Made by a program: the position numbers and the translations under genes
In this document: positions 1-64,000 of the stretch, piece by piece
Position numbering within the stretch: the stretch's first letter is position 1
Layout of the letters: the number at the start of each line of letters is the position of its first letter
NCBI GenBank assembly: GCA_902562835.1
Contig: CACEUX010000008.1
Span: forward strand, 3,726 to 67,725
Direction: 5' to 3'
Origin: an uncultured Fidelibacterota bacterium
Lineage (GTDB): Bacteria > Fidelibacterota > Marinisomatia > Marinisomatales > UBA1611
DNA: 64,000 nt
The notes under the pieces: model-generated
Seen by the model: the letters and a program-made list of their open reading frames with translations, nothing else
Databases searched by the model: none
Told to the model about the DNA's origin: nothing

Positions 1-130
1 CGTTTGTACATGACGATCGATTTTGTGGAATTATACTTAAGGATATACCAGAATTCTCTAAAAGGTTTTTAGTTAATTAGCTGTCTTATTAATAAAGACA
101 AATACAAGAATCTGATAAAAATAAATCAAA

Positions 131-153
131 AAGCCTCTTCAAGAGGCTTTTTT
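131..153 (+). terminator. Rho-independent terminator-like hairpin upstream of gltX
   Basis: AGCCTC (132-137) pairs with GAGGCT (143-148) and is followed by a T-run (148-153). An A-run precedes it, so it could act in both directions. Confidence 0.5.
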
Positions 154-210
154 GATTTTATAAGAAAAAGTAATTTCATTGATACTTTTGAATCATCTAT
201 CACTAATATC

Positions 211-1608
211 ATGAAGCCCCGCCTAAGATTTGCGCCAAGCCCAACAGGACAATTACATCTTGGTGGAGCGAGGACTGCTTTATCAAATTATTTATACGCC
301 AAGAAAAATGGCGGAAAATTTTTAGTAAGGATCGAAGACACAGACATAGAACGCTCAAAAAAGGAACATATAGATCAAATTTGTGATTCATTACAGTGGC
401 TGGGGCTGAAATGGGATGAGGAGTTGGTATATCAGTCAAAGCGTGGGGAATCTTATAATAATTCATTAGAAGACCTAATATCATCTGGAAAAGCATACAG
501 ATGTTTTGCATCAAAAGAAGAATTAGAGCAGATCCGCAAAGAGACAGGTTCCTATCATTACAGTGGTCTATGGAGAAATAAAAGTGACAATGATATCAAT
601 GCAGAGTTAGAAAAAAAGACTCCTTTTACAATAAGACTAAGGTCTCCCAACGATGGGCATACGGTTTTTAATGATATGATTTACGGGAATATTTCTATAT
701 CTAACTCAGAAATTGATGATTTTATTATTGCAAGATCGGATGGCAGTCCAGTGTATAATTTTACAAATGTAATTGATGATCAGAATATGAATATCACTCA
801 TGTGGTGAGAGGAGAAGACCATATATCCAATACTCCAAAGCAGATCCTTATTTACAAGGCTTTTAGCTGGGGGCCTCCAATTTTTGCACACTTACCTATG
901 ATATTAGGCGAAGATAAAAAAAGATTGAGTAAGCGACATGGGGCAACTGGAGTGCAGTCATATCGCGATGAAGGTTTTCAACCAGAGTCCCTTTTAAATT
1001 ACCTCGCTTTATTGGGATGGAACCCAGGAACAGAAGATGAAATTATGGATTTAGATCAATTAGTATCAAAGTTTGATATTTCTAAGGTTCAAAAAAAAGC
1101 GGCGGTATTTGATCAAAAAAAATTGAATTGGATCAGCTCGCAGTATTTGGCATTGCAGAATGATCAGGATATCTTAGATCGAATAAGGCTTCTAAGTACC
1201 GAATGGGGGGAAAAAAAAGATAATTTCTTTTGCCTTTGCGTCATAAACCTTATGAAGACCCGTTCTAGATCCCTAGTAGACCTTATTGACCAGGCGGGCT
1301 ACTTTTTCAATGACCCCTCCAGCTTCAATGAAAATGATGTACAAAAAACATGGAAAAAGGATTCTCAAGCCATCCTAGAAGAGGTAATTCAAATGCTAGG
1401 CAATGTAGATGATTGGACTGCCAATGAACTTGAACTGATTTTAAAAAGATACATGGAAAATAATGGGTATGGTTTTGGAAAAGTAATGAAGCCAGTAAGG
1501 CTGGGGTTATGCGGTAACTTGCAAGGTCCGTCACTATTTGACATAATGGAAATATTAGGAAATGAAGTTGTGCTTAAACGTTTAAATTACATAATAAAAG
1601 AAATTTGA
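211..1608 (+). CDS. gltX: Glutamyl-tRNA synthetase
   Basis: 465-aa ORF. N-terminus RFAPSPTGQLHLGGARTAL carries the class I HIGH-type motif. KLSKRHG is the KMSKS-type motif. Length is typical of bacterial GluRS. Confidence 0.93.
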   Translation: MKPRLRFAPSPTGQLHLGGARTALSNYLYAKKNGGKFLVRIEDTDIERSKKEHIDQICDSLQWLGLKWDEELVYQSKRGESYNNSLEDLISSGKAYRCFASKEELEQIRKETGSYHYSGLWRNKSDNDINAELEKKTPFTIRLRSPNDGHTVFNDMIYGNISISNSEIDDFIIARSDGSPVYNFTNVIDDQNMNITHVVRGEDHISNTPKQILIYKAFSWGPPIFAHLPMILGEDKKRLSKRHGATGVQSYRDEGFQPESLLNYLALLGWNPGTEDEIMDLDQLVSKFDISKVQKKAAVFDQKKLNWISSQYLALQNDQDILDRIRLLSTEWGEKKDNFFCLCVINLMKTRSRSLVDLIDQAGYFFNDPSSFNENDVQKTWKKDSQAILEEVIQMLGNVDDWTANELELILKRYMENNGYGFGKVMKPVRLGLCGNLQGPSLFDIMEILGNEVVLKRLNYIIKEI

Positions 1609-1611
1609 GTT

Positions 1612-3294
1612 ATGAGTGAAAGTAATACTGTAATAAAAAATTTCATCCAAAAGATCATTGATGAGGATAACCTATCAGGCAAATGGAGTAGCCGTGTTCA
1701 TACTCGATTTCCACCAGAACCTAATGGATATTTGCATATCGGACATGCAAAATCTATTTGTCTTAATTTTGGTATCGCCGAAAAAAATAATGGAAAATGC
1801 AACCTTCGCTTTGACGATACTAATCCAGTAAAAGAAGAAGACGAGTATGTAAGGTCCATTATTGATGATGTGAAGTGGTTAGGCTTTGATTGGGGTGAGA
1901 GATTATACTATGCATCAGATTATTTTGATCAGATGTACGATCATGCCTTAACACTTATTCAAAATGGCGATGCATTTGTTTGCGACCAGAGCTCAGATCA
2001 AATGAGGGACTGTAGGGGCACTCTTAAGCAACCAGGAGCAGAAAGTCCTAATCGTAACAGAAGTATAGAAGAAAATCTTGAATTATTTCAGCGTATGAAA
2101 AATGGAGATTATCCAGATGGAGAGAAAACGCTGAGAGCCAAAATAGATATGTCGCATTCTAACCTCAACATGCGTGATCCCGTCATCTATCGTATTTTGC
2201 ATGCTTCGCACCATAGAACAGGAAATAAGTGGTGTATTTATCCAATGTATGATTGGGCCCATGGTCTAGAAGATTCCATCGAAAAGATCACTCATTCTAT
2301 TTGTACGTTAGAGTTTGAAGATCACCGCCCTCTCTATGATTGGTACTTGGAAAAACTAGACGTTTATCATCCGCAGCAGATAGAGTTTGCAAGGTTGAAC
2401 CTTAATTTCACTGTAGTAAGTAAAAGAAAGTTGAAAAAACTGGTCGATGAAAAACATGTTGAAGGATGGGATGATCCACGGATGCCAACAATCTCGGGAT
2501 TACGCCGGAGAGGATATACTCCATTATCGATACGTAATTTTGCAGAAGGGGTAGGAGTTACGAAGCGTGATTCAATTATTGATGTTGTAAGGCTGGAAAA
2601 TTCTTTGAGGGAAGAATTGAACAAGACAGCACCACGCGTGCTTGGAGTTCTGGACCCTCTCAAAGTGGTGATCACAAATTATCCAGAAAATAAAACTGAA
2701 TTGCTTGAAGCGATCAATAATCCTGAGGATGAAGATGCAGGGTCAAGGGAGGTCCCTTTCTCAAAAGAACTTTATATTGAAAAGAATGATTTTATGGAAG
2801 ACCCACCTAGGAAATTCTTTCGTCTTGGTCCTGGAAGAGAGGTTCGATTAAGGTACGCTTATTTTGTGACCTGTACAGATATTATCAAAGATGAAAATGG
2901 AACTATAAAAGAGATACATTGTACTTATGATCCTGAGACCAAAGGTGGTAATGCTCCAGATGGTAGAAAAGTAAAGGGAACGATACATTGGGTTAGCGCA
3001 GAACATGCTATTGATGCTGAGGTTCGACTTTATGATCGTCTTTTCAAAAAAGAAAATCCTGAAGAGGGTGGTGATTTTTTAGATGCTCTTAATCCAGATT
3101 CGTGTAAAATATTACCACATAGCAAATTAGAGCCATTATTATCAGAGCCAGAATCAATTATATATCAGTTTGAGCGTTTAGGATACTTTAAAAAGGATGA
3201 TGTTTTTTCATCTAATGTAAATGATGTTTTTATCCGAGTTGTGTCACTAAGGGATTCTTGGGCAAGAATGATGAAACAGGGCTCAGGTCAGTGA
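1612..3294 (+). CDS. glnS: Glutaminyl-tRNA synthetase
   Basis: 560-aa ORF with [17 protein letters not shown] (HIGH) and VVSKRKL (KMSKS-like). The C-terminal anticodon-binding region is typical of GlnRS. It starts 3 nt after the gltX stop. Confidence 0.92.
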
Positions 3295-3345
3295 TAGGTC
3301 TAAATTGGGTTGGATTAAACCAATGATTACCCCTAACTTGGGTCG

Positions 3346-4665
3346 ATGAAACCATTCATACGGATGCGCAAAGTTCTTCTATATCTGACTTTCTTATCCT
3401 TTGTTTTTGCAAAGGAACCATATGCTTACCTCTATCTTTTACCATTTGATAATATACAAAATGATCCGGCTGTGGAGTGGATAGCCACTGGTTTGAGTGA
3501 TATGGCTCGTGAAGAGATGAAAAATATTTATGGTGTCAGGATCAAAACAAAAGAAGATCTGGAGACGATCATGAACGATCGTTCGCTTATGTTAAAGCAG
3601 CCAAGAGGGTCTCGCAATCTTTTAGTCCTCGGTAAGTACAATCGACAACTGGATAAGGTCCACGTTACCATTCAGGTAATAGATGTTGCAAACTGGGAAG
3701 AACTTGCAAAGTCTCAGCTCACTGAGGTTTATACCCAAGTCCCAGCACTGAATAAAGCAGTTGGTTCATCTGTCCATCAAATGGTCAAACCCTTTTTGCC
3801 AACTCAGCCCAAAGTTGCGATATCCCCGTTCCCAAAGTATACTGAAAAGACTGTTGTTAAAAAAAGAAGCCCTGTATCTATACAGGCAGAAAAAGTTGCC
3901 TCCAGTCTAGATCAGCAGATCGCTGAATTAGAATCATCCATGGAATTTCTTTTAGGGGCCAAGGCTCGAGACAGAGAGAGGCCGAAAAAAGATATCTCTC
4001 GATTTGATTCTGGAGAGTGGACCATGGATTTTGATGTTGATCGCAAGATGGAAGAGAACCCCGAAAATGCTGGTAATACTCAACTGTTATCGGGCGTGTT
4101 GGACCAACTACTGACCAACCCTTATGAAGTGGAATTACAGCGCCCAGAGTTTGATTATCATGAGGATGATGAATTGTATATGACCGTCCGTTTTCCTGTC
4201 ATATACCGACTGAAAGATAAAATATTAAAGGATATGTTATCTGGGCTGCCGTATACGGGCATAGAGCAAGATGGCACACTGACAATTTTCTATTTTGATA
4301 GAACCAAATTCAATTTTCCTAAGCATCATGTCGATGCGATAAAATCTGGTTCATATAGGATCATACCTGTGATGAGAATATTCGATAAAAATCGAAATAC
4401 TCTTATTCTTGTTGCAGATACACCTGAAGAATATTGGCATTCCAGAAATAGTAATAAAGTTCTTTATATCCCTCAGCATCAGTTTTCACCATTGATAGAT
4501 TTTTCTGTGGGTGGGTGGTCCATCCAAGTTGCTATGGAAACAGTAGAGATTCAAGCAGTATACGAATTTATCCTGCCTGTTTCTGAGCTTGAGTCACTCA
4601 GTAATGTTAGTCTAAAATTCATAAATGAAACTGATCTTAAAACATTTCTTGATCCTATTCTCTGA
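3346..4665 (+). CDS. Hypothetical secreted protein
   Basis: 439-aa ORF with a hydrophobic N-terminal signal-like segment (VLLYLTFLSFVFA). I recognise no family motif. Confidence 0.6.
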   Translation: MKPFIRMRKVLLYLTFLSFVFAKEPYAYLYLLPFDNIQNDPAVEWIATGLSDMAREEMKNIYGVRIKTKEDLETIMNDRSLMLKQPRGSRNLLVLGKYNRQLDKVHVTIQVIDVANWEELAKSQLTEVYTQVPALNKAVGSSVHQMVKPFLPTQPKVAISPFPKYTEKTVVKKRSPVSIQAEKVASSLDQQIAELESSMEFLLGAKARDRERPKKDISRFDSGEWTMDFDVDRKMEENPENAGNTQLLSGVLDQLLTNPYEVELQRPEFDYHEDDELYMTVRFPVIYRLKDKILKDMLSGLPYTGIEQDGTLTIFYFDRTKFNFPKHHVDAIKSGSYRIIPVMRIFDKNRNTLILVADTPEEYWHSRNSNKVLYIPQHQFSPLIDFSVGGWSIQVAMETVEIQAVYEFILPVSELESLSNVSLKFINETDLKTFLDPIL

Positions 4666-4700
4666 TATTTGAAAGATATTAAAAGACATTGCCAGTAAGT

Positions 4701-5831
4701 ATGAAAAAAACACTTTTTATTATTTTAACCACACTTTCATTTGGGCAAAGACTCGATGAAATAGATATAGCATTAAATGAGCTAGAAACAATAGTTCAAA
4801 TGGCATCACGGTCATCCCAGAAAGTATTTGTAGAAGATTTCACTGGTCTTCAGTGACCATACTGTCCCTCTGCGAGTTTCGCAATATCACAGATGCTTGA
4901 TGATTATCCAGAGACATTAATGAGCATCGAATGGCATAATTCAAGTTTCACCCCTGGAAATTCAGATTTTGATATTCCAGAATATAGTTCTAGAGCCTCT
5001 ATGTATGGAGTGGGCGGTATCCCACACACTCAGTGGAATGGCGTACAAGAAACGGTTGGAGGCTATCCAAATGGTAACTGGGAACAGTTCATAGGAACTT
5101 TCACAGCACTATACAATAATATGGTTGGGAATGATACCCCTTATGAAGTGAGTATAAATGGCTATGCTGGTTTGGAGGTAAGCTACGAAGTAGCAGTTTC
5201 AATGGATTCTGATATGAGTAGCTCTAACCAAAAAGTTGATATATTTGTAGCCGAAGATAACATATGGTCTTATTGGACAGGTGCGAGCCAGTATCATAAT
5301 GCAAGAAATGTAGCAAGGGATTGGTTAGCTACAGAGGATCTGACAATTAGCTCAGAAGGTGAATCACAAATATTTTCAGGTAGTTTTGATCTTGATGAGG
5401 ATTGGAATTCAGACAGTGTAAAGATCATTGCAATTGTTCAAAACTATTCTTCAAAACAGATCTATCAGGTCACTGCCGTAAATATAAATGATATGAATCC
5501 AGATATAGATGATGATGGTGTTTTGAATGGAGAAGACAATTGTATAGATATTTATAATCCAGGCCAGGAAGATAGTGATAGTGACCTCATAGGTGATCTT
5601 TGCGACCCTTGTGACAATTTAGTTTATATTGCTGGAAATATAAATGGTGATACAAATGATAATGGGATTCCAGTTATTGATATCATGGATGTTCTTTCTT
5701 TAGTGGATTATTTGTTGTTTGATGATTCATACGCTTGTCAAGACCCTTCAATGAATTTTAATAATGATGAATTTGTTAATGTCGTTGATGTTATAGCATT
5801 GGTCCAATACATTTTGGGCGGAAATAACTAG
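4701..5831 (+). CDS. Selenocysteine-containing secreted thioredoxin-fold protein (family A, copy 1) with C-terminal TSP3 repeats and dockerin-like module
   Basis: ATG 4701 (MKKTLFIILTTLSFGQ signal) is in frame with the listed ORF 4893..5831, with no other stop between them. The only interruption is TGA 4854-4856 inside VEDFTGLQ-U-PYC-PSASFAI, a UxxC redox motif. A cis-Pro-like GGIPHTQWNG lies downstream. The C-terminus has DIDDDGVLNGEDNC..NPGQEDSDSD..CDPCDN (TSP3) and two Asp/Asn-rich dockerin-like segments. Confidence 0.82.
4854..4883 (+). promoter_or_regulatory. UGA(Sec) plus putative bacterial SECIS hairpin (copy A1)
   Basis: The hairpin TGCGA-GTT-TCGCA (4871-4883) starts 17 nt from the U of the UGA. 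Spacing matches copies A2 and A3. The closing pair is U-A here and C-G in the other two copies, a compensatory change. Confidence 0.6.
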
Positions 5832-5843
5832 GCGAGATAGTTT

Positions 5844-6371
5844 ATGGAGAGAATACATAGATCTACTTTTTATCTCTTTATACTAACAAATTTTATATTT
5901 GCTGACAGTAGTGATATTGGAAATACCATACCAGATCTCAAGATACGATTACTTGATGGTACAACCAAAACTATACATGAACTCGTTGATGATGGTCCTC
6001 TTATGATCGATTTTTGGGCTACATGGTGTGTGCCGTGTAAAAAGCTAATGAGATACCTAGACCAGTATCATCAGGATTATTCTAAGGATGGTTTTAAGGT
6101 GCTGATGATCAATACGGATACTCCTAGATCAATGGGTAAAGTAAAGTCATATGTAAGAGCTCAGGATTATAAATTCTATATTGGAATGGATCCTAATAAA
6201 ACGATCTCAAAGAAATTAAATGGGATGGTTATGCCCACTATGATACTTGTGGATAAAGGCGGGGAAGTGAAATGGCGTCATCAAGGCTACATATCAGGCG
6301 AAGAAATTGAGGTGAACAATCAGATCAAACAACTTTTGGAGAATAATCTTGAAGAAACATTTGAAGGCTAA
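5844..6371 (+). CDS. TlpA/ResA-like periplasmic thiol-disulfide oxidoreductase (Cys form)
   Basis: 175 aa with an N-terminal signal peptide. It has the FWATWCVPCKK thioredoxin active site and MPTMILVD (cis-Pro). Size is typical of the TlpA/redoxin family. Confidence 0.85.
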   Translation: MERIHRSTFYLFILTNFIFADSSDIGNTIPDLKIRLLDGTTKTIHELVDDGPLMIDFWATWCVPCKKLMRYLDQYHQDYSKDGFKVLMINTDTPRSMGKVKSYVRAQDYKFYIGMDPNKTISKKLNGMVMPTMILVDKGGEVKWRHQGYISGEEIEVNNQIKQLLENNLEETFEG

Positions 6372-8325
6372 AATCTTAAAAGAAGCAATTGTACTTATCG
6401 TGTGTACATCATATGTATTTGCTAATCAAGTAGATATGAATGGAGCTGTGAATTCAAATTTTGGAAACAGCTACGGATTTTATGACTTCTCTGAAAATAT
6501 ACTTGATCTAAATATATTTTATAATGACCTTCAAGGTTGGATACAGTATGAATATTCAAATCCTCCTGATATTGGTTTTGGGAAAAATGATATAAGAAAA
6601 TTTAGGCTTGAATACTCAACGGGAGATTTTATCCTAAAATTGGGTGACCTCTATGAGTTCTGGGGGCGAGGTCTTCTCCTTAATCAGTTTGATGATCAGG
6701 TGACTAATTTTGATAATGGTACCAGAGGGATGTTGATCGAGTATGACAGTGGCTCTCTTTCTGCAAGTCATATGAACGGGAATTCAAGTATATGGAACAT
6801 GGGAGCAGATACAAGAACGCCGGAATACAATAATATTCATAGCATGATGGCAAATCGATTAGAGTACAACAGGGGTCTTATTACATTAGGTCTAACCCAG
6901 CTTAGGTCAAATGAGGAACATGATGTGAATTTTGGTCCATCTGTTTTTGTCAGCCATGACCTTAAAGGTGCCTATGCTACATGGGCAAGCGGGAATGCAG
7001 ATCTTTTTGTAGAATATGTAGATAAAGTGTCAACGGAAAAAGTAACTATGTTTGGCACCATACCTAATGATACTTTGCTGAAAGGGCACGGCTACTATCA
7101 AAACTTTAATTTCTATTTTGGTAATTGGGGCATCTCAACTGAATACAAGCGGTATGCTTTTGATAGAGCATATGGTGATATAACTTCTGATGATTATGGT
7201 AACCAGATAGAATACCAGCAGATGCCAACACTTGGGAAGGAACATAATTCCACGTTGCTTGGTCGGCTGACACACAATTACAACTTCAATGACGAAAGAG
7301 GGGCGCAAGTTGAGGTGAATGGATCACTTCTTGGACTATCTATAACAGCCCAATACGCACATCTCAGTCGAAATGAAACATGGCAATCAGTTGGGTCATT
7401 TGAATGGACAGATAAGGCTATTGAGGGCTTTCTACCAAGTTCAGATATATCTGCTTTACCATATTGGGAAAATTACCAGGAAGTCAGTGGGTACGCATTC
7501 AATGATAAGTTCTATTTCAAACTTGGTAGGGGCTCAAATAAAGAAGTTTTAAAGACCATACGATATTTTGAAGGTACTCAGGTTGATATTTCATCTGTAG
7601 ATACTTCATTAACATGGGTCTATGATACACTCGTATGGAATGACGAGACATATTTTGATTCAACAGAAGTCGAACTTTATGATACCAATTATACATCGCC
7701 GTTTAATGTTGAGTCCAAGTTATGGCAAGAAAGTAAAGCTTTTACCATACCTCTGGAAGTGAACTATATTTTTGATAATGGATATACGCTCGGCCTGGGT
7801 TTTCAATACCAAGAGAGAGAAAAGGTAAATAGGTCAAAGGGTAATGCGACAACATTTAATGCCAGTGACTCATCATGGACGATGTACGACCCTGATGATT
7901 ATTCAAATACATATGATGAGACCGTAAGCCAACTTGCAAATCCAGATGGCGCTGTCAAAACACAATATAATCGGCTAGTTTATCTCTCCATAAGTAAAGC
8001 TCCTAAATGGTCTTTTACCATTACCCATGATATGACTAATGCATATGAAGCAAGCTCTCCATATGACCCATACTATAATCCACTTGAAGCATTGATCTCT
8101 GGTGATCTAAAATACTTCACAGGAAAGAGGAACAATATTGAACCACCCAGCTGGATACAAAATCGTTGGGTCTCCGTGGAGTTTGCCTATAATATCACAT
8201 CATCGCAAAGACTTTCAATTATGTATGGCTCAATCCAAGGCGGACTCTTTTGCAGTAATGGTGTTTGCAGACTTATACCCCCATTTAATGATGGGGTTAA
8301 GATCAGTTACAGTGCGAGTTTCTAA
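6349..8325 (+). CDS. Putative large outer-membrane beta-barrel protein (paralog 1)
   Basis: 658 aa with a signal-like N-terminus. Aromatic/Gly-rich alternating strands run throughout and the terminal residue is Phe (..KISYSASF), an OMP signature. It overlaps the TlpA gene end by 23 nt. The start (TTG 6349 or TTG 6361) is uncertain. Confidence 0.65.
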   Translation: MKKHLKAKILKEAIVLIVCTSYVFANQVDMNGAVNSNFGNSYGFYDFSENILDLNIFYNDLQGWIQYEYSNPPDIGFGKNDIRKFRLEYSTGDFILKLGDLYEFWGRGLLLNQFDDQVTNFDNGTRGMLIEYDSGSLSASHMNGNSSIWNMGADTRTPEYNNIHSMMANRLEYNRGLITLGLTQLRSNEEHDVNFGPSVFVSHDLKGAYATWASGNADLFVEYVDKVSTEKVTMFGTIPNDTLLKGHGYYQNFNFYFGNWGISTEYKRYAFDRAYGDITSDDYGNQIEYQQMPTLGKEHNSTLLGRLTHNYNFNDERGAQVEVNGSLLGLSITAQYAHLSRNETWQSVGSFEWTDKAIEGFLPSSDISALPYWENYQEVSGYAFNDKFYFKLGRGSNKEVLKTIRYFEGTQVDISSVDTSLTWVYDTLVWNDETYFDSTEVELYDTNYTSPFNVESKLWQESKAFTIPLEVNYIFDNGYTLGLGFQYQEREKVNRSKGNATTFNASDSSWTMYDPDDYSNTYDETVSQLANPDGAVKTQYNRLVYLSISKAPKWSFTITHDMTNAYEASSPYDPYYNPLEALISGDLKYFTGKRNNIEPPSWIQNRWVSVEFAYNITSSQRLSIMYGSIQGGLFCSNGVCRLIPPFNDGVKISYSASF

Positions 8326-8399
8326 GTTTGCTCTAATGCACGAAGAATGTTAGACTCTAGAGTTGATTTTAACGAATTTTTAATTATCAAAGTAAAAAA

Positions 8400-9575
8400 A
8401 TGAAAAACCTATATATAATACTACTGATATCATTACCCTTTGCTCAGCAACTGGATCCTGTTGATATGGCCGTTGAAGAATTAAGAACTATAGTTGAAGC
8501 TGCATCAAGATCAAGTCAGCGTGTTTTTGTTGATGACTTTACAGGACTAAACTGACCATACTGTCCATCCGCGAGTTTCGCGATTTCAGAAATGTTAGAT
8601 GAGTTTCCTGGAACCCTAATCAGCACTGAGTGGCACTCAGCGGGCTATACGCCAGGAGATTCTGACTTTGAAGAGTGTTATTATTATGACAACTTTGGAG
8701 GCTGTTATGGTGCAAGAGCTAGTCTTTATGGCGTAGGAGGCATCCCACACACAGAATGGAATGGTATATATGACCTGACAGGAGGTTGGGCTAATGGTAA
8801 TTGGGAACCAGCGTATAATTATTTTATTGGGTTCTATAATGACCTGATTGGAACTGAAACCCCCTACGAGATCATTATCAATGGAATAAAAGATGGCTCA
8901 ACAGTTAATTATGAGATTACTGTTTCTATGGATGATGACTATTCTGTCCAGAACCAAAAAGTAGAAATAATAGTTGTAGAGGATAACATTATGTCATACT
9001 GGGCAGGTGCAAACCAAGACCATAATGCAAGGAATGTTGCAAGGTATTGGATAGGCACTGAAGACCTGACCATCAATTCAGCTGGGCAATCACAAACTTT
9101 TTCAGGATCATTTGAGATAGATGAAGAAGCATGGAACTCTGACAGTGTTAAAATTATTTCAATGGTTCAGAATTATGGGAATTATGAAGTATTTCAAGTT
9201 CAAGAGATAAATGTTAACGAATTTGATACGGATCAGGATGGCGTGGTAAATAATGAAGATAATTGTGAGGCAGACTATAACCCTGGGCAAGAAGATATAG
9301 ATGGAGATGGACTAGGCGATGCATGTGATCTCTGCGACAACACAAACATATACATACCTGGTAATGTCAGTGGTGATTATTGGTATTATGATACTAGTAG
9401 TCTAGAACCGACGGTAACTATTGATGTGTTTGACGTTTTAAAACTTTCGGAGATCATCGTATCAGGGGAAGAAGAGAGTTGTGGATATCAAGCCGGCGAT
9501 CTAACTGGAGATGGTGATGTTAATATAATTGATGTTATTGCACTTGCTTCGTTTATAATGGACGGCGCGTTCTAG
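8400..9575 (+). CDS. Selenocysteine-containing secreted thioredoxin-fold protein (family A, copy 2) with TSP3 and dockerin-like C-terminus
   Basis: ATG 8400 (MKNLYIILLISLPFAQQ) is in frame with ORF 8592..9575. The single in-frame TGA 8553-8555 sits in VDDFTGLN-U-PYC-PSASFAI. DTDQDGVVNNEDNC..NPGQEDIDGDGLGDACDLCDN is TSP3, and GDLTGDGDVNIIDVIALASFI is a dockerin-like repeat. Confidence 0.83.
8553..8582 (+). promoter_or_regulatory. UGA(Sec) plus putative bacterial SECIS hairpin (copy A2)
   Basis: The hairpin CGCGA-GTT-TCGCG (8570-8582) starts 17 nt from the UGA. It lies within a 36-nt block identical to copy A3. Confidence 0.6.
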
Positions 9576-9609
9576 TTATTACTTTTCAATTTGAACTAGT
9601 CATAAAAAA

Positions 9610-9636
9610 GGTGGTTGTTATAACCGCCTTTTTTTT
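9610..9636 (+). terminator. Rho-independent terminator after family A copy 2
   Basis: GGTGGTT-GTTAT-AACCGCC stem-loop followed by T8 (9629-9636). Confidence 0.7.
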
Positions 9637-9774
9637 GACTTTATCCAACGTTTTTTAATTTATTGAAAAATATAATTTTTTATTTTAAAGCTTATAATAT
9701 TAACTATTGAGTTTTATATGTGTTTTCAACTATTATTGTGTTAGTCTGAATTGAGAACTACCAAGAGGTTAATC

Positions 9775-10980
9775 ATGAAAAAAGCTCGTTCAATAGCACT
9801 TTCATTTATTACAATCACATTTATTTCTACATTCCTTCCTGCACAGGCACTTGATCACAGGCACATGGCGTTCGAGAATCTACGCATGTCTGTTATGAAT
9901 GCTTCTCAAAGTGGCCAAAATGTTTATGTTGAAGACTTTACAGGTCTTAACTGACCATACTGTCCATCCGCGAGTTTCGCGATTGATACACTTCTAAAAG
10001 AATTTCCAGGTACACTTCACTCAATTGAATGGCACAGTCCAGGTTACACTCCAGATTCTTCTGACTTTTGTCTCCAAACAGAGTTTTACATGAGAGCTGG
10101 TCTATACGGAGTTAGTGCTTACCCTACCACTGTATGGAATGGTGTGCATAATCAGGTGGGTGGAGCCAGTGGTGGGAACTGGGAATCCATATATCCTGGA
10201 TATTTAGAGTTATATCATGAGCATTATGACCTGCCATCTCAATTTCGTCTTGGCATATCAGGTGAATATGAGCCTGGAGATAATGAGGTCAATTTTAGTG
10301 TAGAGATACTAATTGACAACGATATTGATACTACTGTAAACATTGAGAATACCTATGTTGAAGTATTCGCTGTTGAAGATAATATTTATTCCTTCTGGGG
10401 AAGTGTTGGGCAGTGGCATAACGCCAGGAATGTAGCAAGAAGGTACGTCACAAAAAGTGAAGCCAATAAGAATCCAGTTTCGGTAAGCGAAGCGGGACAG
10501 TCAGAGATCTTTGAGCACAATTTACTCTTGTCAGATGCCTGGGAGCATTCAAATGTGAAAATAGTTGCTATTGTGCAACAATTTCAAGGTGAAGGATCTG
10601 ACCATCCCATTACTCAAGCTCAAACAAGAAATATAAATGATCTAGATCCTGATCCGGATGGTGATGAATTGACCTATCTTTATGATAACTGTCACTATGT
10701 ATACAATCCTGGGCAAGAAGATGCTGATGGAGACGAATATGGAGACGCCTGTGACGCATGTAATGGACTTGTAAATATTCAAGGGAATGTAGACCTTGAT
10801 GCTCATGGAGAAAATTTTACTCCGATCATTGGTGTGGCTGATGTTTTAGCATTATCTGATCTTCTTGATGGTAGTGGTCTTCCTCCAAATGATTGCCAGT
10901 CTATAGATATGCTTGAAGATGGAACGATAAATAACTTCGACCTGATAGTATTGGTAGATGTGGTAATGGCAGGAGGCTAG
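9775..10980 (+). CDS. Selenocysteine-containing secreted thioredoxin-fold protein (family A, copy 3) with TSP3 and dockerin-like C-terminus
   Basis: ATG 9775 is preceded by AAGAGG (SD-like) and opens a signal peptide, MKKARSIALSFITITFISTFLPAQA. ORF 9751..9954 and ORF 10090..10980 share a frame and are joined by stop-free sequence after TGA 9952-9954, in VEDFTGLN-U-PYC-PSASFAI. SAYPTTVWNG is cis-Pro-like. DPDPDGDE..NPGQEDADGDEYGDACDACNG is TSP3. Confidence 0.83.
9952..9981 (+). promoter_or_regulatory. UGA(Sec) plus putative bacterial SECIS hairpin (copy A3)
   Basis: The hairpin CGCGA-GTT-TCGCG (9969-9981) starts 17 nt from the UGA. Confidence 0.6.
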
Positions 10981-11058
10981 TTATTAGTTTTTTTAAATAT
11001 CTTAAAAGTATAGTTGAATTGCTATTCCCTAAATCAATAGGTTAGGTATCTTTAAATC

Positions 11059-12003
11059 ATGAAAGTTATTTTGTTCTATTTCCTTCGTTTACTTTTAATT
11101 ACTTCTTTTGCAGTAATGCCTATTCAGGCTCAACTCCAAGTTGGAGATATTTCCCCTGATTTTAGTGGTCCAATGTGTATGAATGGAGAAGATGTTAACC
11201 CTGATATTGTAACAGGTGATTACTGGAGTTTATTCGAGGAAGGAGATGGAAAGGTTACATGGATAAACTTATTCACTTCATGGTGACCATCCTGTCAGGT
11301 GGAGGCTCCACAAACAGAAAGTATATGGCAGGACTTCTTAGCAGAAAATGAAAATTATCTTAATATAGTTGCCAATGGCTTTGACTGGACATCTTACACG
11401 TGTGCAGGGTGGGCCTCAGCATTTGGAATTACATATCCTATGATAGATGGTGGATCAAGTGGTGGGGAAGCTTGGAATCTTTTTGGAGATGGTTATATTC
11501 CTCACAATGTTGTTCTAGATCATAACCACGAGGTGCTTTACACATCCTCAGGATATAGTGAAGGTGCGATCATGGCTGCTATAGAACTTGGATTATCATA
11601 TGTTCCAAGAGATGAAGATGGAGATGGGATCATGGATAGTACTGATAATTGTATTGATGTTCCTAATGATGACCAATTAGACCATGATTTGGATGGTCTT
11701 GGCGATGCTTGTGACCTTTGCAACAACTTAGAAATATATGTTACTGGTAATATAGATGGGTCTGTTGGTATGACCGATCATAATCCAACCATAGATCTGT
11801 TTGATATACTTCGTTTGTCCGATATTGTCCTCTTGGGTGTAGATGAGGGCTGTGGCTATGAGATCAGTGATATTAGAGAAGATGGAGTTATAAACATTCT
11901 TGATATTATTACATTGGTACAGTACGTCCTCTATGGTGAATTGCCTGATGAGAATACAATCGCTATACCACCTAACGCATATCTCTTATCTGAAAATAAT
12001 TGA
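11059..12003 (+). CDS. Selenocysteine-containing TlpA-like thioredoxin-fold secreted protein (family B, copy 1) with TSP3 and dockerin-like C-terminus
   Basis: ORF 11059..11286 (signal peptide, ..WINLFTSW) and ORF 11299..12003 are in the same frame. They are separated only by TGA 11284-11286, which gives W-U-PSC-QVEAP. This aligns with WCxPC..E.P of TlpA-type redoxins. YIPHNVVLD is cis-Pro-like. DEDGDGIMDSTDNC..DHDLDGLGDACDLCNN is TSP3, and a dockerin-like tail follows. Confidence 0.82.
11284..11311 (+). promoter_or_regulatory. UGA(Sec) plus putative SECIS hairpin (copy B1)
   Basis: The hairpin GTGGA-GGC-TCCAC (11299-11311) starts 15 nt from the UGA. Confidence 0.55.
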
Positions 12004-12138
12004 CCCACATTTTTGGTAGACTCAATCAGCTAATGATAGAGAAGTCATTATTTATCAAGTAAATTGTAAAATAAACAGCTACCTTTACTTAAATTAGGCG
12101 ACGAACATTAGTTGCCTTTTGTTTAATGATAAAAGCTC

Positions 12139-15100
12139 ATGCTGAATAATAAGAAACATCTGTACAAAAGCATCATCACCCTAATGGCCTTTTCTTGTTT
12201 TATTTTTGGTCAAACCGATTTCTCATTCAAAAATATATCAGTCAAGGATGGGCTTGCTGAGAGTACTGTTAAAGTAATTTATGAAGACCAGAATGGTTTC
12301 ATATACTTTGGCACAGAAAACGGCCTCGATGTTTTTGATGGCTATGAGTTTACAAATTATCAAATGAACTCATTCAATGAATTATCAATTCTTGGCAATA
12401 AGATCTCAACCATTTATGAAGATGCCAGTCATATGATCTGGGTTGGCACTGAATTAGGCGTCAGTAAGTTTGATCCATCGAAAAGAGAATTTTCAAGGCC
12501 TATTAAACTTGATGGGGCAGACCTAATTAATTCTGAAACTATTATTGACGACGGTCAAGGTAACATTTATATCAAATTGAGAGATGATGGTTTAGTTTAT
12601 CAGTACAATGGTGTTGATAGTGTATTGACATGTTTTAATTGTTCAGATGAATCAGTCATAAATGATGAGATGGTTACCGTTTTAAGTAAAGATTCTAAGG
12701 GTACTATCTTAATTGGAACCAATACTGGCCTACGCTACTATGATATCAAGTCAAATCGAATTATCAAAGTAGGTGTTGAAGCTGGATTAGATGATATATC
12801 TGTGAATGCCATAGAGCGCGGAGCCAAAAATGATATTTGGGTTGGAACCTCAAATGGTCTATTCAAATTAAATGGTGGTCTAGGTGGTAGTATAGATGTT
12901 TATAGAAAAAATGAACAAAGTACATCAATAGTTTCAAATTATGTTAAAGATCTGGATTGGGATGTAGAGAGAAATGAACTATGGATAGCAACCCAAAATG
13001 GTATTTCTCGTTACATACCTTCAGAGTCAAGTTTTTTTAATATCCAGATGACACCATATGCAGACAGTATAATAGAAAATGATATATCTGAAATACTTAT
13101 TGCAGTTAAATCAGGTCGTTTATGGTATACTACTGAAAATCATTCTGGGCTGAATTGTTTATCGGTGGGAGAGGATTTCGATTCTGAAGGTCCACCTCCG
13201 GCAAACCATTTTGAGCATGACCCCATTGATAAAGGATCCATAGCGGATAATGAGATCAATGATTTTATTGAAGACAAAGCTGGTCATGTTTGGATAGGTA
13301 CGGGACAAAATGGTATCAGTTTCTTTTCCTATGTTAAACCAAAGTTTGTGAACCATAGATATGATCAGGAGAATGAATGGGGTTTAAAGAGTGACAAGAT
13401 ATATTCTATCACTACGCAGAGTGACGGCATGATGTGGGTAGCTACTGGTTTTGGTCTTGAAAAAATTTCATATGATGGTATCAGGGACCAAGAGTATGAA
13501 AAGTCTCTCCTAAATGTCAACTATATAATTGACCTTGAGATCATAAATGATGTGATGTTGTGGGTAGCGACAGATCAAGGCATACTAAAGATCGATACTT
13601 GGAACGATTATGATGCTGAAAATATTATTAGGTTTTCGGAATCAGATAGCCTTCCGCCATCAAGACGAATATCAAATAATCTAGTTCATGATATTTTGCC
13701 CATTGAAGATAAGATCTGGGTTGCCACAGGATCTGGTATGGTGATAATTGATACAACAACTAATAGTGTCACAGATTTTAATTCAGATCTGATCGCAAGA
13801 GTTATTTCAAAGGACTCTAGTGGTAATATTTGGCTTGGAACGGAAATGGATGGACTTTTTAAGATTCCATACGAACTATTGGGCGATATTGAAAAGGGAG
13901 AAGATTTTGAGTTAGAGGGGCATATCTTTGATAAGGCTTTTACTAGTGGTATTTCTTCTTCCCAGATAACTTGTATTACGGAAGATAAAAATGGAGTGAT
14001 CTGGGTTGGTACTAACGGAGGCCTTAATAAGTATATCAGTGAAAAAGATAATTTTGAGCATTATTTTGTTCAAGATGGTCTGCCGAGTAACTATATAACA
14101 GGTGTGCTTGTTGATAAAACTAATGGGTTGTGGATCAGTTCAAAAAAAGGAATTTCATTTTATGACCAGGTTAATTCAACATTCACCAATTACAGTCTTA
14201 CAGATGGTATAGGTAATATTGATTTTCATAGGCATAGCTATGATCAAAGTGCAGATGGAAGTATATTTTTTGGTGGGCCAATGGGCATAACATTGGTCAA
14301 TCCGGCAGAATTACAATTCAATGATTATCAACCACCCTGTTTGATTACTAGACTTAAGAAAACCTATTTTGATGATTCAGTAAAAGAAATATACTCATTC
14401 GATGATTCCGATGGCTCCAATGGGGGAGAGAGTATTTCAACCATAGTGATCGATCATAGAGTAAAATCATTTAGTATTGATTTTGTGGCTCTCAACTATC
14501 ATCAAACTGTAAAAAACCAATACAGGTATAAGTTAGAGCCATTTGATAGGGACTGGGTATCATCTCAAGGGTTACGTTTTGCATCGTATAATAATCTTGG
14601 AAGAAGTACTTATAATTTTATGGTTCAAGGCTCTAACGATGATGGGGTATGGTCCGCACCTGCAAAGTTAGATATCAAATTTACGCCACATCCTCTTTTA
14701 AGTATTTGGGCTTTCTCTTTCTATTCAGTCCTTTTGATCATTGGTATATTTATTTTCATGCGTCACCGTATGCATAAACAAAAATATCAACTAGAGGAAG
14801 AACGACGCATTCAAGAGCTCGAGCAAGCGAGAGATTTTCAAATGTCCTTGATACCGCAAAGCCCACCAGATCACCCTGACTATGATATTGCACTGCATAT
14901 GAAAACATCAACGGAAGTCGGTGGGGATTATTATGACTTTTTTCCACAAGAAGATGGCTCTATGTATGTTGTGTGTGGTGACGCAACTGGCCATGGTTTA
15001 AATGCTGGAATGATGGTCTCTATCACAAAAGCAGGACTCTATGGGTCGGACTTTGACACACCTTCAAGTACAACCACACGTCTGAATAGAACTATTAAGG

Positions 15101-15519
15101 CAATCGATCTTGGTACAACTCGGATGTCTTTAAATATGGCAAAATTTAATAACGGGTCTTTTGATTTCACATCAGCAGGAATGCCCCCGGCATATCTATA
15201 TAAACACTCTACAAAAGATGTAAATGAAATACTTGTTCCGGGGCTTCCATTGGGTTCAATGAAAAAAGCAGATTTTGATTTACATTCTTTTGATCTTGAT
15301 ACAAACGATGCTCTTGTTTTGATCTCTGATGGACTTCCAGAGTGTGTAAACCATGAGGGTGAGATGCTAGACTATGAGCCGGTTAAGGATTGTATTACAG
15401 CAAATGGAAATAAAACAGCACAGGGTATTATTGATTCTCTGATCGATCTTGGCGATGACTGGATGTCGGGTTTAATGAATGATGATGATATTACTCTTGT
15501 GGTAATAAAGAAAAAGTAA
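12139..15519 (+). CDS. Sensor protein: periplasmic two-component-regulator beta-propeller repeats, one TM segment, cytoplasmic PP2C/SpoIIE-type phosphatase
   Basis: 1126 aa. Many repeats of the ..G.IW.GT..GL..(F/Y).. type are typical of regulator propeller domains. A hydrophobic segment (WAFSFYSVLLIIGIFIF) follows. The C-terminus has GGDYYDFF...GDATGHGLNAGMM...DDITLVVI, matching SpoIIE/PP2C motifs. Confidence 0.8.
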   Translation: MLNNKKHLYKSIITLMAFSCFIFGQTDFSFKNISVKDGLAESTVKVIYEDQNGFIYFGTENGLDVFDGYEFTNYQMNSFNELSILGNKISTIYEDASHMIWVGTELGVSKFDPSKREFSRPIKLDGADLINSETIIDDGQGNIYIKLRDDGLVYQYNGVDSVLTCFNCSDESVINDEMVTVLSKDSKGTILIGTNTGLRYYDIKSNRIIKVGVEAGLDDISVNAIERGAKNDIWVGTSNGLFKLNGGLGGSIDVYRKNEQSTSIVSNYVKDLDWDVERNELWIATQNGISRYIPSESSFFNIQMTPYADSIIENDISEILIAVKSGRLWYTTENHSGLNCLSVGEDFDSEGPPPANHFEHDPIDKGSIADNEINDFIEDKAGHVWIGTGQNGISFFSYVKPKFVNHRYDQENEWGLKSDKIYSITTQSDGMMWVATGFGLEKISYDGIRDQEYEKSLLNVNYIIDLEIINDVMLWVATDQGILKIDTWNDYDAENIIRFSESDSLPPSRRISNNLVHDILPIEDKIWVATGSGMVIIDTTTNSVTDFNSDLIARVISKDSSGNIWLGTEMDGLFKIPYELLGDIEKGEDFELEGHIFDKAFTSGISSSQITCITEDKNGVIWVGTNGGLNKYISEKDNFEHYFVQDGLPSNYITGVLVDKTNGLWISSKKGISFYDQVNSTFTNYSLTDGIGNIDFHRHSYDQSADGSIFFGGPMGITLVNPAELQFNDYQPPCLITRLKKTYFDDSVKEIYSFDDSDGSNGGESISTIVIDHRVKSFSIDFVALNYHQTVKNQYRYKLEPFDRDWVSSQGLRFASYNNLGRSTYNFMVQGSNDDGVWSAPAKLDIKFTPHPLLSIWAFSFYSVLLIIGIFIFMRHRMHKQKYQLEEERRIQELEQARDFQMSLIPQSPPDHPDYDIALHMKTSTEVGGDYYDFFPQEDGSMYVVCGDATGHGLNAGMMVSITKAGLYGSDFDTPSSTTTRLNRTIKAIDLGTTRMSLNMAKFNNGSFDFTSAGMPPAYLYKHSTKDVNEILVPGLPLGSMKKADFDLHSFDLDTNDALVLISDGLPECVNHEGEMLDYEPVKDCITANGNKTAQGIIDSLIDLGDDWMSGLMNDDDITLVVIKKK

Positions 15520-15570
15520 TTTATTCTAAGACATAGGTAAGATTGATTGTGAAAAGGCTAATAATAATTA

Positions 15571-16107
15571 TTGCGTTGGTGTCCTCGTTTTTTATCAGCT
15601 CAAGATAAGGTACCGAACATAAGACTTAAAATGATAAACGGTAAATACGCAAAATTATACGATTTTCTCAAAGAAGGACCTATGATAATTGATTTCTGGG
15701 CAACCTGGTGCGAGCCATGCAAAAAGCAAATGCGCTATTTAGACCTTTTCTATAATCATTTTAAACCATCTGGGTTTAATGTCCTCACGGTTAATACTGA
15801 TTCACCAAAAAGTATGAGCAAGGTAAAGCCTTATATTCGTACAAAAGGTTTTGAATTCAATGTTGCCGTAGATCCAAATAGCCAGGTGAAAAAGAGACTC
15901 AAAGTACAGGAAATGCCTACAACGATAATTATTGATCAGGATGGTTCAATATTGTATCGTCACAAGGGCTATGTTCCAGGCGATGAAGTTGGTATTCTAA
16001 AGGCTGTAACTGATATCCTTGATAAAAAAGGTATAGAATATCTACCTCTAGACCTCGATAAAGTCCAAGCAGTAAAGAAACAAGAGAAACTTAATATTGA
16101 TTTTTAG
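15571..16107 (+). CDS. TlpA-like thiol-disulfide oxidoreductase (Cys form), apparently frameshifted from its signal peptide
   Basis: FWATWCEPCKKQM active site and MPTTIIID cis-Pro. It is a close paralog of 19382..19960. As listed it has no signal peptide. A signal peptide (GTG 15549, MKRLIIIIALVSSF) lies in the neighbouring frame, across a T6 run at 15588-15593. Confidence 0.75.
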   Translation: MRWCPRFLSAQDKVPNIRLKMINGKYAKLYDFLKEGPMIIDFWATWCEPCKKQMRYLDLFYNHFKPSGFNVLTVNTDSPKSMSKVKPYIRTKGFEFNVAVDPNSQVKKRLKVQEMPTTIIIDQDGSILYRHKGYVPGDEVGILKAVTDILDKKGIEYLPLDLDKVQAVKKQEKLNIDF

Positions 16108-18385
16108 AATATACAATTTGACCAAGCTCCTTAATAGTACGCTTTTCTGTTCTGGAATCTTATTTACAACATTAGTCAATGCACAAATAAGTACAGGAGG
16201 AGATGCTTCACTTAAATTTGGTGAGAGTAAGAATAATTTTAATTATTCTGAGGTCTTATTAAATATGAATGTCAGCAATGATTACCTAACAACATGGTTT
16301 CAGTTTGAATATAGTAACCCTCCTGAAATTGGCTTAACTAAAAATGGCTTAAGAAAGTTTAGGGTAGATTATGTTGGAGATAATATTGAACTTTCTGTCG
16401 GAGACATTTACAAAATATGGGGAAGGGGACTTATCCTAAATCAATTTGATGACCAAGATGTAGACTTAGATAATGGATATAGGGGCTTAAGTTTTGGACT
16501 GATAGAAAATGATTATTCATTAAATCTTATTGCAGGTAATTCAAATATATCTAACATTACTTCTGATTATATGTATGACCTCGATCTTGAAGTTCGAAAG
16601 CCAAATTATTTTCCAAAGCATTCCTTATTTGGTGGCGATTTTGAGTTGTTCCGTGGTCCGGTATCTTTTGCAACATCTTTTTTGCAAAGTCGTGAGAGCC
16701 ATCCTATCAATGCTGGTATGCAACCAGATAGCATCGATGTTATTCACCGAATACATGGGCTAAGAAGTGGGTATGAAGGAAACTCATTAAGTGGGTATGT
16801 AGAATTGGCAAATAAATTAACTCTTCTACCCACATCTATGGGAAGTGATGATCATGAAGATTTTAGACCTTATAATGGAACCTCTTTATTTGCAAATCTG
16901 AATTACTATTTTAACATGTCACCCTTTGATGGTTGGTCACTCATGATGGAGTATAAGAATTACAATACTACAAAGATCAATCCAGACCAAAGGAATAATT
17001 ATGTAAATAATTATGACATGAATTTGATCTTCACTCAACCACCTACAGTGATTCGTGAGCATAGTAGTGTATTGCTAGCAAGGCTGATTCCGCAGGTCAA
17101 TTTCAATGACGAGGTGGGCTACCAACTCTCACTCGTAGGCCCAGTTAGTAATCTAGGGTATTTTACTCTTAATTATCAGGCTGCCAGCAGGACCAGCTTA
17201 TGGGCAAAAGAATTTCCAGATACTGTAAACGCGGCATTTAGTTCAAAATGGAGTGGCGATAGTTCTATAACTTATTTACCATATGATGATGATGTCACGT
17301 TTCCTTATAATGAGTTGTATGTTGAAATGGAAGGGTATATCAATAAGATACGATATCAACTTGGTTTAGGCTTTACAAATAAAATATCTGAATACCATTC
17401 TCTCTATAGTAGTGCTCAAAATAATAGCTGGGACATAGGTGAGTTATTTACAGATCTTAATAATAGTGGTACATGGGATCCGGGTGAACCTTATGATGAT
17501 CTATATAGTATTGTAAATGAGAGATTAGAGAATAAATATACCAATGCTGTCACAGTACCAACGTTGTTTAATTATAATCTGGGAAATGGATTGAGCATCG
17601 ATCTCAAATATGAGTACCAAAGGTTGAAAAGTGGTGTTAATTATAATTTCACATTGTCATCGGATGAGTACTTCGAAGATCTTGATGGAGATGGCTTATG
17701 GGATATGGCAGAGTTGTTTACTGATGATAATGAAAATGGTGTGTGGGATGATGCTGAAGAAACTTGGTATGATAATTGGTTGAATGGTTGGATTTCTGAT
17801 GACCTTTTACCAAATTATGACACGAATGGCAATGGTGAATATGATATTGGAGAATATTTTTCTGATGCAGATGGTGATGGTATTTGGGACCCCGCTGAAG
17901 CTTTCACTGACCTTGATGGTGATGGAATATGGGATGATGGAGAGGTCTTGGACGATATGAATAATGATGGTGTATGGACACCAAAAGGAACTTACGTAGA
18001 TAGTACAAGATCTAACTTTTATGCCTATGATGGCGATAGCGATGAAAAGCTAGCTCAAGAATTTCAAAATAATCATATGTTAACAATTGGTCTTGGAAAG
18101 TCACCTTATTGGTCTTTATCATTGACCATAGAATCAAGTTCAGCGTACGAATATGGACCTCAACCTTTAAGCATCTCTAATCCACTTGAAGATCTACTTG
18201 GCAACATTATGGATATGGAAAACAAATGGGTGGCAATCGACCTTATGATAAATATCAACTCAAATACACGTCTTGATCTTATGTATGGGACTTTAAGAGG
18301 TGGTGTCATTTGTAGTAATGGTATTTGTAGATATGTTGAACCATTTGATGACGGATTCAAGCTAAGTTTGACCTCAGTATTCTGA
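16097..18385 (+). CDS. Putative large outer-membrane beta-barrel protein (paralog 2) with Asp-rich repeat insertion
   Basis: 762 aa. It shares N-terminal (WFQFEYSNPPEIG...LILNQFDDQ) and C-terminal (GG.ICSNGICRYVEPFDDGFKLSLTSVF) blocks with 6349..8325 and ends in Phe. It overlaps the upstream TlpA-like gene by 11 nt. Confidence 0.65.
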   Translation: MIFRIYNLTKLLNSTLFCSGILFTTLVNAQISTGGDASLKFGESKNNFNYSEVLLNMNVSNDYLTTWFQFEYSNPPEIGLTKNGLRKFRVDYVGDNIELSVGDIYKIWGRGLILNQFDDQDVDLDNGYRGLSFGLIENDYSLNLIAGNSNISNITSDYMYDLDLEVRKPNYFPKHSLFGGDFELFRGPVSFATSFLQSRESHPINAGMQPDSIDVIHRIHGLRSGYEGNSLSGYVELANKLTLLPTSMGSDDHEDFRPYNGTSLFANLNYYFNMSPFDGWSLMMEYKNYNTTKINPDQRNNYVNNYDMNLIFTQPPTVIREHSSVLLARLIPQVNFNDEVGYQLSLVGPVSNLGYFTLNYQAASRTSLWAKEFPDTVNAAFSSKWSGDSSITYLPYDDDVTFPYNELYVEMEGYINKIRYQLGLGFTNKISEYHSLYSSAQNNSWDIGELFTDLNNSGTWDPGEPYDDLYSIVNERLENKYTNAVTVPTLFNYNLGNGLSIDLKYEYQRLKSGVNYNFTLSSDEYFEDLDGDGLWDMAELFTDDNENGVWDDAEETWYDNWLNGWISDDLLPNYDTNGNGEYDIGEYFSDADGDGIWDPAEAFTDLDGDGIWDDGEVLDDMNNDGVWTPKGTYVDSTRSNFYAYDGDSDEKLAQEFQNNHMLTIGLGKSPYWSLSLTIESSSAYEYGPQPLSISNPLEDLLGNIMDMENKWVAIDLMININSNTRLDLMYGTLRGGVICSNGICRYVEPFDDGFKLSLTSVF

Positions 18386-18507
18386 TTTAATCAAAATAAT
18401 AAGAATTATTTCTAAAAAGAATTTTGCATTAATATTCGTATGAAAAATTTTATTAATGTAGCTAAATTTCATTCGCAAATCATAACCCAAAATAAACTCT
18501 CAGAAAT

Positions 18508-19374
18508 ATGAAGCAGCTCATTTCAATATTGATAATACCATTCTTTCTTAGTATTTCACCACTTGATGGTCAAGATGTTTACATGGAAGATTTTAGTGTA
18601 CCTATATGTGAAAACGGTAATGGAGAAGATACTCTACACTTTTTTGAAGCATATAATGGTGCATATAACGATTGTGGTTACAAGGTGATATTTGCCACTC
18701 TTTTTACCTCCTGGTGAGGATACTGCTGGGGGGAGGCTCCCCTCACACAGCAGTTATACGACACATATAATGACCAAGGCCTTGAAGTGGTTGCATTTGG
18801 AGCTGATTGGGGTGAGCCATATACTTGCCAACAGTGGATGAACTCATTTGATATTACATATCCCATTGCTGACTTTGAGACTGGCATGCCTAATTGGTAT
18901 CAAGAGGATATACCTATCAATCTACAGATGCATCAAATAGGTTGGGGCCTACCTTACAATATTATTATAGACCATAATATGGAGGTCATCTGGGGGGGCG
19001 TAAATGACATTGCTGAGGAAGAAGTATGGGAAGAGGCTGTTACAATGATAGAAAGTGCTCTGAATCATTTGAATGCGGAGGCACTCGTTGATAATGATGG
19101 GGATGGTATAGCTAATGAATGTGATGATTGCCCTGACTCACATCTATATACCTTAGGAAATTTTGATTTTTCAGAAGAAATCGTAGTTGATGGTCTTAAC
19201 TTTGTATATGCCCCTAGCATAGAAGTTTATGATCTACTTTTCCTTTCAGATCTAGTTAGCAGTGGTGATGAAATTTCACCATGTTATATTGAGGCGAGTG
19301 ATTTTACTGGTGATAATGCTCTGGATTTAATTGATATAATGGCTTTAGCTAGCTATATAGTAGAGGGTAATTAG
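18508..19374 (+). CDS. Selenocysteine-containing TlpA-like thioredoxin-fold secreted protein (family B, copy 2)
   Basis: ORF 18508..18717 (signal peptide, ..ATLFTSW) and ORF 18787..19374 are in frame. TGA 18715-18717 gives W-U-GYC-WGEAP, with stop-free sequence between the two ORFs. GLPYNIIID is cis-Pro-like. DNDGDGIANECDDCPD is a TSP3-like repeat, followed by a dockerin-like tail. Confidence 0.8.
18715..18744 (+). promoter_or_regulatory. UGA(Sec) plus putative SECIS hairpin (copy B2)
   Basis: GGGGA-GGC-TCCCC core (18730-18742), extendable to 18728-18744 with one G-U pair. The offset from the UGA is 15 nt, as in copy B1. Confidence 0.55.
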
Positions 19375-19381
19375 AAAAATC

Positions 19382-19960
19382 ATGACCATTAAGGCTCGAT
19401 ATGATATGCTTAGAAAGATATTTTTTTTTACAATGCTCTTTACATTGGCATATTCGCAAGGCAAGGTTCCAAATGTACGTCTAAAAATGTTAGATGGTAG
19501 CTCAGCCAAACTTTATGATTACCTCAAAGATGGGCCTATGATCATTGACTTTTGGGCAACTTGGTGTGAGCCATGTAAAAAACAGATGCATCATCTAAAT
19601 AAATTTCACCAGCATTTCAAAGATGCTGGATTTAAGGTTCTTACTGTTAATACTGATACTCCAAAAAGTATGGGCAAGGTGAAATCATATATAAGGTCAA
19701 AGAAATTCAAATTTTTTGTAGCTGTAGATCCTAATGGTCAAGTAAAGAAAAAATTAAAAGCAGAGCTCATGCCGACTACGATCTTAGTTGATACGGATGG
19801 CTCGGTGCTTTATCGTCATCAGGGGTATTACCCAGGAGATGAAGATAAAATATTAAAACATATCACGGACTATTTTGATGCAGCAGAAATAAGCTATGAC
19901 CCATACGATACTGAAAAGAAAAAACAGACAGCTAAAAAGCAAGTAGATATAGATTTTTAG
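19382..19960 (+). CDS. TlpA-like periplasmic thiol-disulfide oxidoreductase (Cys form)
   Basis: 192 aa with signal peptide (IFFFTMLFTLAYSQG), FWATWCEPCKKQM and MPTTILVD. It starts 8 nt after the family B Sec gene. Confidence 0.85.
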   Translation: MTIKARYDMLRKIFFFTMLFTLAYSQGKVPNVRLKMLDGSSAKLYDYLKDGPMIIDFWATWCEPCKKQMHHLNKFHQHFKDAGFKVLTVNTDTPKSMGKVKSYIRSKKFKFFVAVDPNGQVKKKLKAELMPTTILVDTDGSVLYRHQGYYPGDEDKILKHITDYFDAAEISYDPYDTEKKKQTAKKQVDIDF

Positions 19961-20040
19961 ACGAATATATCGCTGTTTAGATCCCTACATATAGATTTCA
20001 AATAAATTAAATATTTAATGATGCCCATTATTTTTAATAT

Positions 20041-20114
20041 GCGCCCGTAGCTCAACTGGATAGAGTGTCTGGCTACGGACCAGAAGGTTGGGGGTTCGAA
20101 TCCTCCCGGGCGTA
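20041..20114 (+). tRNA. tRNA-Arg (anticodon ACG)
   Basis: 74-nt cloverleaf folded by hand. Acceptor GCGCCCG/CGGGCGU (G1-U72 wobble), D-arm GCUC..GAGU, anticodon stem UCUGG/CCAGA with loop CUACGGA, T-arm GGGGG-UUCGAAU-CCUCC. CCA is not encoded. Confidence 0.88.
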
Positions 20115-20124
20115 CTTATCGACA

Positions 20125-20152
20125 AACCCTTCTTTTTAGAAGGGTTTTTTTG
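20125..20152 (+). terminator. Rho-independent terminator after tRNA-Arg
   Basis: AACCCTTC-TTTTTA-GAAGGGTT (8-bp stem) running into a T-run (20145-20151). Confidence 0.8.
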
Positions 20153-20193
20153 TTTGATGGAAGTTTCTATCACAATAATATCTGATTAATAAA

Positions 20194-21474
20194 ATGAACA
20201 AAGAACAAATAAATAAATTCACCTGCAAATTTGAGGATAAGGAATTAGAGCATGAATTTCTCCTCACACGATGGAATAAGGTTTGGACTTACATAAAGAT
20301 TCTCCTTTATTTTAATGTGCCTCTGGGATTTATGATAAGGATAGATGATATTTTCATTCGAGGTGCGGGAATGAATCCGTATTATCTTGCTTATCATGCA
20401 TTTGCAATTATCCTTCTGATCGTTTTTCTCATCTCCTCAAATCAAAAGAAACGAAAATATCATCAGGCTTACTTTTTAGTTGAAGCAATAGGGTTTATGA
20501 ACTGTGGAGCTTGGACTTATTACTTTTCTGATATTCAGTTTCCAGTAGGTGCCGGCGTCATTCCAAATATGATAATGATATATCTTGTTATTTTTCCATT
20601 CAATTTAATTAACGGTGTAATTGCCACTCTCGGCACTGCAATTCCTTTTGCTTTTCTTGTTATATCGGAAGGCAATATGACACCGGATCAATTGTCTTAT
20701 CTTTTCATTCTTCCCTTTATTTTCCTTATAATGAATAAACACAGCAGAGAAATAGATTATAGAAGAGACTTTTTTCAAAACAAGAACCTAGAATTAAATC
20801 GAAAATTGATGCAACAAACATTAAAACGTTATTTTGGGGAGAGACTTACGGAAAAAATGTTGGATAATGAAGGTGAGATTCAAGGTGATAATATTTGGGT
20901 TTCCATATCATTTACAGACATTGCAGCTTACTCAACTATTATCGAACATATGTCACCTGAGACAGCTGTAAAATTCCTAAATGAGTATTTTTCTGCAATG
21001 CATGATGTCATTGAAAAACACAATGGACAGATTATCAATTATATTGGTGACTCTGTTATGGTAGTATTTGGTGCTCCACAAAAGTTAGAAGACCACGAAA
21101 TAATTTCTGTTAAATGTGCTATAGAAATGAGAGAGAAGTTATCTGAATTAAATGCCAGATGGGATGGGACAGAATTCTCAAGATATTGGAAGAATCATGG
21201 CATTGATGGAATAACAGCAAGAACCGGAATACATACCGGAAGCGTCATTGCTGGTAATATTGGTAGCGACAGAATGTTACAATATAGTACAATTGGTGAT
21301 ACCGTTAATGTTGCTTCAAGGTTAGAGCAAAGGAATAAGGAGTTCGGTACTAGCATACTTTTTTCACAAAAGATATATACATCTCTTACAAAAGATCTCT
21401 ATGATAAATCAGAATATCAGGGAGAGATAAGCCTAAAAGGAAGAGACACAAAAACAAAAACATATAGTATTTAG
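20194..21474 (+). CDS. Membrane-anchored class III adenylate/guanylate cyclase
   Basis: 426 aa. The N-terminal half has about 6 hydrophobic segments. The C-terminal half has VSISFTDIAAYSTI..., NYIGDSVMVVFGAP, GIHTGSVIAGNIGS and YSTIGDTVNVASRLE, which are canonical class III cyclase blocks. Confidence 0.85.
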   Translation: MNKEQINKFTCKFEDKELEHEFLLTRWNKVWTYIKILLYFNVPLGFMIRIDDIFIRGAGMNPYYLAYHAFAIILLIVFLISSNQKKRKYHQAYFLVEAIGFMNCGAWTYYFSDIQFPVGAGVIPNMIMIYLVIFPFNLINGVIATLGTAIPFAFLVISEGNMTPDQLSYLFILPFIFLIMNKHSREIDYRRDFFQNKNLELNRKLMQQTLKRYFGERLTEKMLDNEGEIQGDNIWVSISFTDIAAYSTIIEHMSPETAVKFLNEYFSAMHDVIEKHNGQIINYIGDSVMVVFGAPQKLEDHEIISVKCAIEMREKLSELNARWDGTEFSRYWKNHGIDGITARTGIHTGSVIAGNIGSDRMLQYSTIGDTVNVASRLEQRNKEFGTSILFSQKIYTSLTKDLYDKSEYQGEISLKGRDTKTKTYSI

Positions 21475-21617
21475 ATTGATTGTTTTTATTTCATGTCTAT
21501 CAGCTTAAATGATATTTTTCAAAATTAGGTGTAAAAGCTTTTCAGGCCTTTTTAAAAAGGGTTTTTTATTAGAATTTTGTATATATAAACATTAGATTAT
21601 CGTCAGGAATTCAATCC

Positions 21618-22409
21618 GTGAAAATTAAACTAATCATCACATTATTTTTAATGACGCTTTCTAGTGCACAAGTTTATGATGTGGGCGATTTTGCACCATC
21701 CGATTTTGGACTTCCTTGGTGTGGTAATAACCCAGCTGGTGATGATAGTTTATTTTTGAGTGCATATAATGGAGCTATCAATGAAACAGGCCGTCCCTAT
21801 GTCATATGGTTGACTGCTTTTACAACTTGGTGAGGATATTGTTTGACGGAGGCTCCTGTCACTCAAGAATACTTTGATCTCTATGCTGATTCAGGATTAG
21901 TTGTGATTGGAATGGGAGGCGACTGGGGCCAACCTTACACCTGTGAAGGGTGGGTAGACAACTTCGGTTTAGGTTACCCTATAATATCTGATGAGGATAC
22001 CTACAATGAATATGAATATGGAGGTTTAGGAACTAATTTATTTACAGATACTTGGGTTCCATATAATATGATAATAGATCATACAATGGAGATAATCTAT
22101 TCGTCATCTGATTATTATGGTCAGGAAGGATATGACCTAATTTTCGATAAGCTCTTTGGCGCCTTAAATAAATGTACTCTATGCACCTGCTCAGAAGTTC
22201 TTGGAGACATTGACCATACATATACCATTGATAATGAACCTATCATTAATATAATGGATTTGTTAAGGCTCTCGGATCTTATTACAACGGATACGCGAAT
22301 GAACCATTGCGAGAGAGGGCAGGGAGATATTACTGGAGATGGTGTTTTGAATACGATCGATCTTTTTGCTTTTGCAACCATGATCTCAGAAGGTGTCTTT
22401 GATAACTAA
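21618..22409 (+). CDS. Selenocysteine-containing TlpA-like thioredoxin-fold secreted protein (family B, copy 3; dockerin-like tail only)
   Basis: ORF 21618..21833 (GTG start, signal peptide, ..LTAFTTW) and ORF 21843..22409 are in frame. TGA 21831-21833 gives W-U-GYC-LTEAP. WVPYNMIID is cis-Pro-like. The C-terminus GDITGDGVLNTIDLFAFATMI is dockerin-like. I see no TSP3 repeat. Confidence 0.78.
21831..21860 (+). promoter_or_regulatory. UGA(Sec) plus putative SECIS hairpin (copy B3)
   Basis: GGA-GGC-TCC core with a possible bulged U and outer GAC/GTC pairs (21845-21860). It is weaker than copies B1 and B2. Confidence 0.4.
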
Positions 22410-22435
22410 AAGAGTTTTATATATCATTTCTAAAT

Positions 22436-22460
22436 AGCCTCACTTCGTGGGGCTTTTTAT
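22436..22460 (+). terminator. Rho-independent terminator after family B copy 3
   Basis: AGCCTCAC-TTC-GTGGGGCT stem (with one G-U pair) followed by T5 (22455-22459). Confidence 0.7.
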
Positions 22461-22644
22461 TTCTAGTATTATTATTTAATAAAGAAAAAACACTTTTTTT
22501 ATTTAAATATACATTCTATTTTAAATTTGCCTACGACATAGCCCTGTTCTTATATTTAGGTGAGTCATTGTACTCACGAGGTAAGACAAAAATTAATTAA
22601 CAGCTGGTAGCTACAGGAGTAGTCTATCAAATGCGGAGTTCGAT

Positions 22645-23427
22645 ATGAGGGAAAGATCACATATTTCCATCCTAATTCGTGCTACACAGTTTTTTCTGTG
22701 GGCATGCCTTTCAGTTTTTATACTCTTACCATCCCCTGACCTCTACGCCCAAGATCCAGAAGATGATGTAGAAGAGTATTGGGGCGATGATGACGAGTAC
22801 GAAGAATATGAGGATGAAGATGAATATCTTGATGATGATGAGTATGAAGATGATGAAGAATATGAAGATGACGAAGAATATGAAGATGATGAAGAATATG
22901 AAGATGACGAAGAATATGAAGATGATGAAGAGCTATCAGATGAAGCAGAGAATCTAGGCTATACCATCGACCTAGCTTTAGGGTCACCCAGGTTCGTCAA
23001 TCCAGCTCTGATGAACTGGAACTCAAATGTTGACCTGAGAGCAAGCGTTGAGTTTCCCCTCCTTATGCAAGTCATGGGTGCAAGATTTCGTTTTGGTGCT
23101 GAGGTTGGTTCTTTCAAGTTTGAGAATGCAAAGTTCAGTACTGTTGGCGACGATGTAATTAATCTTGGAGAGACCTTTAGCGGTATAACAGCAATGGGTA
23201 TCATTGCTTTTCCTGCTGGTCCAGGAAAGATCAAATTTGGTGTTGGCATGGTTGGCTCTTCAGCTGGATTCTCAATGGAGGCATCCTATGGTATTAGAAT
23301 CGGCACGCTTGAGGTAAGAGGAGGAATACGTTCTACCGAGACCTTAATGGCAAAAACATCAGAGTCTGTAGAATTGGGTCGTGCAGGTTGGATGGATGGT
23401 CAGATCGTTCTAGGAGTCAATCTCTAA
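22645..23427 (+). CDS. Secreted protein with poly-acidic (E/D/Y) repeat region and C-terminal beta-strand-rich domain
   Basis: 260 aa with a signal-like N-terminus (FFLWACLSVFILLPSPDLYAQ). About 70 residues are almost exclusively D/E/Y. The final 160 aa or so have an alternating hydrophobic pattern compatible with a small beta-barrel. Confidence 0.65.
   Translation: MRERSHISILIRATQFFLWACLSVFILLPSPDLYAQDPEDDVEEYWGDDDEYEEYEDEDEYLDDDEYEDDEEYEDDEEYEDDEEYEDDEEYEDDEELSDEAENLGYTIDLALGSPRFVNPALMNWNSNVDLRASVEFPLLMQVMGARFRFGAEVGSFKFENAKFSTVGDDVINLGETFSGITAMGIIAFPAGPGKIKFGVGMVGSSAGFSMEASYGIRIGTLEVRGGIRSTETLMAKTSESVELGRAGWMDGQIVLGVNL
22846..22931 (+). repeat. In-frame 18-bp tandem repeat (about 4.7 copies) encoding EDDEEY
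   Basis: GAAGATGA(T/C)GAAGAATAT is repeated head to tail. The units alternate GAT/GAC at the third codon, so the period is effectively 36 bp. Confidence 0.9.
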
Positions 23428-23433
23428 TCGACC

Positions 23434-26400
23434 ATGTTTATAATTAAAAAAATATTATTTTATTTTATGAGCACCCTAAACAAAAGAAACATTGTTTCTA
23501 TGTTAGTTGGTATACTGAGTTTTTCTCAGCTAGTAGCTGCAAGTATTGATATCAGATTATCCAATAATAATACCTTTGGTACAAGTAGTCGTGGGGCATA
23601 TAATATTGATGTTTCGAATACAGATAATGGTGGTGTGACAGGTGGTATTGTTGTTTTGATCACTGATGCAACGGTTGACCATGATTACAAAGTATATGTG
23701 CAATATCATACTGGGGCTCCTGCTAATTCGAATCAATGGTTTTCACAGCAGATCAATGAGGCAGGAAATACAAAGATATCGATTGGAACAGATGGTACCG
23801 CTACTCAATATATTCCTCATGCTGCTATTGAAGCTTCTGACGATTGGCAAGGAACTGATTATGATGGTAATGTGACCTGGATCATTGTGAATGATGATCT
23901 TGATGATGATGACGAGCCTAATACTGCGAGCGGCACACAACATTACGAGACATATGATTTTGATATGATCGCACCGACCATATCAAATCAAACCATATCG
24001 GCACCTAAAGATGCTCCTTTCAACCAGACCTATCCGCATTATGCTAAGGAAGGTGACCAGATCAAAATGACATTTACCTCGGACGAAGCTATTAGCACTC
24101 TAACAGGCAACTTTCATGGAAATAGCAATATCTCAGCACAAAATTTAGATAGTACGTCTCCTTATGTTACTATAAATGCAGTCAATACCATGCCTGATGG
24201 TTCGACGGTCACGTTCAGTTTTATTTTAAAAGATTCCAATGGTAATTCGGCAACCATTTCATCAACGGAAAATAGTTCAAGCGTAATCACAGACTTTACT
24301 GCGCCTGATATAAATAATGGTACAACATACTATACATCTATGGTTACTGGAAATGGTGATTATTTTGCTAAAAGTGGTGACAACGTTGTACTGTCGATTA
24401 AAGCAAGTGAGACCCTTGTGCAGGGTAATTTTGATAATAATAATGCAACTGATGAAAGTGCCTACATGGTTTTTAATGTGGGTACATCAACGAATGTCAC
24501 AGTCACTCCAGCGCTTTCCGGTATCGCAGGCAATAATAGCTCAGAGTTTACTTCCACAGTGACGGTAACAGATGACAATGAGACTTCAAATACCTATGTA
24601 GATTTTTCGATTACAGGTATCTATGATAGGGCTGGAAATGAAACAGCTATTACAGATGATGTACCGACCATCAATGATCGTGTATACTATGATAGTACCG
24701 ACCCAACCATTGAAGAAATGTCCCACTCAACACCTGCCAGTAATGCTAATCCAAATCCATATCGAGCAAAAAATGGAGATGCTATAAAACTGACATTTGC
24801 TGCTAGTGAATTATTGGATTACAACTGGGATGATAATATTAATACACAACCAGCCCTGACATTCCAAGGTGGTGGTGGGAGCGGTAATTCATTTAATGCA
24901 AATACTATTGCAAGCGTTAGCAATCTGCAGAACTTTACTGCCACTCTTAATGATGTTGCTGGCTTATCAGAAGGTCAATTGAATTTCTCATTAGCTTTTA
25001 GAGATCGTTCAGGAAATCAAGCTTCAGCTCATACTGCATTGACCAATGAAGGTACTAGAATAACGATTGACAACAGTGCTCCTACGATCGATAATCTAAC
25101 GGTTGCATCTAATTCAACAAGTAATACTGCATTTGCCAAGCCAGGTGAGAGAGTAACGATTTCTATTGATGTGAATGAAGAGCTACGGAATTTATCGCAA
25201 TATGAGATCACAGATTATGATGATGGAGTGGCAGGGACCATAGGTGGGATAGAAGCAGAGGCGACCATGCAGGGAGGAACTGGTGGCCAGGTTTGGATCT
25301 TATCAGCGATCATGGGTGATTCACATCCCGAGGGACTATTAGAGTTTTCAGCAACATTGACCGATATGGCAGGTAATACTAAGGTTGTGACTCAGGCGGA
25401 TATTACTTCAGGTACTTCAGTTACCTATGATAAAACAGCTCCGACCATTGTTAGTGCATCGATACAGTCAAATAATATTAACCCTACTTGGGCAAAGGAA
25501 AATGAAGTAGTAACACTTATTTTTGAAGTGAATGAGAATTTAAAAGAAGACCCCACTGTGTCTATTGCTGGTGGCGCTGCCACAAAGGTGGGCGTGAATG
25601 TGCGAACCTACACCTATACTATTACTGTGGATTCCGATGACCATGAGGAAAATATTCTTGACACAAATCCAAATACAAACTTCACAATTGATTTTACAAA
25701 TGAGGCAAATATAGCTGGAACCCAATATACTCACGCGAGTGATGGCGTTGATGGGACAGTCACTATAGATTATACTCCACCAACTCTAACAAATGTTTAT
25801 ATAAAATCAGATAATACTGTTGATACATCCTATGCAAGATCTGGTAGCAATGTAACTCTTAAGTTTAAAGGCGTTGATGCACTTAGCTCTGGTTTATTGA
25901 GAGATGATCTTATAGTGACATTTGATACGGGTGCTGGTGGGGCCAGTTTGAATGCAACTGAAAATGGGGATAATACAAACGCGAGTTGGACCGCAACCGC
26001 CGAAATGGGAGCAGGTGTTCTTGAACAAGACCTAACGTTTTCAATCGCTGGTTTTAAAGATCTAGCAGGTAATGTAGGGACTACAGTGACTGATTTGTCT
26101 GGTGGCTCTCAGCTCACCTATGATCAAACAGCTCCTACATTATCTGCTCTTACAATGGCTTCTAATAATAGTAATAGTAACCAATTATCCAAGGTTGACG
26201 ATGCCATTACTATGGCAATAACTGTTAATTCAACGGTTGAACCTAATGGAATACAGTTACCAGTTGTTACCATTGCAAATAGATCATCAGCGGATGGAGA
26301 TGTTACTATCAGAAATGCTGCAAATGATGGGAATGCTAGTCAGGGAGATCTAGTATTTACAGCTAATTATACGATGCAGGATGCCGATACAGAAACTGAT

Positions 26401-29400
26401 TCCGTAGAATTTCAGGTTGCATTTACCGATCTAGCGGGAAATGTTGGAACAGCGGTAACCTCATTGGTCAATGATCGTGGGGTAAGTTTTGATAAAACTG
26501 CACCAGATTTTACCAATACAGCCATTAACTCAAGTGTAACCATTACATCTGATAATGGGAATGGTGATCCTACCATTGCTACAGTTAATGACGTTATTAC
26601 TCTCACTCTTACATCTGCAGAGGCACTTAAGGCAGCTACAAAACCAATTGTAACTATACTGGGTGTAAGCGCGACTGTAGGTGCAGATGCAGATAATAAG
26701 GTATTTACAGCAACGCATACTATCACTGGTAATGAAACGGGTATCACTAATAACCAGGTCATCTATTTTAATGTTGACGCTGGATATACAGACCCAACAG
26801 GGAATACTGGGTCTGCTATCACTCAGGCAGCAGCTTCCTTTGCAAATGCTACACTTCGTTCTACAAATGGGTCTTATGTCCTTTATGATATTACTGCGCC
26901 AGTTTTTGACCCTGTCAGGATCAAGTCTAGTAATGCCAACGACTCAACTCTGGCCATAGCAGCTGATGTTATTACTCTTACCATGATATCAGATACGCCT
27001 ATAAAAGCAGCTACTAAGCCAACAATATCTATTGCTGGAAACGTGATCCCAGATGATGATATTACTAGAGTTGGAAATACAAAGTTTGTAGCTACTTATG
27101 CTATGCAAAATAATACAAATGATAATACTTATAATGATCCTGATATAGTCATTCCTATCTCCGTAACAAATTATGATGATGCAGCGGGTAACACAGGGAG
27201 CGCTGTAACCAATACCTCTGACCCTACCAATAGTTATGTTGTGTATGACAATACCAATCCAGACCTACAGCAGGTGACCATTGCCTCAAACCTTGATGAA
27301 GATGATCCCTCTTTGGCTATCCCAGGTAGTACCATTACACTTCAATTTATAGCGGATGAGGTGGTTCAGGAACCAACTGTAACGATCGTGGGTAGACCCC
27401 CTGATAATCTAACTGGTTCAAACGGTAACAAAACATGGACAGCGACTATTGTTATGTTGGAGGATGATAGTGATGCTGCAGACCCCATACCATTTGCCAT
27501 ATCTTATTCTGATCTGGCAGGGAATAATGGTAGCGCCTATGATCAGACTGGAACTACAGATGGCTCTAGCATTAGTTTTGATAAGACAAAGCCTACACTT
27601 AGCGCTATCTATATGGTTTCTGAAAGCTCTGATAGTAAGGATAGTACTTATATAAACCCTGGTAATAATCTTAGTATTCGCTTTAAAGTAAGTGAGCCAC
27701 TCGCAGCATTGGATATTTATATGAATGCTACAAATAGAGGTAGATACCCCACTGTTGCTGATGACGCTATAACGATCACAAAACTTACGGAATGGAATGG
27801 TACATTTGAAAAATGGAAAGCGGTTTGGCCGGTAACTGATGGTACGGATGATGATGATGGTGCAGGGGTTGTCATACCTTTCACAATTGACTTTACAGAT
27901 CTAAATGGCTACAGTGGAGACCAGGTTACTGAGACCACAGACGATGTCTATGTGACCTACGATAAGACTGAACCCAGTGTTCAAGTATTTACCTACCTTT
28001 CAAACAACAATACAACTACTCTTGCGAAAGCAGATGATATCATCACGGCTAGTTTAACTGCTAGTGAACTGATCCAGCAACCCTCTATCAAGATAAGTAC
28101 TGCTTCAGTAGATGAAAGTGCTGGCGATACGGATAGATCATGGACAGCTACCAAGACACTAAATACTGATGATGTGGAAGGGCAGGTAGAATTAAAATTG
28201 GTCACATTTAAAGATTATGCGGGCAATGTGGGTAGAACGTCAGATATTAATAGGACGACAACAACTGACGATCTATATGTCACATATGATAAGACAAAGC
28301 CTGTCCTAACAAAAGTGAATGTATACAGTGACAACAACTATAGCAGCAATACAATGGCCAAAGTACAGGACATTGTTACCATTGAAATTTCAACGGGTGC
28401 TGATGGTGAGCTCATTTCTTCACCAACCGTTAGTATGATCGGTAATACACAAGATGTGACTGTCACTCCTAACACCCCTAATGCAGTCAGTGACCAAACA
28501 TGGTTGGCATCAAAGACGGTTGTTACAAATCATTCTGAGGGTGAAGTTGTATTCTCAATTACCTGTACTGATCTTGCAGGTAACGAGAGTGATGCGGTTG
28601 CTGTCTTGACCAATGACACAGATAATACAAATGTCACTATTGACAGAACAAAGACCGACCTGTCTGGATTGACCTTGGATATGGTCAATGATTCAGATAC
28701 GGGTATTCAAGCATATGATGAAGATGGCAATCTCAATTGGGTTGGTAAAACTGATAACTTGACCAGTGTACAGGCACCGACCTTTAGCATATCTGGATTA
28801 ACAAGTACTGCAAGTGCATCTGGAGACTCCATATACCTTATTATAGATAATGGGACCGCAATCGATACAACTATAAGGTCTAAGGTCAATGCAAATGAAA
28901 TGAACTTTACTGTTCCTTCAGATCTTCCAAGTCAACTTACGGCATATTCTGCAACAATTGTGACTAAGGATCCGGCAAATAATATTTCTGACCCTACTAC
29001 AGTTCTTAAGTTTAGGATAGATACGGATCCACCAGCATTAGGAAATGCTCCAGACCTTATAGCCACACATGATACGGGATTTGCAGATGATGATAATGTG
29101 ACAAACAATAGAAAATTTACTTTAGAGCTCGCAGGATTGGTCGCAAATAAACAAAATGTTATTGATATTTATTATGATGCTGAATCAGCAGGCGTAGATA
29201 ATTTTCTTGTAGTGGCTGATGTTATGATGGAAGTAGACAAGGACACTCCTTTAAGAGATGGGTCAGATACAATTTGGGTCAGTCGTTCTCTCCCTGATGA
29301 TGAGTATACCTTTAGTTATACTGTCACTGATTCTGCGGGGAATGTCTCCGCTAAGAGTGCTACCACTGTTATTACTGTTGACAGAACGGTGCCATCTACG

Positions 29401-32400
29401 CCAGACACACCTGATCTTACAGTTGCAGCAGATAAAGGAACCTCAAATTCGGATAACTTGACCAATTTAGAAACTATCATTTTTAATGTGACAAGTATGG
29501 CAGCAGGGGATAGTGTGCATGTTATAAATTCAGGAAATGCTGTAGTAGGTCGTGGATTTGCAAATGGCCAAACGTCTGCTGAAGTTACTATCGCAGGAAT
29601 CACGGAAGCTTCAAGCAGTGACTTTAAAGCGTATGCTATAGATCAGGCAGGGAATATATCATCTTCATCAACCAATGCCTTATCAGTTGTTATCGATCAG
29701 ACAGCACCATATATCGATGGATTTACTGTAAATGACAATGGAAACTATACTGATCTTGGAGAAAGTCCACCGATGCTGGTCGATCTTAAGGCTGACTCAG
29801 ATACGGGGACCTCATCCACCGATGACCTAACTAATAATAATAAGCCAAGCTTTACTCTTTCAAATCTCACAGCTACGGACTCGGTATTCCTTTACTTTAA
29901 TGATGATTCGATCAAAGGATATGCTTCAGGCACAACCCATGAGTTCACCATACCGGATGATAAAGAACTGGCAGATGGAGAGTATAATTTTGCAATGAAG
30001 GCTAGAGATTATGCTGGAAACCTATCAGCCATTACAACAATAGATGGAACAAATATTATTCCCGTCACTGTAGATACCACACCATTTACTATTACTACAA
30101 TCCCAGATATGACACCTGGTACGGATACAGGTATAAACTCAGAAGATCAAATTACAAATAATAGAGCACCTACTTTTACAATGACCGGCTTGCCGGCATC
30201 TGCTGAGATCATCCAACTCTATGTTGATGGCGTTTTATCTTCTGCATCAACGAAAAATGCAGATGTTACTACACATGAATTTGCATTAGGCTCTAATCTT
30301 GATGAAGGGACCTTTGATATCACATTTAAAATTGTTGATGCAGCGGGTAATGTTTCTTCTGAAAGTGAAGCGCTTAGCATTACGATAGATTTCACAGCTC
30401 CAAGTGATCCAGGTATTGTCGATCTCGTTGATTCTGATGATACAGGAGTTTCTAGTTCAGATAATCTAACCAAGAGAGCATCTATGGAGATCACATCTTC
30501 AGGTTTGACAGAAGGTGACTATGGTAACCTTTATAGATTAGATGCAGCAGATAATCTTGATCTTGTAGAGCAACTTCTGGTGGATGCATCTGGCTCATTA
30601 ACTTACACTGCTACAAATGACGCTGATGGGGTTTATCGTTTTTACACGAATATTGAGGATGTTGCAGGTAATAAATCTAGTAATTCAGATAATATTACGA
30701 TCACAGTTGATCAAACAGCTACAGATGTTTCATCCGTTGAGATCGATCTCGATACCAGTTCAGATACTGGAAGGGATAACGTTGATAATTTGACGAATGA
30801 TAAAACCCCGACATTTACTATAAATAATACAGTATCCGGTGATTCAATTCTTATGGTTTTCAGCAGAGTTTGTATTGATCAGGCCGGTAATAATATTCCT
30901 GGTTGTGATGCCTCATTACCAGTTGCACCAAATGACACCTTAAGGGGTAAAGCAACTGGTACATCTATTTCATTGGTAGCAACCACGTCACAGATAGACA
31001 ATGATCTTCCAGATGGATTATATACTTTATCAGTATTTGCGAAAGACGATGCAGGTAACTACTCTTTAGCTTCTCCAGAGTTGCAATTTAACCTAGACAC
31101 TCAGCCAGAGCCTATTGATATAGATCACCCTGATTATCCTGATCTTCCAATTCCTGATCTAATGGCAGCATGGGATAATGGATTATACGATAATGATAAT
31201 ATCACTAATAATCAAACACCTCGTATCTTGATGGACAACATAACTGACTATGATTATTATGTCCGTCTTTATGTTTTGACAGGAATTCAGAATCGTTTAG
31301 TTGCTGAAAAAAGAAAGGTGTTTAATCAGGATACTGTTTCATTAAAGATTCCGAATGCGACCCAAGATATGAATGGGGATGGTAATACAGATGCTGAAGA
31401 TTTTTGGCTTGTTGAAGGTCAGCATACCATTCGCTATACGATAGAGGATGATGCGGGTAATGTCTCTGATTTTAGTCAGCCTCTTGTTATTACTATTGAT
31501 GTGACCAAGCCTGCAACACTTGGTCAGCCTGACCTCTTAGTATTGGATGATATTGGAGAATCAGATTCTGATGACCTTACAGCTCCGTTAATAGCAAATG
31601 GTGCTGAATTTGATAATCAAATTCGTATCAATATTGATGATGGCAACGCACTTCCAGGGTATAAATGGGTGCTTTATTCATTTGTGGATGTGGATGGTGA
31701 TGGAAATTATGCAGCTGCATCAGATTCGGATCTTTTGCGTCTAGATTCATCTCTTGTGCCTGGCGGTAGATATGAAAAATGGTATTGGAATAATATCTCT
31801 AATGGTCTAAATGCCGAAGATCTACCACCGGCAGACTCAACTTGGGAAGGAATCTCTGACCTTGATACAGTAGGCGTCCCCACCACTGGAGATTACTATT
31901 ATACGACTCAGCAGGTAGATTCATCAGGGAACAGATCTGATTATAGTAGTGGTCTACAAATAACAACGGACTTTGATGCCCCAACACATACAATTTCTTA
32001 TGAAGAAGGAGGTAATCCTAGTGACCTTCTTGTGAGGTTTGAAGATGGTACAGTTGATGTTATAGTGGATTATTCAGAGCCAATGGATGATCTGGTTGAC
32101 CTTCCAACTATATCTTTTGTCCGCTATGCTGGTAATGATGATTTAGCTATACCTGATGCAACTCTATCAAAAGTTGCTAATGATGATCAGAAATGGACCT
32201 ACGCAATTCCTGTCGACACAGAGGGCCTAGAAACAAGCAATGGTCCTATCACCCTCTTAAATCTTATCGGTAAAGATAGAGCAGGCAATGCACTTTCATT
32301 TAATGATGCTCAAGTTATAATCGACAATAATGCTCCCCAGTTTACCCAGCTTTTTCCAGCATCTGGCTCATTCAATAATGTTTTGAATAATTTTGGTTGG

Positions 32401-35400
32401 ACTCTTTCGGAGGATATAATCTCAGGGTCTGTGACATTTACTAATTCCATAGGCAATATTATCGAGACCATTGCCCTATCAAATGGAGCTAATGCTAATG
32501 AATTGAATACTGATCCTGCGATTGATAACCACCAATTTAATGTTGGAGATCCTAATATAACCGAAGATACATACACTGTCACTTTTACGGGTACAGATCA
32601 GGCTGGCAATGTAGGCGAGACCCTTATCAATAATTATACCTATGATATAACCCCACCGACTGTCCAATTGTCATTTAGCCAATTGGTTGCAAGTGTGGAT
32701 ACAGTTGTCACTGTCTTCTCTGACTACATTGAGAATATGTCCTTCACGCCTCAGATCTCAATTAATTTCCAAGGCGATCTGCATGATATTACTCTATCAG
32801 AAATGTATTTAGCAGGATCTTGTGATTGTTTAGATGATGAGGGAGTACCTATCCCTGATTGTATTGATGATTCATTTTTAGAGTGTGAGCCTAGTGGAGG
32901 AAGTTGGCAAGAAGGAGTAGATTCTAGTCTCTGGGCCTATGACTTAATAGTACCAGAAGATATTGTTAATAATGGTGGAGTCCACTTTAGTTTATCTGCA
33001 AGCGATCTGGCAACAAATGAATTAGACTCAGACTCTACGAGTAATAACTATGGTGTGACAATACTTAATAACGAACGTCTTGTGATCGATAATACAGTAG
33101 CAGTTGCAAATTTTACCTATCAGAATCTTTCAAATCCAAACCTAAATGATTATGCGGGTAATCCAACTACCATTATGGGTGCAGGTGGAGACAATATACG
33201 TATTACAATACAACTGAATGAGTCAATGAACCCAACAGCACCTATTCCGACAATGAATGCTGTTTTTGGTGGTGGCAATGAGAATGCAACTCAGCTTACA
33301 GAGATCGCGTACACTCTGGTAGATGGTGATGGTGATGGTGTTAATAATAACTACTATATATTTGATCTAACACTACCAGATCTATTGGTTGTCATTGATG
33401 GAGATACGACACCAGTTGATGATGGATTAGTAGCATTTGAATTCATTGCCAAAGATAGGGCCAATAATTTTGTAACTACCCAGAATGACAGTAATGTATT
33501 TACAGTGGATAATATACATCCTACTGACTTTTCGACTGGTTTACTGAGCGTGCATGGTATCAATCCAGTAGAAGGATGGATAACCGGAATAATAGATAGT
33601 GTAGGAATACAGCTTCCTATACCAACTGCTGGTGAGGATATTAGTCTCTATGAAGGAGGCGAGGTTCATTTTCAATTCAAGAATTTAACGCGTGGTCTTT
33701 TCTGGCAAACAGTAGCTCCCGAGGCAAATCAGACTGATGAGCAATATAAAATATTAGCTGCTGGGGATGACATACAATTCTATCGACACACGGCTGAACT
33801 TTACAATGTTATGATACAGGGTGATGATATTATCGGCGGTGATTCGCTGGCAGTAAGAGGTGTTATCATTGACCGTTATGGAAATACAACATATGGTACA
33901 CCCAGTACAACCCGACTCGCATATGACCCTAGCGCACCTGTCATTGGTGAGATAGTGATTGGAAATAATACTAATTTTGGTACGACGATATATTCAAATG
34001 ATACAGCAAAGGTTGATTGGACCCCATTTATTGAAGCAAATGAATTTGAATCTGGACTAGATAGATATGAGATCCAGATAGAGAGATTTGACAACCTGGG
34101 TGCCTCTGATGATATTTTAGTGGAATGGGTTAGCGCTCTCAGGCAAGTTGATACGACCATAGTTATGGTCGATCCAGAAACAGGCGAGGAGCAATCGACT
34201 GATACAACCCTGTATCTTACTCAAACGAAATATTCGAATGAGTTCTTATTAGAGCATAAGCACCGATATATTGCAACTATCAGAGCATTTGACATAGCTG
34301 GAAATATTTCAGAGCTGTTATTATCTGATACATTGATTCGATTTAATACGGCTCCGGACATACAAAATATTCAGGATGCTGTTTTATACGAGGATAGTTT
34401 CTGGACTGATTCGGTACAACTGGTCGACCCTGACCTCACCGTACTTCAGGGAGATTCGTTCAGATATACTGCAACTACAAATAGAATAGTTGGAGATGCA
34501 GCGACCGGTGAGGCTAGCATTGATGAAAATGGATATCTAACATGGACCCCAACTCAAGATGATACAGGCTCTTATACTATTGAGGTCCTCGTAACAGATA
34601 ATTACGATTTAAAGGACACGCTATTTTTACCACTTACGGTTACGGCTGTCAATGATACACCAAACCTTGCTATCTTGGACCCCGATAATATTAAAACATG
34701 GGAGGAAGATACGGAAGAACCAGTTACTATTAACCTTAGTAGATATATCACAGACGTTGATAATGAGATCACAACAGAGATTGAATGGTTAGCAGTGATA
34801 CTTGATACATCACAATTGGATGAGGACTTTCCCCTTGGACAGGTATTCGCTGGTCCTAATGTTCCATGGGCCCTACATGCAAAACTATCCAGAGAGTATT
34901 TAGGTTTTAATATTAATGATGCGGCATCATTAGGTTCTAATATGTCATCAAAAACAATACAAATGATCAATAATAGTAGAACAAATCCTCATCTCTCAGT
35001 AAATATTGATACCCCGGTGGATTCCGTGATAGCTACATTTTCAAGTGATTCAAATTATTATGGGGATAATCATAGGATTATCTTCATAGCAGAAGATCTT
35101 TACGGTGCTCAAGCAAGAGATACTATAATTGCTAATGTTACAGCAAAGAATGATCCACCAATAATATCAGATCTTCCTGATATTGAAGTCATTGAAAATG
35201 ACTCTATCAAACTGGAATTTGGTTCTTATACAACCGATGTAGATGATACATCATTGACGTTTACAATTACCGCCATCACAAATGAAGATATGATCTCAAT
35301 AGATCCACCCATGTTGGTATCATATAACCTTGGTGATTCGGTCACATTTACTCCTCAACCTCTTTTTTCAAATGAGGCAATGATAAAAGTAGTTGTGTCT

Positions 35401-36354
35401 GATGAAGAATCTTCTGACTCTTCCACATTTAAATTAGATATTTTGAGAGTTATTCGTCCTCACCTTGCTGTATCTGTGGTACAAAATAATGCTTTCAGTA
35501 AATTTTTACAGGTAATAGTCACCGATACAGTTTCTAAAACGGTGAACTTGTCCATGGAGGTACAGAACCAAGATGTTTCCCTTGATACAATTGCAGAATA
35601 TACATTTACGGGAGATTTGAGTTTTGAATCATCTGGCAATTATTCAATTGATATTTATGCTAATGCATTAGTCGGAGATACTACTATTAGTGAGATTTTT
35701 GCCCTGGCAGCAGGTCGGGCTTCAGGTCGTTGGTATGGATCAAGTTATGATGGAAGATTTACAGTCATTGGAGATCCAGGTGCTATTTCCTACGATCAGC
35801 CATTCCTGATCGCTGATTCAACTTTGTTTGAATCAAATTTCTATGATCAAGCTTCCTATGTACTAGGCAGTGAGAATTTCAGTTTTAATCAACCCATCGA
35901 GGTTAGGTTTGCTGGTGAGAGGGATGATCTTGCCATTTATAGGAGAAAGAATGGCGTGACATGGGAAGAACTGCCTTCCTTAACACTAGAAAGTGAAATT
36001 TTCACTCTGTCTCATGAATCAGGTTATTTTAGATTAGGACCAAAAACAATTATTGTTCCTGAACAAACAAACATACATCAAAACTATCCAAACCCATTTA
36101 ATCCGACCACAACTATCATGTATGATGTTGGTCTGCTCGATGGATTAAGCCAGAATGTTACTATAAACATTTATAATCTTCTTGGTCAGCAGATCGTTAC
36201 ACTTGTCGAAGATCAGGACCAGATAGGTCAATTCAAAGTTCAATGGGATGGCTATGATAAATTTGGACAGCAAATGTCATCGGGTGTCTATTTCATTCAG
36301 CTCAGCACAAAAACAGGAATTGTTAAGAATAAGAAAATGATGTTAATGAAATGA
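23434..36354 (+). CDS. Giant (4306 aa) cell-surface adhesin-like protein: tandem Ig-like modules, cadherin-like modules, T9SS C-terminal sorting domain
   Basis: Single uninterrupted 12.9-kb ORF with a signal-like N-terminus. More than 25 divergent modules of about 100 aa are delimited by D.TAPT/D.T.P motifs. A mid-region series carries D(T/S)G.S..DN.TN motifs, as in large bacterial Ig-like adhesins. VNDTPN/KNDPPI modules are cadherin-like. The C-terminus is QNYPNPFNPTTTIMYDV...GVYFIQL...KKMMLMK (T9SS/Por sorting signature). Confidence 0.9.
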   Translation: MFIIKKILFYFMSTLNKRNIVSMLVGILSFSQLVAASIDIRLSNNNTFGTSSRGAYNIDVSNTDNGGVTGGIVVLITDATVDHDYKVYVQYHTGAPANSNQWFSQQINEAGNTKISIGTDGTATQYIPHAAIEASDDWQGTDYDGNVTWIIVNDDLDDDDEPNTASGTQHYETYDFDMIAPTISNQTISAPKDAPFNQTYPHYAKEGDQIKMTFTSDEAISTLTGNFHGNSNISAQNLDSTSPYVTINAVNTMPDGSTVTFSFILKDSNGNSATISSTENSSSVITDFTAPDINNGTTYYTSMVTGNGDYFAKSGDNVVLSIKASETLVQGNFDNNNATDESAYMVFNVGTSTNVTVTPALSGIAGNNSSEFTSTVTVTDDNETSNTYVDFSITGIYDRAGNETAITDDVPTINDRVYYDSTDPTIEEMSHSTPASNANPNPYRAKNGDAIKLTFAASELLDYNWDDNINTQPALTFQGGGGSGNSFNANTIASVSNLQNFTATLNDVAGLSEGQLNFSLAFRDRSGNQASAHTALTNEGTRITIDNSAPTIDNLTVASNSTSNTAFAKPGERVTISIDVNEELRNLSQYEITDYDDGVAGTIGGIEAEATMQGGTGGQVWILSAIMGDSHPEGLLEFSATLTDMAGNTKVVTQADITSGTSVTYDKTAPTIVSASIQSNNINPTWAKENEVVTLIFEVNENLKEDPTVSIAGGAATKVGVNVRTYTYTITVDSDDHEENILDTNPNTNFTIDFTNEANIAGTQYTHASDGVDGTVTIDYTPPTLTNVYIKSDNTVDTSYARSGSNVTLKFKGVDALSSGLLRDDLIVTFDTGAGGASLNATENGDNTNASWTATAEMGAGVLEQDLTFSIAGFKDLAGNVGTTVTDLSGGSQLTYDQTAPTLSALTMASNNSNSNQLSKVDDAITMAITVNSTVEPNGIQLPVVTIANRSSADGDVTIRNAANDGNASQGDLVFTANYTMQDADTETDSVEFQVAFTDLAGNVGTAVTSLVNDRGVSFDKTAPDFTNTAINSSVTITSDNGNGDPTIATVNDVITLTLTSAEALKAATKPIVTILGVSATVGADADNKVFTATHTITGNETGITNNQVIYFNVDAGYTDPTGNTGSAITQAAASFANATLRSTNGSYVLYDITAPVFDPVRIKSSNANDSTLAIAADVITLTMISDTPIKAATKPTISIAGNVIPDDDITRVGNTKFVATYAMQNNTNDNTYNDPDIVIPISVTNYDDAAGNTGSAVTNTSDPTNSYVVYDNTNPDLQQVTIASNLDEDDPSLAIPGSTITLQFIADEVVQEPTVTIVGRPPDNLTGSNGNKTWTATIVMLEDDSDAADPIPFAISYSDLAGNNGSAYDQTGTTDGSSISFDKTKPTLSAIYMVSESSDSKDSTYINPGNNLSIRFKVSEPLAALDIYMNATNRGRYPTVADDAITITKLTEWNGTFEKWKAVWPVTDGTDDDDGAGVVIPFTIDFTDLNGYSGDQVTETTDDVYVTYDKTEPSVQVFTYLSNNNTTTLAKADDIITASLTASELIQQPSIKISTASVDESAGDTDRSWTATKTLNTDDVEGQVELKLVTFKDYAGNVGRTSDINRTTTTDDLYVTYDKTKPVLTKVNVYSDNNYSSNTMAKVQDIVTIEISTGADGELISSPTVSMIGNTQDVTVTPNTPNAVSDQTWLASKTVVTNHSEGEVVFSITCTDLAGNESDAVAVLTNDTDNTNVTIDRTKTDLSGLTLDMVNDSDTGIQAYDEDGNLNWVGKTDNLTSVQAPTFSISGLTSTASASGDSIYLIIDNGTAIDTTIRSKVNANEMNFTVPSDLPSQLTAYSATIVTKDPANNISDPTTVLKFRIDTDPPALGNAPDLIATHDTGFADDDNVTNNRKFTLELAGLVANKQNVIDIYYDAESAGVDNFLVVADVMMEVDKDTPLRDGSDTIWVSRSLPDDEYTFSYTVTDSAGNVSAKSATTVITVDRTVPSTPDTPDLTVAADKGTSNSDNLTNLETIIFNVTSMAAGDSVHVINSGNAVVGRGFANGQTSAEVTIAGITEASSSDFKAYAIDQAGNISSSSTNALSVVIDQTAPYIDGFTVNDNGNYTDLGESPPMLVDLKADSDTGTSSTDDLTNNNKPSFTLSNLTATDSVFLYFNDDSIKGYASGTTHEFTIPDDKELADGEYNFAMKARDYAGNLSAITTIDGTNIIPVTVDTTPFTITTIPDMTPGTDTGINSEDQITNNRAPTFTMTGLPASAEIIQLYVDGVLSSASTKNADVTTHEFALGSNLDEGTFDITFKIVDAAGNVSSESEALSITIDFTAPSDPGIVDLVDSDDTGVSSSDNLTKRASMEITSSGLTEGDYGNLYRLDAADNLDLVEQLLVDASGSLTYTATNDADGVYRFYTNIEDVAGNKSSNSDNITITVDQTATDVSSVEIDLDTSSDTGRDNVDNLTNDKTPTFTINNTVSGDSILMVFSRVCIDQAGNNIPGCDASLPVAPNDTLRGKATGTSISLVATTSQIDNDLPDGLYTLSVFAKDDAGNYSLASPELQFNLDTQPEPIDIDHPDYPDLPIPDLMAAWDNGLYDNDNITNNQTPRILMDNITDYDYYVRLYVLTGIQNRLVAEKRKVFNQDTVSLKIPNATQDMNGDGNTDAEDFWLVEGQHTIRYTIEDDAGNVSDFSQPLVITIDVTKPATLGQPDLLVLDDIGESDSDDLTAPLIANGAEFDNQIRINIDDGNALPGYKWVLYSFVDVDGDGNYAAASDSDLLRLDSSLVPGGRYEKWYWNNISNGLNAEDLPPADSTWEGISDLDTVGVPTTGDYYYTTQQVDSSGNRSDYSSGLQITTDFDAPTHTISYEEGGNPSDLLVRFEDGTVDVIVDYSEPMDDLVDLPTISFVRYAGNDDLAIPDATLSKVANDDQKWTYAIPVDTEGLETSNGPITLLNLIGKDRAGNALSFNDAQVIIDNNAPQFTQLFPASGSFNNVLNNFGWTLSEDIISGSVTFTNSIGNIIETIALSNGANANELNTDPAIDNHQFNVGDPNITEDTYTVTFTGTDQAGNVGETLINNYTYDITPPTVQLSFSQLVASVDTVVTVFSDYIENMSFTPQISINFQGDLHDITLSEMYLAGSCDCLDDEGVPIPDCIDDSFLECEPSGGSWQEGVDSSLWAYDLIVPEDIVNNGGVHFSLSASDLATNELDSDSTSNNYGVTILNNERLVIDNTVAVANFTYQNLSNPNLNDYAGNPTTIMGAGGDNIRITIQLNESMNPTAPIPTMNAVFGGGNENATQLTEIAYTLVDGDGDGVNNNYYIFDLTLPDLLVVIDGDTTPVDDGLVAFEFIAKDRANNFVTTQNDSNVFTVDNIHPTDFSTGLLSVHGINPVEGWITGIIDSVGIQLPIPTAGEDISLYEGGEVHFQFKNLTRGLFWQTVAPEANQTDEQYKILAAGDDIQFYRHTAELYNVMIQGDDIIGGDSLAVRGVIIDRYGNTTYGTPSTTRLAYDPSAPVIGEIVIGNNTNFGTTIYSNDTAKVDWTPFIEANEFESGLDRYEIQIERFDNLGASDDILVEWVSALRQVDTTIVMVDPETGEEQSTDTTLYLTQTKYSNEFLLEHKHRYIATIRAFDIAGNISELLLSDTLIRFNTAPDIQNIQDAVLYEDSFWTDSVQLVDPDLTVLQGDSFRYTATTNRIVGDAATGEASIDENGYLTWTPTQDDTGSYTIEVLVTDNYDLKDTLFLPLTVTAVNDTPNLAILDPDNIKTWEEDTEEPVTINLSRYITDVDNEITTEIEWLAVILDTSQLDEDFPLGQVFAGPNVPWALHAKLSREYLGFNINDAASLGSNMSSKTIQMINNSRTNPHLSVNIDTPVDSVIATFSSDSNYYGDNHRIIFIAEDLYGAQARDTIIANVTAKNDPPIISDLPDIEVIENDSIKLEFGSYTTDVDDTSLTFTITAITNEDMISIDPPMLVSYNLGDSVTFTPQPLFSNEAMIKVVVSDEESSDSSTFKLDILRVIRPHLAVSVVQNNAFSKFLQVIVTDTVSKTVNLSMEVQNQDVSLDTIAEYTFTGDLSFESSGNYSIDIYANALVGDTTISEIFALAAGRASGRWYGSSYDGRFTVIGDPGAISYDQPFLIADSTLFESNFYDQASYVLGSENFSFNQPIEVRFAGERDDLAIYRRKNGVTWEELPSLTLESEIFTLSHESGYFRLGPKTIIVPEQTNIHQNYPNPFNPTTTIMYDVGLLDGLSQNVTINIYNLLGQQIVTLVEDQDQIGQFKVQWDGYDKFGQQMSSGVYFIQLSTKTGIVKNKKMMLMK

Positions 36355-37127
36355 TCGATCGTATAAAAATCTATTTTTCACTAGTTGCATTAACTATTTC
36401 AGCGGTATTTCTACCAGGATGTAGAGGAGATGTGATTCCAACAGATAATGATATGTCAAGCTATGGTTGGAATCTCTATGAAGCTGGAGAATATGTTGAT
36501 GCACTTGATTGGTTCACAACAGCTATAAAAGAAGATTCTTCTCACTCGGATGCGTATAACGGTGTGGGTTGGACCATGGGGCATTTAAGGCAAGCAGATT
36601 CGTCAGTATATTACTTTAATGAATATCTTTCTAGAGATTCATCATCATTTGAAAATATTCTAGATTTTTATGCAGGTTTAAGTTTTGGTTATAATGCAAT
36701 TGGAGATGATGAGAATGCGCGTCTTTATGCGGAGACTTATTTCTTTGGAAATCAGAATGCGGAAATAGGAGACCCAGACTGGTGTTTTTGTCATAAAACA
36801 GATATAAATCAATTGGATGTGAGACTCATTCTCGCTGTTTCAGAATATCGTATGGGGCTTTTTAGTCACTGTCAAACATCAATCAATCAGGTTTATAATG
36901 ATCTAAATACTCAAAATGGATCTCAGATACCAAATGGTGAAGTGGACAATAGTGGTAATCCTCTAACTGATGAATATCCTTTAAATTATGACCACACTAC
37001 CATTTTAGGTAGGACATACATTGCAAATCATTTATCTATTTTACAGGCTCAATTAGCAAGCTCAAATGGCGAGAATGGGCTGAAGTGTACTGAGAATGAT
37101 GGGCAAGGTGGTGGCTATTGTGAGTAA
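36351..37127 (+). CDS. Lipoprotein with TPR-like helical repeats
   Basis: 258 aa with lipobox-like LPGC after a hydrophobic segment. EAGEYVDALDWFTTAIKEDSSHSDAYNGVGW resembles a TPR unit. Its ATG overlaps the adhesin stop (ATGA), which suggests translational coupling. Confidence 0.7.
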   Translation: MIDRIKIYFSLVALTISAVFLPGCRGDVIPTDNDMSSYGWNLYEAGEYVDALDWFTTAIKEDSSHSDAYNGVGWTMGHLRQADSSVYYFNEYLSRDSSSFENILDFYAGLSFGYNAIGDDENARLYAETYFFGNQNAEIGDPDWCFCHKTDINQLDVRLILAVSEYRMGLFSHCQTSINQVYNDLNTQNGSQIPNGEVDNSGNPLTDEYPLNYDHTTILGRTYIANHLSILQAQLASSNGENGLKCTENDGQGGGYCE

Positions 37128-37149
37128 AACCATTAGCTGATTTTCTTTT

Positions 37150-37605
37150 ATCAATTACTCTGATCAAGATTGGATAAAAAAAGCACTTCGTCTCGCTGAA
37201 AAAGCATTTTCACTGGGTGAGGTCCCTGTCGGTGCAATTGTTGTCAAAGATAATAGAATTATTGGCCAGGGATATAACCAACGAGAAGGATTAAACGACC
37301 CTACCGCTCATGCTGAGATCATAGCAATTACTGCAGCAGCCAGTACAATTGGAGATTGGCGTTTGAATGATTGTACGATATACGTAACAAAAGAACCGTG
37401 TCCAATGTGCGCTGGTGCTATAATCAATTCAAGGGTCTCAAGGCTTATATTTGGATCATATGATGACAAAAAAGGTTGCTGCGGGTCTCTGTATCAATTA
37501 TGTGGAGATAAGCGCCTAGAGAGTATTACTGCTGTAAAAGGTGGCGTAATGCATGAGCAATGTTCTGCAATATTAAAAGAATTCTTTCGCTTGAAGCGTG
37601 ATTAG
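37150..37605 (+). CDS. tadA: tRNA-specific adenosine deaminase
   Basis: Stop-free frame from 37141 encoding DQDWIKKALRLAEKAFSLGEVPVGAIVVKDNRIIGQGYN...DPTAHAEIIAI...TKEPCPMCAGAI (HAE and PCxxC zinc motifs of TadA). The listed ORF (37363..) would lack the HAE motif. No ATG/GTG/TTG lies upstream in frame, so the ATC 37150 start is a guess. Confidence 0.8.
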   Translation: MNYSDQDWIKKALRLAEKAFSLGEVPVGAIVVKDNRIIGQGYNQREGLNDPTAHAEIIAITAAASTIGDWRLNDCTIYVTKEPCPMCAGAIINSRVSRLIFGSYDDKKGCCGSLYQLCGDKRLESITAVKGGVMHEQCSAILKEFFRLKRD

Positions 37606-37606
37606 A

Positions 37607-38344
37607 TCACTTCACCAGGTGATCAACAACAAACTGTATAGATAAGTTGTGGCCCAACCTTTTTTCTTTCCAGCTTGGGGGAAGTAAGACATGGTGCCCA
37701 TTTTTGATATGAACATCTTGAGGGTCTTCATCCATATTTTTAAAAGCACCATCGTTTTTGTGGTCCGTTCGCCATTGAAAATATTTAATAGATGGCTTGA
37801 TCAAATATTCATCTTTTTCAACTGTTTTACAAATTTTGAATCTTTCATTCAATCTTTTAAGTGGAGCTGCAATGGCATGCACAGTTAAAGGGAATTCAGA
37901 CTCCCAATATACCGCGAGTTCCGATACTATATATCCACCTAAACTATGGCCTATGACCCACAATGAATCTAAATGGGGATTTTTCTCTGTAAGGCTGTCA
38001 ATGGCAATTGTAAGTCTACTTCTAGTGCTATCAGGGCATGCAAACCAATCATGCCTATACCACCATATCGGTTGTTGTGTTTTAGCTAAAATTTTGATGG
38101 CTTCTGTCCATTCAAACCCTTTTGAAGGCCATCTAAGTGGATAATGCCCATGAACAGCTAGGATACCATAACTAGAATCAGTTTGAGTATAGCCTTTTAG
38201 ACGGTGAACCCCATTGACTCGCTCGATTAGATATTCATCATATAGCGACTTATCATTAGTGAGCTTTTCAATTGATAGATCGGTATACTTTGACCTATCA
38301 CAAGCTGTTGAGATAAACGCAATTAAAAATAGTAGTCTTAACAT
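37607..38344 (-). CDS. Alpha/beta-hydrolase-fold lipoprotein (esterase/lipase-like)
   Basis: 245 aa. Lipobox-like ISTAC after a hydrophobic N-terminus. GHSLGG is a nucleophile-elbow motif. Confidence 0.7.
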   Translation of the reverse strand: MLRLLFLIAFISTACDRSKYTDLSIEKLTNDKSLYDEYLIERVNGVHRLKGYTQTDSSYGILAVHGHYPLRWPSKGFEWTEAIKILAKTQQPIWWYRHDWFACPDSTRSRLTIAIDSLTEKNPHLDSLWVIGHSLGGYIVSELAVYWESEFPLTVHAIAAPLKRLNERFKICKTVEKDEYLIKPSIKYFQWRTDHKNDGAFKNMDEDPQDVHIKNGHHVLLPPSWKEKRLGHNLSIQFVVDHLVK

Positions 38345-38406
38345 GAGGTATAAGTTAGACTAGGTAAGACCACAAAACGTGGAATAGAATTAAATACTAT
38401 CTGGTA

Positions 38407-38796
38407 TTAATTTTCTTGTAATTCAAAAGAATCGGCTAGGAAAACATTTTTATTAACTTCCCCTGATACTTTCGCAACCCTCACAGCATTACAAAATCCA
38501 TCCTTCGCATGGGAATCACCATGGTCATCTATTCCTGTTCCTTTTACATTGAATGCTTTTTCATTTACTTGTATGGCGAGGCTACAGTCTTTATTATCCA
38601 TTCCAAAATTACACATTCCGCAAGAAGCTAAGACGAGTCCATCTATATTACCATCTTCATTTATTTTTGTAACAAAATCACCATCTGGTTTATCAGCCTT
38701 TTTACTATTTACATTACATGCCCCACATCCTGCATAGGATAACTCTAAGCAAAAAAACATTGCAATTAAAATCGTTAATACTAGATTTTTTATCAT
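38407..38796 (-). CDS. Small secreted Cys-rich protein
   Basis: 129 aa with a signal peptide and 7 Cys, including CGAC and CGMC pairs. DDHGDSHAKD is a His/Asp-rich patch. I cannot assign a family. Confidence 0.6.
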   Translation of the reverse strand: MIKNLVLTILIAMFFCLELSYAGCGACNVNSKKADKPDGDFVTKINEDGNIDGLVLASCGMCNFGMDNKDCSLAIQVNEKAFNVKGTGIDDHGDSHAKDGFCNAVRVAKVSGEVNKNVFLADSFELQEN

Positions 38797-39102
38797 TTCT
38801 AGGCTCCTTTTATATTTTAGTTAAACTACTCGGCTAGAGTGGTTTGGATATTTTTCATAATTTTAATTATTTCCCATTATCATTGCTCAAAATATACTTG
38901 TTTGTAAAATATGATCACAAGTTGTCTAGTTTTATTATTAACGATAAAAATTATAACCAACTAAAACATTACTTAATAATCAATAAACTTTTCAATAAAA
39001 GCCTAAATAATTTTAGAACATAGTAGGCATTTAATAGAGATGAATTTTTTAAAAATAAGTTGAGAAAAATCATTTGACACTTTGATTTTTTTGTTTTAGT
39101 TT

Positions 39103-39393
39103 ATGAGCGTTATGAGCGATATATTTAATAATAAAGAGCGAACAAAGTACCTAAATTCAGTTCTGTTTAACCATGTTTCGTCAGGTTTCTGTATTTTGGA
39201 GTTCGGCTTGTCCAGCGCATCAGTGCCTACCAATCCAAAAGTAGTGAAATCATCAGGGTATAGTTTTACTGAAGCTGCCCTAGAGAGACTCAGAGATAGC
39301 CTTCTGAAGCCAGCAGTCCAAGGTCTACGAGCTAGAGATGAGAAGTATAGATTATCCTTTTACTTCAAAAAATCAGCATCCTTAGCTGCATGA
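39103..39393 (+). CDS. Hypothetical small protein (weak call)
   Basis: 96-aa ORF. A TTGACA-17nt-TAGTTT promoter-like element (39074-39102) overlaps the first ATG (39103) by 3 nt. I see no recognisable motif, so it could instead be non-coding. Confidence 0.3.
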   Translation: MSVMSDIFNNKERTKYLNSVLFNHVSSGFCILEFGLSSASVPTNPKVVKSSGYSFTEAALERLRDSLLKPAVQGLRARDEKYRLSFYFKKSASLAA

Positions 39394-39505
39394 GATTAAA
39401 AGTTCCTCTCGGTAGAATATACCCTTCCAAAGATTAATCAATCTAACGACCCCAAATAGGTCACAACTTCTGTCACCTCCTCATCCCCTTTTTATATTGT
39501 CTGTG

Positions 39506-39594
39506 CGGAGTGAGAGGGATTTGAACCCTCGAAGGATTTAGATCCTTGCTGGTTATCGAGACCAGTGCATTCAGCCAGACTCTGCCATCTCTCC
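39506..39594 (-). tRNA. tRNA-Ser (anticodon CGA), class II with long variable arm; atypical
   Basis: The reverse complement folds as GGAGAGA/UG/GCA..UGC/CUGGU-CUCGAUA-ACCAG/AAGGAU-CUAA-AUCCUU/GAGGG-UUCAAAU-CCCUC/UCACUCC-G. The anticodon is CGA. It has an A5-A68 mismatch and U at position 37. TATAAT lies on the minus strand 15 nt upstream (39609-39614). Confidence 0.75.
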
Positions 39595-39626
39595 AAATTA
39601 TGTGTTAAATTATAGGGAGGGAACTT

Positions 39627-39821
39627 ATCATAGCACTTACCGAATCACAATTAGCGGAATTTGAAGAGTATCTAGAGACCATACTCGAACTGTACTCTGA
39701 AGATGAATATGAAGATTTTGTTGAGAATATTGTATACCATTATTGTAAAAGAAAATTTGATATTGATAGAGAAGAATCTGTGAGCTTATTTTATGATATC
39801 ATTGAAAAAGGACGCAAATAA
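39627..39821 (+). CDS. Possible small acidic protein (about 64 aa) lacking a canonical start codon
   Basis: Stop-free frame 39609-39818 encoding ..IIALTESQLAEFEEYLETILELYSEDEYEDFVENIVYHYCKRKFDIDREESVSLFYDIIEKGRK. GGAGG (39616-39620) lies 6 nt before ATC 39627. The stop is 2 nt before the next gene's ATG. The only in-frame ATG/GTG/TTG is a GTG about 14 codons before the stop, too late to serve as the start. Confidence 0.4.
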   Translation: MIALTESQLAEFEEYLETILELYSEDEYEDFVENIVYHYCKRKFDIDREESVSLFYDIIEKGRK

Positions 39822-39823
39822 TT

Positions 39824-40315
39824 ATGTCTGATATATTGATTAATCAATCCGTGGCTATCCTCTGTGATGGTAATAATATTGAAAGAAGTATTCATGAAAT
39901 GTCAAAGAACCCCAAGGCAATGATCAATTTTGATCAATTGATCCCTAAACTTTTGGATGGTAGAGGGTTGAACCGATTAATATACTTCAGAGAGGGAAAA
40001 TCCATTTCTGAAAAATTTGCTGAGAGGCTTCATCAAAACTATTATGGTTCGGTAGTACCTTGTCACAAGTCTGCTGATATACCACTATCTATTAAGGCAA
40101 CTCAATTAGCATCAAAAGTAGATACCATCATTATTATGTCAGGAGACTCAGACTTTGTTGAACTTGTTGCACACCTGAAGGCTGAGGGTGTTAGGGTTGA
40201 AATAGCAGCAGTCAAACAGAATACTGCAAAGATTTTACTTGCTGAGGCTAACTATTATCATGAGATCACAAGCGATGATTGGTTCATCTACAGGGGGTCA
40301 AAAAGAACTAAATAA
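39824..40315 (+). CDS. NYN (LabA/DUF88-like) domain protein
   Basis: 163 aa. VAILCDGNNI near the N-terminus and IIIMSGDSDFVELVAHLKAEGVRVEIAAV match the NYN/LabA-like nuclease-fold pattern. Confidence 0.7.
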   Translation: MSDILINQSVAILCDGNNIERSIHEMSKNPKAMINFDQLIPKLLDGRGLNRLIYFREGKSISEKFAERLHQNYYGSVVPCHKSADIPLSIKATQLASKVDTIIIMSGDSDFVELVAHLKAEGVRVEIAAVKQNTAKILLAEANYYHEITSDDWFIYRGSKRTK

Positions 40316-40447
40316 TTCTTATTTGGATTTCTAGCTGTATTTTTTATTTTTTCCAGATAAATCAGATTTAAATTTCTAAAATACCTATGATAAAAAAACA
40401 AAAAATAATATTTAACCAAGTTCTACTTTCGAGCAATTATTAAGCCG

Positions 40448-41476
40448 ATGTCAAGAATTTATAAATTATTATTTGTCCATATAATCACCCTAAGTACAGT
40501 TTTAGCATCTGACGGATCAGACATGACATGGTTTGAAAAGTTACTCACTTTTCTAGTATCTGGCGCCCTAGTATTCTCACTGATAAAAGGCTACTTGACG
40601 GTGAATAAAATATGGAAGCGTAGAAAAAATGAAGAAGTATCAAACAGCATCTCTATAGTTGCAGCTATGCTTGGTTTTGTTGTTGGTTTTCCTTTTTTAT
40701 TAAATGCCTTGATCATTACTCAAGATTACTTCAATGCTGCAAAAAGTGTAATAGCACTTTTTCTAGCAACTGTATTTACTTTGATTGGTACAGGATATTT
40801 TGTGGATAAAAATAGAGGGGTAGGTTTTTTAAAATTACTGGGTCAAGCACTCAAATTAGAAGGGAAAGAATCTGGAGATCTCATATCTGATATGATCAGA
40901 CCAAAAGGTGCTAGGAAGATCATTGATATTCTCCAAAAACTGGCTGCGATAGACGATGATATAGCTAAAGAAGAGATTGAGCTCATTGAGCAATTTTCTG
41001 ACAAATGGGGCATAGACGTACCGGACCTCGTTCCTGGAAAACCGCAAGAGGTTACTAACCTTGTTGAGCTTAAAGGCCTTGTACAATCATACCTTGATGA
41101 AAGTCCAGATACAGATGTCGCAGAGGGTCTTGTAGACCTTATTAATCTAATGGCTGAAGCGGATGACGAAGTGACAGAAGAAGAAGCAATGGCTGTAGCA
41201 GAATTCACAGGTATGATCGCTCATTATGTAAGTAAAGAGAAGGGTGGAGAGATGGAAATGTTTGAGGTCAGTATTGTACCGCAGGGAGATCAGCAGATGG
41301 AAGCTGTACGAGAATTATTGCCTGAATTAGAGATCGTTGAATCCCGTGGTGGCCGTGTTTTTAAAGTTGGTAAATATTTTTCAGAGGATTATGCTGAAGC
41401 AGTCTGTGAAAAATATATTCTCTTAGGGTTGTATTCTAGTTCTTCAAAGGTCAAAGTAGACCTCAAAAAGGAATAA
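40448..41476 (+). CDS. Membrane protein with TerB-like cytoplasmic domain (tentative)
   Basis: 342 aa with about 4 N-terminal hydrophobic segments. IIDILQKLAAIDDDIAKEEIELIEQF and LINLMAEADDEVTEEEAMAV resemble TerB-type helical repeats. Confidence 0.5.
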   Translation: MSRIYKLLFVHIITLSTVLASDGSDMTWFEKLLTFLVSGALVFSLIKGYLTVNKIWKRRKNEEVSNSISIVAAMLGFVVGFPFLLNALIITQDYFNAAKSVIALFLATVFTLIGTGYFVDKNRGVGFLKLLGQALKLEGKESGDLISDMIRPKGARKIIDILQKLAAIDDDIAKEEIELIEQFSDKWGIDVPDLVPGKPQEVTNLVELKGLVQSYLDESPDTDVAEGLVDLINLMAEADDEVTEEEAMAVAEFTGMIAHYVSKEKGGEMEMFEVSIVPQGDQQMEAVRELLPELEIVESRGGRVFKVGKYFSEDYAEAVCEKYILLGLYSSSSKVKVDLKKE

Positions 41477-41497
41477 AATTTTAAATTATAAAAGCAA

Positions 41498-42868
41498 TTA
41501 GAGCTCTTTTAGATCTTTAAGTAGTTGTTGTAGCATGTCTTTCGCATCACCAAAAACCATTATTGAGTTATCAAACCCAAATAGTTCATTCTGGATACCG
41601 GCAAAACCAGTGTTCATTGTTCTTTTATTGATGATTACTGTTCTGGATTTATCTACATCAAGAATTGGCATTCCATAAATAGGAGAAGAGGTATCGTGCC
41701 TCGCAGCTGGGTTTACAACATCATTTGCGCCCAGGACAAGTGCAACATCACAATCTTCAAATTCAGGATTGACCTCATCAAGGTCTTTAAGTTGTTCATA
41801 TGGAATATTAGCCTCTGCCAATAGAACATTCATATGCCCAGGCATTCTACCTGCCACAGGGTGAATAGCATAGAGAACCTGCTTACCTTTGGACTCAAGA
41901 AATTCAGCAACCTCTCTAATTGCATGCTGGGCCTGTGCGACTGCTAGTCCATATCCAGGGACTACAATTATTTTATCTGCAGCATCAAATATCATTGCTG
42001 CCTCTTCAGTTGAATAACTTTTTATTGAAACCTGTTTTCCCGAGTCACCTTGTGATGATTCTTGTTCAAGCCCAACTGCACCAAAGATCACATTCGCTAA
42101 AGATCTGTTCATCCCTTTACACATTATATTTGTTAGGATCAATCCTGATGCTCCGACCAGGGCTCCTGAGATTATCAGTCCATTATTCATAAGAACAAAC
42201 CCCGTTGCAGCTGCGGCAATACCAGAATAAGAGTTAAGAAGCGATATAACAACTGGCATATCCGCGCCCCCGATAGGGATGGTAAGTGTGATTCCAAGTA
42301 CAGCAGAAATAATTATAACCCCATAAAAAAAGTTCATTTCATTAGGTTCTTGAACTAAGTAGAAGCCTAGCATAAGAAGACCTAATGCGAATAAAGCATT
42401 GATCACCTGCTGCCCTGGAAATACGATAGGCTGTCCGCTGATGAACCCTTGTAACTTACCAAATGCAATAAAACTACCTGTGAATGTAAGTGTCCCTACA
42501 AAAATTGATACAACTATAGTACCCATTGTAAATGCTGATATATCCCCAGTTTTTAGAAACTCAGCTGCAGCTACAAGCGCTGAGGCGCTACCGCCAAAAC
42601 CATTGAAAATTGCAACCATTTGTGGCATCTGAGTCATTTCAACTTTCAGAGCAAAAGTTGCACCAATTACCGATCCAATTATCATACCCACAAGTATCAT
42701 CTGGAGGTCTATTTTACCGTATGATAACAGAGTAGCAAGTATAGCTATGAGCATGCCTGAAGCGGCTATAAAGTTTCCATCACGAGCTGTTTTAGGGTGG
42801 CTTAACTTTTTTATACCCAAGATAAATAATACAGAAGCCAAAACGTAGAAAATATTACTATAGTTCAT
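41498..42868 (-). CDS. pntB: NAD(P) transhydrogenase subunit beta
   Basis: 456 aa. The N-terminal half is polytopic membrane. The C-terminal dIII region has VPGYGLAVAQAQH...YAIHPVAGRMPGHMNVLLAEA...GANDVVNP. Confidence 0.92.
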   Translation of the reverse strand: MNYSNIFYVLASVLFILGIKKLSHPKTARDGNFIAASGMLIAILATLLSYGKIDLQMILVGMIIGSVIGATFALKVEMTQMPQMVAIFNGFGGSASALVAAAEFLKTGDISAFTMGTIVVSIFVGTLTFTGSFIAFGKLQGFISGQPIVFPGQQVINALFALGLLMLGFYLVQEPNEMNFFYGVIIISAVLGITLTIPIGGADMPVVISLLNSYSGIAAAATGFVLMNNGLIISGALVGASGLILTNIMCKGMNRSLANVIFGAVGLEQESSQGDSGKQVSIKSYSTEEAAMIFDAADKIIVVPGYGLAVAQAQHAIREVAEFLESKGKQVLYAIHPVAGRMPGHMNVLLAEANIPYEQLKDLDEVNPEFEDCDVALVLGANDVVNPAARHDTSSPIYGMPILDVDKSRTVIINKRTMNTGFAGIQNELFGFDNSIMVFGDAKDMLQQLLKDLKEL

Positions 42869-42876
42869 TAAATATC

Positions 42877-43146
42877 CTATTTACGCTTGAACATCTTTAA
42901 CATTCGGTCGGTTACCATAAAGCCTCCAACAACATTAATAGTAGCAAATATTACAGCTACGAGGCCAAGGTATGTTCCAACACCTCCATCGATCGTTGTT
43001 GAAATGATAGCACCAACGACCGCAATGCCAGATATTGCATTTGAGCCACTCATTAATGGTGTGTGAAGAGTCGGAGGTACTTTTGTAATGATCTCAATTC
43101 CCACAAAGATCGCTAATATGAAAACAGTAATTATATTTATATCCAT
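42877..43146 (-). CDS. pntAB: NAD(P) transhydrogenase subunit alpha part 2 (membrane)
   Basis: 89-aa hydrophobic protein with HTPLMSGSNAISGI. It lies between pntAA and pntB. Confidence 0.88.
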   Translation of the reverse strand: MDINIITVFILAIFVGIEIITKVPPTLHTPLMSGSNAISGIAVVGAIISTTIDGGVGTYLGLVAVIFATINVVGGFMVTDRMLKMFKRK

Positions 43147-43148
43147 GT

Positions 43149-44282
43149 CTAGGCTGTCAGGGTTTCTTTTGTTGGTTTATGTGTGATCTCCCCATTATGG
43201 GTATACATTGACTCAGATATAATTTCATCTTCAAGGTCTAAGTTCAATTCTCCTTCTTTAACCATATAAGTTAATAAAGCCGCAACATTTTTCGCGTAGA
43301 GCTCACTTGCATGCACTGGCATGGTCCCTGGTATATTTGATGTCCCATCAATGATCACTCCATTATGCGTTATGGTCTCATCTTTTTTTGTTAGCTCACA
43401 ATTACCACCATTTTCAGATGCCAGGTCCATAATAATGGAGCCTGGTTTCATTGCGTCTACCATGGAAGTTGGTATCAATAGCGGGGCAGGTCTACCTGGA
43501 ATAAGGGCAGTAGTAATAACAACATCTGCTTTGCTAATATGGTCATGGATCAATTGTTGTTGAAGACGCTTGTATTCATCTGATGTTTCCTTGGCATATC
43601 CACCTTCTCCAACGCCTTCATCTTCACCGGCTTCAACCTGAATAAATTTTGCTCCAAGTGATTCGACCTGCTCTTTAACAACAGGGCGTACGTCAAAAGC
43701 CTCAACCTGGGCGCCTAGACGTTTGGCGGTTGCTATTGCTTGTAAACCTGCTACTCCAGCACCAAGAACAAGTACCTTTGCGGGTCTTATGGTGCCAGCT
43801 GCGGTCATTAGGAGCGGCATATAGACACTTAATCTACTTGCTGCAATCAAAACAGATTTGTAGCCTGCGATATTGGCTTGGGATGACAGAGCATCCATTT
43901 TCTGTGCAAGGGTGGTCCTAGGTACAAGATGCATAGAAAAACCGGTCAGAGACCGATCCCTCATTGCCTTTACAGTATCTAATTCTCTGGTTGTTTGGCA
44001 AAAAGAAATAATGGCAGCATTAGGTTTAATTTTTAATAACTGTTCATTTGAGGGGGGCAGTACCTTTATGATAACATCTGCTTGAGATAATAGCTCATCC
44101 TCTGAGTCTACGATATTTGCACCTGCATCTTTGTATTCTTGATCACTAAAATATGAATTCTGCCCTGCCTTTGATTCTACGAACACCTCCATACCAGATT
44201 TGATGAGGTCCTTGACTGTTCCGGGTGTGGCCGCAACACGGGTCTCACCATTGATATTTTCTTTAGGTATCGCTAGGTACAT
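43149..44282 (-). CDS. pntAA: NAD(P) transhydrogenase subunit alpha part 1 (dI, alanine-dehydrogenase-like)
   Basis: 377 aa with PKE..NGETRVAATP. VLVLGAGVAGLQAIATAKRLGA is a Rossmann GxGxxG motif, followed by TTALIPGRPAP. Confidence 0.92.
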   Translation of the reverse strand: MYLAIPKENINGETRVAATPGTVKDLIKSGMEVFVESKAGQNSYFSDQEYKDAGANIVDSEDELLSQADVIIKVLPPSNEQLLKIKPNAAIISFCQTTRELDTVKAMRDRSLTGFSMHLVPRTTLAQKMDALSSQANIAGYKSVLIAASRLSVYMPLLMTAAGTIRPAKVLVLGAGVAGLQAIATAKRLGAQVEAFDVRPVVKEQVESLGAKFIQVEAGEDEGVGEGGYAKETSDEYKRLQQQLIHDHISKADVVITTALIPGRPAPLLIPTSMVDAMKPGSIIMDLASENGGNCELTKKDETITHNGVIIDGTSNIPGTMPVHASELYAKNVAALLTYMVKEGELNLDLEDEIISESMYTHNGEITHKPTKETLTA

Positions 44283-44402
44283 ATACGTTGGTATTATATA
44301 TCATCTTTATGAAGGGCAGGAAATTAATATAGGATATAGTGAACTTCATCCTGAATTCCACAATTTTTAATTATAATTTTGCCCCCTTAATAGTATACAG
44401 AT

Positions 44403-47084
44403 ATGCGTAATAGAATATACAGATTGGTCATAATCACAAGTTCATTTATAATGGCAGAAACGATTTATGTGCCAGATGACCAGCCTACCATACAGGAAGC
44501 AATAAATATATCTACTGATGGCGACTCAATTCTAGTCAGTCCAGGATTCTATCCTGAATCAATTGATTTTGATGGTAAGGCTATTTTGATTTCATCACTC
44601 TACCTCTTGGAGGATGATTCGCTATTGGTTGGTGCAACGATCATTGATGCCCAAGAGAATGGAAGTGTGGTCACATTCTCTAGTGGAGAGACCACTCAAT
44701 CGATCATTCAAGGATTTACTATTCAAAATGGTACGGGCAATGATGAAGATCCAGATGATAATGGTTCATACTATACTTATGGTGGCGGTATTTATTGTCA
44801 GGGTAGTGATCCTGTTATTAGAGACTGTATCATACAAGATAATATTGCAAATGAAGGCGGTGGTGGTGGAATATTCTGTTATAATGCATCTCCAAAGTTT
44901 TATGGATGTAGTATTAATGGTAATGAAACGGATGATGTTGGAGGCGGTTTATACTCCAGAGTTGACTCTAGCCCAGAGTTCTACGATTGTACCTTTTTTG
45001 AAAATACAGCAGAATTTGGAGCCGGTTGCTATCTGAGAAATGAATCAAGTCCTATCATGGAGAATGTAATATTTAACCAGAATACTGCTAATAATTCAGG
45101 AGGTGGAATCACACTAAAAGATGATGCTGATCTTCAGGCAGAACAAGTTTTTATTTTCAATAATGAAGCAGATGGTCTGGGTGGAGGTCTCTATGTCAAC
45201 AATGCTGATCCGCAATTCTCTTTCTCTCTGATAGCTGATAATGTATCAAGCTCCGGTGCTGGGGCCTATATAAGAAATAATTCAACAGTAGATTTTACAA
45301 ACCTGACCATGGCAAATAATTCTGCAGGGCTCTATGGTAATGGAATTTATATGAGGGATAATTCGGATGTTAGCCTGCTCAATACTGTTGTCTGGGGAAA
45401 TGGCACTCCTCAAATTTATTTTAGATCGGAAGGCACAGAAGTTGAGCTAGGTGTGTTATATAGTATTATCGAGAATGGAGAGGATGGTATTGAGACCAAC
45501 GATAATGGTGAACTGAATTGGGGTGCTGGAAACCTCGAGGAAGAACCTTATTTTTGTAACAGTTCCGCAGGTAATTACACTGTCAGAGAGAATTCATCAT
45601 GCATTGATGGTGGAGCTGCAGGGGCACTGATCGGATGTTTTGGAGCGGGGTGCGGTCCAGTTAACGTCGGACCAGTTTGGTATGTTGATTCAAGCGGTAA
45701 TAATGCAAATGATGGAAGTCTTGAGGCACCTTTTGAGACTATTTCCAGGGCCGTTCTTTCTGCAGTAAATGGTGATACCATCCGACTTAATCCAGGCGTT
45801 TATACAGAAATACTCGATTTCGATTCGAAGACAGTCGTTCTAGAGTCAAGAGCATTTGCTGAGAATGATCCTGATATGATCCTGGAGACGTATTTTGCAC
45901 CTGGTCAAATCGGAGGAAGTTGTCTTCTGCTAGACCAAACATCAAATAATAATGCAACAATTAGAGGTATATCATTTCGTGGTGGTTCCCACCCATATGG
46001 TGGTGGTATAGCTATAATAAACTCAACCCCTACGCTTGAACATATTATTGTAGAAGAAAATACGGCTGAGATAGGCGGCGGTATCTACATTTCTGGTTCA
46101 GATCCTGTACTAAAAAATATCACGGTTAGGAATAACGGTGGAAACTTGGGTGGTGGAATATATGTGACAGAAGGTTCTCCGATATTTGAAGGTGTCGTTG
46201 TCGAGAATAACATAGCCTATTGGGGCGGAGGCTTTTATTTTGAAAATGCTGAACCGACCCTAAGGCATAGTGCAGTAAAAAATAATGAAGCATTTATTGA
46301 AGGAGCAGGGTTATACCAGAATGGTGGTATAAGTACAGTTGAATGGACAGCTTTTGAAAAAAATAATGGTTATGATTATGGTGGTGGAATAGTTGCATAT
46401 CAGGCATCTATTGACCTAGATCAAACTACGTTTTCTGGCAACACTTCAGGTGTCGGCTCCGCCATGGCGTTCTATAGCTCTGTTGTTACCGTAAAAAACT
46501 CAATAATATGGGGTAATGATGGTCCAATTTTATATGTACCCGAGTCTAGCGGTATCACCTATCTTGATATTGGGTATTCTGATATAACAGGGGGTGAAGA
46601 TCTCTTGGCGGATCATCCAAATTTAATATTTACCACTGAGGGTGGTATCATTAACCAAGACCCTGCATTCTGCTCTCCTGAAGATTTTATTTATAATTTG
46701 CAGGAAACCTCCATATGCCAAACTGCATCTGATTCTTCTGGTGTGATCGGAGCGTATTCTTCTGTCTGCGGCGCCCTAGCTATTGAACAGCCTAAAGTTG
46801 AGCCAAATAGTTTTGCTCTTTTATACAATTACCCAAACCCATTTAATCCAACCACCAATATCATATATACCTTGACCGATCATGGATATTATGCTCTGGC
46901 TATCTATGATGTTAATGGTGGTCTTGTAAAGAATTTAGCATCGGGTTATGGAAGTCCTGGAGAGTACACGGTCCTCTGGGATTCTACAAATGATAATGGC
47001 CAGAAAGTGGCCACGGGACTATACTTTTATCATTTATCAACAAAGTCAAATACTTTAAAGAATAAAATGATCTTAGTCAAATAG
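44403..47084 (+). CDS. Right-handed parallel beta-helix repeat protein with T9SS C-terminal sorting domain
   Basis: 893 aa with many GGG(I/L)Y..N.. repeat turns (Pmp/pectin-lyase-fold-like). The C-terminus is YNYPNPFNPTTNIIYTL...GLYFYHL...KMILVK. Confidence 0.85.
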   Translation: MRNRIYRLVIITSSFIMAETIYVPDDQPTIQEAINISTDGDSILVSPGFYPESIDFDGKAILISSLYLLEDDSLLVGATIIDAQENGSVVTFSSGETTQSIIQGFTIQNGTGNDEDPDDNGSYYTYGGGIYCQGSDPVIRDCIIQDNIANEGGGGGIFCYNASPKFYGCSINGNETDDVGGGLYSRVDSSPEFYDCTFFENTAEFGAGCYLRNESSPIMENVIFNQNTANNSGGGITLKDDADLQAEQVFIFNNEADGLGGGLYVNNADPQFSFSLIADNVSSSGAGAYIRNNSTVDFTNLTMANNSAGLYGNGIYMRDNSDVSLLNTVVWGNGTPQIYFRSEGTEVELGVLYSIIENGEDGIETNDNGELNWGAGNLEEEPYFCNSSAGNYTVRENSSCIDGGAAGALIGCFGAGCGPVNVGPVWYVDSSGNNANDGSLEAPFETISRAVLSAVNGDTIRLNPGVYTEILDFDSKTVVLESRAFAENDPDMILETYFAPGQIGGSCLLLDQTSNNNATIRGISFRGGSHPYGGGIAIINSTPTLEHIIVEENTAEIGGGIYISGSDPVLKNITVRNNGGNLGGGIYVTEGSPIFEGVVVENNIAYWGGGFYFENAEPTLRHSAVKNNEAFIEGAGLYQNGGISTVEWTAFEKNNGYDYGGGIVAYQASIDLDQTTFSGNTSGVGSAMAFYSSVVTVKNSIIWGNDGPILYVPESSGITYLDIGYSDITGGEDLLADHPNLIFTTEGGIINQDPAFCSPEDFIYNLQETSICQTASDSSGVIGAYSSVCGALAIEQPKVEPNSFALLYNYPNPFNPTTNIIYTLTDHGYYALAIYDVNGGLVKNLASGYGSPGEYTVLWDSTNDNGQKVATGLYFYHLSTKSNTLKNKMILVK

Positions 47085-47136
47085 TGATATAACGCACAGG
47101 GGGTCTCAAACAAGGTTCCCATATTACAACCCAAAG

Positions 47137-47901
47137 ATGTATATTTGGCCCATGCATAGGGCTAGCCAAAAACTCCTAAAATTCTCATTGTTTTCCCTCC
47201 TTATACTTTTTGCGACTGCAAATGGGCAAGCTCTATCTAATTTTTTAGGTCACTGGACTGGCTTAGAGTTGCTTGATTCACCTAATCTGACCTATGATAA
47301 TAGAAATATATCTTTAATCGTGAGTGAGGGTGGCGATAGGGATGGATTTCATATTTATACCTCATCCTGTGATTTTTTGTACAATGAAGATCTAGATTGG
47401 GCATACCATTACTTTGGTTTTGACAAAGAATATACTCAGGTTATTTTTCTTAGACGGTTCATAACCCCACTTGGTGTAATTGGCTATGAGGAATTGGTCT
47501 ATGACCTAACGGAATGGTCAGATCAATCATTTGTCGCTGAATATTTATCAGATGATGGGGGGACATATCATGAGATCAGAATGGATATTGATATTTTGAG
47601 ATCTCAAAGTCTGATTCCTTCTGTTGTAAAGCTTAGCCAAAATTTTCCAAACCCATTTAACCCAACAACAAGTATGTATGTGTCTGCAGACAAGGAATCT
47701 AGAGGTAGTCTAGTAATATTCAACCTTAAGGGTCAAGCTGTTCGCACTCTATACAAAGGGAGATTGGTAACAGGTATAACAAACTTTATATGGGATGGTA
47801 ATGACAATTCTGGTAGGCCAGTGAGCGGAGGAACATATATCTATCGCTTAATGCTAGATGGTGTCTCCAGCCAATCCCAAAAAATGATACTGCTCAAATA
47901 A
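47137..47901 (+). CDS. Hypothetical secreted protein with T9SS C-terminal sorting domain
   Basis: 254 aa with a signal-like N-terminus. The C-terminus is QNFPNPFNPTTSMYVS...GTYIYRL...KMILLK. Confidence 0.75.
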   Translation: MYIWPMHRASQKLLKFSLFSLLILFATANGQALSNFLGHWTGLELLDSPNLTYDNRNISLIVSEGGDRDGFHIYTSSCDFLYNEDLDWAYHYFGFDKEYTQVIFLRRFITPLGVIGYEELVYDLTEWSDQSFVAEYLSDDGGTYHEIRMDIDILRSQSLIPSVVKLSQNFPNPFNPTTSMYVSADKESRGSLVIFNLKGQAVRTLYKGRLVTGITNFIWDGNDNSGRPVSGGTYIYRLMLDGVSSQSQKMILLK

Positions 47902-47939
47902 GTTCATATCATTAAAAAGAAATATTTTATTATAGCTAG

Positions 47940-50900
47940 ATGAAAATTCTAAGTTCATATTTTCTATTATTTATAGCCATATCCAATCTTAGAGCGACAT
48001 GGTTCGATGACATTCCAAGGACCATCACACAGCCTAGTGGTGAGACCATTTTTTGCTTTGTTACTGGAGACCAGTATGCACGTAGATTGCATGATATAAA
48101 CGATTTTACTATTGTACTAGATGTTGAAGATGGATACTACTATTATGCGGATAAAGGACCGAATGGAGGTCTTATTCCGACTGACCTGAGGGCAGAACTT
48201 GGTGACCCACAGAGTATCGGATTAGAGCCAGGGTACAGTGTGAGTCAAGAAATATACAATAGGAACAAGGAATTTTATCAAAATAGTCAGATGGTTCAGG
48301 GCAGAAGAGATGCTCCTAGTTCGGGAGAAATAGCGCAGATCAATGTCTTTATTCGTTTTGCAGATGATCCAGATTTCCCTTTTGACCGTGCATATTATGA
48401 TGCAGTTTTTCAAACAGAGGAAGATGAGCCATCTCTGAGGCATTATTTTTGGGATGTTTCTTATAATTCATTGCTGGTCAATACATTTCACTATCCGGGT
48501 ACATTTGACGGGTCTAATACCTCATATGTAGATGAGTATAACAGAAGCTACTATGAGCCATATTCCAATGCAAACCCTGATGGGTATGAAGATGCTACTG
48601 AACGAGCACAGAGGGAGCACACGCTTCTTGCAAACGCAGTTAATTCGATAACATCCAGCGTTTCTCCACTGATCGATGTTGATGCGGATGATGATGGTTT
48701 TGTTGATGCTGTTTCATTTGTTATATATGGTTCACCAGGAGATTGGGCCGATCTATTGTGGCCACATCGTTGGCAATTATATGGTCAGGAGGCATTTATA
48801 AATGGTTCTCAAGTATATGACTATTTATTTATGCTTTCTGAATCTTGGTATTATAACGTTGGAGTGCTCTGCCATGAGTTTGGTCATGTTCTGGGTGCAC
48901 CAGACTATTATCACTACAGTGGAGGAGGTGCTCCTACTCCAGTGGGAGGATGGGATGTCATGGCATCAAATGGTAACCCTCCTCAGTTCCCGAGTGCTTT
49001 TACAAAATGGAAATATTTTGATTGGATCGAACTTGAAGAATTAACTCAAAGTGGTACATACACTCTAAATCCACTCCAGGATCAGGATAATACAGTTTAT
49101 AAGATTCCTTCACCAAACTCTGACACAGAATATTTTATTTTAGAATATCGAAAACAGGAAGGAATGTATGATGTAAATGCTCCAGGGGCAAGATCAGGTC
49201 TTGTGGCCTACAGGGTCAATACAGAGGCTGGAAATGGTAACGCCCAGGGACCACCAGATGAGCTATATGTGTATCGTCCTGGCGGCGATCTAAATAACAC
49301 TGGGAATTTTGATCAAGCGCCCTACAGTGCCGACTATGGCCATACGGAATTAAATGATGATACGGACCCCTCATGCTTTCTGTACAACAATGGAAATGGA
49401 TCTCAAGGCGGCTTGAACCTTTACAATGTTTCAAATTCAGGTGACCTTATATCCTTCACTGTTTCATTTGGTTCGCCTATCATTTCTGTAGATCCTTCAT
49501 CCCTGAATTTCGATCTCAATGCAGGAGAGTATGAGACCCAAACCCTTACTATTTCAAATATTGGTGAGCCAGAGACCGTTTTAAATTATGAGATAGTTGT
49601 TTCAAGCTCGGGTTCATACCTCAATCCTCAGGGAGGGCCAGATGGAGGAAACTACTACTGGACCACATCAGCAGATGAGCCTGACATGTCATTTGAATGG
49701 ATAGACATAGAAGATGAAGCGACACAACTCACTTTTTCAGGGAATGATCAATTTTCATCTCAACAAATTTCACTTCCATTTGATTTTCAATATTTTTCAG
49801 ATACATATAACTATCTGCAAGTGAATGCCAATGGATGGGTTGGCTGGAGTAGTGATAATGAGACAGTTTGGGAGAATGGTGAAATTCCTTCTGCTTCAAT
49901 GCCAAGACCTGCTATTTTTGGTTTCTTTGATGACCTCAATCCAACTAATGATAATGGTAACGATAATTCCTCTGGAGATATACACTATCATACTAATGAT
50001 GAGAGGGTTGTAGTTTGGTTTGATGATGTAGTTCGATGGGAAGGCACGGCAGGTTCGGGTACATATAATTTTCAAATTGTTTTGTATTCGGATGGAACAT
50101 TTAGGTGTAATTACGATCAGATGACAGGTACTACAGACCAGTCCACTATAGGCTGGCAGGACCAAAATGGTCAACAGGGCACTCAGGTCTCAACCGTTGG
50201 TGAGGGTTTTGTTTCTAATAATTTTTCTTGGGAGGCAAAAACATACTCTTCAGAAATAATTCCTTGGCTAACACTATCGTCAGATAATGGTAGTTTAGAT
50301 GGCGCTCTCTATGGCGACCAGTCAACCAATATCTATGTCCAAGGAACCACTCTTGGTCTCGAGCAAGGAGATTACTTCGCCTCTATGAATGTGGTGAGTC
50401 CTACGGCTGATCCAGTTGCAGTGCCGATCACTCTATCCGTTACAGGAGATAATACGACTCCCACTCTTCCTTATATCGATATATCTACCAATGATGATGG
50501 CATTGTTGCTCTGCCTGATAATGTGGATCCATTATTTTCTGCTGTAGCAACGAGGTATACTCATATTGTTGCACCGAATGAGGACCTCATTCAGATATTG
50601 ATACAAGATGACTTTACAGATGAACAGATTCTACATACTAGGCGTGTCCTTGAATCTTACTTGTTAGATATTCCAGGTAGTGAATGGGGCAGCAACAAGG
50701 TACCTATTGCTAATGCGATCGCGACTACCAATGCTATTCTTTTCTTATTAAATGATGAAACTGAGTATGATAATCCAGATCTGTGGGAACTGATCAATTC
50801 AGGTGTCCAAGGACAGGACCTTCTTGCGACTGAGGTTCACCCAGAAGGAAGCTCAGCTTATATGAACAGCTCCCAAAGAGACGCAACCTATGAAGAAGTA

Positions 50901-51917
50901 TTACATTATGTTCATGGATATGGTATTCAGTTGGCAGCCCCAGCGATGCAAAATGCTATTGAAAGCGCAATGTCTGAAGCAATAGAGAATGAATATTATG
51001 AACCATTATCGGACCTTCCAGTTGAAGACTATGATGAAGAATATCTTGCTATGGGTCTGGAATGTTATTTCGGTCTATGGGAACACGACCCATCTGGAGA
51101 TGGCTACTGTGGTGATCATGAATATGCCTTCATTGAAAGAGAGACAATGGCATTGGGTGATTCTGAGCTATACAATATTATCAGGGGGTTTTTTGGAGAA
51201 ACATGGGAATACACAGCATCGCTATCAGCAACATTCAGTAATGATTTTCACCTTAGCCTGCAAAATAATTTGAATTATACATTTCGTTCGCAGTACCTAA
51301 CGGATATCACGCTTAATGGTGATGCGGCTATTAATATTTATGGCAATAATTATGATAATAATTTTCAGGGCAACAATGGGGATAATATATTTTTAGGTTC
51401 AATGGGTGATGATGTTATCTATGGTTCAGAAGGGGTTGACAGGGCAGTATACACAGGCGTTCGTGATGATTATGTCATAATTCCGCCTTATGCGACTGAT
51501 GACTCTTCTTATCAAATAATTGACCTTGAGAATGATCGGGATGGAACAGACCATCTTTTTGATATAGAAGAAGTAGAGCTAAATGGTACAGTATATAGTC
51601 TCTATGAACTTCTTGGGTTGGATGTTGATCAGATTCCCAATAATTTCGCCCTCCATAATCCTTACCCAAATCCATTTAATCCAAGGACCCGGATCACTTA
51701 TAGTGTGGCAGCTTACGGTAAGGTTGAGCTCAGGATCTTTGATCTGAGCGGGAGACTTATTAGGACGCTGAGAAACGCGCCTATGGGTGTAGGAAATCAT
51801 GAAGTCGAATGGGATGCAAAGGATAATGAAGGGAATCAGGTTTCAACCGGTGTTTATCTTATACATTTTGCGAGCGGTTCATTTAAGGGCACACAGAAGG
51901 TGTTGCTCCTCAAATAA
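47940..51917 (+). CDS. Large secreted zinc metalloprotease (M6/immune-inhibitor-A-like, tentative) with RTX-like Ca-binding repeats and T9SS C-terminal domain
   Basis: 1325 aa. HEFGHVLGAPDYY is an HExxH zinc motif in an InhA-like context. GNNGDNIFLGSMGDDVIYGSEGVD is GGxGxD-like. The C-terminus is HNPYPNPFNPRTRITYSV...GVYLIHF...KVLLLK. Confidence 0.8.
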   Translation: MKILSSYFLLFIAISNLRATWFDDIPRTITQPSGETIFCFVTGDQYARRLHDINDFTIVLDVEDGYYYYADKGPNGGLIPTDLRAELGDPQSIGLEPGYSVSQEIYNRNKEFYQNSQMVQGRRDAPSSGEIAQINVFIRFADDPDFPFDRAYYDAVFQTEEDEPSLRHYFWDVSYNSLLVNTFHYPGTFDGSNTSYVDEYNRSYYEPYSNANPDGYEDATERAQREHTLLANAVNSITSSVSPLIDVDADDDGFVDAVSFVIYGSPGDWADLLWPHRWQLYGQEAFINGSQVYDYLFMLSESWYYNVGVLCHEFGHVLGAPDYYHYSGGGAPTPVGGWDVMASNGNPPQFPSAFTKWKYFDWIELEELTQSGTYTLNPLQDQDNTVYKIPSPNSDTEYFILEYRKQEGMYDVNAPGARSGLVAYRVNTEAGNGNAQGPPDELYVYRPGGDLNNTGNFDQAPYSADYGHTELNDDTDPSCFLYNNGNGSQGGLNLYNVSNSGDLISFTVSFGSPIISVDPSSLNFDLNAGEYETQTLTISNIGEPETVLNYEIVVSSSGSYLNPQGGPDGGNYYWTTSADEPDMSFEWIDIEDEATQLTFSGNDQFSSQQISLPFDFQYFSDTYNYLQVNANGWVGWSSDNETVWENGEIPSASMPRPAIFGFFDDLNPTNDNGNDNSSGDIHYHTNDERVVVWFDDVVRWEGTAGSGTYNFQIVLYSDGTFRCNYDQMTGTTDQSTIGWQDQNGQQGTQVSTVGEGFVSNNFSWEAKTYSSEIIPWLTLSSDNGSLDGALYGDQSTNIYVQGTTLGLEQGDYFASMNVVSPTADPVAVPITLSVTGDNTTPTLPYIDISTNDDGIVALPDNVDPLFSAVATRYTHIVAPNEDLIQILIQDDFTDEQILHTRRVLESYLLDIPGSEWGSNKVPIANAIATTNAILFLLNDETEYDNPDLWELINSGVQGQDLLATEVHPEGSSAYMNSSQRDATYEEVLHYVHGYGIQLAAPAMQNAIESAMSEAIENEYYEPLSDLPVEDYDEEYLAMGLECYFGLWEHDPSGDGYCGDHEYAFIERETMALGDSELYNIIRGFFGETWEYTASLSATFSNDFHLSLQNNLNYTFRSQYLTDITLNGDAAINIYGNNYDNNFQGNNGDNIFLGSMGDDVIYGSEGVDRAVYTGVRDDYVIIPPYATDDSSYQIIDLENDRDGTDHLFDIEEVELNGTVYSLYELLGLDVDQIPNNFALHNPYPNPFNPRTRITYSVAAYGKVELRIFDLSGRLIRTLRNAPMGVGNHEVEWDAKDNEGNQVSTGVYLIHFASGSFKGTQKVLLLK

Positions 51918-51924
51918 ATTGAGC

Positions 51925-51950
51925 AAAGTGTGAGTAAAATCACACTTTTT
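51925..51950 (+). terminator. Rho-independent terminator after the metalloprotease gene
   Basis: AAAGTGTGA-GTAAAA-TCACACTTT (9-bp stem) running into a T-run. Confidence 0.75.
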
Positions 51951-52047
51951 ATCGTTTTCCTAGTGAGTAGGAGAGAGGTGTATTGTATCTCAGACAATTC
52001 AAAGATTTGTAAGTAATTGATAATATTAAAATAAGGATATATCAGGT

Positions 52048-52461
52048 ATGAAACTAAAACGGAGTACTCAATCTGGTTTTACCATGATAGAGATCATGGT
52101 TGTGGTTGTTATTGTGGCAATACTTGCGGTGATAGCATTACCTACCTATTTAGATTATGTTAAAAGCTCATATGCGTCTGAGGCAAGGACAGTGATGTCA
52201 AATATAAATAATGCATCAAAAATGTATTACCAGACCAGGGGTGATTGGCCCTCTGAGATAGACGAACTTGAGAGAGCAGGTCAATTAGATGTGAGTCGTT
52301 CAACAAAGCTTAAATGGTCATTCGACCTGCAGTTAAGTGACCAAGGTGGTCGTATAACTGCAACGAGTACTGAAGAAATGTCTGGAGGAGCAGGGCATCA
52401 GGTAGTCTACGATGCTGATCTAGGAAAGTTTACAGGGTATGGCTCACCTGAGGGTGAATAA
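52048..52461 (+). CDS. Type IV pilin / pseudopilin (major subunit candidate)
   Basis: 137 aa. The prepilin leader and cleavage/methylation motif is KRSTQSG-FTMIEIMVVVVIVAILAVIALP. The mature protein has no Cys. Confidence 0.85.
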   Translation: MKLKRSTQSGFTMIEIMVVVVIVAILAVIALPTYLDYVKSSYASEARTVMSNINNASKMYYQTRGDWPSEIDELERAGQLDVSRSTKLKWSFDLQLSDQGGRITATSTEEMSGGAGHQVVYDADLGKFTGYGSPEGE

Positions 52462-52467
52462 GCCTTC

Positions 52468-53520
52468 ATGGATCTAAATAAGCTACTTACTTATTCCGTC
52501 GACAGCGGAGCATCAGATCTTCATCTGAGTGTCGGTTCAATACCTATGGTGAGGATCAATGGTACCATGAAGCCACTCAATATGGACCCACTCAAACAGG
52601 AGGAAATGGAATCTATTATTCCACAGGTACTAGATGAAGATCAGATCCAGCTTTTTGAAGAGAATAAGGAGATAGATTTTTCTGCTAGTCTCGAGGGAAA
52701 AGGTAGGTTTAGGGTTAATTTTTTTAATCAGATCAAAGGGCTTGCTGGAGTATTTCGTACCATTCCAGAGGTTGTGAAAGATTTTGATGATCTGGGTATT
52801 CCACCTGTCTTAAAGAATCTCGCCCTAATGGACAGAGGTCTTGTGCTATTAACAGGTCCTACTGGCTCTGGAAAAAGTACCACCCTTGCAGCAATGGTAG
52901 ATCATATTAATACCCAGAGAAGTTGCCACATAATTACAATTGAAGATCCCGTGGAATACTATCACGAGACCAAAGAGAGCCTGATCAATCAGAGAGAGCT
53001 TGGTGCAAATACTCATAGTTTTGCCAATGCGATGCGCTCAGCTCTTCGAGAAGATCCTGATGTGATCTTGGTTGGTGAGATGAGAGACCTCGAGACGATC
53101 TCCCTAGCCTTAACTGCTGCTGAAACGGGACACCTTGTGCTTTCTACTCTTCACACATCAAGCGCTGTAAAGACCATTGACCGGATCATTGATATCTTTC
53201 CAACGGGTCAAAAAGGGCAGATAAGATCGATGTTGTCTGAAAGTCTTGAAGCGGTGATCGCTCAGAAATTATTAAAAACAAAAGACGGAAAAGGTAGACT
53301 TCCTGCGTGTGAGGTCATGATTGCAAATACTGCTATACGTAATCTAATTCGTGAGGATAGGATCTACCAGATACCATCGATCATTCAATCTGGTGGCGTT
53401 GAGGGAATGCAGTCACTTGATCAAGATCTTCAGAAACTTGTATCGCAAGGTGATATTGAAAGGAAAATGGCAGAAAATATTGCAGAAAACCCAAAATTAT
53501 TTGCTCAAAACGTACTATGA
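52468..53520 (+). CDS. pilT: Type IV pilus retraction ATPase PilT
   Basis: 350 aa with GASDLHL, Walker A GPTGSGKSTT, IITIEDPVE, ALREDPDVILVGEMRD and GHLVLSTLHT. Size and motifs fit PilT. Confidence 0.9.
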   Translation: MDLNKLLTYSVDSGASDLHLSVGSIPMVRINGTMKPLNMDPLKQEEMESIIPQVLDEDQIQLFEENKEIDFSASLEGKGRFRVNFFNQIKGLAGVFRTIPEVVKDFDDLGIPPVLKNLALMDRGLVLLTGPTGSGKSTTLAAMVDHINTQRSCHIITIEDPVEYYHETKESLINQRELGANTHSFANAMRSALREDPDVILVGEMRDLETISLALTAAETGHLVLSTLHTSSAVKTIDRIIDIFPTGQKGQIRSMLSESLEAVIAQKLLKTKDGKGRLPACEVMIANTAIRNLIREDRIYQIPSIIQSGGVEGMQSLDQDLQKLVSQGDIERKMAENIAENPKLFAQNVL

Positions 53521-53993
53521 CCTTAAAAAAATCTAGTTCTGGTATTGGTTTTATCGAGGTGATGACTGCTACAGTTATTATATCTATTGCCTGTATAGGC
53601 CTTATGATGGGTGTTGTACATGCAAGAGGCGAGCTACATTCTCTTGAGATAAAAGAAAGAGCAACGGAGGAACTGCTCAATTATATGGAATACTGGAAAG
53701 GACGCATCGCTGATGGGAAACTATCGCCATATGAGCTTGCTGGAGATCCAGATGGAGATGAGATATTTCTAGTTGGTGGTCTAGGACAAAAGAACTCTAT
53801 CGAGGCACGATTGTACTATGACTTTAGAAGGCTTAATAACTTCAATGACTATGGGACTACAGATATGACCCGGTATGAGCTAGAGTGTTGGATAAAATGG
53901 GGGGATAGATTTACCTCACCAACTGGAAGATATGCAGGAGACACGGGTTATGAGAGGCGACTTTCGACCATCATGACCAAGTTCGAATTATGA
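53517..53993 (+). CDS. Prepilin-type N-terminal domain protein (minor pilin)
   Basis: 158 aa with SSSGIG-FIEVMTATVIISIACIGL. Its start overlaps the pilT stop (ATGA). Confidence 0.7.
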   Translation: MTLKKSSSGIGFIEVMTATVIISIACIGLMMGVVHARGELHSLEIKERATEELLNYMEYWKGRIADGKLSPYELAGDPDGDEIFLVGGLGQKNSIEARLYYDFRRLNNFNDYGTTDMTRYELECWIKWGDRFTSPTGRYAGDTGYERRLSTIMTKFEL

Positions 53994-54625
53994 TTGTAAA
54001 ATTGCTAAGAAGCACTAACGCTGGTATGACACTTTTAGAGTTGTCAGCAGGAATCGTCGTAATCTCAATAATTGCGATCGGAATGACCAGTGGTGCTCAA
54101 GCTGTAATGCTCCATTATCAGTCGGATACGGTAAGGCAAGACCTTAGGCAGTACGGTAATAATATCATGCGTGAGATCGTACGTGAACTGAATCTTGCAC
54201 AAAAGGTTGAAATTGATAGTTTTAATGGTTTTGCAAGATTAAGACTTTACAAGTATTACACCGATATCTCTCCTGAACTAGTTGTCGCTTGTGATGACAG
54301 ATCTGGAATACAGTTCAATAGCGATATTCCTGTTGATGGAGTGCTAAAGTTTCCAAGTGAAGGAGTATTTCGAGGCCCAAATAAAAGAACGGTCTATGTT
54401 GATGATTTTGTGGTTGAATATGATATGCAACCTGGTCTGGGTTCGGACACATTTAAAAACTCCTATATGACACTTACCCTTGTTCTTGCGATGGAGAGCG
54501 ATGTAATGGATGAGTCTTTTCAACCTGTCAGGGAGCAGCATATTTATCGCAGGTCTGTATTTATGGGTACAGCGTATATTCAGACCAAAGTTACAAATGC
54601 GATGGGGATAAATCCTGATGCATAG
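53990..54625 (+). CDS. Prepilin-type N-terminal domain protein (minor pilin)
   Basis: 211 aa with STNAG-MTLLELSAGIVVISIIAIG. It overlaps the previous gene by 4 nt. Confidence 0.7.
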   Translation: MIVKLLRSTNAGMTLLELSAGIVVISIIAIGMTSGAQAVMLHYQSDTVRQDLRQYGNNIMREIVRELNLAQKVEIDSFNGFARLRLYKYYTDISPELVVACDDRSGIQFNSDIPVDGVLKFPSEGVFRGPNKRTVYVDDFVVEYDMQPGLGSDTFKNSYMTLTLVLAMESDVMDESFQPVREQHIYRRSVFMGTAYIQTKVTNAMGINPDA

Positions 54626-56870
54626 ATATTTTTCTAAAGGAAGTGCTGCGCCACTAGCTCTTCTGTTTACCCTTGTAAGTATGTCATTTACAGTAGCTTA
54701 TTTAAAAAACTCATTCAGTCAGGCGGCTATGGAGAAATACAGGTATGCTGAGTGGAAAGCACTCTATGCTGCTGAGGCTGGTTTGAACGATGTGGGAGTA
54801 GTCGTTCTTCCGTATATTACTTCTGATACACTTCTAGTCAGAAATGGTGTGAGTTATGGGACAGATGAGAATAACAAACCCATCGGAATGTATAAGGATA
54901 TTGCCTGTTCCACGCAATTGCTGCCAAATTCAACAAGGAAAGAATATATTGCCTATTCAACTGGTGTAGCGGATTATATTACTCCAAGCGGAACAAATGT
55001 TTCTATAGAGAGAAGGGTCTTCACATCAATGCGACCACAGGGTTTCGAAGAGTTTATGTATTTTACTCACGAGGAGGAGCCAATAGGCCCTGGTAATACA
55101 GGTAATGTAAATTTTTGCGGTTCGGATGAATTAGATGGAAAAGTTCACACTAATGGAAACATGTCTTTTTGTCAATGGTCATGCGCCACCTTCAACGGCG
55201 AGATCAATGTAACCTATGAAGCAGAGGAGCAAGGGGACCTGTTTAATGGTAACCAGAATTGTATAAACGACTACTTAGAGGATGATGAACTTGTTATAGA
55301 TACCGTACACCAGATCATTTATCCTCCTCAGAATTCTGCTGAGGTCGCAAAACAGAATGCCACCAAGACCTTTGTTGCAGACACAAAACTATTTAGACCA
55401 GGTAAAAAAGATACTCTTGTCATGACTGAAATAAACTTTGTCGAGGGAGGATATTGGGCCGCGCAGTGGACATACAATATCCCACCTATTGGCAACCCTC
55501 CAGCAGAATTCAGTTTTCAATACGATAGTTTGGCAAGTGGTCTAGAGACTGATGATTTTCATTTACATCTTTTTCCAAATGAATTTGATGGCACCACAAA
55601 TACCTATAACTCCAATTTCTTGGTAATGAGTGGTAATACGCTCGATGGTATCAACCTTTATAGTCTCGTTTCTTCCGGTGATTTTGAGATAGGTGATGGA
55701 GACCAGATCTTTATTTTTAACGAGGACAATTCAAAGGTGATATCATTTGTTTCAAGTGGTATAGCTACTCTGGGTACAGATCGTCTAAGAGTATCATTTT
55801 ACGGTGAGACCCTAGCATATAATGGCCCTGAAGGAATTGGTTTTAATGATGATGAGAGTATCACCTTTGTCAATGCAAGTGCCAGTGACGGGCTAAATGA
55901 GGATGTTCAGTGGAATAACCAAGTGTATTATCATGACCATGACCTAACAGAAACAGACCCTGATGGTTGGAGTGGATATTGTGAGGCCGGAGGCAGGCAA
56001 CATTTTGATTTTGATTATTGGACCGCAGGAGGTACATCCTGTGATATATTTAATTGCCCTGATGAGATCTACAATAGTGAACATGTATTCATGAATAGGA
56101 CCTTCTTTTCTACGGGAAATTCCCCACAGATCATTTATATAAAAGGAGGCCAGGTGCTCGTGCGAGGAACGGTTGATGGACAGTTTACCATTGTGACGGA
56201 TGATTATACTGAATATAGAGTTCACTCTAGTACTAATACGGTTGATAGGGTCTGGGGGAATATATGGTTAATAGATGACGTGGTTTACGCTGACTCTTAT
56301 TCATCGGGTGCTGTTGTACAGCCTGCTTATGGTGGCTCAAATAACGTCCTTGGCCTTATAGCTGGAGGAAGTGTTATCATTGCAAATACTAGACCTAATG
56401 GATCAAGAGATGGTCAATTCGGTCAGGATATAAAGATCAATGCAGCTATCTTAGCTATGAATGGTGGATTTATTTCCCATTATTGGCAAAATAGTACAAT
56501 TGGCCATCATGACCCTATTCTTGGCGGCATATATAATCTTCCGATCGCTGATGGTCGTGGTGGGCATAGAAATCACTATCGTGATGAAGATCAATCTGGT
56601 GCCTACACCAATGACAATACCGGTGATTATCGCGGATATGTAAGACTCTGGGGATCCATAGTCCAGTTTAGAAGGGGCTATATGAAAAGAAATACAGGGG
56701 GAGGTAGTCCTTATAACACTGGAGATATTGGGTATGATAAGAATTATAACTATGATTATAACCTTCGACTTAATCCGCCACCCTATTTCCCAGATCTACA
56801 GAATACAAATAATACAGTTATTTTAAAAATGGCTTCCTATGGCGAGGCAAGGAACCAACAGCAGGACTAG
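54618..56870 (+). CDS. Large pilus-associated protein with PilX-like N-terminal anchor (tip adhesin candidate)
   Basis: 750 aa. The N-terminus KGSAAPLALLFTLVSMSFTVAYL resembles PilX_N-type anchors. It overlaps the upstream minor pilin gene by 8 nt. The rest is unrecognised. Confidence 0.55.
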   Translation: MHRYFSKGSAAPLALLFTLVSMSFTVAYLKNSFSQAAMEKYRYAEWKALYAAEAGLNDVGVVVLPYITSDTLLVRNGVSYGTDENNKPIGMYKDIACSTQLLPNSTRKEYIAYSTGVADYITPSGTNVSIERRVFTSMRPQGFEEFMYFTHEEEPIGPGNTGNVNFCGSDELDGKVHTNGNMSFCQWSCATFNGEINVTYEAEEQGDLFNGNQNCINDYLEDDELVIDTVHQIIYPPQNSAEVAKQNATKTFVADTKLFRPGKKDTLVMTEINFVEGGYWAAQWTYNIPPIGNPPAEFSFQYDSLASGLETDDFHLHLFPNEFDGTTNTYNSNFLVMSGNTLDGINLYSLVSSGDFEIGDGDQIFIFNEDNSKVISFVSSGIATLGTDRLRVSFYGETLAYNGPEGIGFNDDESITFVNASASDGLNEDVQWNNQVYYHDHDLTETDPDGWSGYCEAGGRQHFDFDYWTAGGTSCDIFNCPDEIYNSEHVFMNRTFFSTGNSPQIIYIKGGQVLVRGTVDGQFTIVTDDYTEYRVHSSTNTVDRVWGNIWLIDDVVYADSYSSGAVVQPAYGGSNNVLGLIAGGSVIIANTRPNGSRDGQFGQDIKINAAILAMNGGFISHYWQNSTIGHHDPILGGIYNLPIADGRGGHRNHYRDEDQSGAYTNDNTGDYRGYVRLWGSIVQFRRGYMKRNTGGGSPYNTGDIGYDKNYNYDYNLRLNPPPYFPDLQNTNNTVILKMASYGEARNQQQD

Positions 56871-56879
56871 GGAATAAAT

Positions 56880-57938
56880 ATGTATCTAGGATTAGACATA
56901 GGTAGACAGTATGTGAAAATGGTTGCAGCCGATAAGACCAAAAGTGGATATAAACTTATTGATGCTGGTTCTAGACTCATACCTGACCCCAACTCTGCAT
57001 ATGACCCAGAGAAGATCGACCAATCTCACTTTGTTATAGCAGTAAAAGAACTTTTTAGGCAGCAGGGTCTTAACCCTAAAAAAGCAAAAGTTATGATTTC
57101 TGGGATCAATGGTTCTTCTGCAAGTATCAAGCAGATCACGACCATGGAGATGCCTTCAGATGAGCTAGAATCTGCCATGACATTTGAAGCTAGGAAGCAT
57201 ATTCCAATGGATGGTACTGATGCGGTGATCGACTATCAGATATTAGGATCGAACAAAAAAGAGGTTGATAAAATAGATGTTGGTCTCGTGGCCTGTACTA
57301 AAGGGGTTTTGAACAACCATATAGATCTTTTAAAGGAATGTGGCCTCAAACCTGGTGTAGTTGATGTGAACCCGATTGCAATGAGTAATGCGTTTTCATT
57401 CATAAAAGATATGCCAGAGGATGGCCTAGTGGTGATGTTGGATATTGGTGCGCTTTCCTCAACCCTTGTTGTCTATGGTAAGGGTGAGCAGTTTTTCACA
57501 AGAGATCTCCCTATTGGCGGGCATCATTTTGTTAAAGAATTATCTGAAAAAAGGGAAATTGGCTATACAGAAGCTCAAGATATCCTATTCCGGGATGGAA
57601 TCACAGCCTCAAAGAAAGACACTTCAATTGAAAATACAGCTGAAGTAGGTATTGCAGAGCGGACCATATATGACAACCTAATAGAGGATATGAGACGGTC
57701 TTTAAGGTTCTATGCGAAACAGACAGGTCAAAGCTTTTTTTTAAAGATATTCTTAACAGGAGGTGCCGCCGCAACTCCTGGGCTTACAGTTATGGTTAAT
57801 GAAAAACTAAATATCGAATGCGCTGTCTTTGATCCATTTGCTTCTCTGGAAGGTGCCAATAATGTATCAATATCCAATCCAAGTCAGTATACAACAGCGC
57901 TAGGGCTGGGTATTCGAGGAGGAATGGACCTTGGATAA
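56880..57938 (+). CDS. pilM: Type IV pilus assembly protein PilM (actin-like ATPase fold)
   Basis: 352 aa with LGLDIGRQYVKMV at the N-terminus, VDVNPIA, LDIGA..ST and LTGGAA motifs. Confidence 0.85.
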   Translation: MYLGLDIGRQYVKMVAADKTKSGYKLIDAGSRLIPDPNSAYDPEKIDQSHFVIAVKELFRQQGLNPKKAKVMISGINGSSASIKQITTMEMPSDELESAMTFEARKHIPMDGTDAVIDYQILGSNKKEVDKIDVGLVACTKGVLNNHIDLLKECGLKPGVVDVNPIAMSNAFSFIKDMPEDGLVVMLDIGALSSTLVVYGKGEQFFTRDLPIGGHHFVKELSEKREIGYTEAQDILFRDGITASKKDTSIENTAEVGIAERTIYDNLIEDMRRSLRFYAKQTGQSFFLKIFLTGGAAATPGLTVMVNEKLNIECAVFDPFASLEGANNVSISNPSQYTTALGLGIRGGMDLG

Positions 57939-58524
57939 GCAATATATAGTTATAAATCTTAATAAAGCAGAAAGTGCTGAAACTCGACAGGCTCGGGTGC
58001 GTGAGCAAGTGCGGTGGGGTGTGTTTGGTCTTCTTCTTATTTTACTATTGGGAGTCAATGTCAGGGTATGGATGATCAGTTCTGGATATGATGGAATAAT
58101 TGATAAGAAGCAAAAAGAGATATCACGTTTAAAAGATGAGATCAATAAACTCCAATCACAGGGTAAGAATCTATCAAAAGACGATATACTTTCATTTGCA
58201 GACCTAGAGCAAGATCGCTTTCTATGGGCTAAAAACTTGGAAAAAATGGGAGCTTTGACTCCCGATGATATTGCTATCACTGGTTTAAGATTTAAACGTC
58301 AAAAGCTTATAATACGAGGAATTGCACTAACTTTTGAAGATCGAAAGGACTTTGAGATCATAGATGAATATGTACAAACCTTGCGAAATAATAAAGAGTT
58401 CTCGATAAACTTTAGCAAAATAAAATATGTAGGTCATAGCAAAGTAAGTGTTCGAGGGCAAGATATTGTAAGATTTGAAATAGAGGCTAGTTCGAAAAAG
58501 GGCGGGAAAAAGAACTTTTCTTGA
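57931..58524 (+). CDS. pilN: PilN-like bitopic pilus assembly protein
   Basis: 197 aa with a single TM segment (WGVFGLLLILLLGVNV) followed by a coiled-coil. It sits directly after pilM with an 8-nt overlap. Confidence 0.6.
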   Translation: MDKQYIVINLNKAESAETRQARVREQVRWGVFGLLLILLLGVNVRVWMISSGYDGIIDKKQKEISRLKDEINKLQSQGKNLSKDDILSFADLEQDRFLWAKNLEKMGALTPDDIAITGLRFKRQKLIIRGIALTFEDRKDFEIIDEYVQTLRNNKEFSINFSKIKYVGHSKVSVRGQDIVRFEIEASSKKGGKKNFS

Positions 58525-58533
58525 TTATTAATT

Positions 58534-59109
58534 ATGGCTGAAAAAAGAAATATTATCTTGTTTGGATCAATGATCCTATTGACGATATCTTACTGGTTGA
58601 CCGCGTCGATTCTTATTGGTGATAAACCATTTGAGATAAGGGTTCTTGAGGAAGAACAGCAAGAGCTCAATGAAAACCTTATAAGCGCTCAGATTCTGGC
58701 CAGTCAGTTGGACAGGGTATTTACACTATTTCAGGAAAATCTAGCGCTGTCAAAAGCAGACTCTCTCGCTGATGATGCAAGTTTACCATTTTTAAATAAT
58801 TTAACTGATGTCCTCGAAGAGTTAGATATAAAATTATTAGGAATCAAGCCCAAGCCCCGTATTGATAAAATAACTTATTTCAAGGCACCGTATATTGTCA
58901 CTCTTGAGTGTTCATACGATCAGTTCGGGAAATTCCTTTCAGAGTTAGAGCGCTCACCAAGGTTAATTACCATTGATGAGTTTGAGGTCAAAAATGGAAT
59001 TGAAAGGATCAAGGCAAATACCGATGAAGAAAAACTAATATACCAGGAGTTTGTAGTAAACCTTTCTACGATCACACTGGTAAAATCAAAGAGTAAGGTT
59101 TTATCATGA
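58534..59109 (+). CDS. pilO: PilO-like pilus assembly protein
   Basis: 191 aa with an N-terminal TM segment, a coiled-coil and a C-terminal FLSELERSPRLITIDEFEV block typical of PilO. The call also rests on gene order. Confidence 0.6.
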   Translation: MAEKRNIILFGSMILLTISYWLTASILIGDKPFEIRVLEEEQQELNENLISAQILASQLDRVFTLFQENLALSKADSLADDASLPFLNNLTDVLEELDIKLLGIKPKPRIDKITYFKAPYIVTLECSYDQFGKFLSELERSPRLITIDEFEVKNGIERIKANTDEEKLIYQEFVVNLSTITLVKSKSKVLS

Positions 59110-59606
59110 GTGATAGGTCGGTTACAATTTGGAATCTTATTGTGGGGTTTACCATCTTAAGTCTGGTAGCGACCAGTTTTAAACTTTTTCCAATGAATAA
59201 AAAATATGATCGTTTAAAGCAAGCCGCAGAAAACCTTCAGTTTGGAACTGATAAAGAGCTAGAGAATATTATCTCTTATCTTGAGGAAAGACTTGAAGAC
59301 CGTAGTGAATTTGAGTTTAAGATCAATAATACCCCAATGCTTCTCACGAATGTTCTTTCTCTTGCAGATGGTTCCGGTAGGCGAGTGAAGCGTAATAGAA
59401 ATGCCGTAAGAATTGCTTTTGTGTATCAGAGAGAAGACCATTTCCAGGCACAGATAGATTACCGTGGTAAAGCATTTACCGTTGGGGTGGGGGATACTAT
59501 ACCAAATATTGGTACTGTTGAAGAGATCGATGGTACAAAGGTCATTATCAATACAAGTAGCGGAAGGAAATCATACCCTGCACCAGGTTATGAACCATCA
59601 ACATAA
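59106..59606 (+). CDS. PilP-like pilus assembly protein (tentative)
   Basis: 166 aa with an N-terminal TM segment and a C-terminal beta-rich segment (FTVGVGDTIPNIGTVEEIDGTKVIIN). It lies between the pilO-like gene and the secretin. Confidence 0.45.
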   Translation: MSDRSVTIWNLIVGFTILSLVATSFKLFPMNKKYDRLKQAAENLQFGTDKELENIISYLEERLEDRSEFEFKINNTPMLLTNVLSLADGSGRRVKRNRNAVRIAFVYQREDHFQAQIDYRGKAFTVGVGDTIPNIGTVEEIDGTKVIINTSSGRKSYPAPGYEPST

Positions 59607-59622
59607 GATATCGGAAAAAATT

Positions 59623-61083
59623 ATGAAGGGAAAGCGTAATATGAAATTTATTATCTGTTGTTTCACTATAATCATTCTGATTCTCCCCATTTATGGGCAG
59701 TCAGATACAAATGAATCAAGTGATGATAATACCTTGATCACGATTCATGCAGAGGATGCATTTCTGCCGAGCATTCTTGCCATTCTTGCTAGAGAAAGCG
59801 GCTACAACATCGTCACTGATCCTAATGTGAACAAACAGGACAAGGTTTCCATCCATTTAGATGAGGTTCCTATTGAGCAGGCGATCAATCTGGTGGTTAG
59901 AGCAGTAGGGCTTAGCTATGAGGTTGTTGGAAACTCTTTTCTTATAGCAGATCCTAAAAAATTAAAAGAAGAAGTTGGTATCACTTCATATGTGGTCACT
60001 CTAAAATATGCTGCTGCTGCTGATGTAAAGAATCTTTTGCAGGATATATCAGAGCAGGTCCAAGTTGATATCCCAGGTAATAAGCTTCTGGTCAATGCTT
60101 CTCCAAAGAAAATAGCAGAGATCATCAAGGTGGTTGAGAGTATTGATGTTCCAGCGATACAGATCATGCTTGAAACAAGACTGATCGAGGTTGCGGCAGA
60201 CGTTGAGGAACAGTTAGGTCTGGATTGGTCCAGAATTTCAAGTTACAGTACGATCTTAGCGGAAAATGGGGTCCCGTTACAAGAAGGTGGAGGCTCTGTG
60301 GTGCCTGATGATCAGACCATAGGACAGAAACCTGCTACAATGGGATTTAATAGATTAAGTGACAAAAAAGATGAGACCGCTATCATACCAAGATACTTTA
60401 GTAGGCAACTGACAGCATTTGATCTGACCCTAGATCTGCTCCTTAGAAATAACAAAGCAGAAGTTCTAGCTGATTCAAGGCTAACAACTATTAATGGAAG
60501 AGAGGCTAACATTAAGCTTGTTGATATAGTGCCGTATATTTTGAGTTCTGGAGGAGTAGGTGGTCAGGTGCAGGTTCAGAAAGAGGAAGTTGGCATAAAA
60601 CTTAATATTTTACCAACCGTAAATACCGATGGTTATATAACTGTCAAGGTAGAGCCTGAGGTCTCAACTATATTTGAGTTCATTGGCCCAGATGCTAATA
60701 TACCAAGAGTTAAGAGCAGGACATCATCTACCACTATAAGAGTAAAAGATGGAGAATCCATTGTCATAGGTGGGCTCTTAAGCAATGATAAAAAACAAAC
60801 GACCTACAAGGTACCTATACTGCATAAAATTCCAATAATTGGTAGCAAGTTATTTACATCGAGAGGCGTTATAGAACGTAAAACAGATCTGGTCATTCAA
60901 ATTACTCCAAAGATCATTGAAGATGCATATACTGGAATAGTCAAATCTCAAGAGGTGGCTGAATACGAGAACTATGTCAATAGATCTGTAGCGCCTAAAA
61001 ATGAAGGTACTAGCGTTGGTCAGGATGTTAGTGGAGATGAAGAAATAGATAATCCTGAAACGCAACAAGGTAAAGGAGAGTAG
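59623..61083 (+). CDS. pilQ: Secretin (PilQ/GspD family)
   Basis: Signal peptide MKGKRNMKFIICCFTIIILILPIYG. The C-terminal secretin block is RVKDGESIVIGGLLSNDKKQTTYKVPILHKIPIIGSKLF...DLVIQITPKII. The start is set at ATG 59623 to avoid overlap with the previous gene. Confidence 0.85.
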   Translation: MKGKRNMKFIICCFTIIILILPIYGQSDTNESSDDNTLITIHAEDAFLPSILAILARESGYNIVTDPNVNKQDKVSIHLDEVPIEQAINLVVRAVGLSYEVVGNSFLIADPKKLKEEVGITSYVVTLKYAAAADVKNLLQDISEQVQVDIPGNKLLVNASPKKIAEIIKVVESIDVPAIQIMLETRLIEVAADVEEQLGLDWSRISSYSTILAENGVPLQEGGGSVVPDDQTIGQKPATMGFNRLSDKKDETAIIPRYFSRQLTAFDLTLDLLLRNNKAEVLADSRLTTINGREANIKLVDIVPYILSSGGVGGQVQVQKEEVGIKLNILPTVNTDGYITVKVEPEVSTIFEFIGPDANIPRVKSRTSSTTIRVKDGESIVIGGLLSNDKKQTTYKVPILHKIPIIGSKLFTSRGVIERKTDLVIQITPKIIEDAYTGIVKSQEVAEYENYVNRSVAPKNEGTSVGQDVSGDEEIDNPETQQGKGE

Positions 61084-61084
61084 T

Positions 61085-63340
61085 ATGAATTATTCTAAAA
61101 TTATTAGTTTTCTGTCAATCCTCTTCATCTCTATATTTACTTTATCATGTGATGATCGCCTGCCTGAAGAAGTAGAAACAGCAGTTGAGACAGGTTCACT
61201 ATCCTTGGTCCATGTTTTTGTACATGGCGAGACATCTAACCCCACTGTCGTCGGTGAAGTTTTATCAGATGCTGAGGCAAAAACTTCAGTGATCGTTATA
61301 GCCAGACTCTTGGATGGAGAGGGTGTTGGTGCTAATGATAAATCACTACAATTCTCATCGGATATTGACGGTACGTTTGATACCAGTGACCCATCAACAA
61401 AATATGTGCCTAATTTTAAGGAATTTGGTTTCCCTGAACTTGGTGGAAATGGGTATGCGTTTGCTCGTTTTACGCCAAGTAACGGTGCCGAAAAGATCGA
61501 GACCACTGCATCCTCTGGAGCTATAATAACGGTAAAATATACAAGTGATATCATTGACAATGTAGAATTCTCGGTTTTTAGTCAAAAAGAACAGGTGTGG
61601 CCTTATACCATGAACATTACTGCAGATGCACAGATAGATCTTGGTGGAGATAGTCCCTATGAAGTACTTCTCCAAAATGCACACGGGGACGGCCTAGATG
61701 GAGTCCTGCTTAATATAGAATCAGCTAACGGTAGTATACTTTGCGGCGACACATGTTTAACCGATCAAACAGGCATGATAAACACAACTTTCGAATCTTA
61801 TAGTTTTAGTGAAAATGTAGGACCTGGTCTTGTGAATACCTCTTTCTATCATCCGGCCATAGGAGACACGGTTACGGTTTCAAAACAGATAGTTATTGGT
61901 ACAGAAAGCGCAGTTGGATCTTGTGCCTATATTGAAATACCAGCTTCCAATCCAAGTGAAATAGTTGTAAAAGATGGAGGTGGAATTGAATCCACAGATA
62001 TCAGGGCTGAGGTATATGATAATAATGGTAATCTTCTGACAGCGGCTGTAACAGTTAATTTTAGATTGGAACCTATCTTGCAAGGAACATATTTGAATAG
62101 TCCTGATATGACCTCCGTCAATGTTGAGACGGTCAACGGTGTGGCGACTGTTTCGCTTAACAGTGGTACAGAGCCAGGTCCTGTAAGGATTATTGCAACA
62201 GCAAATACTATAGAGACTTCCATATGCGACACTCTAAACGATGCCCTGGAGAGCATAACGGTACCCGTTATTATTTCATCAGGTGCTCCCTACCATATTG
62301 AAGCAGAGTATGATCCAAACAGTACGGAAGCTATTGGTGGAGGATTTTACCAGACGGAGTGTGCGGCTATTGTTTATGATAGATGGTATAACCCAGTTGA
62401 GGATTCTACCTATGTATATTGGTCAATCAGTCCTCTAGCTCCTGATACACTAATTGATGCGTTTGTAGAAGGAGTTAGTTATACGAATAATGAAGGTATT
62501 TTGAGTGGTCAAGCCACCTCTGGGGTTGCGAGATCAAATATAGTGTATTCTACGGATGCGATTGGAGATATAGGTCAGGTAAGAGCACTTACATTTGGTG
62601 CGAATGGTGATTCTGTAGCATCATTCATTAATGAAGATCAGGGAGATGCTACTTTATTCTTTTTACCTGGGCAGGTCACCATATTAGCAGAAGCTACATA
62701 TTTTGACTTTACACTTGAAGGAACCAGCATTGCTGAACTACAGATCAGTGCGCTGGTAATTGATTTTTATGGCAACCCTGTGGTCGATGCCCCCGTTGCT
62801 TTTGGTGGAACCGGAGTCCTTGGATGGAGTGAATTAGGTTATGAGGCTTATACAGATGAGGGCGTTCTTGGTGCAGGAGTTGGAGACGGGTGCTTCAGTT
62901 GGCGTGATTATGGAGCTGATGATAACCCTGAAACCTTGGACATTGGTACGTTCAATCAAAGACATGATTCTTTTGATACAACAGGGAATGGTATTTACGA
63001 CACATCTGAGGTATCAGAGCCATTTGATGATTTTGGACAGGATGGTATAGAAAACACTTTTGATGAAGGAGAGAATAACGGGTCCTGGGACGGATATTCA
63101 ATGATCAATTGTGAGCCTGTAGTACGAACAGATGAGGACGGTTATGCACGGATCTTGGTTCAATATGATCGTGCATTGTGCACATTAGCCAATATTGATG
63201 ATACACAAAACCCACAAGTTTGCACATGGGATGATTTTACCTCAAGCCTCACCGCAACACTTATGATACCAGAGATTACCACAAGCGATCCAGTAGATAT
63301 TCTTTTGGTCAGGTCTCCGTCGTCTGATGAGTGTCCATAA
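61085..63340 (+). CDS. Large lipoprotein with Ig-like (invasin/Big-like) repeats, embedded in the pilus cluster
   Basis: 751 aa with lipobox IFTLSC-DD. Beta-rich repeats such as ..VTVNFRLEP..VNGVATVSLNSGTEPGPVRIIATA resemble Big_1-type domains. Confidence 0.6.
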   Translation: MNYSKIISFLSILFISIFTLSCDDRLPEEVETAVETGSLSLVHVFVHGETSNPTVVGEVLSDAEAKTSVIVIARLLDGEGVGANDKSLQFSSDIDGTFDTSDPSTKYVPNFKEFGFPELGGNGYAFARFTPSNGAEKIETTASSGAIITVKYTSDIIDNVEFSVFSQKEQVWPYTMNITADAQIDLGGDSPYEVLLQNAHGDGLDGVLLNIESANGSILCGDTCLTDQTGMINTTFESYSFSENVGPGLVNTSFYHPAIGDTVTVSKQIVIGTESAVGSCAYIEIPASNPSEIVVKDGGGIESTDIRAEVYDNNGNLLTAAVTVNFRLEPILQGTYLNSPDMTSVNVETVNGVATVSLNSGTEPGPVRIIATANTIETSICDTLNDALESITVPVIISSGAPYHIEAEYDPNSTEAIGGGFYQTECAAIVYDRWYNPVEDSTYVYWSISPLAPDTLIDAFVEGVSYTNNEGILSGQATSGVARSNIVYSTDAIGDIGQVRALTFGANGDSVASFINEDQGDATLFFLPGQVTILAEATYFDFTLEGTSIAELQISALVIDFYGNPVVDAPVAFGGTGVLGWSELGYEAYTDEGVLGAGVGDGCFSWRDYGADDNPETLDIGTFNQRHDSFDTTGNGIYDTSEVSEPFDDFGQDGIENTFDEGENNGSWDGYSMINCEPVVRTDEDGYARILVQYDRALCTLANIDDTQNPQVCTWDDFTSSLTATLMIPEITTSDPVDILLVRSPSSDECP

Positions 63341-63374
63341 TAGACTAAAAGAATACAGATCAAGGAAGTAGAAA

Positions 63375-64000
63375 ATGAACGCAGATTTTAATCCACAATT
63401 TGCAAAACTTGGTGAGATCCTGGTAAATAATGGTAAAGCAACAGAGAGTGGAATTAATGAAGCTCTAGTACAGCAAAAAACCACCAATGAAAAGATCGGT
63501 ACAACATTGATCGAAATGGGTTTGCTGGAGGAAGATGATTTTGCAACGGCCTATGGTCAGCAATTAGGATATAAAAAGGCAGATAATTTTATTCTTCTTG
63601 AAGCAGATTCTGAAGTGGCTGCGCTTATACCTGAAGATTTCGCTCGTGAGAATAGGGTACTAGGAGTAAGTAGTAATGATACTACTATCGTGGTTGCAAT
63701 GGAAGACCCAGAAGATGTTGTTGCCATTGACTCCATCAAGAGATTAACAAGTCTAAATCCTGATATTTTAGTTGCAGGCCCTAGTTTACTTGAAAATGCT
63801 TTAGATAAAGTTTACGGAGAGATACAAAAAACCGCTGAGGTTGAACAAACCATTGATAGCATCACTGTTGTATCGGGTGATGAGGGCTCACAGGAAGAGG
63901 TTGACCTGTCGCCGGACAAGGCATCTGAGGAGGATGCTCCCATTGTTAAACTGGTCAATCTTATTTTTCAGGAATCGATTAAAGAGCGTGCTACAGATAT
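63375..64000 (+). CDS. pilB: Type IV pilus/T2SS assembly ATPase (PilB/GspE family), 5' partial
   Basis: ATG 63375 opens a frame that runs to the window end. KLGEILVNNGKATESGINEALVQQ...IGTTLIEMGLLEEDDFATAYGQQLG...VVAMEDPEDVVAIDSIKRLT is the T2SSE_N/MshEN-type N-terminal domain, and ..DAPIVKLVNLIFQESIKERATD is typical of this family. Confidence 0.8.
   Translation, partial: MNADFNPQFAKLGEILVNNGKATESGINEALVQQKTTNEKIGTTLIEMGLLEEDDFATAYGQQLGYKKADNFILLEADSEVAALIPEDFARENRVLGVSSNDTTIVVAMEDPEDVVAIDSIKRLTSLNPDILVAGPSLLENALDKVYGEIQKTAEVEQTIDSITVVSGDEGSQEEVDLSPDKASEEDAPIVKLVNLIFQESIKERATD

Follow-up and report, generated by a model that had tools for sequence, protein, structure and literature searches.

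At a locus in the genome of a marine Candidatus Neomarinimicrobiota bacterium (SAR406, Marinisomatales), we find six genuine exported selenoproteins of two kinds. Both kinds have already been catalogued and neither is new, but the genomic context in which they occur, among TlpA, DUF6029 and Omp28-type genes, appears to be undescribed. These genes form a cassette for a periplasmic reductase, an outer-membrane barrel and an exported thioredoxin-like protein that is widespread and unstudied, and the two copies surrounding the selenoproteins provide a testable context for their function.

An earlier note on this DNA had proposed six genes, all on the + strand, that each carry a single in-frame TGA as the opening codon of a UxxC motif, and all six are present. 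The motif is U-PYC in S1 (4701-5831, Sec codon 4854-4856), S2 (8400-9575, Sec codon 8553-8555) and S3 (9775-10980, Sec codon 9952-9954), U-PSC within FTSW-U-PSC in S4 (11059-12003, Sec codon 11284-11286), and U-GYC in S5 (18508-19374, FTSW-U-GYC, Sec codon 18715-18717) and S6 (21618-22409, FTTW-U-GYC, Sec codon 21831-21833). A six-frame scan of the window, the whole 64 kb stretch of DNA that was analysed, returned S1-S6 as the only plausible single-TGA read-through ORFs. Four further scan matches were neighbouring same-frame genes or antisense ORFs and were rejected. Elsewhere in the window TGA serves as an ordinary stop (11 of 39 genes), which excludes its genome-wide reassignment.

The TGA is kept at 49 of 49 homologous sites (35 + 14) in 21 related Marinimicrobia loci with 61-94% identity, and the reading frame is conserved on both sides of it. 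When more distant homologs were checked at the aligned column, 42 had Cys and two had Sec, with the second cysteine of the motif present in 44 of 44. Neither the window nor any retrieved homologous locus contains selA, selB, selD or tRNA-Sec; the sole indirect support for Sec-decoding machinery is that SelD has been reported in SAR406 single-cell genomes. Public gene callers split such genes or translate them with code 4, which places W at the site (P0002, P0181).

Downstream of the TGA, each of S1-S6 has a hairpin with a 5-bp stem and a triloop that begins with G, at a distance of 17-19 nt. In S1 this SECIS-like element lies at 4871-4883 on the + strand (UGCGA-GUU-UCGCA), with its loop 19 nt past the UGA; the others are at 8570-8582 (S2), 9969-9981 (S3), 11299-11311 (S4, GUGGA-GGC-UCCAC), 18730-18742 (S5) and 21846-21858 (S6). 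Folding energies range from -7.5 to -18.4 kcal/mol, the latter for the extended stem of S5, as against -4 to -6 in Cys paralogs, and local hairpins are likewise stronger in Sec forms (-5.99 kcal/mol) than in Cys forms (-2.71 kcal/mol). These are short hairpins with weak z-scores for single sequences (-0.1 to -2.1). Among S1-S3-type genes, positions 18 and 30 are paired in 29 of 29 distinct sequences (CG 17, UA 9, UG 2, AU 1); both columns are third codon positions, so that the covariation falls at synonymous sites. Pair 21-27 is GC in 28 sequences and AU in one, and the covariation score for this family lies above 500 of 500 shuffles. In S4-S6-type genes, pair 17-27 varies among CG (7), UA (3) and GC (1); the share of paired cells is 93%, versus at most 53% in slid controls. 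One of the distant Sec forms (L025) has another hairpin, also with a G in its loop. The SECIS check at the six sites thus yields a covarying hairpin whose geometry is consistent with the published bSECIS consensus and, together with the conserved TGA and the cysteines of distant homologs, upholds the reading of these genes as genuine selenoproteins, decoding machinery aside.

The six genes had been taken as paralogs of one another; S1-S3 and S4-S6 are instead two different families. S1 and its paralogs S2 and S3 are GOS_C proteins, equivalent to NCBIfam NF045500 "Omp28-related selenoprotein", which they match over the full model length with 587, 514.5 and 467.9 bits, respectively (cut-off 200 bits); S1 also has a Pfam Omp28 match. 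Its layout comprises a signal peptide, a Trx-like segment with FTGLQ-U-PYCP, an Omp28 beta-sandwich, a TSP3 repeat and a dockerin-like tail. Foldseek ranks HBP35 (5y1a, E 7e-7) first and the Omp28 domain 2r2c next among the matches to a GOS_C structure model, in which the N-terminal 60 residues are unreliable. A thioredoxin fold in S1-S3 is suggested by this partly unreliable model, by weak profile matches (E 4.6e-5 to 0.01; hhalign probability 31%) and by a paper from 2008. S4-S6 are ResA/TlpA-like redoxin UxxC selenoproteins, also a catalogued kind. Redoxin matches S4 with 28.1 bits (cut-off 26.6), alongside PDB matches to ResA and StoA, and AhpC-TSA matches S6 with 32.2 bits against a cut-off of 26; the AhpC-TSA score of S5 (25.8 bits) is slightly below that cut-off, with ResA at 40 bits. 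None of the curated NCBIfam selenoprotein models matches S4-S6 (WAxxUGC_long, 15-22 bits versus 300), and the matches found for these three are from Marinimicrobia only.

All six proteins begin with a hydrophobic signal-like segment and, judging from these N termini, are exported, as had been proposed. Since their orthologs carry the type IX secretion C-terminal domain (Por_Secre_tail), they are probably located at or beyond the outer membrane. The dockerin-like modules attributed to all six hold as a resemblance but not as a Pfam-level assignment (14-18 bits, cut-off 22.9), and a search for a cohesin partner found none. TSP3 repeats, claimed for five genes, are clear in S1-S4, and that of S1 matches thrombospondin structures; S4 has a TSP3 repeat plus a dockerin-like tail, S5 has only a half-repeat besides its dockerin-like tail, and S6 has the dockerin-like tail but no repeat.

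Three Cys-type TlpA-like reductases, likewise on the + strand, are interspersed with the selenoprotein genes (Redoxin/AhpC-TSA, 71-89 bits; WCxPC), in agreement with the earlier note. TlpA1 (5844-6371, WCVPC, Redoxin 75.8 bits), a TlpA/ResA-like periplasmic thiol-disulfide oxidoreductase, has a signal-like N terminus and TlpA3 (19382-19960, WCEPC, Redoxin 89.4 bits) a signal peptide. In TlpA2 (15571-16107, WCEPC, AhpC-TSA 84.9 bits), comparison with another locus (L004) reveals that in this assembly a T-run of the signal-peptide region carries a 1-nt frameshift; translation probably begins near 15543. The coupling of two of these genes to barrels is also evident: B1 (6349-8325, +) and B2 (16097-18385, +) overlap the stops of TlpA1 and TlpA2 by ~11-23 nt, match DUF6029 with 81 and 82.9 bits (Pfam cut-off 27) and end in Phe. 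The AF2 model of B1 is a confident large beta-barrel (pLDDT 87.6, pTM 0.85) that matches large outer-membrane barrels in Foldseek. A beta-hairpin ahead of its last strand holds Cys635 and Cys640, a pair that is invariant in 60 of 60 aligned DUF6029 sequences and present in 85 of 87 representatives. B2 shares this C-x4-C pair and has in addition an insertion of DGDG-x-WD acidic repeats. By strand parity in the model, the cysteine hairpin of B1 appears to face the cell exterior, which would leave it accessible to a periplasmic TlpA only until the barrel is assembled.

The order TlpA, DUF6029 barrel, Omp28-type CxxC/UxxC protein recurs widely. Across unrelated metagenome loci, TlpA lies upstream of DUF6029 in 64 of 65, and DUF6029 is followed by an Omp28 protein in at least 53 of 59 (42 by Omp28-Trx HMM match and at least 11 as Omp28 CxxC lipoproteins by Pfam or inspection); in six loci a DsbD_TM (CcdA-like) gene is immediately 5' of TlpA. 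Synteny at our locus is kept in 18 Marinimicrobia MAGs, a conservation that common descent within a single order may explain in part, and the cassette is also found in distant loci. It is this conservation far beyond the lineage that backs a functional link between TlpA, the barrel and the exported Trx-fold protein, although neighbouring genes by themselves reveal neither which way electrons flow nor whether the products touch. A 439-residue exported protein with a signal-like N terminus (p439; 3346-4665, +), which has no Pfam or NCBIfam match, is encoded directly 5' of S1 in all Marinimicrobia relatives, and 5' of TlpA in one distant locus (L022). The propeller/PP2C sensor and membrane cyclase described earlier are embedded here as well, with the expected Pfam domains and TM-like segments: the former (12139-15519, +; Reg_prop/Y_Y_Y beta-propeller, TM segment, SpoIIE/PP2C phosphatase domain) is syntenic in relatives, and the latter (20194-21474, +) is a multi-TM adenylate/guanylate cyclase (Guanylate_cyc, 106 bits).

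Taken as a whole, these data are best explained, with a probability of roughly 60%, by six selenoproteins in a cassette through which TlpA and the barrel supply reductant to outward-facing oxidoreductases. In this reading each UGA is decoded as Sec, aided by the short downstream hairpin; the products leave via Sec signal peptides, are probably retained on or outside the outer membrane and fill the third-gene slot in two cassette copies. S1-S3 are HBP35-like and combine a Trx-like UxxC domain with an Omp28 beta-sandwich, calcium-binding TSP3 and a dockerin-like tail, while S4-S6 are ResA/TlpA-like redoxins with W-U-x-x-C and tails of the same sort. A CcdA/DsbD-type membrane protein may pass reducing power into the periplasm to TlpA, which, with the barrel, would keep the (seleno)thiol oxidoreductases reduced and active; in Marinimicrobia, the attacking Cys would have become Sec and the acceptor genes multiplied. 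A thiol/selenol relay to the cell surface, as proposed earlier, is therefore plausible, and it is strengthened by the invariant barrel cysteines and by the CcdA adjacency in some loci.

The tight coupling of TlpA and DUF6029 in overlapping genes would equally suit a chaperone and its client. A serious but secondary option, at about one chance in four, is that TlpA works in the periplasm as a reductase or isomerase reserved for the barrel cysteines and for the CxxC/UxxC motifs of the exported proteins, acting only during their passage through the oxidising periplasm. The barrel would then serve to export, insert or anchor the Omp28-type protein, with no electrons crossing the outer membrane afterwards. 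The seemingly extracellular hairpin fits such a role, as does the fact that many third-position proteins are lipoproteins or type IX cargo, bound to pass through the outer membrane or to become inserted in it. Orthologs with a type IX C-terminal domain, however, can already be exported by that system, forming a structural disulfide would normally be the task of an oxidase (DsbA) and not of a TlpA from the reductant branch with CcdA next to it, and acceptor multiplication and the switch to Sec are left unexplained. Doubtful, but worth stating, is a SusC/SusD-like import pair of barrel and surface Omp28/HBP35-like protein for a redox-sensitive nutrient (heme/iron, by analogy with HBP35, or else a compound containing a disulfide or selenium), in which the surface UxxC would capture or reduce the substrate and TlpA finish the chemistry or recycle components. 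Pairs of this kind, a barrel plus a surface lipoprotein, are a typical feature of the FCB group, B1 resembles large transporter barrels (TonB-dependent receptors, AlgE, FimD; TM ~0.4), and HBP35, the closest characterised structure, is a hemin-binding protein with thioredoxin activity that is required for growth when hemin is limiting. Yet the Foldseek similarity is generic, the B1 model lacks a plug domain or TonB-box-like N terminus, and no inner-membrane transporter is among the conserved neighbours. Proteins that resemble the Wzi barrel and are encoded near OPX genes have been tied to DUF6029 in a published HHpred observation, but a Wzi-like polysaccharide porin whose place beside redox genes carries no redox significance is very improbable given the TlpA adjacency, the Omp28 CxxC protein in ~90% of loci, the invariant cysteines and the lack of OPX/polysaccharide genes among recurrent neighbours. 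That the TGAs are stops of split genes or pseudogenes, sequencing errors or Trp/Gly codons, as the lack of Sec machinery in the available sequence and the public gene calls might suggest, is already contradicted by an identical column at 49 sites in 21 independent assemblies, Cys rather than Trp or Gly in homologs, ordinary TGA stops, the covarying hairpin and the curation of NF045500 as a selenoprotein family.

The locus has partial parallels in known systems. "Hypothetical protein GOS_C" was reported by Zhang & Gladyshev in 2008 (PMC2398784) and reappears in a 2026 review (PMC13188914); like S1-S3, it has UxxC, a Trx-like fold, a marine origin and Cys homologs. Neither source gives an organism, domain architecture, genomic context or function for it, and we here assign it to Marinimicrobia, at 1-4 copies per locus, and place it in the TlpA-DUF6029 cassette. 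HBP35 of P. gingivalis (PDB 5Y1A), a surface protein via the type IX system with thioredoxin activity in vitro (PMC2907840), resembles the GOS_C model in placing a Trx-like CxxC domain at the N terminus and a beta-sandwich behind it, but it has Cys for Sec, lacks the TSP3 and dockerin-like tail and is only marginally similar in sequence (phmmer E 0.99). Redoxin/Prx-like thiol:disulfide oxidoreductases with UxxC are catalogued (PMC13188914, PMC5029168) and share with S4-S6 the redoxin fold and Sec first in the motif, whereas S4-S6 differ in their TSP3, dockerin-like or T9SS tails. As in the CcdA/DsbD to TlpA/ResA/CcmG reductive pathways of the cell envelope, TlpA1-3 are ordinary WCxPC redoxins that carry signal peptides, and the DsbD_TM gene adjoining TlpA in six cassette loci conforms to the same scheme; the clients known for TlpA/ResA reside in the periplasm (apocytochrome c, ScoI/CoxB, Msr), in contrast to the cassette's conserved partners, a Cys-pair barrel and an exported or surface Trx-fold protein. 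The earlier note knew of no described system of this architecture, which seems to hold for the context but not for the families or for the co-location of selenoprotein genes: as far as the review recounts the work of Haft and co-workers (PMC13188914), SAO comprises six Sec genes and Tso three, co-located with non-Sec partners in a way that implies one pathway. SAO and Tso differ in families and chemistry from the present locus, which is a paralog expansion of two Trx-fold families.

Six genes on the + strand are complete only if a single in-frame TGA is read through, as the earlier note had described, and in each of them the TGA occupies the first position of a U-x-x-C motif: S1 (4701–5831, TGA at 4854), S2 (8400–9575, TGA at 8553), S3 (9775–10980, TGA at 9952), S4 (11059–12003, TGA at 11284), S5 (18508–19374, TGA at 18715) and S6 (21618–22409, TGA at 21831). 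A scan of all six frames of the window for ORFs interrupted by one TGA returned these six genes and four trivial matches, which are same-frame adjacent genes or antisense ORFs. Because TGA serves as an ordinary stop in 11 of the 39 genes of the window, a genome-wide reassignment is excluded, and we rejected an alternative genetic code for S1–S6. A pseudogene or sequencing-error reading was likewise rejected, since TGA is found at 49/49 homologous sites from 21 loci, with the protein sequence conserved on either side. This set comprises 18 loci obtained by searching species-representative genomes with S1 as well as three metagenome contigs, and the TGA holds its position at 35/35 sites of family A (the S1–S3 type) and 14/14 sites of family B (the S4–S6 type). 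All 18 scan loci derive from Candidatus Neomarinimicrobiota/Marinimicrobia MAGs or marine MAGs, the nearest relative being "bacterium TMED46" at 94% identity.

Distant homologs of family A from the metagenome loci described below carry Cys (42 sequences) or Sec (2 sequences) in the Sec column (U52) and retain Cys55 in 44/44, as the earlier note had required of homologs. In family B, profile matches place the U opposite the first Cys of the WCxxC motif of ResA/TlpA. Nearly all public homologs have been cut back to begin with the first Met that follows the TGA (query coverage of 83% or 56%), and two full-length entries, P0002 and P0181, have Trp at the Sec position, evidently as a result of translation with genetic code 4 (TGA = Trp). 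Such truncated or code-4 entries amount to a systematic mis-annotation of the two families in public data.

All six sites also fit the published bSECIS consensus (a loop of 3–9 nt with G in its first two positions, a stem of 4–16 bp, 16–37 nt after the UGA and an MFE of ≤ −7.5 kcal/mol), with 5-bp stems, loops of GUU or GGC and a spacing of 19 or 17 nt. The MFE over 45 nt ranges from −7.5 to −18.4 kcal/mol at the Sec sites, with S2 exactly at the −7.5 kcal/mol limit, and the corresponding stretch of the Cys paralogs gives −4 to −6. Local hairpin energies are −5.99 kcal/mol for Sec forms and −2.71 kcal/mol for 42 Cys-form homologs, a comparison that is indicative only because the Sec sequences are mutually related. 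Single-sequence folding z-scores are weak and not significant alone, so the case for SECIS elements rests on covariation. The family A hairpin has the form Y-GCG-A / GUU / U-CGC-R, with its loop 19 nt after the TGA. Its outermost pair connects the third codon position of a Ser with that of an Ala and is paired in 29/29 distinct sequences (C-G 17, U-A 9, U-G 2 and A-U 1), and a second wobble-to-wobble pair is G-C in 28 and A-U in 1; because these pairs link third-codon positions, protein constraint does not explain them. The covariation score exceeds 500 of 500 shuffles and every slid control. The family B hairpin, N-N-GGA / GGC / UCC-N′-N′ at 17 nt after the TGA, has nine invariant core nucleotides, synonymous positions included, and two variable pairs (C-G 7, U-A 3, G-C 1; and G-C 7, U-A 2), with 93% of cells paired versus ≤53% in slid controls. 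One distant Sec form (L025, one of the fetched homologous loci, which carry L-numbers) has a different hairpin whose loop again contains G.

ARAGORN detected no tRNA-Sec in the window and 22 related loci, none of selA, selB, selC and selD occurs in the window or any fetched related locus, and Rfam at gathering thresholds returned two tRNAs and no SECIS family for the window; SelD has been reported from SAR406 single-cell genomes and lends indirect support. Weighing these negative searches together with the invariant TGA positions and the covarying hairpins, we assign a non-Sec reading of the TGAs a very low probability and regard it as very probable that S1–S6 encode Sec.

The six genes had been taken to be paralogs of one another, but profile searches divide them into two families. 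In S1–S3, an FTGL-x-U-PYCP motif precedes an Omp28 (PF11551) beta-sandwich, after which come a single thrombospondin type 3 repeat and a dockerin-like tail; the three proteins match the NCBIfam model NF045500, "Omp28-related selenoprotein", over their full length with 587.1, 514.5 and 467.9 bits, respectively (curated cutoff 200 bits). This family is the GOS_C of the 2008 Global Ocean Sampling report, which stated that it has a Trx-like fold (PMC2398784). Matches of S1–S3 to Trx-type models are weak (TIGR02187, E 4.6e-5; TIGR00411, E 4e-4; PDB 1fo5, E 0.01), and hhalign of family A against TlpA3, one of the Cys-type reductases of the window, aligns the CxxC motifs at a probability of just 31%. 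We modeled GOS_C with AF2 on P0002, whose Sec site is occupied by W and whose alignment is shallow at the N terminus; pLDDT is below 50 at residues 1–60, and the N terminus of the model is unreliable for a Trx fold. The best Foldseek match of this model is Porphyromonas gingivalis HBP35 (E 7e-7 over 203 columns), followed by the Omp28 domain. HBP35 is a surface protein exported by the type IX secretion system (T9SS) with demonstrated thioredoxin activity and hemin binding (PMC2907840).

S4–S6 combine a Redoxin/AhpC-TSA (ResA/TlpA-like) domain bearing F-T-[ST]-W-U-x-x-C with a tail of the S1–S3 kind. In Pfam, S4 scores 28.1 for Redoxin (cutoff 26.6) and S6 scores 32.2 for AhpC-TSA (cutoff 26), with S5 falling marginally below the latter at 25.8 and matching ResA (NF002854) with an E value of 3.4e-10. 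No curated selenoprotein model fits these three proteins, WAxxUGC_long giving 15–22 bits against a cutoff of 300. They match NF045500 through their C-terminal tails alone (36–108 bits) and are therefore not members of that family.

Each of the six proteins begins with a short basic and then a hydrophobic segment, as expected of the signal peptides assigned to them, and we consider their export probable. The tails resemble dockerins, as had been observed, but the assignment to dockerin type I (PF00404) does not hold, as all tails fall below the Pfam cutoff of 22.9 bits: isolated tails score 14.2–18.0 bits, S3 scores nothing and full-length S2 reaches 22.4. The tail helices are modeled at pLDDT 83–90, and "dockerin-like" is the most that the evidence supports. 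The TSP3 repeats noted for five of the six are recovered in S1 (E 2e-13) and S4 (E 2e-19) by phmmer against thrombospondin-2/COMP structures and are absent from S6; the repeat is a Ca-binding DxDxDGxxDxxDxC unit, which as a single copy stays below the Pfam cutoff (16.5–17.9 versus 25). We found no cohesin-like partner for the tails in the 4306-aa protein encoded at 23434–36354, just Ig-like repeats (Big_13) and a type IX secretion tail. Directly before this gene, at 22645–23427, lies one for a protein of 260 aa that contains an extremely acidic E/D/Y repeat, and both genes keep their synteny with the redox locus in L011, L012, L018 and L020.

The type IX sorting domain (Por_Secre_tail) is absent from all six selenoproteins of the window, and in orthologs of S4 and in one S1 ortholog (L020) such a domain replaces or extends the dockerin-like end. 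Together with the HBP35 match and the presence of other T9SS cargo in the window, these orthologs support, without proving, a location of the selenoproteins at or beyond the outer membrane. The other cargo (44403–51917) includes an M6-like peptidase and FlgD_ig domains and is unrelated to the redox locus, as is a type IV pilus/type II secretion-like cluster at 52048–61083 (prepilin, T2SSE ATPase, PilM, PilN, PilO and secretin).

The three Cys-type TlpA-like reductases reported for this region (TlpA1–TlpA3; WCVPC, WCEPC and WCEPC) are present, and two of their genes overlap the start of a gene for an outer-membrane barrel, in line with the described coupling. Both barrels, B1 and B2, belong to DUF6029 (PF19494; 81.1 and 82.9 bits, cutoff 27). 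The signal-peptide region of TlpA2 (15540–15600) is frameshifted, frame 1 reading VRLIVKRLIIIIALVSSFFISSR and then a stop before the gene goes on in another frame; a 94%-identical relative (L004) reads LIVKKLIIMIALISSFLSAQDKV there in a single frame. The frameshift falls at a T6 run, which leaves two readings, an assembly error in the homopolymer or a genuine lesion. For B1, AF2 yields a confident model (pLDDT 87.6, pTM 0.85) of an all-beta barrel with roughly 22–24 strands, whose best Foldseek matches are generic large outer-membrane barrels at a TM of ~0.4. Just before the last strand, 85 of 87 DUF6029 library representatives carry a GG-x2-C-x4-C motif, and the two others lack the conserved C-terminal segment altogether. 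These cysteines (C635 and C640) are invariant in an alignment of 60 sequences whose mean column identity is 23%; in many members they are the sole cysteines, and the pair is shared across very different GC backgrounds. The B1 model puts the pair in a small beta-hairpin linking the last two strands, and strand parity would place it on the extracellular or lumenal side. B2 (16097–18385) contains an insertion of ~100 aa, at roughly residues 560–680, with repeated DGDG-x-WD/acidic motifs that are not in B1, probably a calcium-binding extracellular loop.

Reductase, barrel and an exported Omp28-type protein with CxxC or UxxC form a conserved cassette. The window holds two sets, TlpA1–B1–S2, with S1 upstream and S3 and S4 after S2, and TlpA2–B2–S5, in which the third member is ResA-like. 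In Marinimicrobia, the gene order is gltX, glnS, p439, GOS_C, TlpA, DUF6029 and zero to three more GOS_C genes, followed by a ResA-like Sec protein, a Reg_prop/PP2C sensor, TlpA and DUF6029, and it is maintained down to 55–60% protein identity. Here p439 (3346–4665 in the window, directly upstream of S1) is an exported protein of 439–477 aa without a family that always precedes the cassette in Marinimicrobia; it likewise precedes the cassette of the distant Sec-form locus L022 (at 307–1740) and may be a further component. A tRNA-Arg(ACG) lies between TlpA3 and the cyclase (20041–20115) and at the same position in L011, L012, L013, L018 and L020.

Among four distant DUF6029 representatives (26–38% identity), TlpA is directly upstream in 4/4 and an Omp28-type protein directly downstream in 3/4, one of them with Cys (CPPC) and a T9SS tail, the others with Sec. 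A metagenome scan with a 10-sequence alignment of a distant DUF6029 subfamily yielded 80 loci with GC contents of 0.29–0.67. The co-occurrence of TlpA and barrel, which the earlier note had wanted to see tested, is borne out by a same-strand TlpA immediately upstream in 64 of the 65 loci with enough upstream sequence. An HMM from Marinimicrobia proteins detects an Omp28-Trx protein as the next gene downstream in 42 of the 59 loci with enough downstream sequence. We read 11 of the 17 remaining downstream ORFs, and 11/11 are Omp28 lipoproteins with KVLVELFTNTSC-x-x-C; four of the 17 are unrelated (RNase G twice, TrpE and CcmB). Non-Omp28 genes seen after DUF6029 are those for CcmB (L067, 4032–4703), RNase G (L024, L045 and L046) and TrpE (L033). 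In six non-marine loci (L062, L065, L066, L080, L081 and L084), a DsbD_TM (CcdA-like) gene is directly upstream of TlpA, and five loci have a small thioredoxin gene farther upstream of the cassette.

The likeliest reading of S1–S6 is that of exported selenoproteins serving as the terminal oxidoreductases in an envelope redox module that depends on TlpA. The DUF6029 barrel would contribute to this module by way of its cysteine pair or by offering a platform for docking or export. It is likely that TlpA, barrel and Trx-fold protein function jointly. The cassette may go further and form a thiol/selenol electron relay across the outer membrane, to which we assign a probability of roughly 0.2: cytoplasmic thioredoxin would reduce CcdA and through it periplasmic TlpA, TlpA would pass electrons to the invariant C-x4-C pair of the barrel, and the barrel would pass them to surface-tethered Omp28/HBP35-like and ResA-like oxidoreductases, the terminal proteins that in SAR406 would use selenocysteine and have multiplied. 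That electrons cross the outer membrane at all is, on this evidence, rather unlikely. The observations of the earlier note stand, and its interpretation is supported in part.

The close linkage of reductase and barrel genes is also compatible with a TlpA that serves in maturation only, the rival to a TlpA that feeds the terminal oxidoreductases. A SusCD-like system for uptake of a redox-sensitive nutrient, for example heme, could draw on the match to hemin-binding HBP35; the likeness of GOS_C to HBP35 is one of fold, and thioredoxin activity and hemin binding are known for HBP35 itself. An unrelated polysaccharide porin, suggested by the Wzi-like polysaccharide role that is the sole published idea we found for DUF6029, has a very low probability beside the invariant cysteine pair and the constant TlpA neighbor. 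Marinimicrobia/SAR406 form a clade that is very abundant in dark and low-oxygen ocean waters, and the locus gives GOS_C a host in this clade, an architecture (an HBP35-like Trx domain and beta-sandwich, then calcium-binding tethering modules) and a setting within the conserved TlpA/DUF6029 barrel/Omp28 CxxC cassette. With cluster and cassette in hand, the function of a selenoprotein family that has been an orphan for 18 years becomes testable. Cys-form cassettes are widespread in non-marine metagenomes and so may occur in cultivable bacteria, in which case an open annotation problem would become one for experiments. Were electrons to reach the surface via a Cys-pair outer-membrane barrel, this would represent a new kind of redox pathway in the cell envelope and a rare example of bacterial selenoproteins outside the cell, with a bearing on ocean selenium demand, and the SAR406 surface would present reducing (seleno)thiol chemistry to oxic or low-oxygen seawater.

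The selenoprotein families as such are not new. GOS_C was by far the most abundant new selenoprotein family of the 2008 report (PMC2398784), and a 2026 review equates it with NF045500 and lists "Redoxin family protein, UxxC" and "Prx-like thiol:disulfide oxidoreductase, UxxC" as known families (PMC13188914). Neither source gives a function, host or context for GOS_C. The papers we searched, a set apart from Haft & Tolstoy 2025 on selenoprotein neighbourhoods, included none on GOS_C in Marinimicrobia or its context, and we found no paper linking Omp28 to selenoproteins or DUF6029 to redox chemistry. The remark of the earlier note that it was not aware of a described system of this kind does not extend to the selenoprotein families and appears to hold for their arrangement. 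Multi-selenoprotein operons are on record, with six genes in SAO and three in Tso (PMC13188914); beside these, the six-gene, two-family SAR406 cluster appears to be undescribed, as does, above all, the conserved TlpA–DUF6029–Omp28 cassette with its invariant barrel cysteine pair.

Follow-up and report, generated by a model that had tools for sequence, protein, structure and literature searches.

Three paralogous genes at one locus

Three paralogous genes (A1, A2 and A3) lie on the forward strand at one locus of the window (the whole 64-kb stretch of DNA analysed) from a marine Marinimicrobia (SAR406) bacterium, and their assignment as selenoprotein genes is supported by the analyses described below (Table 1). 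When translated from the ATGs at 4701, 8400 and 9775, each gene is interrupted by a single TGA only, and its frame runs on past this codon into the open reading frames listed from 4893, 8592 and 10090, with neither other stops nor frameshifts, as had been proposed from the letters alone. The motif (E/D)DFTGL(Q/N)-*-PYCPSASFAI, in which the asterisk is the TGA, was recovered in all three translations, as was (I/T)EWH; two of the copies carry GGIPHT(Q/E)WNG, the third one SAYPTTVWNG.

Table 1. Features of the selenoprotein locus (positions within the window)
Feature	Position	Strand	Description	Evidence
Upstream neighbour	3346..4665	+	439 aa, signal peptide or membrane anchor, no family match	syntenic with selenoprotein gene across species
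Paralog A1	4701..5831	+	376 aa; signal peptide, Trx-like UxxC domain, Omp28-like beta-sandwich, TSP3 repeat, dockerin-like module	translation, NF045500 587 bits, AF2 model, Foldseek
Predicted Sec codon (UGA) of A1	4854..4856	+		translation, family-wide TGA, Cys-homolog alignment
SECIS-like hairpin of A1	4871..4883	+	UGCGA-GUU-UCGCA	fold and covariation
TlpA/ResA-like redoxin	5844..6371	+	Cys form (WATWCVPC)	conserved neighbour
DUF6029 protein	6349..8325	+	probable outer-membrane beta-barrel; signal peptide, C-terminal ...YSASF	conserved neighbour
Paralog A2	8400..9575	+	391 aa; architecture as A1	translation, NF045500 514 bits, Dockerin_1 22.4 bits
Predicted Sec codon (UGA) of A2	8553..8555	+		translation, family-wide TGA
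SECIS-like hairpin of A2	8570..8582	+	CGCGA-GUU-UCGCG	fold and covariation
Paralog A3	9775..10980	+	401 aa; architecture as A1	translation, NF045500 468 bits
Predicted Sec codon (UGA) of A3	9952..9954	+		translation, family-wide TGA
SECIS-like hairpin of A3	9969..9981	+	CGCGA-GUU-UCGCG	fold and covariation

The TlpA-like redoxin and the DUF6029 gene adjoin the selenoprotein gene in about 25 species; for the Cys homologs P0128 and P0211, the contigs were short or uninformative for gene context. Three more predicted Sec genes, of the redoxin type, are located near A1-A3, and the six signal peptide-bearing Sec proteins encoded in 22 kb (three Omp28-like and three redoxin-like) share a C-terminal module composed of a TSP3 repeat and a dockerin-like part. 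No cohesin partner for the dockerin-like module was found among the ORFs of the window.

The in-frame UGA and its hairpin

TGA occupies the same codon in 42 of the 42 family members compared (the window genes together with members from 32 loci in about 30 species-level Marinimicrobia genomes). In an alignment with 27 full-length homologs lacking the TGA, the residue facing it is Cys, the first of a C-x-x-C, in 26, which places the UGA inside the redox motif; a position outside it had been named as one that would refute the original prediction. These data support the prediction that the UGA of A1-A3 encodes Sec at the first position of a UxxC motif.

Each UGA is followed by a candidate SECIS element with the properties that define one in bacteria, a stem-loop shortly 3' of the UGA and a G in the apical loop. 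It consists of a 5-bp stem and a GUU triloop, starting 14 nt after the UGA, with the loop 19 nt after it. The outer pair of the A1 hairpin is U-A, not C-G, by way of two synonymous changes, and across the family 99.3% of the cells in the hairpin columns are paired and two of the pairs have changed in a compensatory way (C-G/U-A/A-U/U-G and G-C/A-U). The covariation score was matched by none of 500 shuffles and the pairing collapsed in slid registers; 37 of 37 sequences have AGT as the Ser codon of the loop, and synonymous divergence drops from about 0.75 to 0.52 over the 12 codons 3' of the UGA. As a negative control, the inner pair is broken (A.C) in two Cys-form relatives. Single-sequence folding of the 42-67 nt after each UGA gave unremarkable energies (z -0.9 to -2.0), so that the case for the hairpin rests on covariation among related sequences. 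The Rfam search, in both gathering and E-value modes, yielded no match to a SECIS model, only tRNAs and noise. A lower stem, CUG(U)...(A)CAG, seen in A1 and some orthologs, was dropped as it is out of register family-wide and missing in A3.

Other explanations of the TGAs were weighed against this reading. Gene callers split or truncate every copy, as they would if A1-A3 were pseudogenes or if the TGAs were sequencing or assembly errors; however, the conservation of the TGA in all members from independent assemblies, and its presence in Sanger reads published in 2008 (see below), already refute such an origin, to which we attach practically no credence. The frames are otherwise intact, and purifying selection acts on either side of the TGA (pN/pS 0.41 over the 35 codons upstream versus 0.47 downstream). 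UGA might alternatively be a sense codon in the host (Trp under code 4 or Gly under code 25), in which case the residue would not be Sec, and a W does appear in public calls of the gene, in P0002 and probably in P0151. Against this, TGA stops 11 of the 39 long ORFs in the window, no in-frame TGA interrupts about 19,000 codons, a 4306-aa ORF among them, and in-frame TGAs occur only at UxxC sites (in A1-A3 and at three further sites, six within 22 kb), where they are aligned with Cys and never with Trp or Gly; the probability of a reassigned code is negligible. Because TGA is otherwise an ordinary stop in the window and all 42 members carry it at this codon, its recurrence in frame is not due to chance.

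If translation started 3' of the UGA (at ATG 4893, 8592 or 10090), the products would be cytoplasmic proteins with no redox centre, and the upstream pieces would be separate small ORFs or untranslated. An in-frame ATG is indeed found 13 codons past the UGA in A1 and A2, but A3 lacks one for 46 codons, the Cys homologs continue unbroken across the position of the UGA, and strand 1 and the loop with UxxC form an integral part of the confidently modelled Trx fold (pLDDT about 97). Together with the purifying selection on the segment 5' of the UGA, this makes a downstream start, which the original prediction had listed as evidence that would count against it, very improbable. We see a slim chance that read-through of the UGA relies on near-cognate or suppressor decoding (as Cys or Trp) and not on Sec insertion by SelB, the hairpin being a generic read-through stimulator: neither selA, selB, selD nor tRNA-Sec was found within the 64-kb window, and in the literature SAR406 single-cell genomes are listed only with an "orphan SelD". 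On the other hand, the standard signature of a bacterial selenoprotein is a UGA for the first Cys of CxxC with an apical loop containing G after it, six such sites lie within 22 kb, the GOS_C family described below is accepted in selenoprotein catalogues, and SelD in SAR406 itself argues for selenium use.

Family membership and fold

A1-A3 belong to a known family and are not new: they are members of GOS_C, which corresponds to the NCBIfam model NF045500 ("Omp28-related selenoprotein"), so that the core finding has been known since 2008 in the literature and is also held in NCBI curated models. The "Hypothetical protein GOS_C" selenoprotein family was described from marine Sanger reads, and its supplementary sequences, near-identical to the window proteins, carry VFVEDFTGLNUPYCPSASFAI... 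with the U at the same position as in A1-A3 (Zhang and Gladyshev 2008, PLoS Genet 4:e1000095). NF045500 matched A1, A2 and A3 with 587.1, 514.5 and 467.9 bits (cut-off 200) over model positions 1-377. The UxxC motif, the Trx-like fold, the predicted SECIS and the full-length HMM match are common to A1-A3 and the family, and there is no essential difference between them. Added here are the Marinimicrobia/SAR406 host, the three-copy locus, the covariation of the hairpin, the HBP35-like fold and the synteny with TlpA-like and DUF6029 genes. Literature searches pairing Omp28 with selenoprotein returned no match, and those for selenocysteine in Marinimicrobia returned nothing relevant.

The resemblance to Omp28-related lipoproteins of Bacteroidota, which had been suggested earlier, was retained in part. 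The profile HMM comparison that had been proposed gave, besides the strong NF045500 match, only weak matches to the Omp28 models proper, at or below their cut-offs (NF033782, Omp28 lipoprotein: 50, 44.6 and 38.5 bits for a cut-off of 150; PF11551, Omp28: 32.8, 34.9 and 32.0 bits for a cut-off of 34.9, counted as falling short). A1-A3 and the Omp28 lipoproteins (PF11551, NF033782, PDB 2r2c) have in common a homologous Trx-like N-domain (FTGxxCPYCP) and the Omp28 beta-sandwich, whereas Sec and extra C-terminal modules are found in A1-A3. The lipoprotein part of the suggestion was abandoned: the signal peptides (MKKTLFIILTTLSFGQ, MKNLYIILLISLPFAQQ and MKKARSIALSFITITFISTFLPAQA for A1, A2 and A3) contain no Cys at all, and since a lipobox Cys is missing, A1-A3 are not lipoproteins.

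Structure prediction supported the expected position of the redox centre. When only truncated homologs were supplied to AF2, the pLDDT of the Trx domain stayed below 50; the model used here is a repeat with the Cys homologs (pLDDT 88, pTM 0.73), which shows a thioredoxin fold with U52 in the loop that connects strand 1 (42-48) to helix 1 (55-68), and with an invariant Pro108 just before strand 3. After the Trx-like domain comes an Omp28/HBP35-like beta-sandwich, and then a single thrombospondin type 3 repeat and the dockerin-like module; no T9SS C-terminal sorting domain was detected in A1-A3, the C-terminus being formed by the latter two. The Cys homolog P0128 carries a Por_Secre_tail.

The best PDB match of the model in Foldseek was HBP35 of Porphyromonas gingivalis (5y1a, E 1.1e-12, 259 columns), with further matches to the Omp28 domain 2r2c and to thioredoxins. 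HBP35 is likewise an exported surface protein in which a Trx-like CxxC domain precedes a beta-sandwich, but it has Cys in place of Sec, ends in a T9SS C-terminal domain instead of TSP3 plus dockerin-like modules and shares only about 16% identity with A1-A3; a thioredoxin-like motif and thioredoxin activity have been attributed to it (Shoji et al. 2010, PMC2907840). Trx-fold UxxC selenoproteins with a bacterial SECIS, such as the Trx-like and Prx-like GOS families, resemble A1-A3 in having Sec in place of the N-terminal Cys of CxxC and a hairpin with an apical-loop G after the UGA. The hairpin of A1-A3 is, in contrast, unusually small and matches no Rfam model, and the proteins are multidomain and exported.

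Proposed function and significance

Taken jointly, we regard it as highly probable that A1-A3 are GOS_C selenoproteins whose in-frame UGA is read as Sec in translation, the mRNA hairpin serving as a bacterial SECIS for SelB/Sec-tRNA(Sec), and whose products are exported redox proteins of the Trx fold with the modules and role given here. The product would be extracytoplasmic, non-lipidated and signal peptide-bearing, with a U-P-Y-C redox centre in its N-domain, in which Sec, where helix 1 starts, would be the first and nucleophilic residue; the C-terminal part is predicted to comprise the beta-sandwich, one calcium-binding TSP3 repeat and, last, a double F-hand module of dockerin-like type, which may mediate calcium-dependent anchoring. 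The most likely role is that of an exported thiol-disulfide oxidoreductase: A1-A3 may act on thiol-disulfides or other chalcogen compounds in the periplasm or at the cell surface, and may have partners in the TlpA-like redoxin and the DUF6029 outer-membrane barrel encoded in synteny with them.

The family exposes a systematic error in public gene calls. Of the 120 homologs listed, 119 are 5'-truncated proteins, and the single full-length call (P0002) has a "W" at the codon that is really TGA; nearly all calls are either truncated at the 5' end or made under the wrong code and thereby lose both signal peptide and catalytic residue. True Sec codons were recognisable from the raw sequence by a first-stage reader. 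GOS_C is abundant in the ocean (SAR406), both at the surface and at depth. Leads on its function are offered by the HBP35/Omp28 fold link, the conserved TlpA-like and DUF6029 neighbours and the dockerin-like tail of the six Sec proteins. It is conceivable, albeit unlikely, that these six proteins dock by calcium-dependent, cohesin-type contacts on one shared envelope scaffold, forming an extracytoplasmic selenium redox assembly to which TlpA-like redoxins donate electrons and which is coupled to DUF6029 barrels; if true, an abundant, uncultured phylum of the ocean would have its redox enzymes organised "cellulosome-style".

Three paralogous genes interrupted by in-frame TGA codons

The original prediction held that three paralogs (A1-A3), each split in two by the ORF caller, have their two pieces joined through a UGA encoding selenocysteine (Sec, U). 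The UGA positions, joined frames and motifs are correct to the base, and the observation was exact because frames, TGAs, ORF starts and motifs were all reproduced in the translations and the ORF list. Each frame has one TGA as its sole interruption, and the motifs seen were (E/D)DFTGL(Q/N)-*-PYCPSASFAI (asterisk, TGA), EWH, GGIPHTxWNG and SAYPTTVWNG. Within the window UGA does not generally serve as a sense codon. The count of in-frame TGAs was zero over ~19,000 codons of long ORFs (the 4306-aa gene included), and 11 of the 39 long ORFs end in TGA. Apart from ordinary gene boundaries, the sole places where a TGA joins a segment opening with ATG to a long ORF behind it are A1-A3 and three further W-U-x-x-C sites.

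When 5.8 billion predicted proteins were searched, the matches listed included ~120 close homologs, nearly all of 276-312 aa and beginning just past the UGA. The mis-annotation is systematic in public databases, almost all family entries (P0001-P0120) being N-terminally short and starting after the UGA. The sole full-length call among the listed close homologs (P0002) shows W at the Sec site where its contig reads TGA, and was therefore called with genetic code 4; the few full-length entries (P0002, P0151) are such calls, with Trp in the Sec position. Scanning a single genome for each species gave 32 loci, all of them in MAGs of Candidatus Neomarinimicrobiota / Marinimicrobia (SAR406); the nearest genome, "bacterium TMED46", has the same three-paralog layout at 94-99% identity. 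TGA occupied the identical codon in 42/42 family members of the window and these loci. The pN/pS ratio was similar over the 35 codons 5' of the TGA (0.41) and downstream (0.47), which makes the signal-peptide segment part of the gene's own coding sequence.

Coordinates of the features discussed (nucleotides for the window and loci, residues for the AlphaFold model)
Feature	Location	Position	Detail
A1	window, +	4701-5831	ATG 4701; 376 codons; TGA 4854; listed ORF begins only at 4893
A2	window, +	8400-9575	ATG 8400; 391 codons; TGA 8553; listed ORF begins only at 8592
A3	window, +	9775-10980	ATG 9775; 401 codons; TGA 9952; listed ORF begins only at 10090
Redoxin-type candidate Sec gene B1	window, +	11059-12003	TGA 11284
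Redoxin-type candidate Sec gene B2	window, +	18508-19374	TGA 18715
Redoxin-type candidate Sec gene B3	window, +	21651-22409	TGA 21831
Conserved gene order	window	1612-8325	loci L001-L030
Second TlpA-like redoxin + DUF6029 pair	window	15571-18385	
Third TlpA-like redoxin	window	19382-19960	
Cys-form relative	L031	2237-3298	YCPYCG
Cys-form relative	L034	479-1627	DCYYCP
Strand	AlphaFold model	42-48	
Helix	AlphaFold model	55-68	U52 in preceding loop
Strand; helix	AlphaFold model	73-79; 94-102	
Strands	AlphaFold model	109-112; 116-119	preceded by Pro108
Helix	AlphaFold model	128-141	completes thioredoxin fold
Beta-sandwich	AlphaFold model	148-261	
TSP3 loop	AlphaFold model	after beta-sandwich	
Dockerin-like helices	AlphaFold model	328-372	

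Protein family, fold and redox site

The comparisons proposed with the original prediction (profile HMMs, fold prediction, alignment with Cys homologs) were carried out. NF045500 ("Omp28-related selenoprotein") matched A1, A2 and A3 over their full length with 587, 514 and 468 bits (cut-off 200). Matches to Omp28 lipoprotein models were weak and sub-threshold, except PF11551 on A2 (34.9 bits, exactly its cut-off); MJ0307-type thioredoxin, TSP3 and dockerin also matched weakly. The signal peptides of A1-A3 contain no Cys, so the proteins are not lipoproteins. The AlphaFold model (pLDDT 88, pTM 0.73; alignment including Cys homologs) predicts a thioredoxin fold with the Sec just N-terminal of a helix. 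Its top PDB match by Foldseek was P. gingivalis HBP35 (5y1a; E 1e-12, 259 columns), with the Omp28 domain 2r2c and numerous thioredoxins among the further matches.

An exhaustive HMMER search, queried from the residue after U through the end of the sandwich domain, yielded 479 relatives. In the alignment with full-length members, U matches the first Cys of C-x-x-C in 26/27 homologs without TGA (e.g., DCYYCP, YCPYCG, GCPYCT and the Bacteroidota-type NCPYCP), and a candidate cis-Pro is invariant; P0151, beside these 27, has its "W" in the U column. The exception, P0122, has lost both redox residues and may be a non-catalytic paralog (495 aa, 59% identical, from the representative search; FVGSLDQYSPSVSFAI at the redox site; C-terminal region longer and different). 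The Cys paralog L031 and the Sec form L014 share one MAG (UBA7303), and P0128/L034 has a T9SS sorting domain at its C-terminus in place of the dockerin-like tail.

A SECIS-like hairpin downstream of the UGA

Among 37 distinct sequences, 13 nt (CGCGA-GUU-UCGCG) form a 5-bp hairpin beginning 14 nt past the UGA, with 99.3% of hairpin cells paired. The outer pair varies (C-G, U-A, A-U, U-G), as does a second (G-C or A-U), and all pair changes are synonymous or conservative at the codon level. The covariation score was reached by 0/500 shuffles, and pairing collapses in slid registers. The Ser codon in the loop is AGT without exception, and synonymous divergence is 0.52 in the 12 codons 3' of the UGA vs ~0.75 elsewhere. 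Single-sequence folding energies were unremarkable and no Rfam SECIS model matched the hairpin; its support therefore comes from between-sequence comparison. In the Cys forms L031 and L034 the ...GCA AGT TTC GC. codons remain but the inner pair is disrupted (A.C), giving the look of a decayed SECIS.

Gene neighbourhood, prior knowledge and significance

The order glnS, a 439-aa protein with no family hit, selenoprotein, TlpA/ResA-like redoxin (WATWCxPC) and DUF6029 is kept in ~25 Marinimicrobia species and rearranged in one clade. DUF6029 has a signal peptide and the C-terminal end ...YSASF, and has been compared to Wzi-type outer-membrane barrels. In both pairs the TlpA-like redoxin ORF runs 11-23 nt into the start of the next ORF, DUF6029, which is in another frame (5844-6371 / 6349-8325 and 15571-16107 / 16097-18385; TTG starts listed); this points to translational coupling or to a wrongly assigned start. 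B1-B3 are redoxin/AhpC-TSA-like with a signal peptide and the motif FT(S/T)W-U-xxC; B1 and B2 carry the same TSP3 + dockerin-like tail as A1-A3, and B3 the dockerin-like part alone. Each has an analogous hairpin with a G-first loop, GGC(U), at the same distance 3' of the UGA; no NCBIfam model reached its cut-off on them. Neither Sec-machinery genes nor a cohesin were found within the 64-kb window.

The selenoprotein genes are interspersed with two signalling genes that may be regulators: a large sensor (12139-15519, +) combining Reg_prop beta-propeller repeats with a Y_Y_Y domain and a SpoIIE (PP2C) phosphatase domain, and an adenylate/guanylate cyclase (20194-21474, +). Elsewhere, a 4306-aa protein (23434-36354, +) contains numerous Ig-like domains of the Big_13 type and carries a C-terminal sorting domain for T9SS, and it is followed by three more putative T9SS cargo proteins, one an M6-type metalloprotease (44403-47084, 47137-47901, 47940-51917); a type IX secretion system is therefore present in this organism. 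A type IV pilus / T2SS-like cluster (52048-61083, +) encodes a pilin with an N-methylation motif, PilT ATPase, PilM, PilN, PilO and a PilQ-type secretin.

Zhang & Gladyshev 2008 (PMC2398784) list precisely this family in their supplement under the name "Hypothetical protein GOS_C" (example ...VFVEDFTGLNUPYCPSASFAIAQLLYQYPETL...; 74 Sec sequences, 312 Cys homologs; Trx-like fold, UxxC motif, predicted SECIS) and also give the B1-B3 sequences there; a 2022 review still names the family GOS_C, function unknown. The finding was thus already known from GOS_C and NF045500. The invariant TGA, the Sec/Cys pair, the hairpin, NF045500 and GOS_C bear out the selenoprotein interpretation of the three paralogs, and we regard their identification as selenoproteins as secure, with high confidence; Sec insertion itself is a prediction from sequence. 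Their most likely role is that of an exported thiol-disulfide oxidoreductase working with the TlpA-like redoxin and the DUF6029 barrel, anchored via the calcium-binding C-terminal module. The modest additions made here are the host assignment of GOS_C to Marinimicrobia (SAR406), a minimal SECIS backed by covariation, the HBP35-like fold, the conserved synteny around the selenoprotein gene, and the grouping of six Sec genes with dockerin-like tails.

What the first reader, a model, noticed from the sequence alone, without database searches (positions are those of the whole stretch)
5499..5828. Thrombospondin type-3 repeats plus dockerin-like double EF-hand module on redox enzymes
Five of the six selenoproteins end with D.D.DG..N.(E/T)DNC..-YNPGQED.D.D..GD.CD.C(D/N)N, the TSP3 Ca-binding repeat pattern. 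This is followed by two segments of the form GD.N.DG..N..D...L...(I/L), a dockerin-like pattern. Approximate coordinates are 5499-5828, 9220-9572, 10645-10977, 11611-11940 and 19090-19371; copy 5 has only a partial TSP3 unit. Dockerins normally tether glycoside hydrolases to cohesin scaffolds. Their fusion to UxxC oxidoreductases implies a Ca-dependent docking partner. No obvious cohesin gene is visible in this window.
Basis: partly seen in the sequence, partly recalled or inferred. Interest (0 to 1): 0.65.

Follow-up and report, generated by a model that had tools for sequence, protein, structure and literature searches.

The report
Calcium-binding docking tail on marine selenoproteins
Six exported selenium-containing redox enzymes of an uncultured marine bacterium (SAR406/Marinimicrobia) end in a conserved calcium-binding module folded like the dockerin "plugs" of cellulosomes; in related genomes that module is followed by a cohesin-like "socket" domain and a surface-secretion signal, which suggests an undescribed way of tethering redox enzymes to the cell envelope.

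Summary
Five + strand genes with an in-frame TGA in a U-x-x-C motif end in one thrombospondin type-3 (TSP3) unit followed by a dockerin-like module.

- **Pfam:** its own cut-offs are narrowly missed.
- **TSP3 part:** a profile of the tails hits COMP and thrombospondin T3 repeats at E 1e-33 to 1e-37.
- **Dockerin part, sequence:** the profile hits about 20 solved dockerins (best E 6e-4). Its best matches among 1.8 billion proteins are genuine multi-Dockerin_1 proteins.
- **Dockerin part, structure:** the AlphaFold model's top 23 PDB matches are all dockerins.
- **Atypical feature:** the first Ca loop carries a 7-14 residue insertion.

The organism is a Marinimicrobia (SAR406) MAG relative. NCBIfam already curates the family (NF045500, Omp28-related selenoprotein, tail included). 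I found no paper describing the tail.

In relatives, "long forms" continue in frame into a beta-sandwich and then a T9SS sorting domain. That sandwich's top 11 PDB fold matches are all cohesins, though TM-scores are only 0.36-0.48. The triad held in 33 of 33 loci.

The tail is therefore not a sorting signal. It is most likely a Ca-dependent docking module, and binding remains untested.

The parts
4701..5831 (+). P1, an Omp28-related selenoprotein. It has a signal peptide, a Sec TGA at 4854 (FTGLQ-U-PYC), a thioredoxin-like plus Omp28-like body, and the tail.
   Evidence: NCBIfam NF045500 at 587 bits, covering residues 2-372 against model positions 1-376 of 377. Translation; TGA and hairpin.
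5499..5618 (+). P1 TSP3 unit (DIDDDGVLNGEDNC...YNPGQEDSDSDLIGDLCDPCDN).
   Evidence: COMP and TSP-2 repeats, per-repeat i-E down to 8e-9. (NF047638 throspo3_MtsC, 1e-7).
5619..5828 (+). P1 dockerin-like module: two helices, each preceded by a Ca-type loop. The first loop carries a 7-residue insertion.
   Evidence: A2 profile at 92.9 bits. AlphaFold model with pLDDT 71 and helices at 68-80 and 101-112. Top 23 PDB fold matches are all dockerins.
8400..9575 (+). P2, an Omp28-related selenoprotein (Sec TGA at 8553). Tail spans 9210-9569: TSP3 9225-9341, dockerin-like 9342-9569.
   Evidence: NF045500 at 514 bits. Pfam Dockerin_1 at 22.4 bits against a cut-off of 22.9. Also.
9775..10980 (+). P3, an Omp28-related selenoprotein (Sec TGA at 9952). 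Tail spans 10630-10977; dockerin-like part 10768-10977.
   Evidence: NF045500 at 468 bits. Also.
11059..12003 (+). P4, a redoxin/ResA-like selenoprotein (LFTSW-U-PSC, TGA at 11284). Tail spans 11602-11940 (dockerin-like 11731-11940), followed by a 21-residue extension. It is the ortholog of long forms that continue into a cohesin-like domain and a T9SS CTD.
   Evidence: Alignment to the 495-residue long form at L001 13602-15089.
18508..19374 (+). P5, a redoxin-like selenoprotein (LFTSW-U-GYC, TGA at 18715). It has a half TSP3 unit (19039-19140) and a dockerin-like module (19141-19371).
21651..22409 (+). P6, the sixth selenoprotein (AFTTW-U-GYC, TGA at 21831; start codon uncertain). It carries a dockerin-like module at 22167-22394 with no TSP3 unit.
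   Evidence: A2 profile at 42 bits, i-E 2.4e-14. Translation. NF045500 tail part, model positions 314-375.
5844..6371 (+). TlpA/ResA-like CxxC thioredoxin (WCVPC), a cassette partner. Paralogues lie at 15571-16107 and 19382-19960.
   Evidence: Pfam Redoxin at 75.8 bits. NCBIfam ResA/TlpA hits. Same order in relatives.
6349..8325 (+). DUF6029 protein, a putative outer-membrane barrel and cassette partner. A paralogue lies at 16097-18385.
   Evidence: Pfam PF19494 at 81 and 83 bits. Syntenic in L001-L003.

Best explanation
The tail is a composite, calcium-stabilised protein module specific to Marinimicrobia cell-envelope redox proteins. It consists of one thrombospondin type-3 unit followed directly by a divergent type-I-like dockerin. 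The dockerin has two EF-hand-type loops each followed by a helix; the first loop is expanded by a 7-14 residue hairpin, and a conserved Cys sits in the inter-helix linker.

The six selenoproteins are exported through the Sec pathway (signal peptides read by eye). They lack a T9SS sorting domain, so they should stay in the periplasm or cell envelope unless carried further.

**Inferred function.** The dockerin acts as a Ca-dependent plug that tethers these thiol oxidoreductases into an envelope assembly. The most likely socket is the cohesin-like beta-sandwich that follows the dockerin in T9SS-anchored "long forms" of the same two enzyme families in related genomes. This window, and its nearest relatives at this locus, carry only short forms, so the socket must be encoded elsewhere in the genome or be a different protein.

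**Shown:**
- sequence and fold identity of the tail;
- its conservation;
- the dockerin / cohesin-like / CTD triad in relatives.

**Inferred:**
- Ca binding;
- the docking function;
- the identity of the partner;
- localisation.
For: **TSP3 identity.**
- E 1e-33 to 1e-37 against COMP and thrombospondin-2.
- throspo3_MtsC hits down to 1e-11.
- homologue P0038 passes Pfam TSP_3 (36.6 bits against 25).

**Dockerin identity.**
- about 20 solved dockerins are hit, best E 6e-4.
- the tail profile's best hits among 1.84 billion proteins are multi-Dockerin_1 proteins. P0018 scores 220 bits and P0019 223 bits on PF00404.
- the model's top 23 PDB fold matches are all dockerins (TM by target up to 0.85), while calmodulin-type hits have probability below 0.1.
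- the second loop keeps the ligand pattern at positions 1, 5, 9 and 12 in all six copies.

**Under selection.** dN/dS against the closest genome (L004) is 0.05 for the TSP3 part and 0.09 for the dockerin part.

**Not a sorting signal.**
- In long forms the tail is internal and is followed by PF18962/TIGR04183.
- Four other proteins in the window carry ordinary T9SS CTDs.

**Candidate socket.**
- The domain after the dockerin is modelled at pLDDT 88 as an 8-9-strand sandwich.
- Its top 11 PDB matches are all cohesins, with E 2e-4 to 8e-3 and probability 0.99-1.0.
- It sits immediately after the dockerin and before the CTD in 8 of 8 genome and encoding-contig loci that have it, and in 25 of 25 metagenome loci found with the sandwich alone as query.
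- Short, dockerin-only genes lie beside a long form in the same cluster in L001-3, L007, L008, L011, L013, L018, L022-23, L026-28 and L043.
Against: - No binding, Ca or localisation data exist.
- Pfam's own Dockerin_1 and TSP_3 cut-offs are not reached by the window proteins.
- The cohesin-like call rests on a predicted structure only. TM-scores are low (0.36-0.48, rmsd 6-8 A), and there is no sequence-level similarity to cohesins in Pfam or PDB.
- The sandwich was never seen alone or in tandem, as scaffoldins would show. It could therefore be a family-specific spacer before the CTD, or an intramolecular clasp.
- The window and its nearest relatives (L004-L006) have no long form at this locus.
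- Proteins without a CTD have no known route to a surface-exposed socket.
- The first Ca loop is non-canonical.
Confidence: 0.5

Rival explanations
1. The tail is a Ca-binding structural stalk or envelope anchor with no protein socket. The TSP3 unit and the dockerin-like EF-hands would simply rigidify or space the enzyme. Alternatively they would bind envelope polymers (peptidoglycan or LPS via Ca bridges) or the adjacent DUF6029 barrel.
For: - Bacterial OmpA-family proteins use TSP3 repeats in the envelope; 5wtl is hit at E 1.8e-4.
- Most non-cellulosomal dockerin-like modules have no known partner (own knowledge; Peer et al. 2009, cited in PMC2930009).
- Each cassette pairs tail-bearing genes with a TlpA-like protein and a DUF6029 barrel.
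- Barrel 2 itself carries six DxDGDGxWD repeats.
- The window's clade has no cohesin-like domain at the locus.
Against: - The dockerin part evolves about three times faster than the catalytic body while remaining under purifying selection. That pattern is more typical of a recognition module than of a passive spacer.
- The strict dockerin / cohesin-like adjacency in 33 of 33 loci needs a separate explanation.
Confidence: 0.27
2. The dockerin pairs only in cis with the following cohesin-like sandwich, as an intramolecular clasp that stabilises or presents T9SS cargo. In short forms such as the six in this window, it would be a leftover of that arrangement with at most a stabilising role.
For: - The sandwich is found only directly after the dockerin, with a linker of about 1-10 residues, and never alone.
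- Window P4 is a truncated ortholog of a long form.
Against: - Short forms keep the module under purifying selection (dN/dS 0.05-0.09).
- Six paralogues in one genome retain the ligand positions at only 30-45% identity.
- Both enzyme families exist in short and long forms.
- A very short linker makes folding back onto the cohesin face sterically doubtful (inference).
Confidence: 0.15
3. The tail is a C-terminal sorting or secretion signal that is recognised and cleaved, by the T9SS or by another system.
For: - It lies at the extreme C-terminus in all six window proteins.
- The organism uses T9SS C-terminal signals: four CTD proteins are present in the window.
Against: - The tail is helical with a dockerin fold, not the beta-sandwich CTD.
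- It gives no Por_Secre_tail hit.
- In long forms it is internal, and a bona fide TIGR04183/PF18962 domain follows.
Confidence: 0.03

Closest known systems
Type I dockerin modules (Pfam PF00404) of clostridial and ruminococcal cellulosomes, e.g. 2vn5, 1daq, 2mte
   Same: - About 70 residues, with a duplicated loop-helix (F-hand) architecture.
- The second loop has Asp/Asn at positions 1, 5, 9 and 12.
- Profile hits to about 20 solved dockerins.
- The predicted fold superposes at TM 0.7-0.85.
- The tail profile retrieves Dockerin_1 proteins first.
   Different: - The Pfam gathering score is missed.
- The first loop has a 7-14 residue insertion.
- A conserved Cys sits in the linker.
- The module is always preceded by CDxC or a TSP3 unit.
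- The host is a Gram-negative marine phylum, and the cargo is selenoprotein oxidoreductases.
- No cohesin of Pfam type is present, and binding is untested.
Non-cellulosomal cohesin/dockerin pairs, e.g. Archaeoglobus fulgidus (2xdh) and Clostridium perfringens (2jh2, 2ozn)
   Same: - Dockerin-like and cohesin-like modules sit on proteins unrelated to cellulose degradation.
- As I recall for the A. fulgidus protein behind 2xdh, both modules can occur in one polypeptide (own knowledge).
- 2xdh and 2jh2 are among the best fold matches of the sandwich.
   Different: - Here the cohesin-like domain has no sequence similarity to cohesins, and TM-scores are only 0.36-0.48.
- It is sandwiched between a dockerin and a T9SS sorting domain.
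Thrombospondin/COMP type-3 repeats (PF02412) and bacterial TSP3-bearing envelope proteins (OmpA family 5wtl; MtsC NF047638)
   Same: The DxDxDGxxDxxDNC...NPxQxDxDxDGxGDxCDxC motif with its Cys pattern, supported at E 1e-33 to 1e-37 and 1e-8 to 1e-11.
   Different: - There is a single unit (half a unit in P5, none in P6), not a wire of 7 or more.
- It is fused directly to a dockerin.
NCBIfam NF045500 'Omp28-related selenoprotein'
   Same: P1, P2 and P3 match end to end at 587, 514 and 468 bits against a cut-off of 200. The tail corresponds to model positions about 256-376. The family, tail included, is therefore already curated.
   Different: - The model names neither the TSP3 nor the dockerin part.
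- P4-P6 belong to a different (redoxin-like) family and match only the tail part of the model.
- The long forms with a cohesin-like domain and CTD are not covered.
T9SS type A C-terminal sorting domain (TIGR04183/PF18962)
   Same: It is C-terminal, in the same phylum and the same gene clusters.
   Different: It has a different fold and sequence. It co-occurs with the tail in long forms rather than replacing it.

Membership tests
Thrombospondin type-3 repeat (PF02412) | Score at or above Pfam's gathering threshold (25 bits). | tested here: not met
   16.5 bits for P1 and 17.9 bits for P4. Homologue P0038 does pass, at 36.6 bits.
Thrombospondin type-3 repeat (PF02412) | Significant profile similarity to solved T3 repeats, including the Asp-rich Ca motifs and the Cys pattern. 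| tested here: met
   The profile of five tails hits 3fby at E 8.8e-37 and 1yo8/2rhp at 3e-33. Single repeats reach i-E 8e-9, with DNC and GDxCDxC aligned.
Dockerin type I (PF00404) | Score at or above Pfam's gathering threshold (22.9 bits). | tested here: not met
   Best score is 22.4 bits (P2); P4 scores 13.7 bits; the others give no hit.
Dockerin type I (PF00404) | Duplicated 22-residue segment, each a 12-residue Ca loop followed by a helix. | tested here: inconclusive
   The second segment is canonical in all six copies. The first has the start and end of the loop but a 7-14 residue insertion between them. Two main helices are predicted.
Dockerin type I (PF00404) | Dockerin three-dimensional fold. 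| tested here: met
   On a predicted model with pLDDT 71, the top 23 Foldseek PDB matches are all dockerins, with TM by target 0.61-0.85 (0.34-0.35 for two double-dockerin targets of about 140-150 residues).
Dockerin type I (PF00404) | Reciprocal sequence relationship to bona fide dockerins. | tested here: met
   The A2 profile's best hits in 1.84 billion proteins are multi-Dockerin_1 proteins. PDB dockerins are hit at E 6e-4.
Cohesin-dockerin system | Ca-dependent, high-affinity binding of the dockerin to a cohesin. | not testable with these tools
   This needs ITC or native PAGE, or at least multimer modelling. The structure jobs were exhausted.
Cohesin-dockerin system | A cohesin module encoded in the genome. 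| tested here: inconclusive
   - None is present in the window.
- Relatives have a sandwich whose top 11 fold matches are cohesins, but TM is 0.36-0.48 and there is no Pfam or PDB sequence hit.
- The rest of this genome was not available.
T9SS C-terminal sorting domain (TIGR04183/PF18962) | HMM match at the C-terminus. | tested here: not met
   None of the six window proteins gives a hit. Long-form relatives carry it after the tail.
NCBIfam NF045500 Omp28-related selenoprotein | Full-length match above the cut-off of 200 bits, with Sec in the U-x-x-C motif. | tested here: met
   P1 scores 587, P2 514 and P3 468 bits. P4-P6 match only the tail part (108, 39 and 36 bits) and are not members.
Bacterial selenoprotein | In-frame UGA aligned to Cys in homologues, a downstream SECIS-type hairpin, and Sec machinery. 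| tested here: inconclusive
   - The Cys alignment holds.
- Hairpins lie about 15-18 nt downstream of all six TGAs.
- No tRNA-Sec or sel genes occur in the window, and there is no Rfam SECIS hit.
- The machinery is presumably encoded elsewhere in the genome.

The most novel reading that the evidence does not exclude
SAR406 cells may build a cohesin-dockerin-type "redoxosome" on their envelope. T9SS-anchored long forms would display a cohesin-like socket. Dockerin-only selenoprotein oxidoreductases would plug into it in a Ca-dependent way, possibly binding in the periplasm and being carried out through the T9SS as passengers. This would be the first cohesin-dockerin-style assembly in a Gram-negative marine phylum, and the first used for thiol/selenol redox chemistry rather than polysaccharide breakdown.
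Probability: 0.15. Interest if true: 0.8.

Novelty: new variant of a known kind. Interest (0 to 1): 0.5.

Why it matters
Marinimicrobia (SAR406) are abundant, uncultured bacteria of the dark ocean, and their cell-surface biology is essentially unknown.

- **A testable model.** This work gives a concrete, testable architecture for how a multigene set of extracytoplasmic selenoprotein oxidoreductases may be organised. The proteins are paired with TlpA-like reductases and DUF6029 barrels.
- **Wider reach of dockerin-type modules.** It extends them to a new cargo class and secretion context (T9SS).
- **Annotation problem.** Gene callers cut almost every database copy of these proteins at the Sec codon: 312- or 277-residue fragments dominate. 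The U-x-x-C active site and the signal peptide are therefore lost from public annotation.
- **Tool potential.** If docking is confirmed, the compact tail and socket pair would also be a new orthogonal Ca-dependent affinity pair.

Tried and rejected
- **Pfam on the five proteins.** TSP_3 and Dockerin_1 fell only below threshold. I did not treat that as refutation, because profile and structure tests were positive.
- **Word-indexed protein search with the dockerin profile (A2).** It returned only 17 short fragments. With the sandwich profile (A3) it returned one fragment, which was uninformative.
- **Exact look-up of the window's GlnRS.** It is not on record.
- **Locus scans with broad alignments (A5, A3).** I replaced them with a single protein and a narrower alignment, A6.
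- **Sequence-level test of the sandwich against PDB and Pfam.** No cohesin or any other significant hit appeared. \"Cohesin-like\" therefore rests on fold alone.
- **Cohesin or sandwich copies in the window.** None were found, including in the 4306-residue adhesin and three other T9SS proteins.
- **Rfam and ARAGORN.** No SECIS family and no tRNA-Sec occur in the window.
- **Literature.** Nothing relevant on Omp28 plus selenoprotein, dockerin plus selenoprotein, or Marinimicrobia plus dockerin. Peer et al. 2009 was not retrievable.
- **Rejected hypotheses.** These are chance or low-complexity Asp-rich sequence, a T9SS or other sorting signal, and a decaying relic (dN/dS 0.05-0.09).
Full report
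**1. What is in the sequence**

Between 4.7 and 22.4 kb the + strand carries six genes interrupted by a single in-frame TGA.

| Gene | Coordinates | TGA | Active-site context | Body |
|---|---|---|---|---|
| P1 | 4701-5831 | 4854 | FTGL(Q/N)-TGA-PYCPSAS | thioredoxin-like plus Omp28-like |
| P2 | 8400-9575 | 8553 | FTGL(Q/N)-TGA-PYCPSAS | thioredoxin-like plus Omp28-like |
| P3 | 9775-10980 | 9952 | FTGL(Q/N)-TGA-PYCPSAS | thioredoxin-like plus Omp28-like |
| P4 | 11059-12003 | 11284 | F(T/A)(S/T)W-TGA-xxC | redoxin/ResA-like |
| P5 | 18508-19374 | 18715 | F(T/A)(S/T)W-TGA-xxC | redoxin/ResA-like |
| P6 | about 21651-22409 | 21831 | F(T/A)(S/T)W-TGA-xxC | redoxin/ResA-like |

Three results support reading the TGA as selenocysteine.
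- The TGA aligns with Cys in the Cys-homologues P0027, P0090, P0044 and P0079.
- A GC-rich hairpin lies about 15-18 nt downstream of each TGA.
- P1-P3 match NCBIfam NF045500 "Omp28-related selenoprotein" end to end, at 587, 514 and 468 bits against a cut-off of 200.

The Sec machinery itself is not in the window.

**2. The tail**

A profile built from them also detects a sixth copy of the dockerin-like half, at 22167-22394 at the end of P6.

*TSP3 half.*
- Pfam TSP_3 scores only 16.5 and 17.9 bits against a cut-off of 25.
- The tail profile hits COMP at E 8.8e-37 and thrombospondin-2 at 3e-33. Individual repeats reach i-E 8e-9, with the DNC and GDxCDxC cysteines aligned.
- It also hits a bacterial OmpA-family TSP3 protein, 5wtl, at 1.8e-4.
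- NCBIfam's MtsC TSP3 model gives 1e-8 to 1e-11.
- P1-P4 have one unit, P5 has half a unit, and P6 has none.

*Dockerin half.*
- Pfam Dockerin_1 reaches at best 22.4 bits against a cut-off of 22.9.
- The profile hits about 20 solved dockerins. The best are 2y3n_B, 2mte and 1daq at E 6-8e-4.
- Run against 1.84 billion representative proteins, the profile of the dockerin half alone gave 1993 hits. The top hits are proteins with 8-13 genuine Dockerin_1 repeats.
- The AlphaFold model of the P1 tail (pLDDT 71) has the expected helices.
- Its 23 best PDB fold matches are all dockerins, with TM by target up to 0.85 and rmsd 1.8-3 A. Calmodulin-type EF-hands score a probability below 0.1.

*Departures from the canonical module.*
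- The first Ca loop carries a 7-14 residue insertion, while the second loop is canonical.
- A Cys is conserved in the inter-helix linker.
- The module is almost always preceded by CDxC.

*Selection.* The tail is under purifying selection. Against the closest genome, dN/dS is 0.05 for the TSP3 part and 0.09 for the dockerin part, compared with 0.02 for the enzyme body. At the amino-acid level, however, the dockerin half diverges about three times faster than the body.

**3. Organism and context**

The closest genomes are Marinimicrobia/Neomarinimicrobiota (SAR406) MAGs, the nearest being TMED46 at 96%. Homologues are abundant in marine metagenomes, including mesopelagic TARA samples. Almost all are called as 312- or 277-residue fragments that begin after the TGA.

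The locus is syntenic in relatives. The gene order is:
1. GlnRS;
2. a 439-residue protein of unknown function;
3. tail-bearing selenoprotein(s);
4. a TlpA/ResA-like CxxC thioredoxin;
5. DUF6029;
6. a Reg_prop/Y_Y_Y/SpoIIE sensor;
7. a second TlpA-like thioredoxin;
8. a second DUF6029.

The cargo of the tail is overwhelmingly these two redox families. Rare exceptions include the amidohydrolase P0038 and P0037, which by eye looks like a phosphoesterase.

**4. The new element: long forms**

In many relatives the tail is not terminal. It continues in frame into a domain of about 125 residues with the motifs ISGFQF and LPxGW, and then into a T9SS type A sorting domain (PF18962/TIGR04183).

The intermediate domain has no Pfam or PDB sequence match. 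It is modelled with high confidence (pLDDT 88) as an 8-9-strand beta-sandwich. Its 11 best PDB fold matches are all cohesins: 2vn6_A, 2xdh, 2vn5, 2jh2, 5m0y_A, 2w1n, 2o4e and 2vo8. E-values are 2e-4 to 8e-3 and probabilities 0.99-1.0. TM-scores are only 0.36-0.48, so I call the domain cohesin-like rather than a cohesin.

The dockerin / sandwich / CTD order held in all 8 genome and encoding-contig loci that carry the sandwich. It also held in 25 of 25 metagenome loci retrieved with the sandwich alone as query. No stand-alone or tandem sandwich was seen, although that search reaches only fairly close relatives.

Dockerin-only genes commonly sit beside one long form in the same cluster. Window P4 is the ortholog of such a long form (L001 13602-15089, 495 residues) but stops 21 residues after the dockerin. 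The window, and loci L004-L006 of its clade, have only short forms at this locus. The window also has no sandwich and no Pfam cohesin, even in its four T9SS-CTD proteins.

**5. Interpretation**

The fold and family of the tail are established at the level available in silico.

A sorting-signal role is excluded in practice, because the tail is internal in long forms and a separate CTD follows it.

The best-supported mechanism is a Ca-stabilised docking module. Three observations point that way:
- the dockerin fold;
- retention under selection in six paralogues at 30-45% identity;
- obligatory adjacency to a cohesin-like sandwich in surface-anchored relatives.

The step from fold to docking, the identity of the socket, Ca binding, and the cellular location of the short forms are all inferences. 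The short forms have signal peptides, each with Gln after the predicted cleavage site (read by eye), and no CTD, so by default they should be periplasmic. Rivals are a partner-less Ca stalk or envelope anchor, and a purely intramolecular clasp.

**6. Comparison with what is known**

Dockerins on non-glycosidase cargo and non-cellulosomal cohesin/dockerin modules are already documented (PMC2930009, and Peer et al. 2009 cited there). NCBIfam already models the Omp28-type family with its tail.

I found no description of the following:
- the TSP3-dockerin composite;
- its use on selenoprotein oxidoreductases in Marinimicrobia;
- the dockerin / cohesin-like / T9SS-CTD triad.

I therefore rate this a new variant of a known kind, of moderate interest. 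It would rate higher if trans docking or co-export were demonstrated.

Noticed in passing
window 22167-22394 (gene about 21651-22409): A sixth selenoprotein (AFTTW-U-GYC, TGA at 21831) ends in the dockerin-like module without any TSP3 unit. It has CTLCTC in place of CDxC.
   Followed up: yes
L001 13602-15089; also L007, L008, L011, L013, L018, L022-L046: Long forms of both enzyme families continue after the dockerin into a cohesin-like beta-sandwich (motifs ISGFQF and LPxGW) and then a T9SS sorting domain. The order was invariant in 33 of 33 loci.
   Followed up: yes
window 11941-12003: P4 ends with a 21-residue extension (ELPDENTIAIPPNAYLLSENN) after the dockerin. The extension is conserved in database fragments P0001, P0002 and P0009. 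Its 'IPPNAYLL..N' resembles the first residues of T9SS CTDs in this window (compare IPNNFALHNPYPNPFNP at about 51663). It may be a remnant of a lost CTD.
   Followed up: partly
window 5844-8325, 15571-18385, 19382-19960: A repeated cassette: a TlpA/ResA-like CxxC thioredoxin whose stop overlaps the start of a DUF6029 protein (a 658- or 762-residue putative barrel). The overlaps are 23 and 11 nt. The third TlpA-like gene has no barrel after it. The pairing is conserved in relatives, and DUF6029 has no assigned function.
   Followed up: partly
window 17678-17980 (inside DUF6029 gene 16097-18385): Six tandem DxDGDGxWD-type Asp-rich repeats, spaced about 15 residues apart, are inserted in the second DUF6029 protein and absent from the first. 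They look like Ca-binding loops. They do not match the tail profiles (i-E 6).
   Followed up: partly
window 4854, 8553, 9952, 11284, 18715, 21831 and the 60 nt after each: Two types of SECIS-like hairpin follow the TGAs. P1-P3 have CGCGAGUUUCGCG, and P4-P6 have a stem closing a GAGGCUC-type loop. No Rfam family matches them, and no tRNA-Sec or sel genes are in the window.
   Followed up: partly
database homologues, e.g. P0164-P0282: Nearly all public copies of the P1 family are annotated as 312- or 277-residue fragments starting at the first Met after the Sec codon. One entry, P0165, reads the TGA as Trp. The signal peptide and active site are systematically missing from annotations.
   Followed up: partly
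window 4701-, 8400-, 9775-, 11059-, 18508-, about 21651-: All six signal peptides are followed by Gln at the predicted cleavage site (SFG|Q, PFA|Q, LPA|Q, IQA|Q, LDG|Q, SSA|Q). This is the pattern known as the Bacteroidetes 'Q-rule' (N-terminal pyroglutamate). It was read by eye and not run through a predictor.
   Followed up: no
window 23434-36354, 44403-47084, 47137-47901, 47940-51917: Four proteins carry T9SS C-terminal sorting domains. One is a 4306-residue protein with at least 9 Big_13 Ig-like repeats. Another is a 1325-residue M6-peptidase-like protein with an RTX repeat.
   Followed up: partly
window 12139-15519 and 20194-21474: A membrane sensor with Reg_prop beta-propellers, a Y_Y_Y domain and a SpoIIE/PP2C phosphatase sits in the middle of the selenoprotein cluster, syntenic in relatives. 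An adenylate/guanylate cyclase with a multi-pass membrane N-terminus follows tRNA-Arg. These are possible regulators of the cluster.
   Followed up: no
window 3346-4665: A 439-residue secreted protein with no Pfam or NCBIfam match lies between GlnRS and P1. A 439-residue gene also without Pfam hits sits at the same position in L001-L003.
   Followed up: no

Follow-up and report, generated by a model that had tools for sequence, protein, structure and literature searches.

Paired redoxin and DUF6029 outer-membrane barrel genes in the Fidelibacterota: a candidate envelope thiol/selenol redox module

Genes and features of the locus

The window analysed here, a whole stretch of 64,000 nucleotides from an uncultured Fidelibacterota (Marinimicrobia, SAR406) bacterium, contains two paralogous gene pairs, each composed of a TlpA/ResA-like redoxin and a DUF6029 outer-membrane barrel (Table 1). 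Both pairs lie exactly where the initial annotation had placed them and show the overlaps it had described, of 23 nt in the first pair and 11 nt in the second. The former holds for the longest open reading frame of barrel 1, whereas a second in-frame TTG at 6361 yields the 654-aa form present in public gene calls (P0003) and an 11-nt overlap equal to that of the second pair. The signal peptide of redoxin 2 (TlpA2), starting with a GTG at 15549, is in a different frame from the mature part because of a single extra T in a T6 run; in the orthologue at a relative locus (L062) the signal peptide is in frame. Compared along their full length, the two barrels show 30% identity (BLASTP 4e-59 plus 2e-24); they have in common the QYEYSNPP and LNQFDDQ blocks already quoted in the initial annotation, and both terminate in Phe.

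Table 1. Positions of the genes, motifs and other features discussed in the text
Feature	Position	Strand	Evidence or remark
P439, exported 439-aa protein	3346-4665	+	no Pfam match
Omp28-related selenoprotein a	4701-5831	+	NF045500 474 bits, cut-off 200
TlpA/ResA-like redoxin 1 (TlpA1)	5844-6371	+	Pfam Redoxin 4e-21, AhpC-TSA 1e-19
WCVPC of redoxin 1	6024-6038	+	motif position
DUF6029 outer-membrane barrel 1	6349-8325	+	PF19494 9e-23; 658 aa (TTG 6349) or 654 aa (TTG 6361)
GGLFC-SNGV-C hairpin of barrel 1 (C635/C640)	8239-8268	+
Omp28-related selenoprotein b	8400-9575	+	NF045500 395 bits, cut-off 200; TGA 8553-8555
Terminator-like hairpin after selenoprotein b	9604-9634		14-bp stem, then T-run
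Exported Omp28-type UxxC selenoprotein	9775-10980	+	TGA 9952-9954
Exported TlpA/Prx-type selenoprotein	11059-12003	+	FTSW-U-PSC, TGA 11284-11286
TlpA/ResA-like redoxin 2 (TlpA2)	15549-16107 (ORF 15571-16107)	+	Pfam AhpC-TSA 6e-24
WCEPC of redoxin 2	15706-15720	+
DUF6029 barrel 2, 762 aa	16097-18385	+	PF19494 2.5e-23
104-aa loop insert of barrel 2	17672-17983	+	six DxDxDGxWD calcium-site-like motifs
GGVIC-SNGI-C hairpin of barrel 2 (C739/C744)	18299-18328	+
Exported TlpA/Prx-type selenoprotein e	18508-19374	+	FTSW-U-GYC, TGA 18715-18717, dockerin-like tail
TlpA/ResA-like redoxin 3 (TlpA3)	19382-19960	+	Pfam Redoxin 3e-25; no barrel partner
tRNA-Arg after redoxin 3	20041-20115
Terminator-like hairpin after tRNA-Arg	20124-20147
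Exported TlpA/Prx-type selenoprotein f	21651-22409	+	FTTW-U-GYC, TGA 21831-21833

Around the duplicated module, six exported selenoproteins are predicted within 18 kb. The motif FTGL(Q/N)-U-PYC occurs with an in-frame TGA at 4854, 8553 and 9952. In read-through translation, selenoprotein a has, besides its signal peptide and FTGLQ-U-PYC (TGA 4854-4856), a set of TSP3 repeats and a dockerin-like tail; its C-terminus matches the thrombospondin type-3 repeat (E 2e-13), whereas its N-domain resembles thioredoxin 1FO5 (E 0.01) and HBP35 5Y1A (E about 1) only below threshold. HBP35 of P. gingivalis, a precedent for a thioredoxin with reductase activity at the cell surface, is T9SS-sorted and surface-attached, and its insulin reductase activity depends on a CxxC motif (PMC2907840). 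The Omp28-type neighbours share with HBP35 and Omp28, surface Trx-like proteins of the Bacteroidota, the Omp28 domain (PF11551, NF045500) and an N-terminal thioredoxin motif of the FTxxxCxYCP type, but the window proteins use selenocysteine (UxxC) and carry TSP3 and dockerin-like tails instead of a T9SS C-terminal domain. Surface exposure of these dockerin-tailed Marinimicrobia proteins is assumed throughout. The window genome also encodes T9SS cargo. Close by, both in the window and in relatives, there are large T9SS-sorted secreted proteins, one of which has an M6-peptidase domain.

The gene upstream of selenoprotein a, P439, is conserved and opens the module in its marine version. It has no Pfam or PDB sequence match, and its AF2 model reaches a pLDDT of 64 overall and of about 80 for residues 27-150. 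Foldseek matches to PelC and to the TolB N-domain (E about 1e-5) suggest a TolB-N/PelC/CsgG-like fold for its N-domain, the one part whose fold could be named, and the JGI name is 'TolB-like protein'. In most Marinimicrobia loci the redoxin has a P439 homologue upstream, with identities as low as 36%; homologues also precede it in the second barrel subfamily, at about 20% identity, and at locus L167.

The redoxin and barrel families

All three redoxins of the window match Pfam Redoxin/AhpC-TSA (E 1e-19 to 1e-25), with WCVPC as the active site of TlpA1 and WCEPC as that of TlpA2 and TlpA3, and all partner redoxins with a readable sequence keep CxxC. Their best NCBIfam similarities are to ResA, TlpA, StoA and DsbE. 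Since their scores fall far below the cut-offs of the ResA (81-98 bits, cut-off 170), TlpA (53-63 bits, cut-off 230) and DsbE (41-49 bits, cut-off 123) models, they should be regarded as family-level relatives and not as orthologues of these proteins. With the redoxins of the CcdA/DsbD to TlpA, ResA and CcmG/DsbE pathways they share the thioredoxin-like fold, the WCxPC motif and the extracytoplasmic location. Canonical TlpA, ResA and CcmG are held by a membrane anchor, whereas the module redoxins have leaders that, judged by eye, look cleavable (…FA|DS, …YS|QG and …SA|QD, with …FIFA|DSS in redoxin 1) and would be soluble; unlike the redoxins of periplasmic reductive pathways, moreover, they come paired with an outer-membrane barrel. 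The pairing had been described as unusual for classical TlpA roles and, in keeping with this, no cytochrome or Cu-centre genes accompany the pair: Ccm, Res, Sco and Cox genes are absent from the window ORFs scanned (1-59606) and from 10 annotated contexts.

Both barrels belong to Pfam DUF6029 (PF19494; 81.1 bits for barrel 1 and 82.9 bits for barrel 2, against a gathering score of 27), which agrees with the initial annotation that such barrels are known only as a DUF, and a precomputed PF19494 assignment is present on 120/120 homologues among the matches listed. Their leaders consist of a hydrophobic N-terminus ending in FA|NQ or NA|QI. Typical members of the family have 530-580 aa and are thus shorter than barrel 1, and barrel 2 differs from other members by its calcium-site-like insert. 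Besides the C-terminal Phe, which is found in 267/334 family members as well as in the window barrels, the family is characterised by a C-terminal signature derived in this analysis, GGxxCxxGxC...F, which barrels 1 and 2 share and in which the GGxxC-x2-G-x-C stretch forms a hairpin. The hairpin cysteines are invariant in four family alignments (A1-A4); 332/334 full-length members contain CxxGxC, and 278 of these 334 have exactly two cysteines after residue 30. In barrel 1, C635 and C640 are the sole cysteines of the mature protein. No fusion of DUF6029 with TlpA, Omp28 or P439 domains was found among 386 family proteins.

The AF2 model of barrel 1 (pLDDT 84.8, pTM 0.78) is all-beta, with about 26 strands that begin at residue 28, right behind the leader, and with no plug domain. 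Short turns alternate with long loops, which hold the most conserved motifs, and the Cys hairpin, with DSSP strands at 632-636 and 639-643, lies in the loop preceding the last strand. If topology is judged solely by how turn and loop lengths alternate, strand parity would make this the last long loop, nominally extracellular, so that a periplasmic redoxin could reach the hairpin only via the lumen or before insertion of the barrel. A Foldseek comparison with the PDB returned Cir, BtuB and ZnuD as the closest solved folds (E about 1e-10 to 1e-11), which are generic large barrels; the similarity (TM about 0.4, rmsd 12-15 A) is itself generic, and hence no function was assigned from the fold. LptD, MtrB and Wzi are not within the top 50 matches, AlgE ranks 24th (TM 0.31), and a PDB sequence-profile search with the DUF6029 alignment A3 gave no match. 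By HHpred, DUF6029 has been noted as resembling the Wzi barrel (PMC9603273). No description of the redoxin linkage, of the Cys hairpin or of a third partner of DUF6029 was found in the searchable literature.

Several known systems could be set aside on these grounds. Although TonB-dependent transporters are the closest solved folds, a TonB-dependent transporter was rejected, there being no Plug or TonB_dep_Rec Pfam match, no TonB box and about 26 strands, not 22. A porin-cytochrome conduit of the MtrAB type was likewise discarded, the periplasmic partner having a Trx fold, one CxPC and no CxxCH, and so were the polysaccharide-export porins (Wzi, PelB, AlgE), for which the contexts examined showed no OPX/PCP or Pel/Alg synteny and the top 50 Foldseek matches no specific structural match.

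Conservation of the gene neighbourhood

In 68/72 Marinimicrobia genome loci, the gene immediately upstream of the barrel gene, in the same orientation, encodes a redoxin. The same holds, in a metagenome scan with the alignment of one barrel subfamily (A4), for 58/58 testable marine metagenome loci of this second subfamily; look-ups in Ignavibacteria, Bacteroidota and other subfamilies found it immediately upstream in 9/10, the exception being a divergent member (L169) with no adjacent redoxin. An adjacency kept in all three sets is far beyond chance, which we ruled out as an explanation on these counts. The loci counted are phylogenetically non-independent. The relatives in Bacteroidota and Ignavibacteria display the redoxin adjacency that the initial annotation had suggested for Bacteroidota, and the family did not prove to be a well-characterised porin devoid of redoxin linkage in other genomes. 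The gap between the two genes is mostly between -38 and +31 nt, with many values of -4, -11 or 0. As in the window, two modules share a contig in relatives (L002 with L068, and L069 with L062), and the type of redoxin tends to follow that of the barrel: barrel-1-type loci have a TlpA1-type partner in 49/57 cases and a TlpA3-type one in 8/57, and barrel-2-type loci a TlpA2/3-type partner in 8/11 and a TlpA1-type one in 3/11.

The two-gene module of the initial annotation was therefore confirmed as a pair, but the conserved unit is larger, consisting in most lineages of redoxin, barrel and surface Trx-fold protein, with the TolB-N/PelC-like P439 type upstream as well in marine lineages. The usual third partner, encoded downstream, is an Omp28-type or TlpA/Prx-type Trx-fold protein with CxxC, or with UxxC in Marinimicrobia, and the pair also occurs in relatives whose neighbouring proteins have cysteine (CxxC) and no selenocysteine. 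While the redoxin-barrel core is constant, the sorting signal of the partner varies by lineage: it bears a T9SS C-terminal domain at L080, L165, L166, L168 and in set 2, is a lipoprotein with a CESND-type N-terminus at L077, L081 and L167, and ends in TSP3 repeats and a dockerin-like tail in the window. At some loci (L083, L047, L050, L054, L059 and L060) the pair stands with no adjacent Trx-fold partner. The lineages in which the module was observed are the Marinimicrobia/Fidelibacterota, the Ignavibacteria and the Bacteroidota, and its core consists of a soluble exported redoxin with an intact CxPC and a plug-less DUF6029 barrel of about 26 strands, encoded by overlapping or abutting genes.

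Possible functions of the module

Extracytoplasmic thiol-redox pathways are generally taken to reach no further than the periplasm. To our knowledge, HBP35 has no reported electron donor, no explanation has been given for the electron source of surface thioredoxin-like proteins (HBP35 and the Omp28 family), and no thiol relay across the outer membrane has been reported. Our preferred reading, to which we would give a probability a little below 0.4, is that the two pairs of the window are copies of a module for envelope thiol/selenol redox chemistry in the FCB group, the barrel serving as the link between a periplasmic reductase and surface oxidoreductases. The redoxin would receive its electrons at the inner membrane along the usual CcdA/DsbD pathway, of which nothing was seen in the window. 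It would then bind its cognate barrel on the periplasmic side, either at the opening or within it, much as LptE plugs LptD or MtrA plugs MtrB. Reducing equivalents would then flow outwards by thiol-disulfide exchange, probably via the barrel Cys hairpin, to the surface Omp28-type or TlpA/Prx-type (seleno)proteins, which in turn might turn over on extracellular substrates. The passage of electrons or substrates across the outer membrane to tethered selenoproteins, proposed in the initial annotation, fits the surface-sorting signals, the barrel Cys pair and the soluble TlpAs; the transfer itself is what we infer. Its most specific form, in which a DUF6029 barrel and its private redoxin act as a thiol/selenol relay across the outer membrane via the Cys hairpin to surface (seleno)enzymes, is possible and can be put forward only tentatively.

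MtrCAB and LptD/LptE offer a precedent for such an arrangement, since in both an outer-membrane barrel of about 26 strands comes with a periplasmic partner encoded alongside it, and in the Mtr case with a surface redox protein as well; a protein of roughly 17-20 kDa can be accommodated inside such a barrel, and electrons can be transferred through it. The module, however, has no sequence or specific structural relationship to either system and contains no haems, so that thiol/selenol chemistry would replace haem hopping and the likeness can be taken only as a functional analogy.

The same evidence admits other readings. It is rather doubtful, yet conceivable, that the module serves cargo biogenesis, with the barrel as a cargo-specific outer-membrane adaptor, anchor or translocation partner of Omp28-like and Trx-like surface proteins, comparable to Slam or to the PorP/SprF-type barrels encoded beside their T9SS cargo, and with the redoxin keeping the cargo CxxC or UxxC reduced or unfolded in transit. 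Trx-fold cargo with sorting signals does adjoin the pair in most loci, the orphan TlpA3 directly follows a selenoprotein and has no barrel, this genome encodes T9SS cargo and the calcium-site-like insert of barrel 2 could bind TSP3/dockerin tails. Nonetheless, the cargo takes three unrelated sorting routes around a constant core, which speaks against the barrel as the route of export, and the link between redoxin and barrel is closer and more nearly universal than the adjacency of barrel and cargo. A purely structural Cys pair, as this reading supposes, would also leave the sole cysteines of the barrel, among its only invariant residues, unexplained. These cysteines are central to a further, unlikely alternative, in which the redoxin exists to help the barrel fold, acting on its C-x4-C disulfide as a dedicated reductase, isomerase or oxidase, and the barrel is otherwise a channel unrelated to thiol chemistry. 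LptD depends on Dsb enzymes and thiol oxidoreductases; here, translational coupling ties the redoxin to a barrel that has no cysteines besides the invariant pair, pairs tend to be paralogue-specific and some lack adjacent Trx-fold genes. Two cysteines only four residues apart cannot mis-pair, though, so that a private catalyst should be needless; 1:1 coupled catalytic helpers for each paralogue are rare, and the surface Trx-fold (seleno)protein neighbours recurring across phyla would go unaccounted for.

Redox-assisted import appears quite improbable. Here the surface Trx-fold protein would sit on the barrel as SusD does on SusC, serving as its lid or as a receptor and capturing disulfide-bonded or oxidised substrates (peptides, cystine, sulfur or selenium species) that the barrel would conduct inward, the periplasmic redoxin resolving the mixed disulfide or reducing the substrate. 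Such a role would agree with a large plug-less barrel nearest by Foldseek to 22-strand transporters, with a surface lipoprotein or other partner encoded beside it, as in SusCD, and with the nearby T9SS-sorted proteins, including that with the M6-peptidase domain, but no TonB box, plug domain or energising component is present, the conserved neighbourhood has no inner-membrane transporter and the sequence names no substrate. Lastly, the HHpred resemblance to Wzi (PMC9603273), the PelC match of P439 and the presence of AlgE among the weaker barrel matches might point to a polysaccharide-export porin, with the N-domain of P439 akin to the PelC ring under the PelB porin. We consider this very improbable, since neither the window nor 10 annotated contexts hold OPX/Wza, PCP, glycosyltransferase or Pel genes, the structural top 50 does not include Wzi, PelC/TolB-N is a generic fold among periplasmic modules, and the redoxin and Cys pair would remain without explanation; the absence of the family from polysaccharide loci is a trend here.

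Under the preferred reading, that of an envelope thiol/selenol redox module, a unit conserved across phyla provides a concrete candidate for the missing electron link to surface thioredoxin-like proteins and gives Pfam DUF6029 a functional context. A relay of this kind, if true, would constitute the thiol counterpart of porin-cytochrome conduits and would account for the recycling of surface thioredoxins, HBP35 among them. The presence of a duplicated module amid six putative exported selenoproteins in SAR406, an abundant ocean clade, points to extracellular thiol/selenol chemistry in the ecology of this group, for example in the attack on disulfide-rich organic matter.

As regards transcriptional signals, for which only the strongest terminator-like hairpins were used, none lies between P439 and selenoprotein b, downstream of barrel 1, and a strong one follows at 9604. 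A promoter scan was uninformative, with 104 found against 83 expected.

The redoxin-barrel pairs and their products

The analyzed region forms one long run of plus-strand genes in a genome of 36-40% GC, and the closest relatives of its proteins are labeled Candidatus Marinimicrobia, Neomarinimicrobiota or Fidelibacterota (SAR406). The duplicated redoxin-barrel pair of the initial annotation is confirmed, with open reading frames at the positions and with the overlaps it had described; the first overlap becomes 11 nt if barrel 1 begins at an alternative in-frame TTG at 6361, giving the 654-aa form of the public gene calls (family protein P0003). The two barrels had also been rightly described as related, since they show 30% identity across their whole length (4e-59), common N-terminal (Q(Y/F)EYSNPP(D/E)IG and LL(L/I)NQFDDQ) and C-terminal blocks and a terminal Phe.

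Positions in the window of the redoxin-barrel pairs and of neighboring features
Feature	Position	Strand	Remarks
P439 gene	3346-4665	+	exported 439-aa protein
In-frame TGA of six UxxC proteins	4854, 8553, 9952, 11284, 18715, 21831	+	
Redoxin 1 (TlpA1)	5844-6371	+	175 aa, WCxPC redoxin
Barrel 1	6349-8325	+	658 aa, TTG start, 23-nt overlap with redoxin
Cysteine hairpin, barrel 1	8239-8268	+	C635/C640
Terminator-like hairpin	9604-9634		after the selenoprotein gene that follows barrel 1
Sensor-phosphatase gene	12139-15519	+	1126 aa
Redoxin 2 (TlpA2)	ends 16107	+	11-nt overlap with barrel 2
Barrel 2	16097-18385	+	762 aa
Insert of barrel 2	17672-17983	+	residues 526-629, 104 aa
Cysteine hairpin, barrel 2	18299-18328	+	C739/C744
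tRNA-Arg(ACG)	20041-20115	+	after orphan redoxin TlpA3 (region 19961-20147)
Terminator-like hairpin	20124-20147		10-bp stem, after tRNA-Arg
Large T9SS-domain proteins	23434-36354, 44403-47084, 47940-51917	+	4306, 893 and 1325 aa
Type IV pilus/T2SS-like cluster	52048-59109	+	

The signal peptide of TlpA2 (GTG at 15549, MKRLIIIIALVSSFFISSR*) lies in a different frame from the mature protein, the ORF caller placing the start at TTG 15571 (window 15549-15605). Deleting one T of the T6 run at ~15590-15595 restores MKRL...SFLSA|QDKVPN, in agreement with the in-frame orthologue in the related locus L062 (5410-5480), and the frame break reflects either an error of homopolymer assembly or an inactivating frameshift of recent origin.

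The redoxins match Pfam Redoxin/AhpC-TSA (E 1e-19 to 1e-25) with an active-site WCVPC or WCEPC, and no readable partner redoxin has lost its CxxC. Their best NCBIfam likenesses are to ResA, TlpA, StoA and DsbE, all far under the equivalog cut-offs; compared with ResA and TlpA, the window redoxins are family-level relatives that fail the orthologue cut-offs. Canonical TlpA, ResA and CcmG are anchored in the inner membrane. The window redoxins, by contrast with ResA and TlpA, have no membrane anchor and no cytochrome or copper gene context, which bears out the earlier remark that their setting is unlike the classical TlpA roles in cytochrome or Cu-center maturation, and the leaders of partner redoxins are of soluble type, being cleavable-looking signal peptides (judged by eye).

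Both barrels exceed the gathering score (27) of Pfam DUF6029, with 81 and 83 bits, and can be regarded as bona fide members of a family of the DUF kind that had been anticipated. The AlphaFold2 barrel model, based on a 54-sequence alignment, is confident (pLDDT 84.8, pTM 0.78) and contains ~26 beta-strands after the leader, with turns of 2-4 residues in strict alternation with longer loops, a predicted topology of the classic outer-membrane type, and neither an N-terminal plug nor a periplasmic domain. Foldseek against the PDB retrieved generic large barrels only (TonB-dependent transporters at TM ~0.4 and rmsd 12-15 A; AlgE and OccK lower), and a PDB sequence-profile search with the barrel gave no match; the predicted fold class is clear, without a close solved relative. 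The best-conserved motifs sit in long, nominally extracellular loops, namely QYEYSNPP in L2, WGRGLxLNQFDDQ in L3, PTxxKEHxSTLLxR...NFNDE in L7 and a fourth site in the last loop, L13, a placement suggesting that they line or fill the barrel lumen.

Conservation of the pairing and of a cysteine hairpin

A genome scan with barrel motifs, in which each GTDB species was represented by a single genome, yielded 76 loci, every one in a Marinimicrobia-type MAG. A TlpA-like gene lies directly upstream on the same strand in 68 of the 72 loci with enough upstream sequence; a selenoprotein gene takes its place in the other four, at least one of which (L011) retains a TlpA-like gene at a different position within the locus. 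Scanning metagenomes with a second subfamily of barrels, a divergent one (C-terminal GSQKGGLVCANGICADQPGFEDG), gave 80 marine loci, with a redoxin directly upstream in 58 of 58 testable cases. Among ten exact-protein look-ups that sampled further subfamilies, a Redoxin gene was placed immediately upstream in the Ignavibacteria- or Bacteroidota-labeled members P0329, P0316, P0322, P0345, P0287 and P0338, which bears out for DUF6029 the suggestion of the initial annotation that similar Bacteroidota barrels are annotated as a DUF next to redoxin genes. The same was found in three more subfamilies (P0188, P0246, P0509), and only the very divergent P0253 had no adjacent upstream redoxin. All these locus counts are phylogenetically non-independent, but the barrels covered are as little as ~25% identical and bear three or more phylum-level labels.

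Most distances from the stop codon of the redoxin gene to the earliest possible start of the barrel gene fall between -38 and +31 nt, with many cases of -4, -11 and 0, and such short or overlapping gaps indicate that translational coupling is the rule. Pairing tends to follow paralogue type: the partner is of TlpA1 type in 49 and of TlpA3 type in 8 of 57 barrel-1-type loci, and of TlpA2/3 type in 8 and TlpA1 type in 3 of 11 barrel-2-type loci. Both modules occur on single contigs of related species (L002 with L068, L069 with L062), and the duplication must therefore be old and have been maintained.

Directly before the last strand, both barrels carry a hairpin GGxxC-x2-G-x-C. The CxxGxC pair is found in 332 of the 334 full-length family members fetched, and 278 of those have no other cysteine beyond residue 30, which also holds for the two window barrels in their mature form. 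With a constantly coupled redoxin and a single invariant C-x4-C pair in the barrel, it is difficult to see the two as functionally unconnected.

Thioredoxin-fold neighbors and a candidate redox relay

Six exported proteins, all with signal peptides and with a thioredoxin-type motif that contains an in-frame UGA, surround the pairs within 18 kb (window 4701-22409). Three are Omp28-related selenoproteins with FTGL(Q/N)-U-PYC, presumably bona fide ones where they match NF045500 (two were scanned, scoring 474 and 395 bits), and the other three are TlpA/Prx-like proteins with FT(S/T)W-U-xxC. The Omp28-type proteins bear thrombospondin type-3 repeats and a dockerin-like tail, and the remaining UxxC proteins similar tails, for which no cohesin-like partner was identified.

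In lineages other than Marinimicrobia, the barrel gene is followed by one for an Omp28-like or Trx-like protein with the Cys motif KVLxExFTNxxCxxC, combined either with a T9SS C-terminal domain (loci L080, L165 with two, L166 and L168) or with a lipoprotein signal followed by CESND (L077 and L081, similarly L167). Downstream genes of the second marine subfamily encode SATW-U-GTC-type selenoproteins, or their Cys counterparts, and these proteins have C-terminal domains typical of the T9SS. Downstream proteins of ~500 aa at loci L098 (5724-9677) and L126 (6145-9172) contain SA(T/S)W-U-xxC or its Cys version and have C-termini resembling the T9SS sorting domain (…YPNPFNP…LLIK); those with UxxC would be selenoproteins with predicted T9SS secretion. 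Motif counts over loci are 82 U and 0 C in Marinimicrobia genomes and 0 U and 11 C in other FCB loci, which answers the earlier question about Sec-lacking relatives: the pair is present in relatives whose neighboring proteins use Cys instead of Sec.

It seems reasonable to postulate, with a probability of about 0.8, that the redoxin, the barrel Cys pair and the surface Trx-fold proteins act jointly in a conserved envelope thiol/selenol-redox module. Our preferred mechanism is tentative and falls somewhat short of even odds: a relay in which the barrel would link the periplasmic redoxin to the surface Trx-fold (seleno)proteins. A CcdA/DsbD-type protein at the inner membrane, none of which was seen in the window, would reduce the redoxin, which would then dock to its cognate barrel, at or inside the mouth that faces the periplasm. 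Partners of ~17-20 kDa can be accommodated by 26-strand barrels, as LptE is in LptD and MtrA in MtrB. Thiol-disulfide exchange, plausibly via the Cys hairpin, would carry reducing equivalents to the surface proteins. Strand parity would put the hairpin in an outer loop, and this geometry is the main weakness of the relay model. A precedent for such a surface protein is HBP35 of P. gingivalis, a thioredoxin that the T9SS sorts to the cell surface and whose reductase activity depends on its CxxC (PMC2907840); the match of a window protein to its structure 5Y1A is not significant (E about 1).

Three unrelated surface-sorting routes around a constant redoxin-barrel core argue that the barrel would not simply export its thioredoxin-fold neighbors. 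It might still serve cargo biogenesis as an adaptor or anchor, with the redoxin as a cargo-directed reductase, an unlikely reading that we nevertheless rank ahead of the other alternatives. Self-maturation, in which the redoxin serves the barrel's own disulfide, would account for the coupled genes at a somewhat lower probability still; it has little force, as a lone pair of cysteines spaced by four residues has no way to mis-pair, and it leaves the cargo neighborhood out of account. Redox-assisted import, in which the surface protein would serve as a lid, appears improbable. The sole published speculation, polysaccharide export, derives from the HHpred likeness of DUF6029 to Wzi (PMC9603273) but is very hard to credit here, given that no polysaccharide genes were found in any context examined and that the redoxin and the cysteines would both be left without an explanation.

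The searchable literature contains neither the redoxin-DUF6029 linkage, nor the invariant Cys hairpin of DUF6029, nor a three-part module with surface Trx-fold proteins. We classify the finding as an extracytoplasmic thiol-redox pathway extended by a dedicated outer-membrane component; the relay, if true, would be a categorically new means of moving electrons across an outer membrane.

Other genes of the neighborhood

In marine lineages the gene ahead of the redoxin encodes P439, exported and conserved (also L167, 2152-3456, and the upstream regions of L085-L164), and the order GluRS-GlnRS-P439-redoxin-barrel is retained in the distant subfamily of L167. P439 has no Pfam match and the JGI label 'TolB-like'; its N-domain models as a PelC/TolB-N/CsgG/LpoB fold, and the rest, which includes a linker at 158-234 that is either disordered or coiled, is poorly modeled. 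Terminator-like hairpins (consensus matches only) suggest two transcription units, one running from P439 through the selenoprotein after barrel 1 and another containing TlpA2, barrel 2, the selenoprotein e that follows it, TlpA3 and tRNA-Arg(ACG), the tRNA perhaps sharing a transcript with the redox genes.

Module 2 is immediately preceded by the gene for a fusion protein that joins a Reg_prop/Y_Y_Y sensor with a SpoIIE-type PP2C phosphatase, and a Reg_prop/Y_Y_Y histidine kinase adjoins the module at the unrelated locus L165 (7917-9731); these proteins are possibly dedicated module regulators. A lone NADH dehydrogenase subunit-H-like gene (PF00146) stands right before the redoxin in two Ignavibacteria-type loci (L077, 3301-4332; L081, 3402-4433). 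The insert of barrel 2 belongs to a long loop, has no counterpart in barrel 1 and no Pfam match, holds six calcium-site-like motifs D-x-[DN]-x-[DN]-G-x-[WY]-[DT] and might interact with the TSP3/dockerin-like tails of neighboring selenoproteins.

Three large proteins that carry C-terminal sorting domains of the T9SS (one with Big_13 repeats, one with a weak DUF1565 match and one M6-peptidase-like, in table order) indicate that the source genome encodes T9SS-type cargo. The type IV pilus/T2SS-like cluster, unrelated to the redoxin-barrel finding, comprises a T2SSE ATPase, PilM, PilN, PilO and a pilin-like protein whose N-terminus bears a methylation motif.
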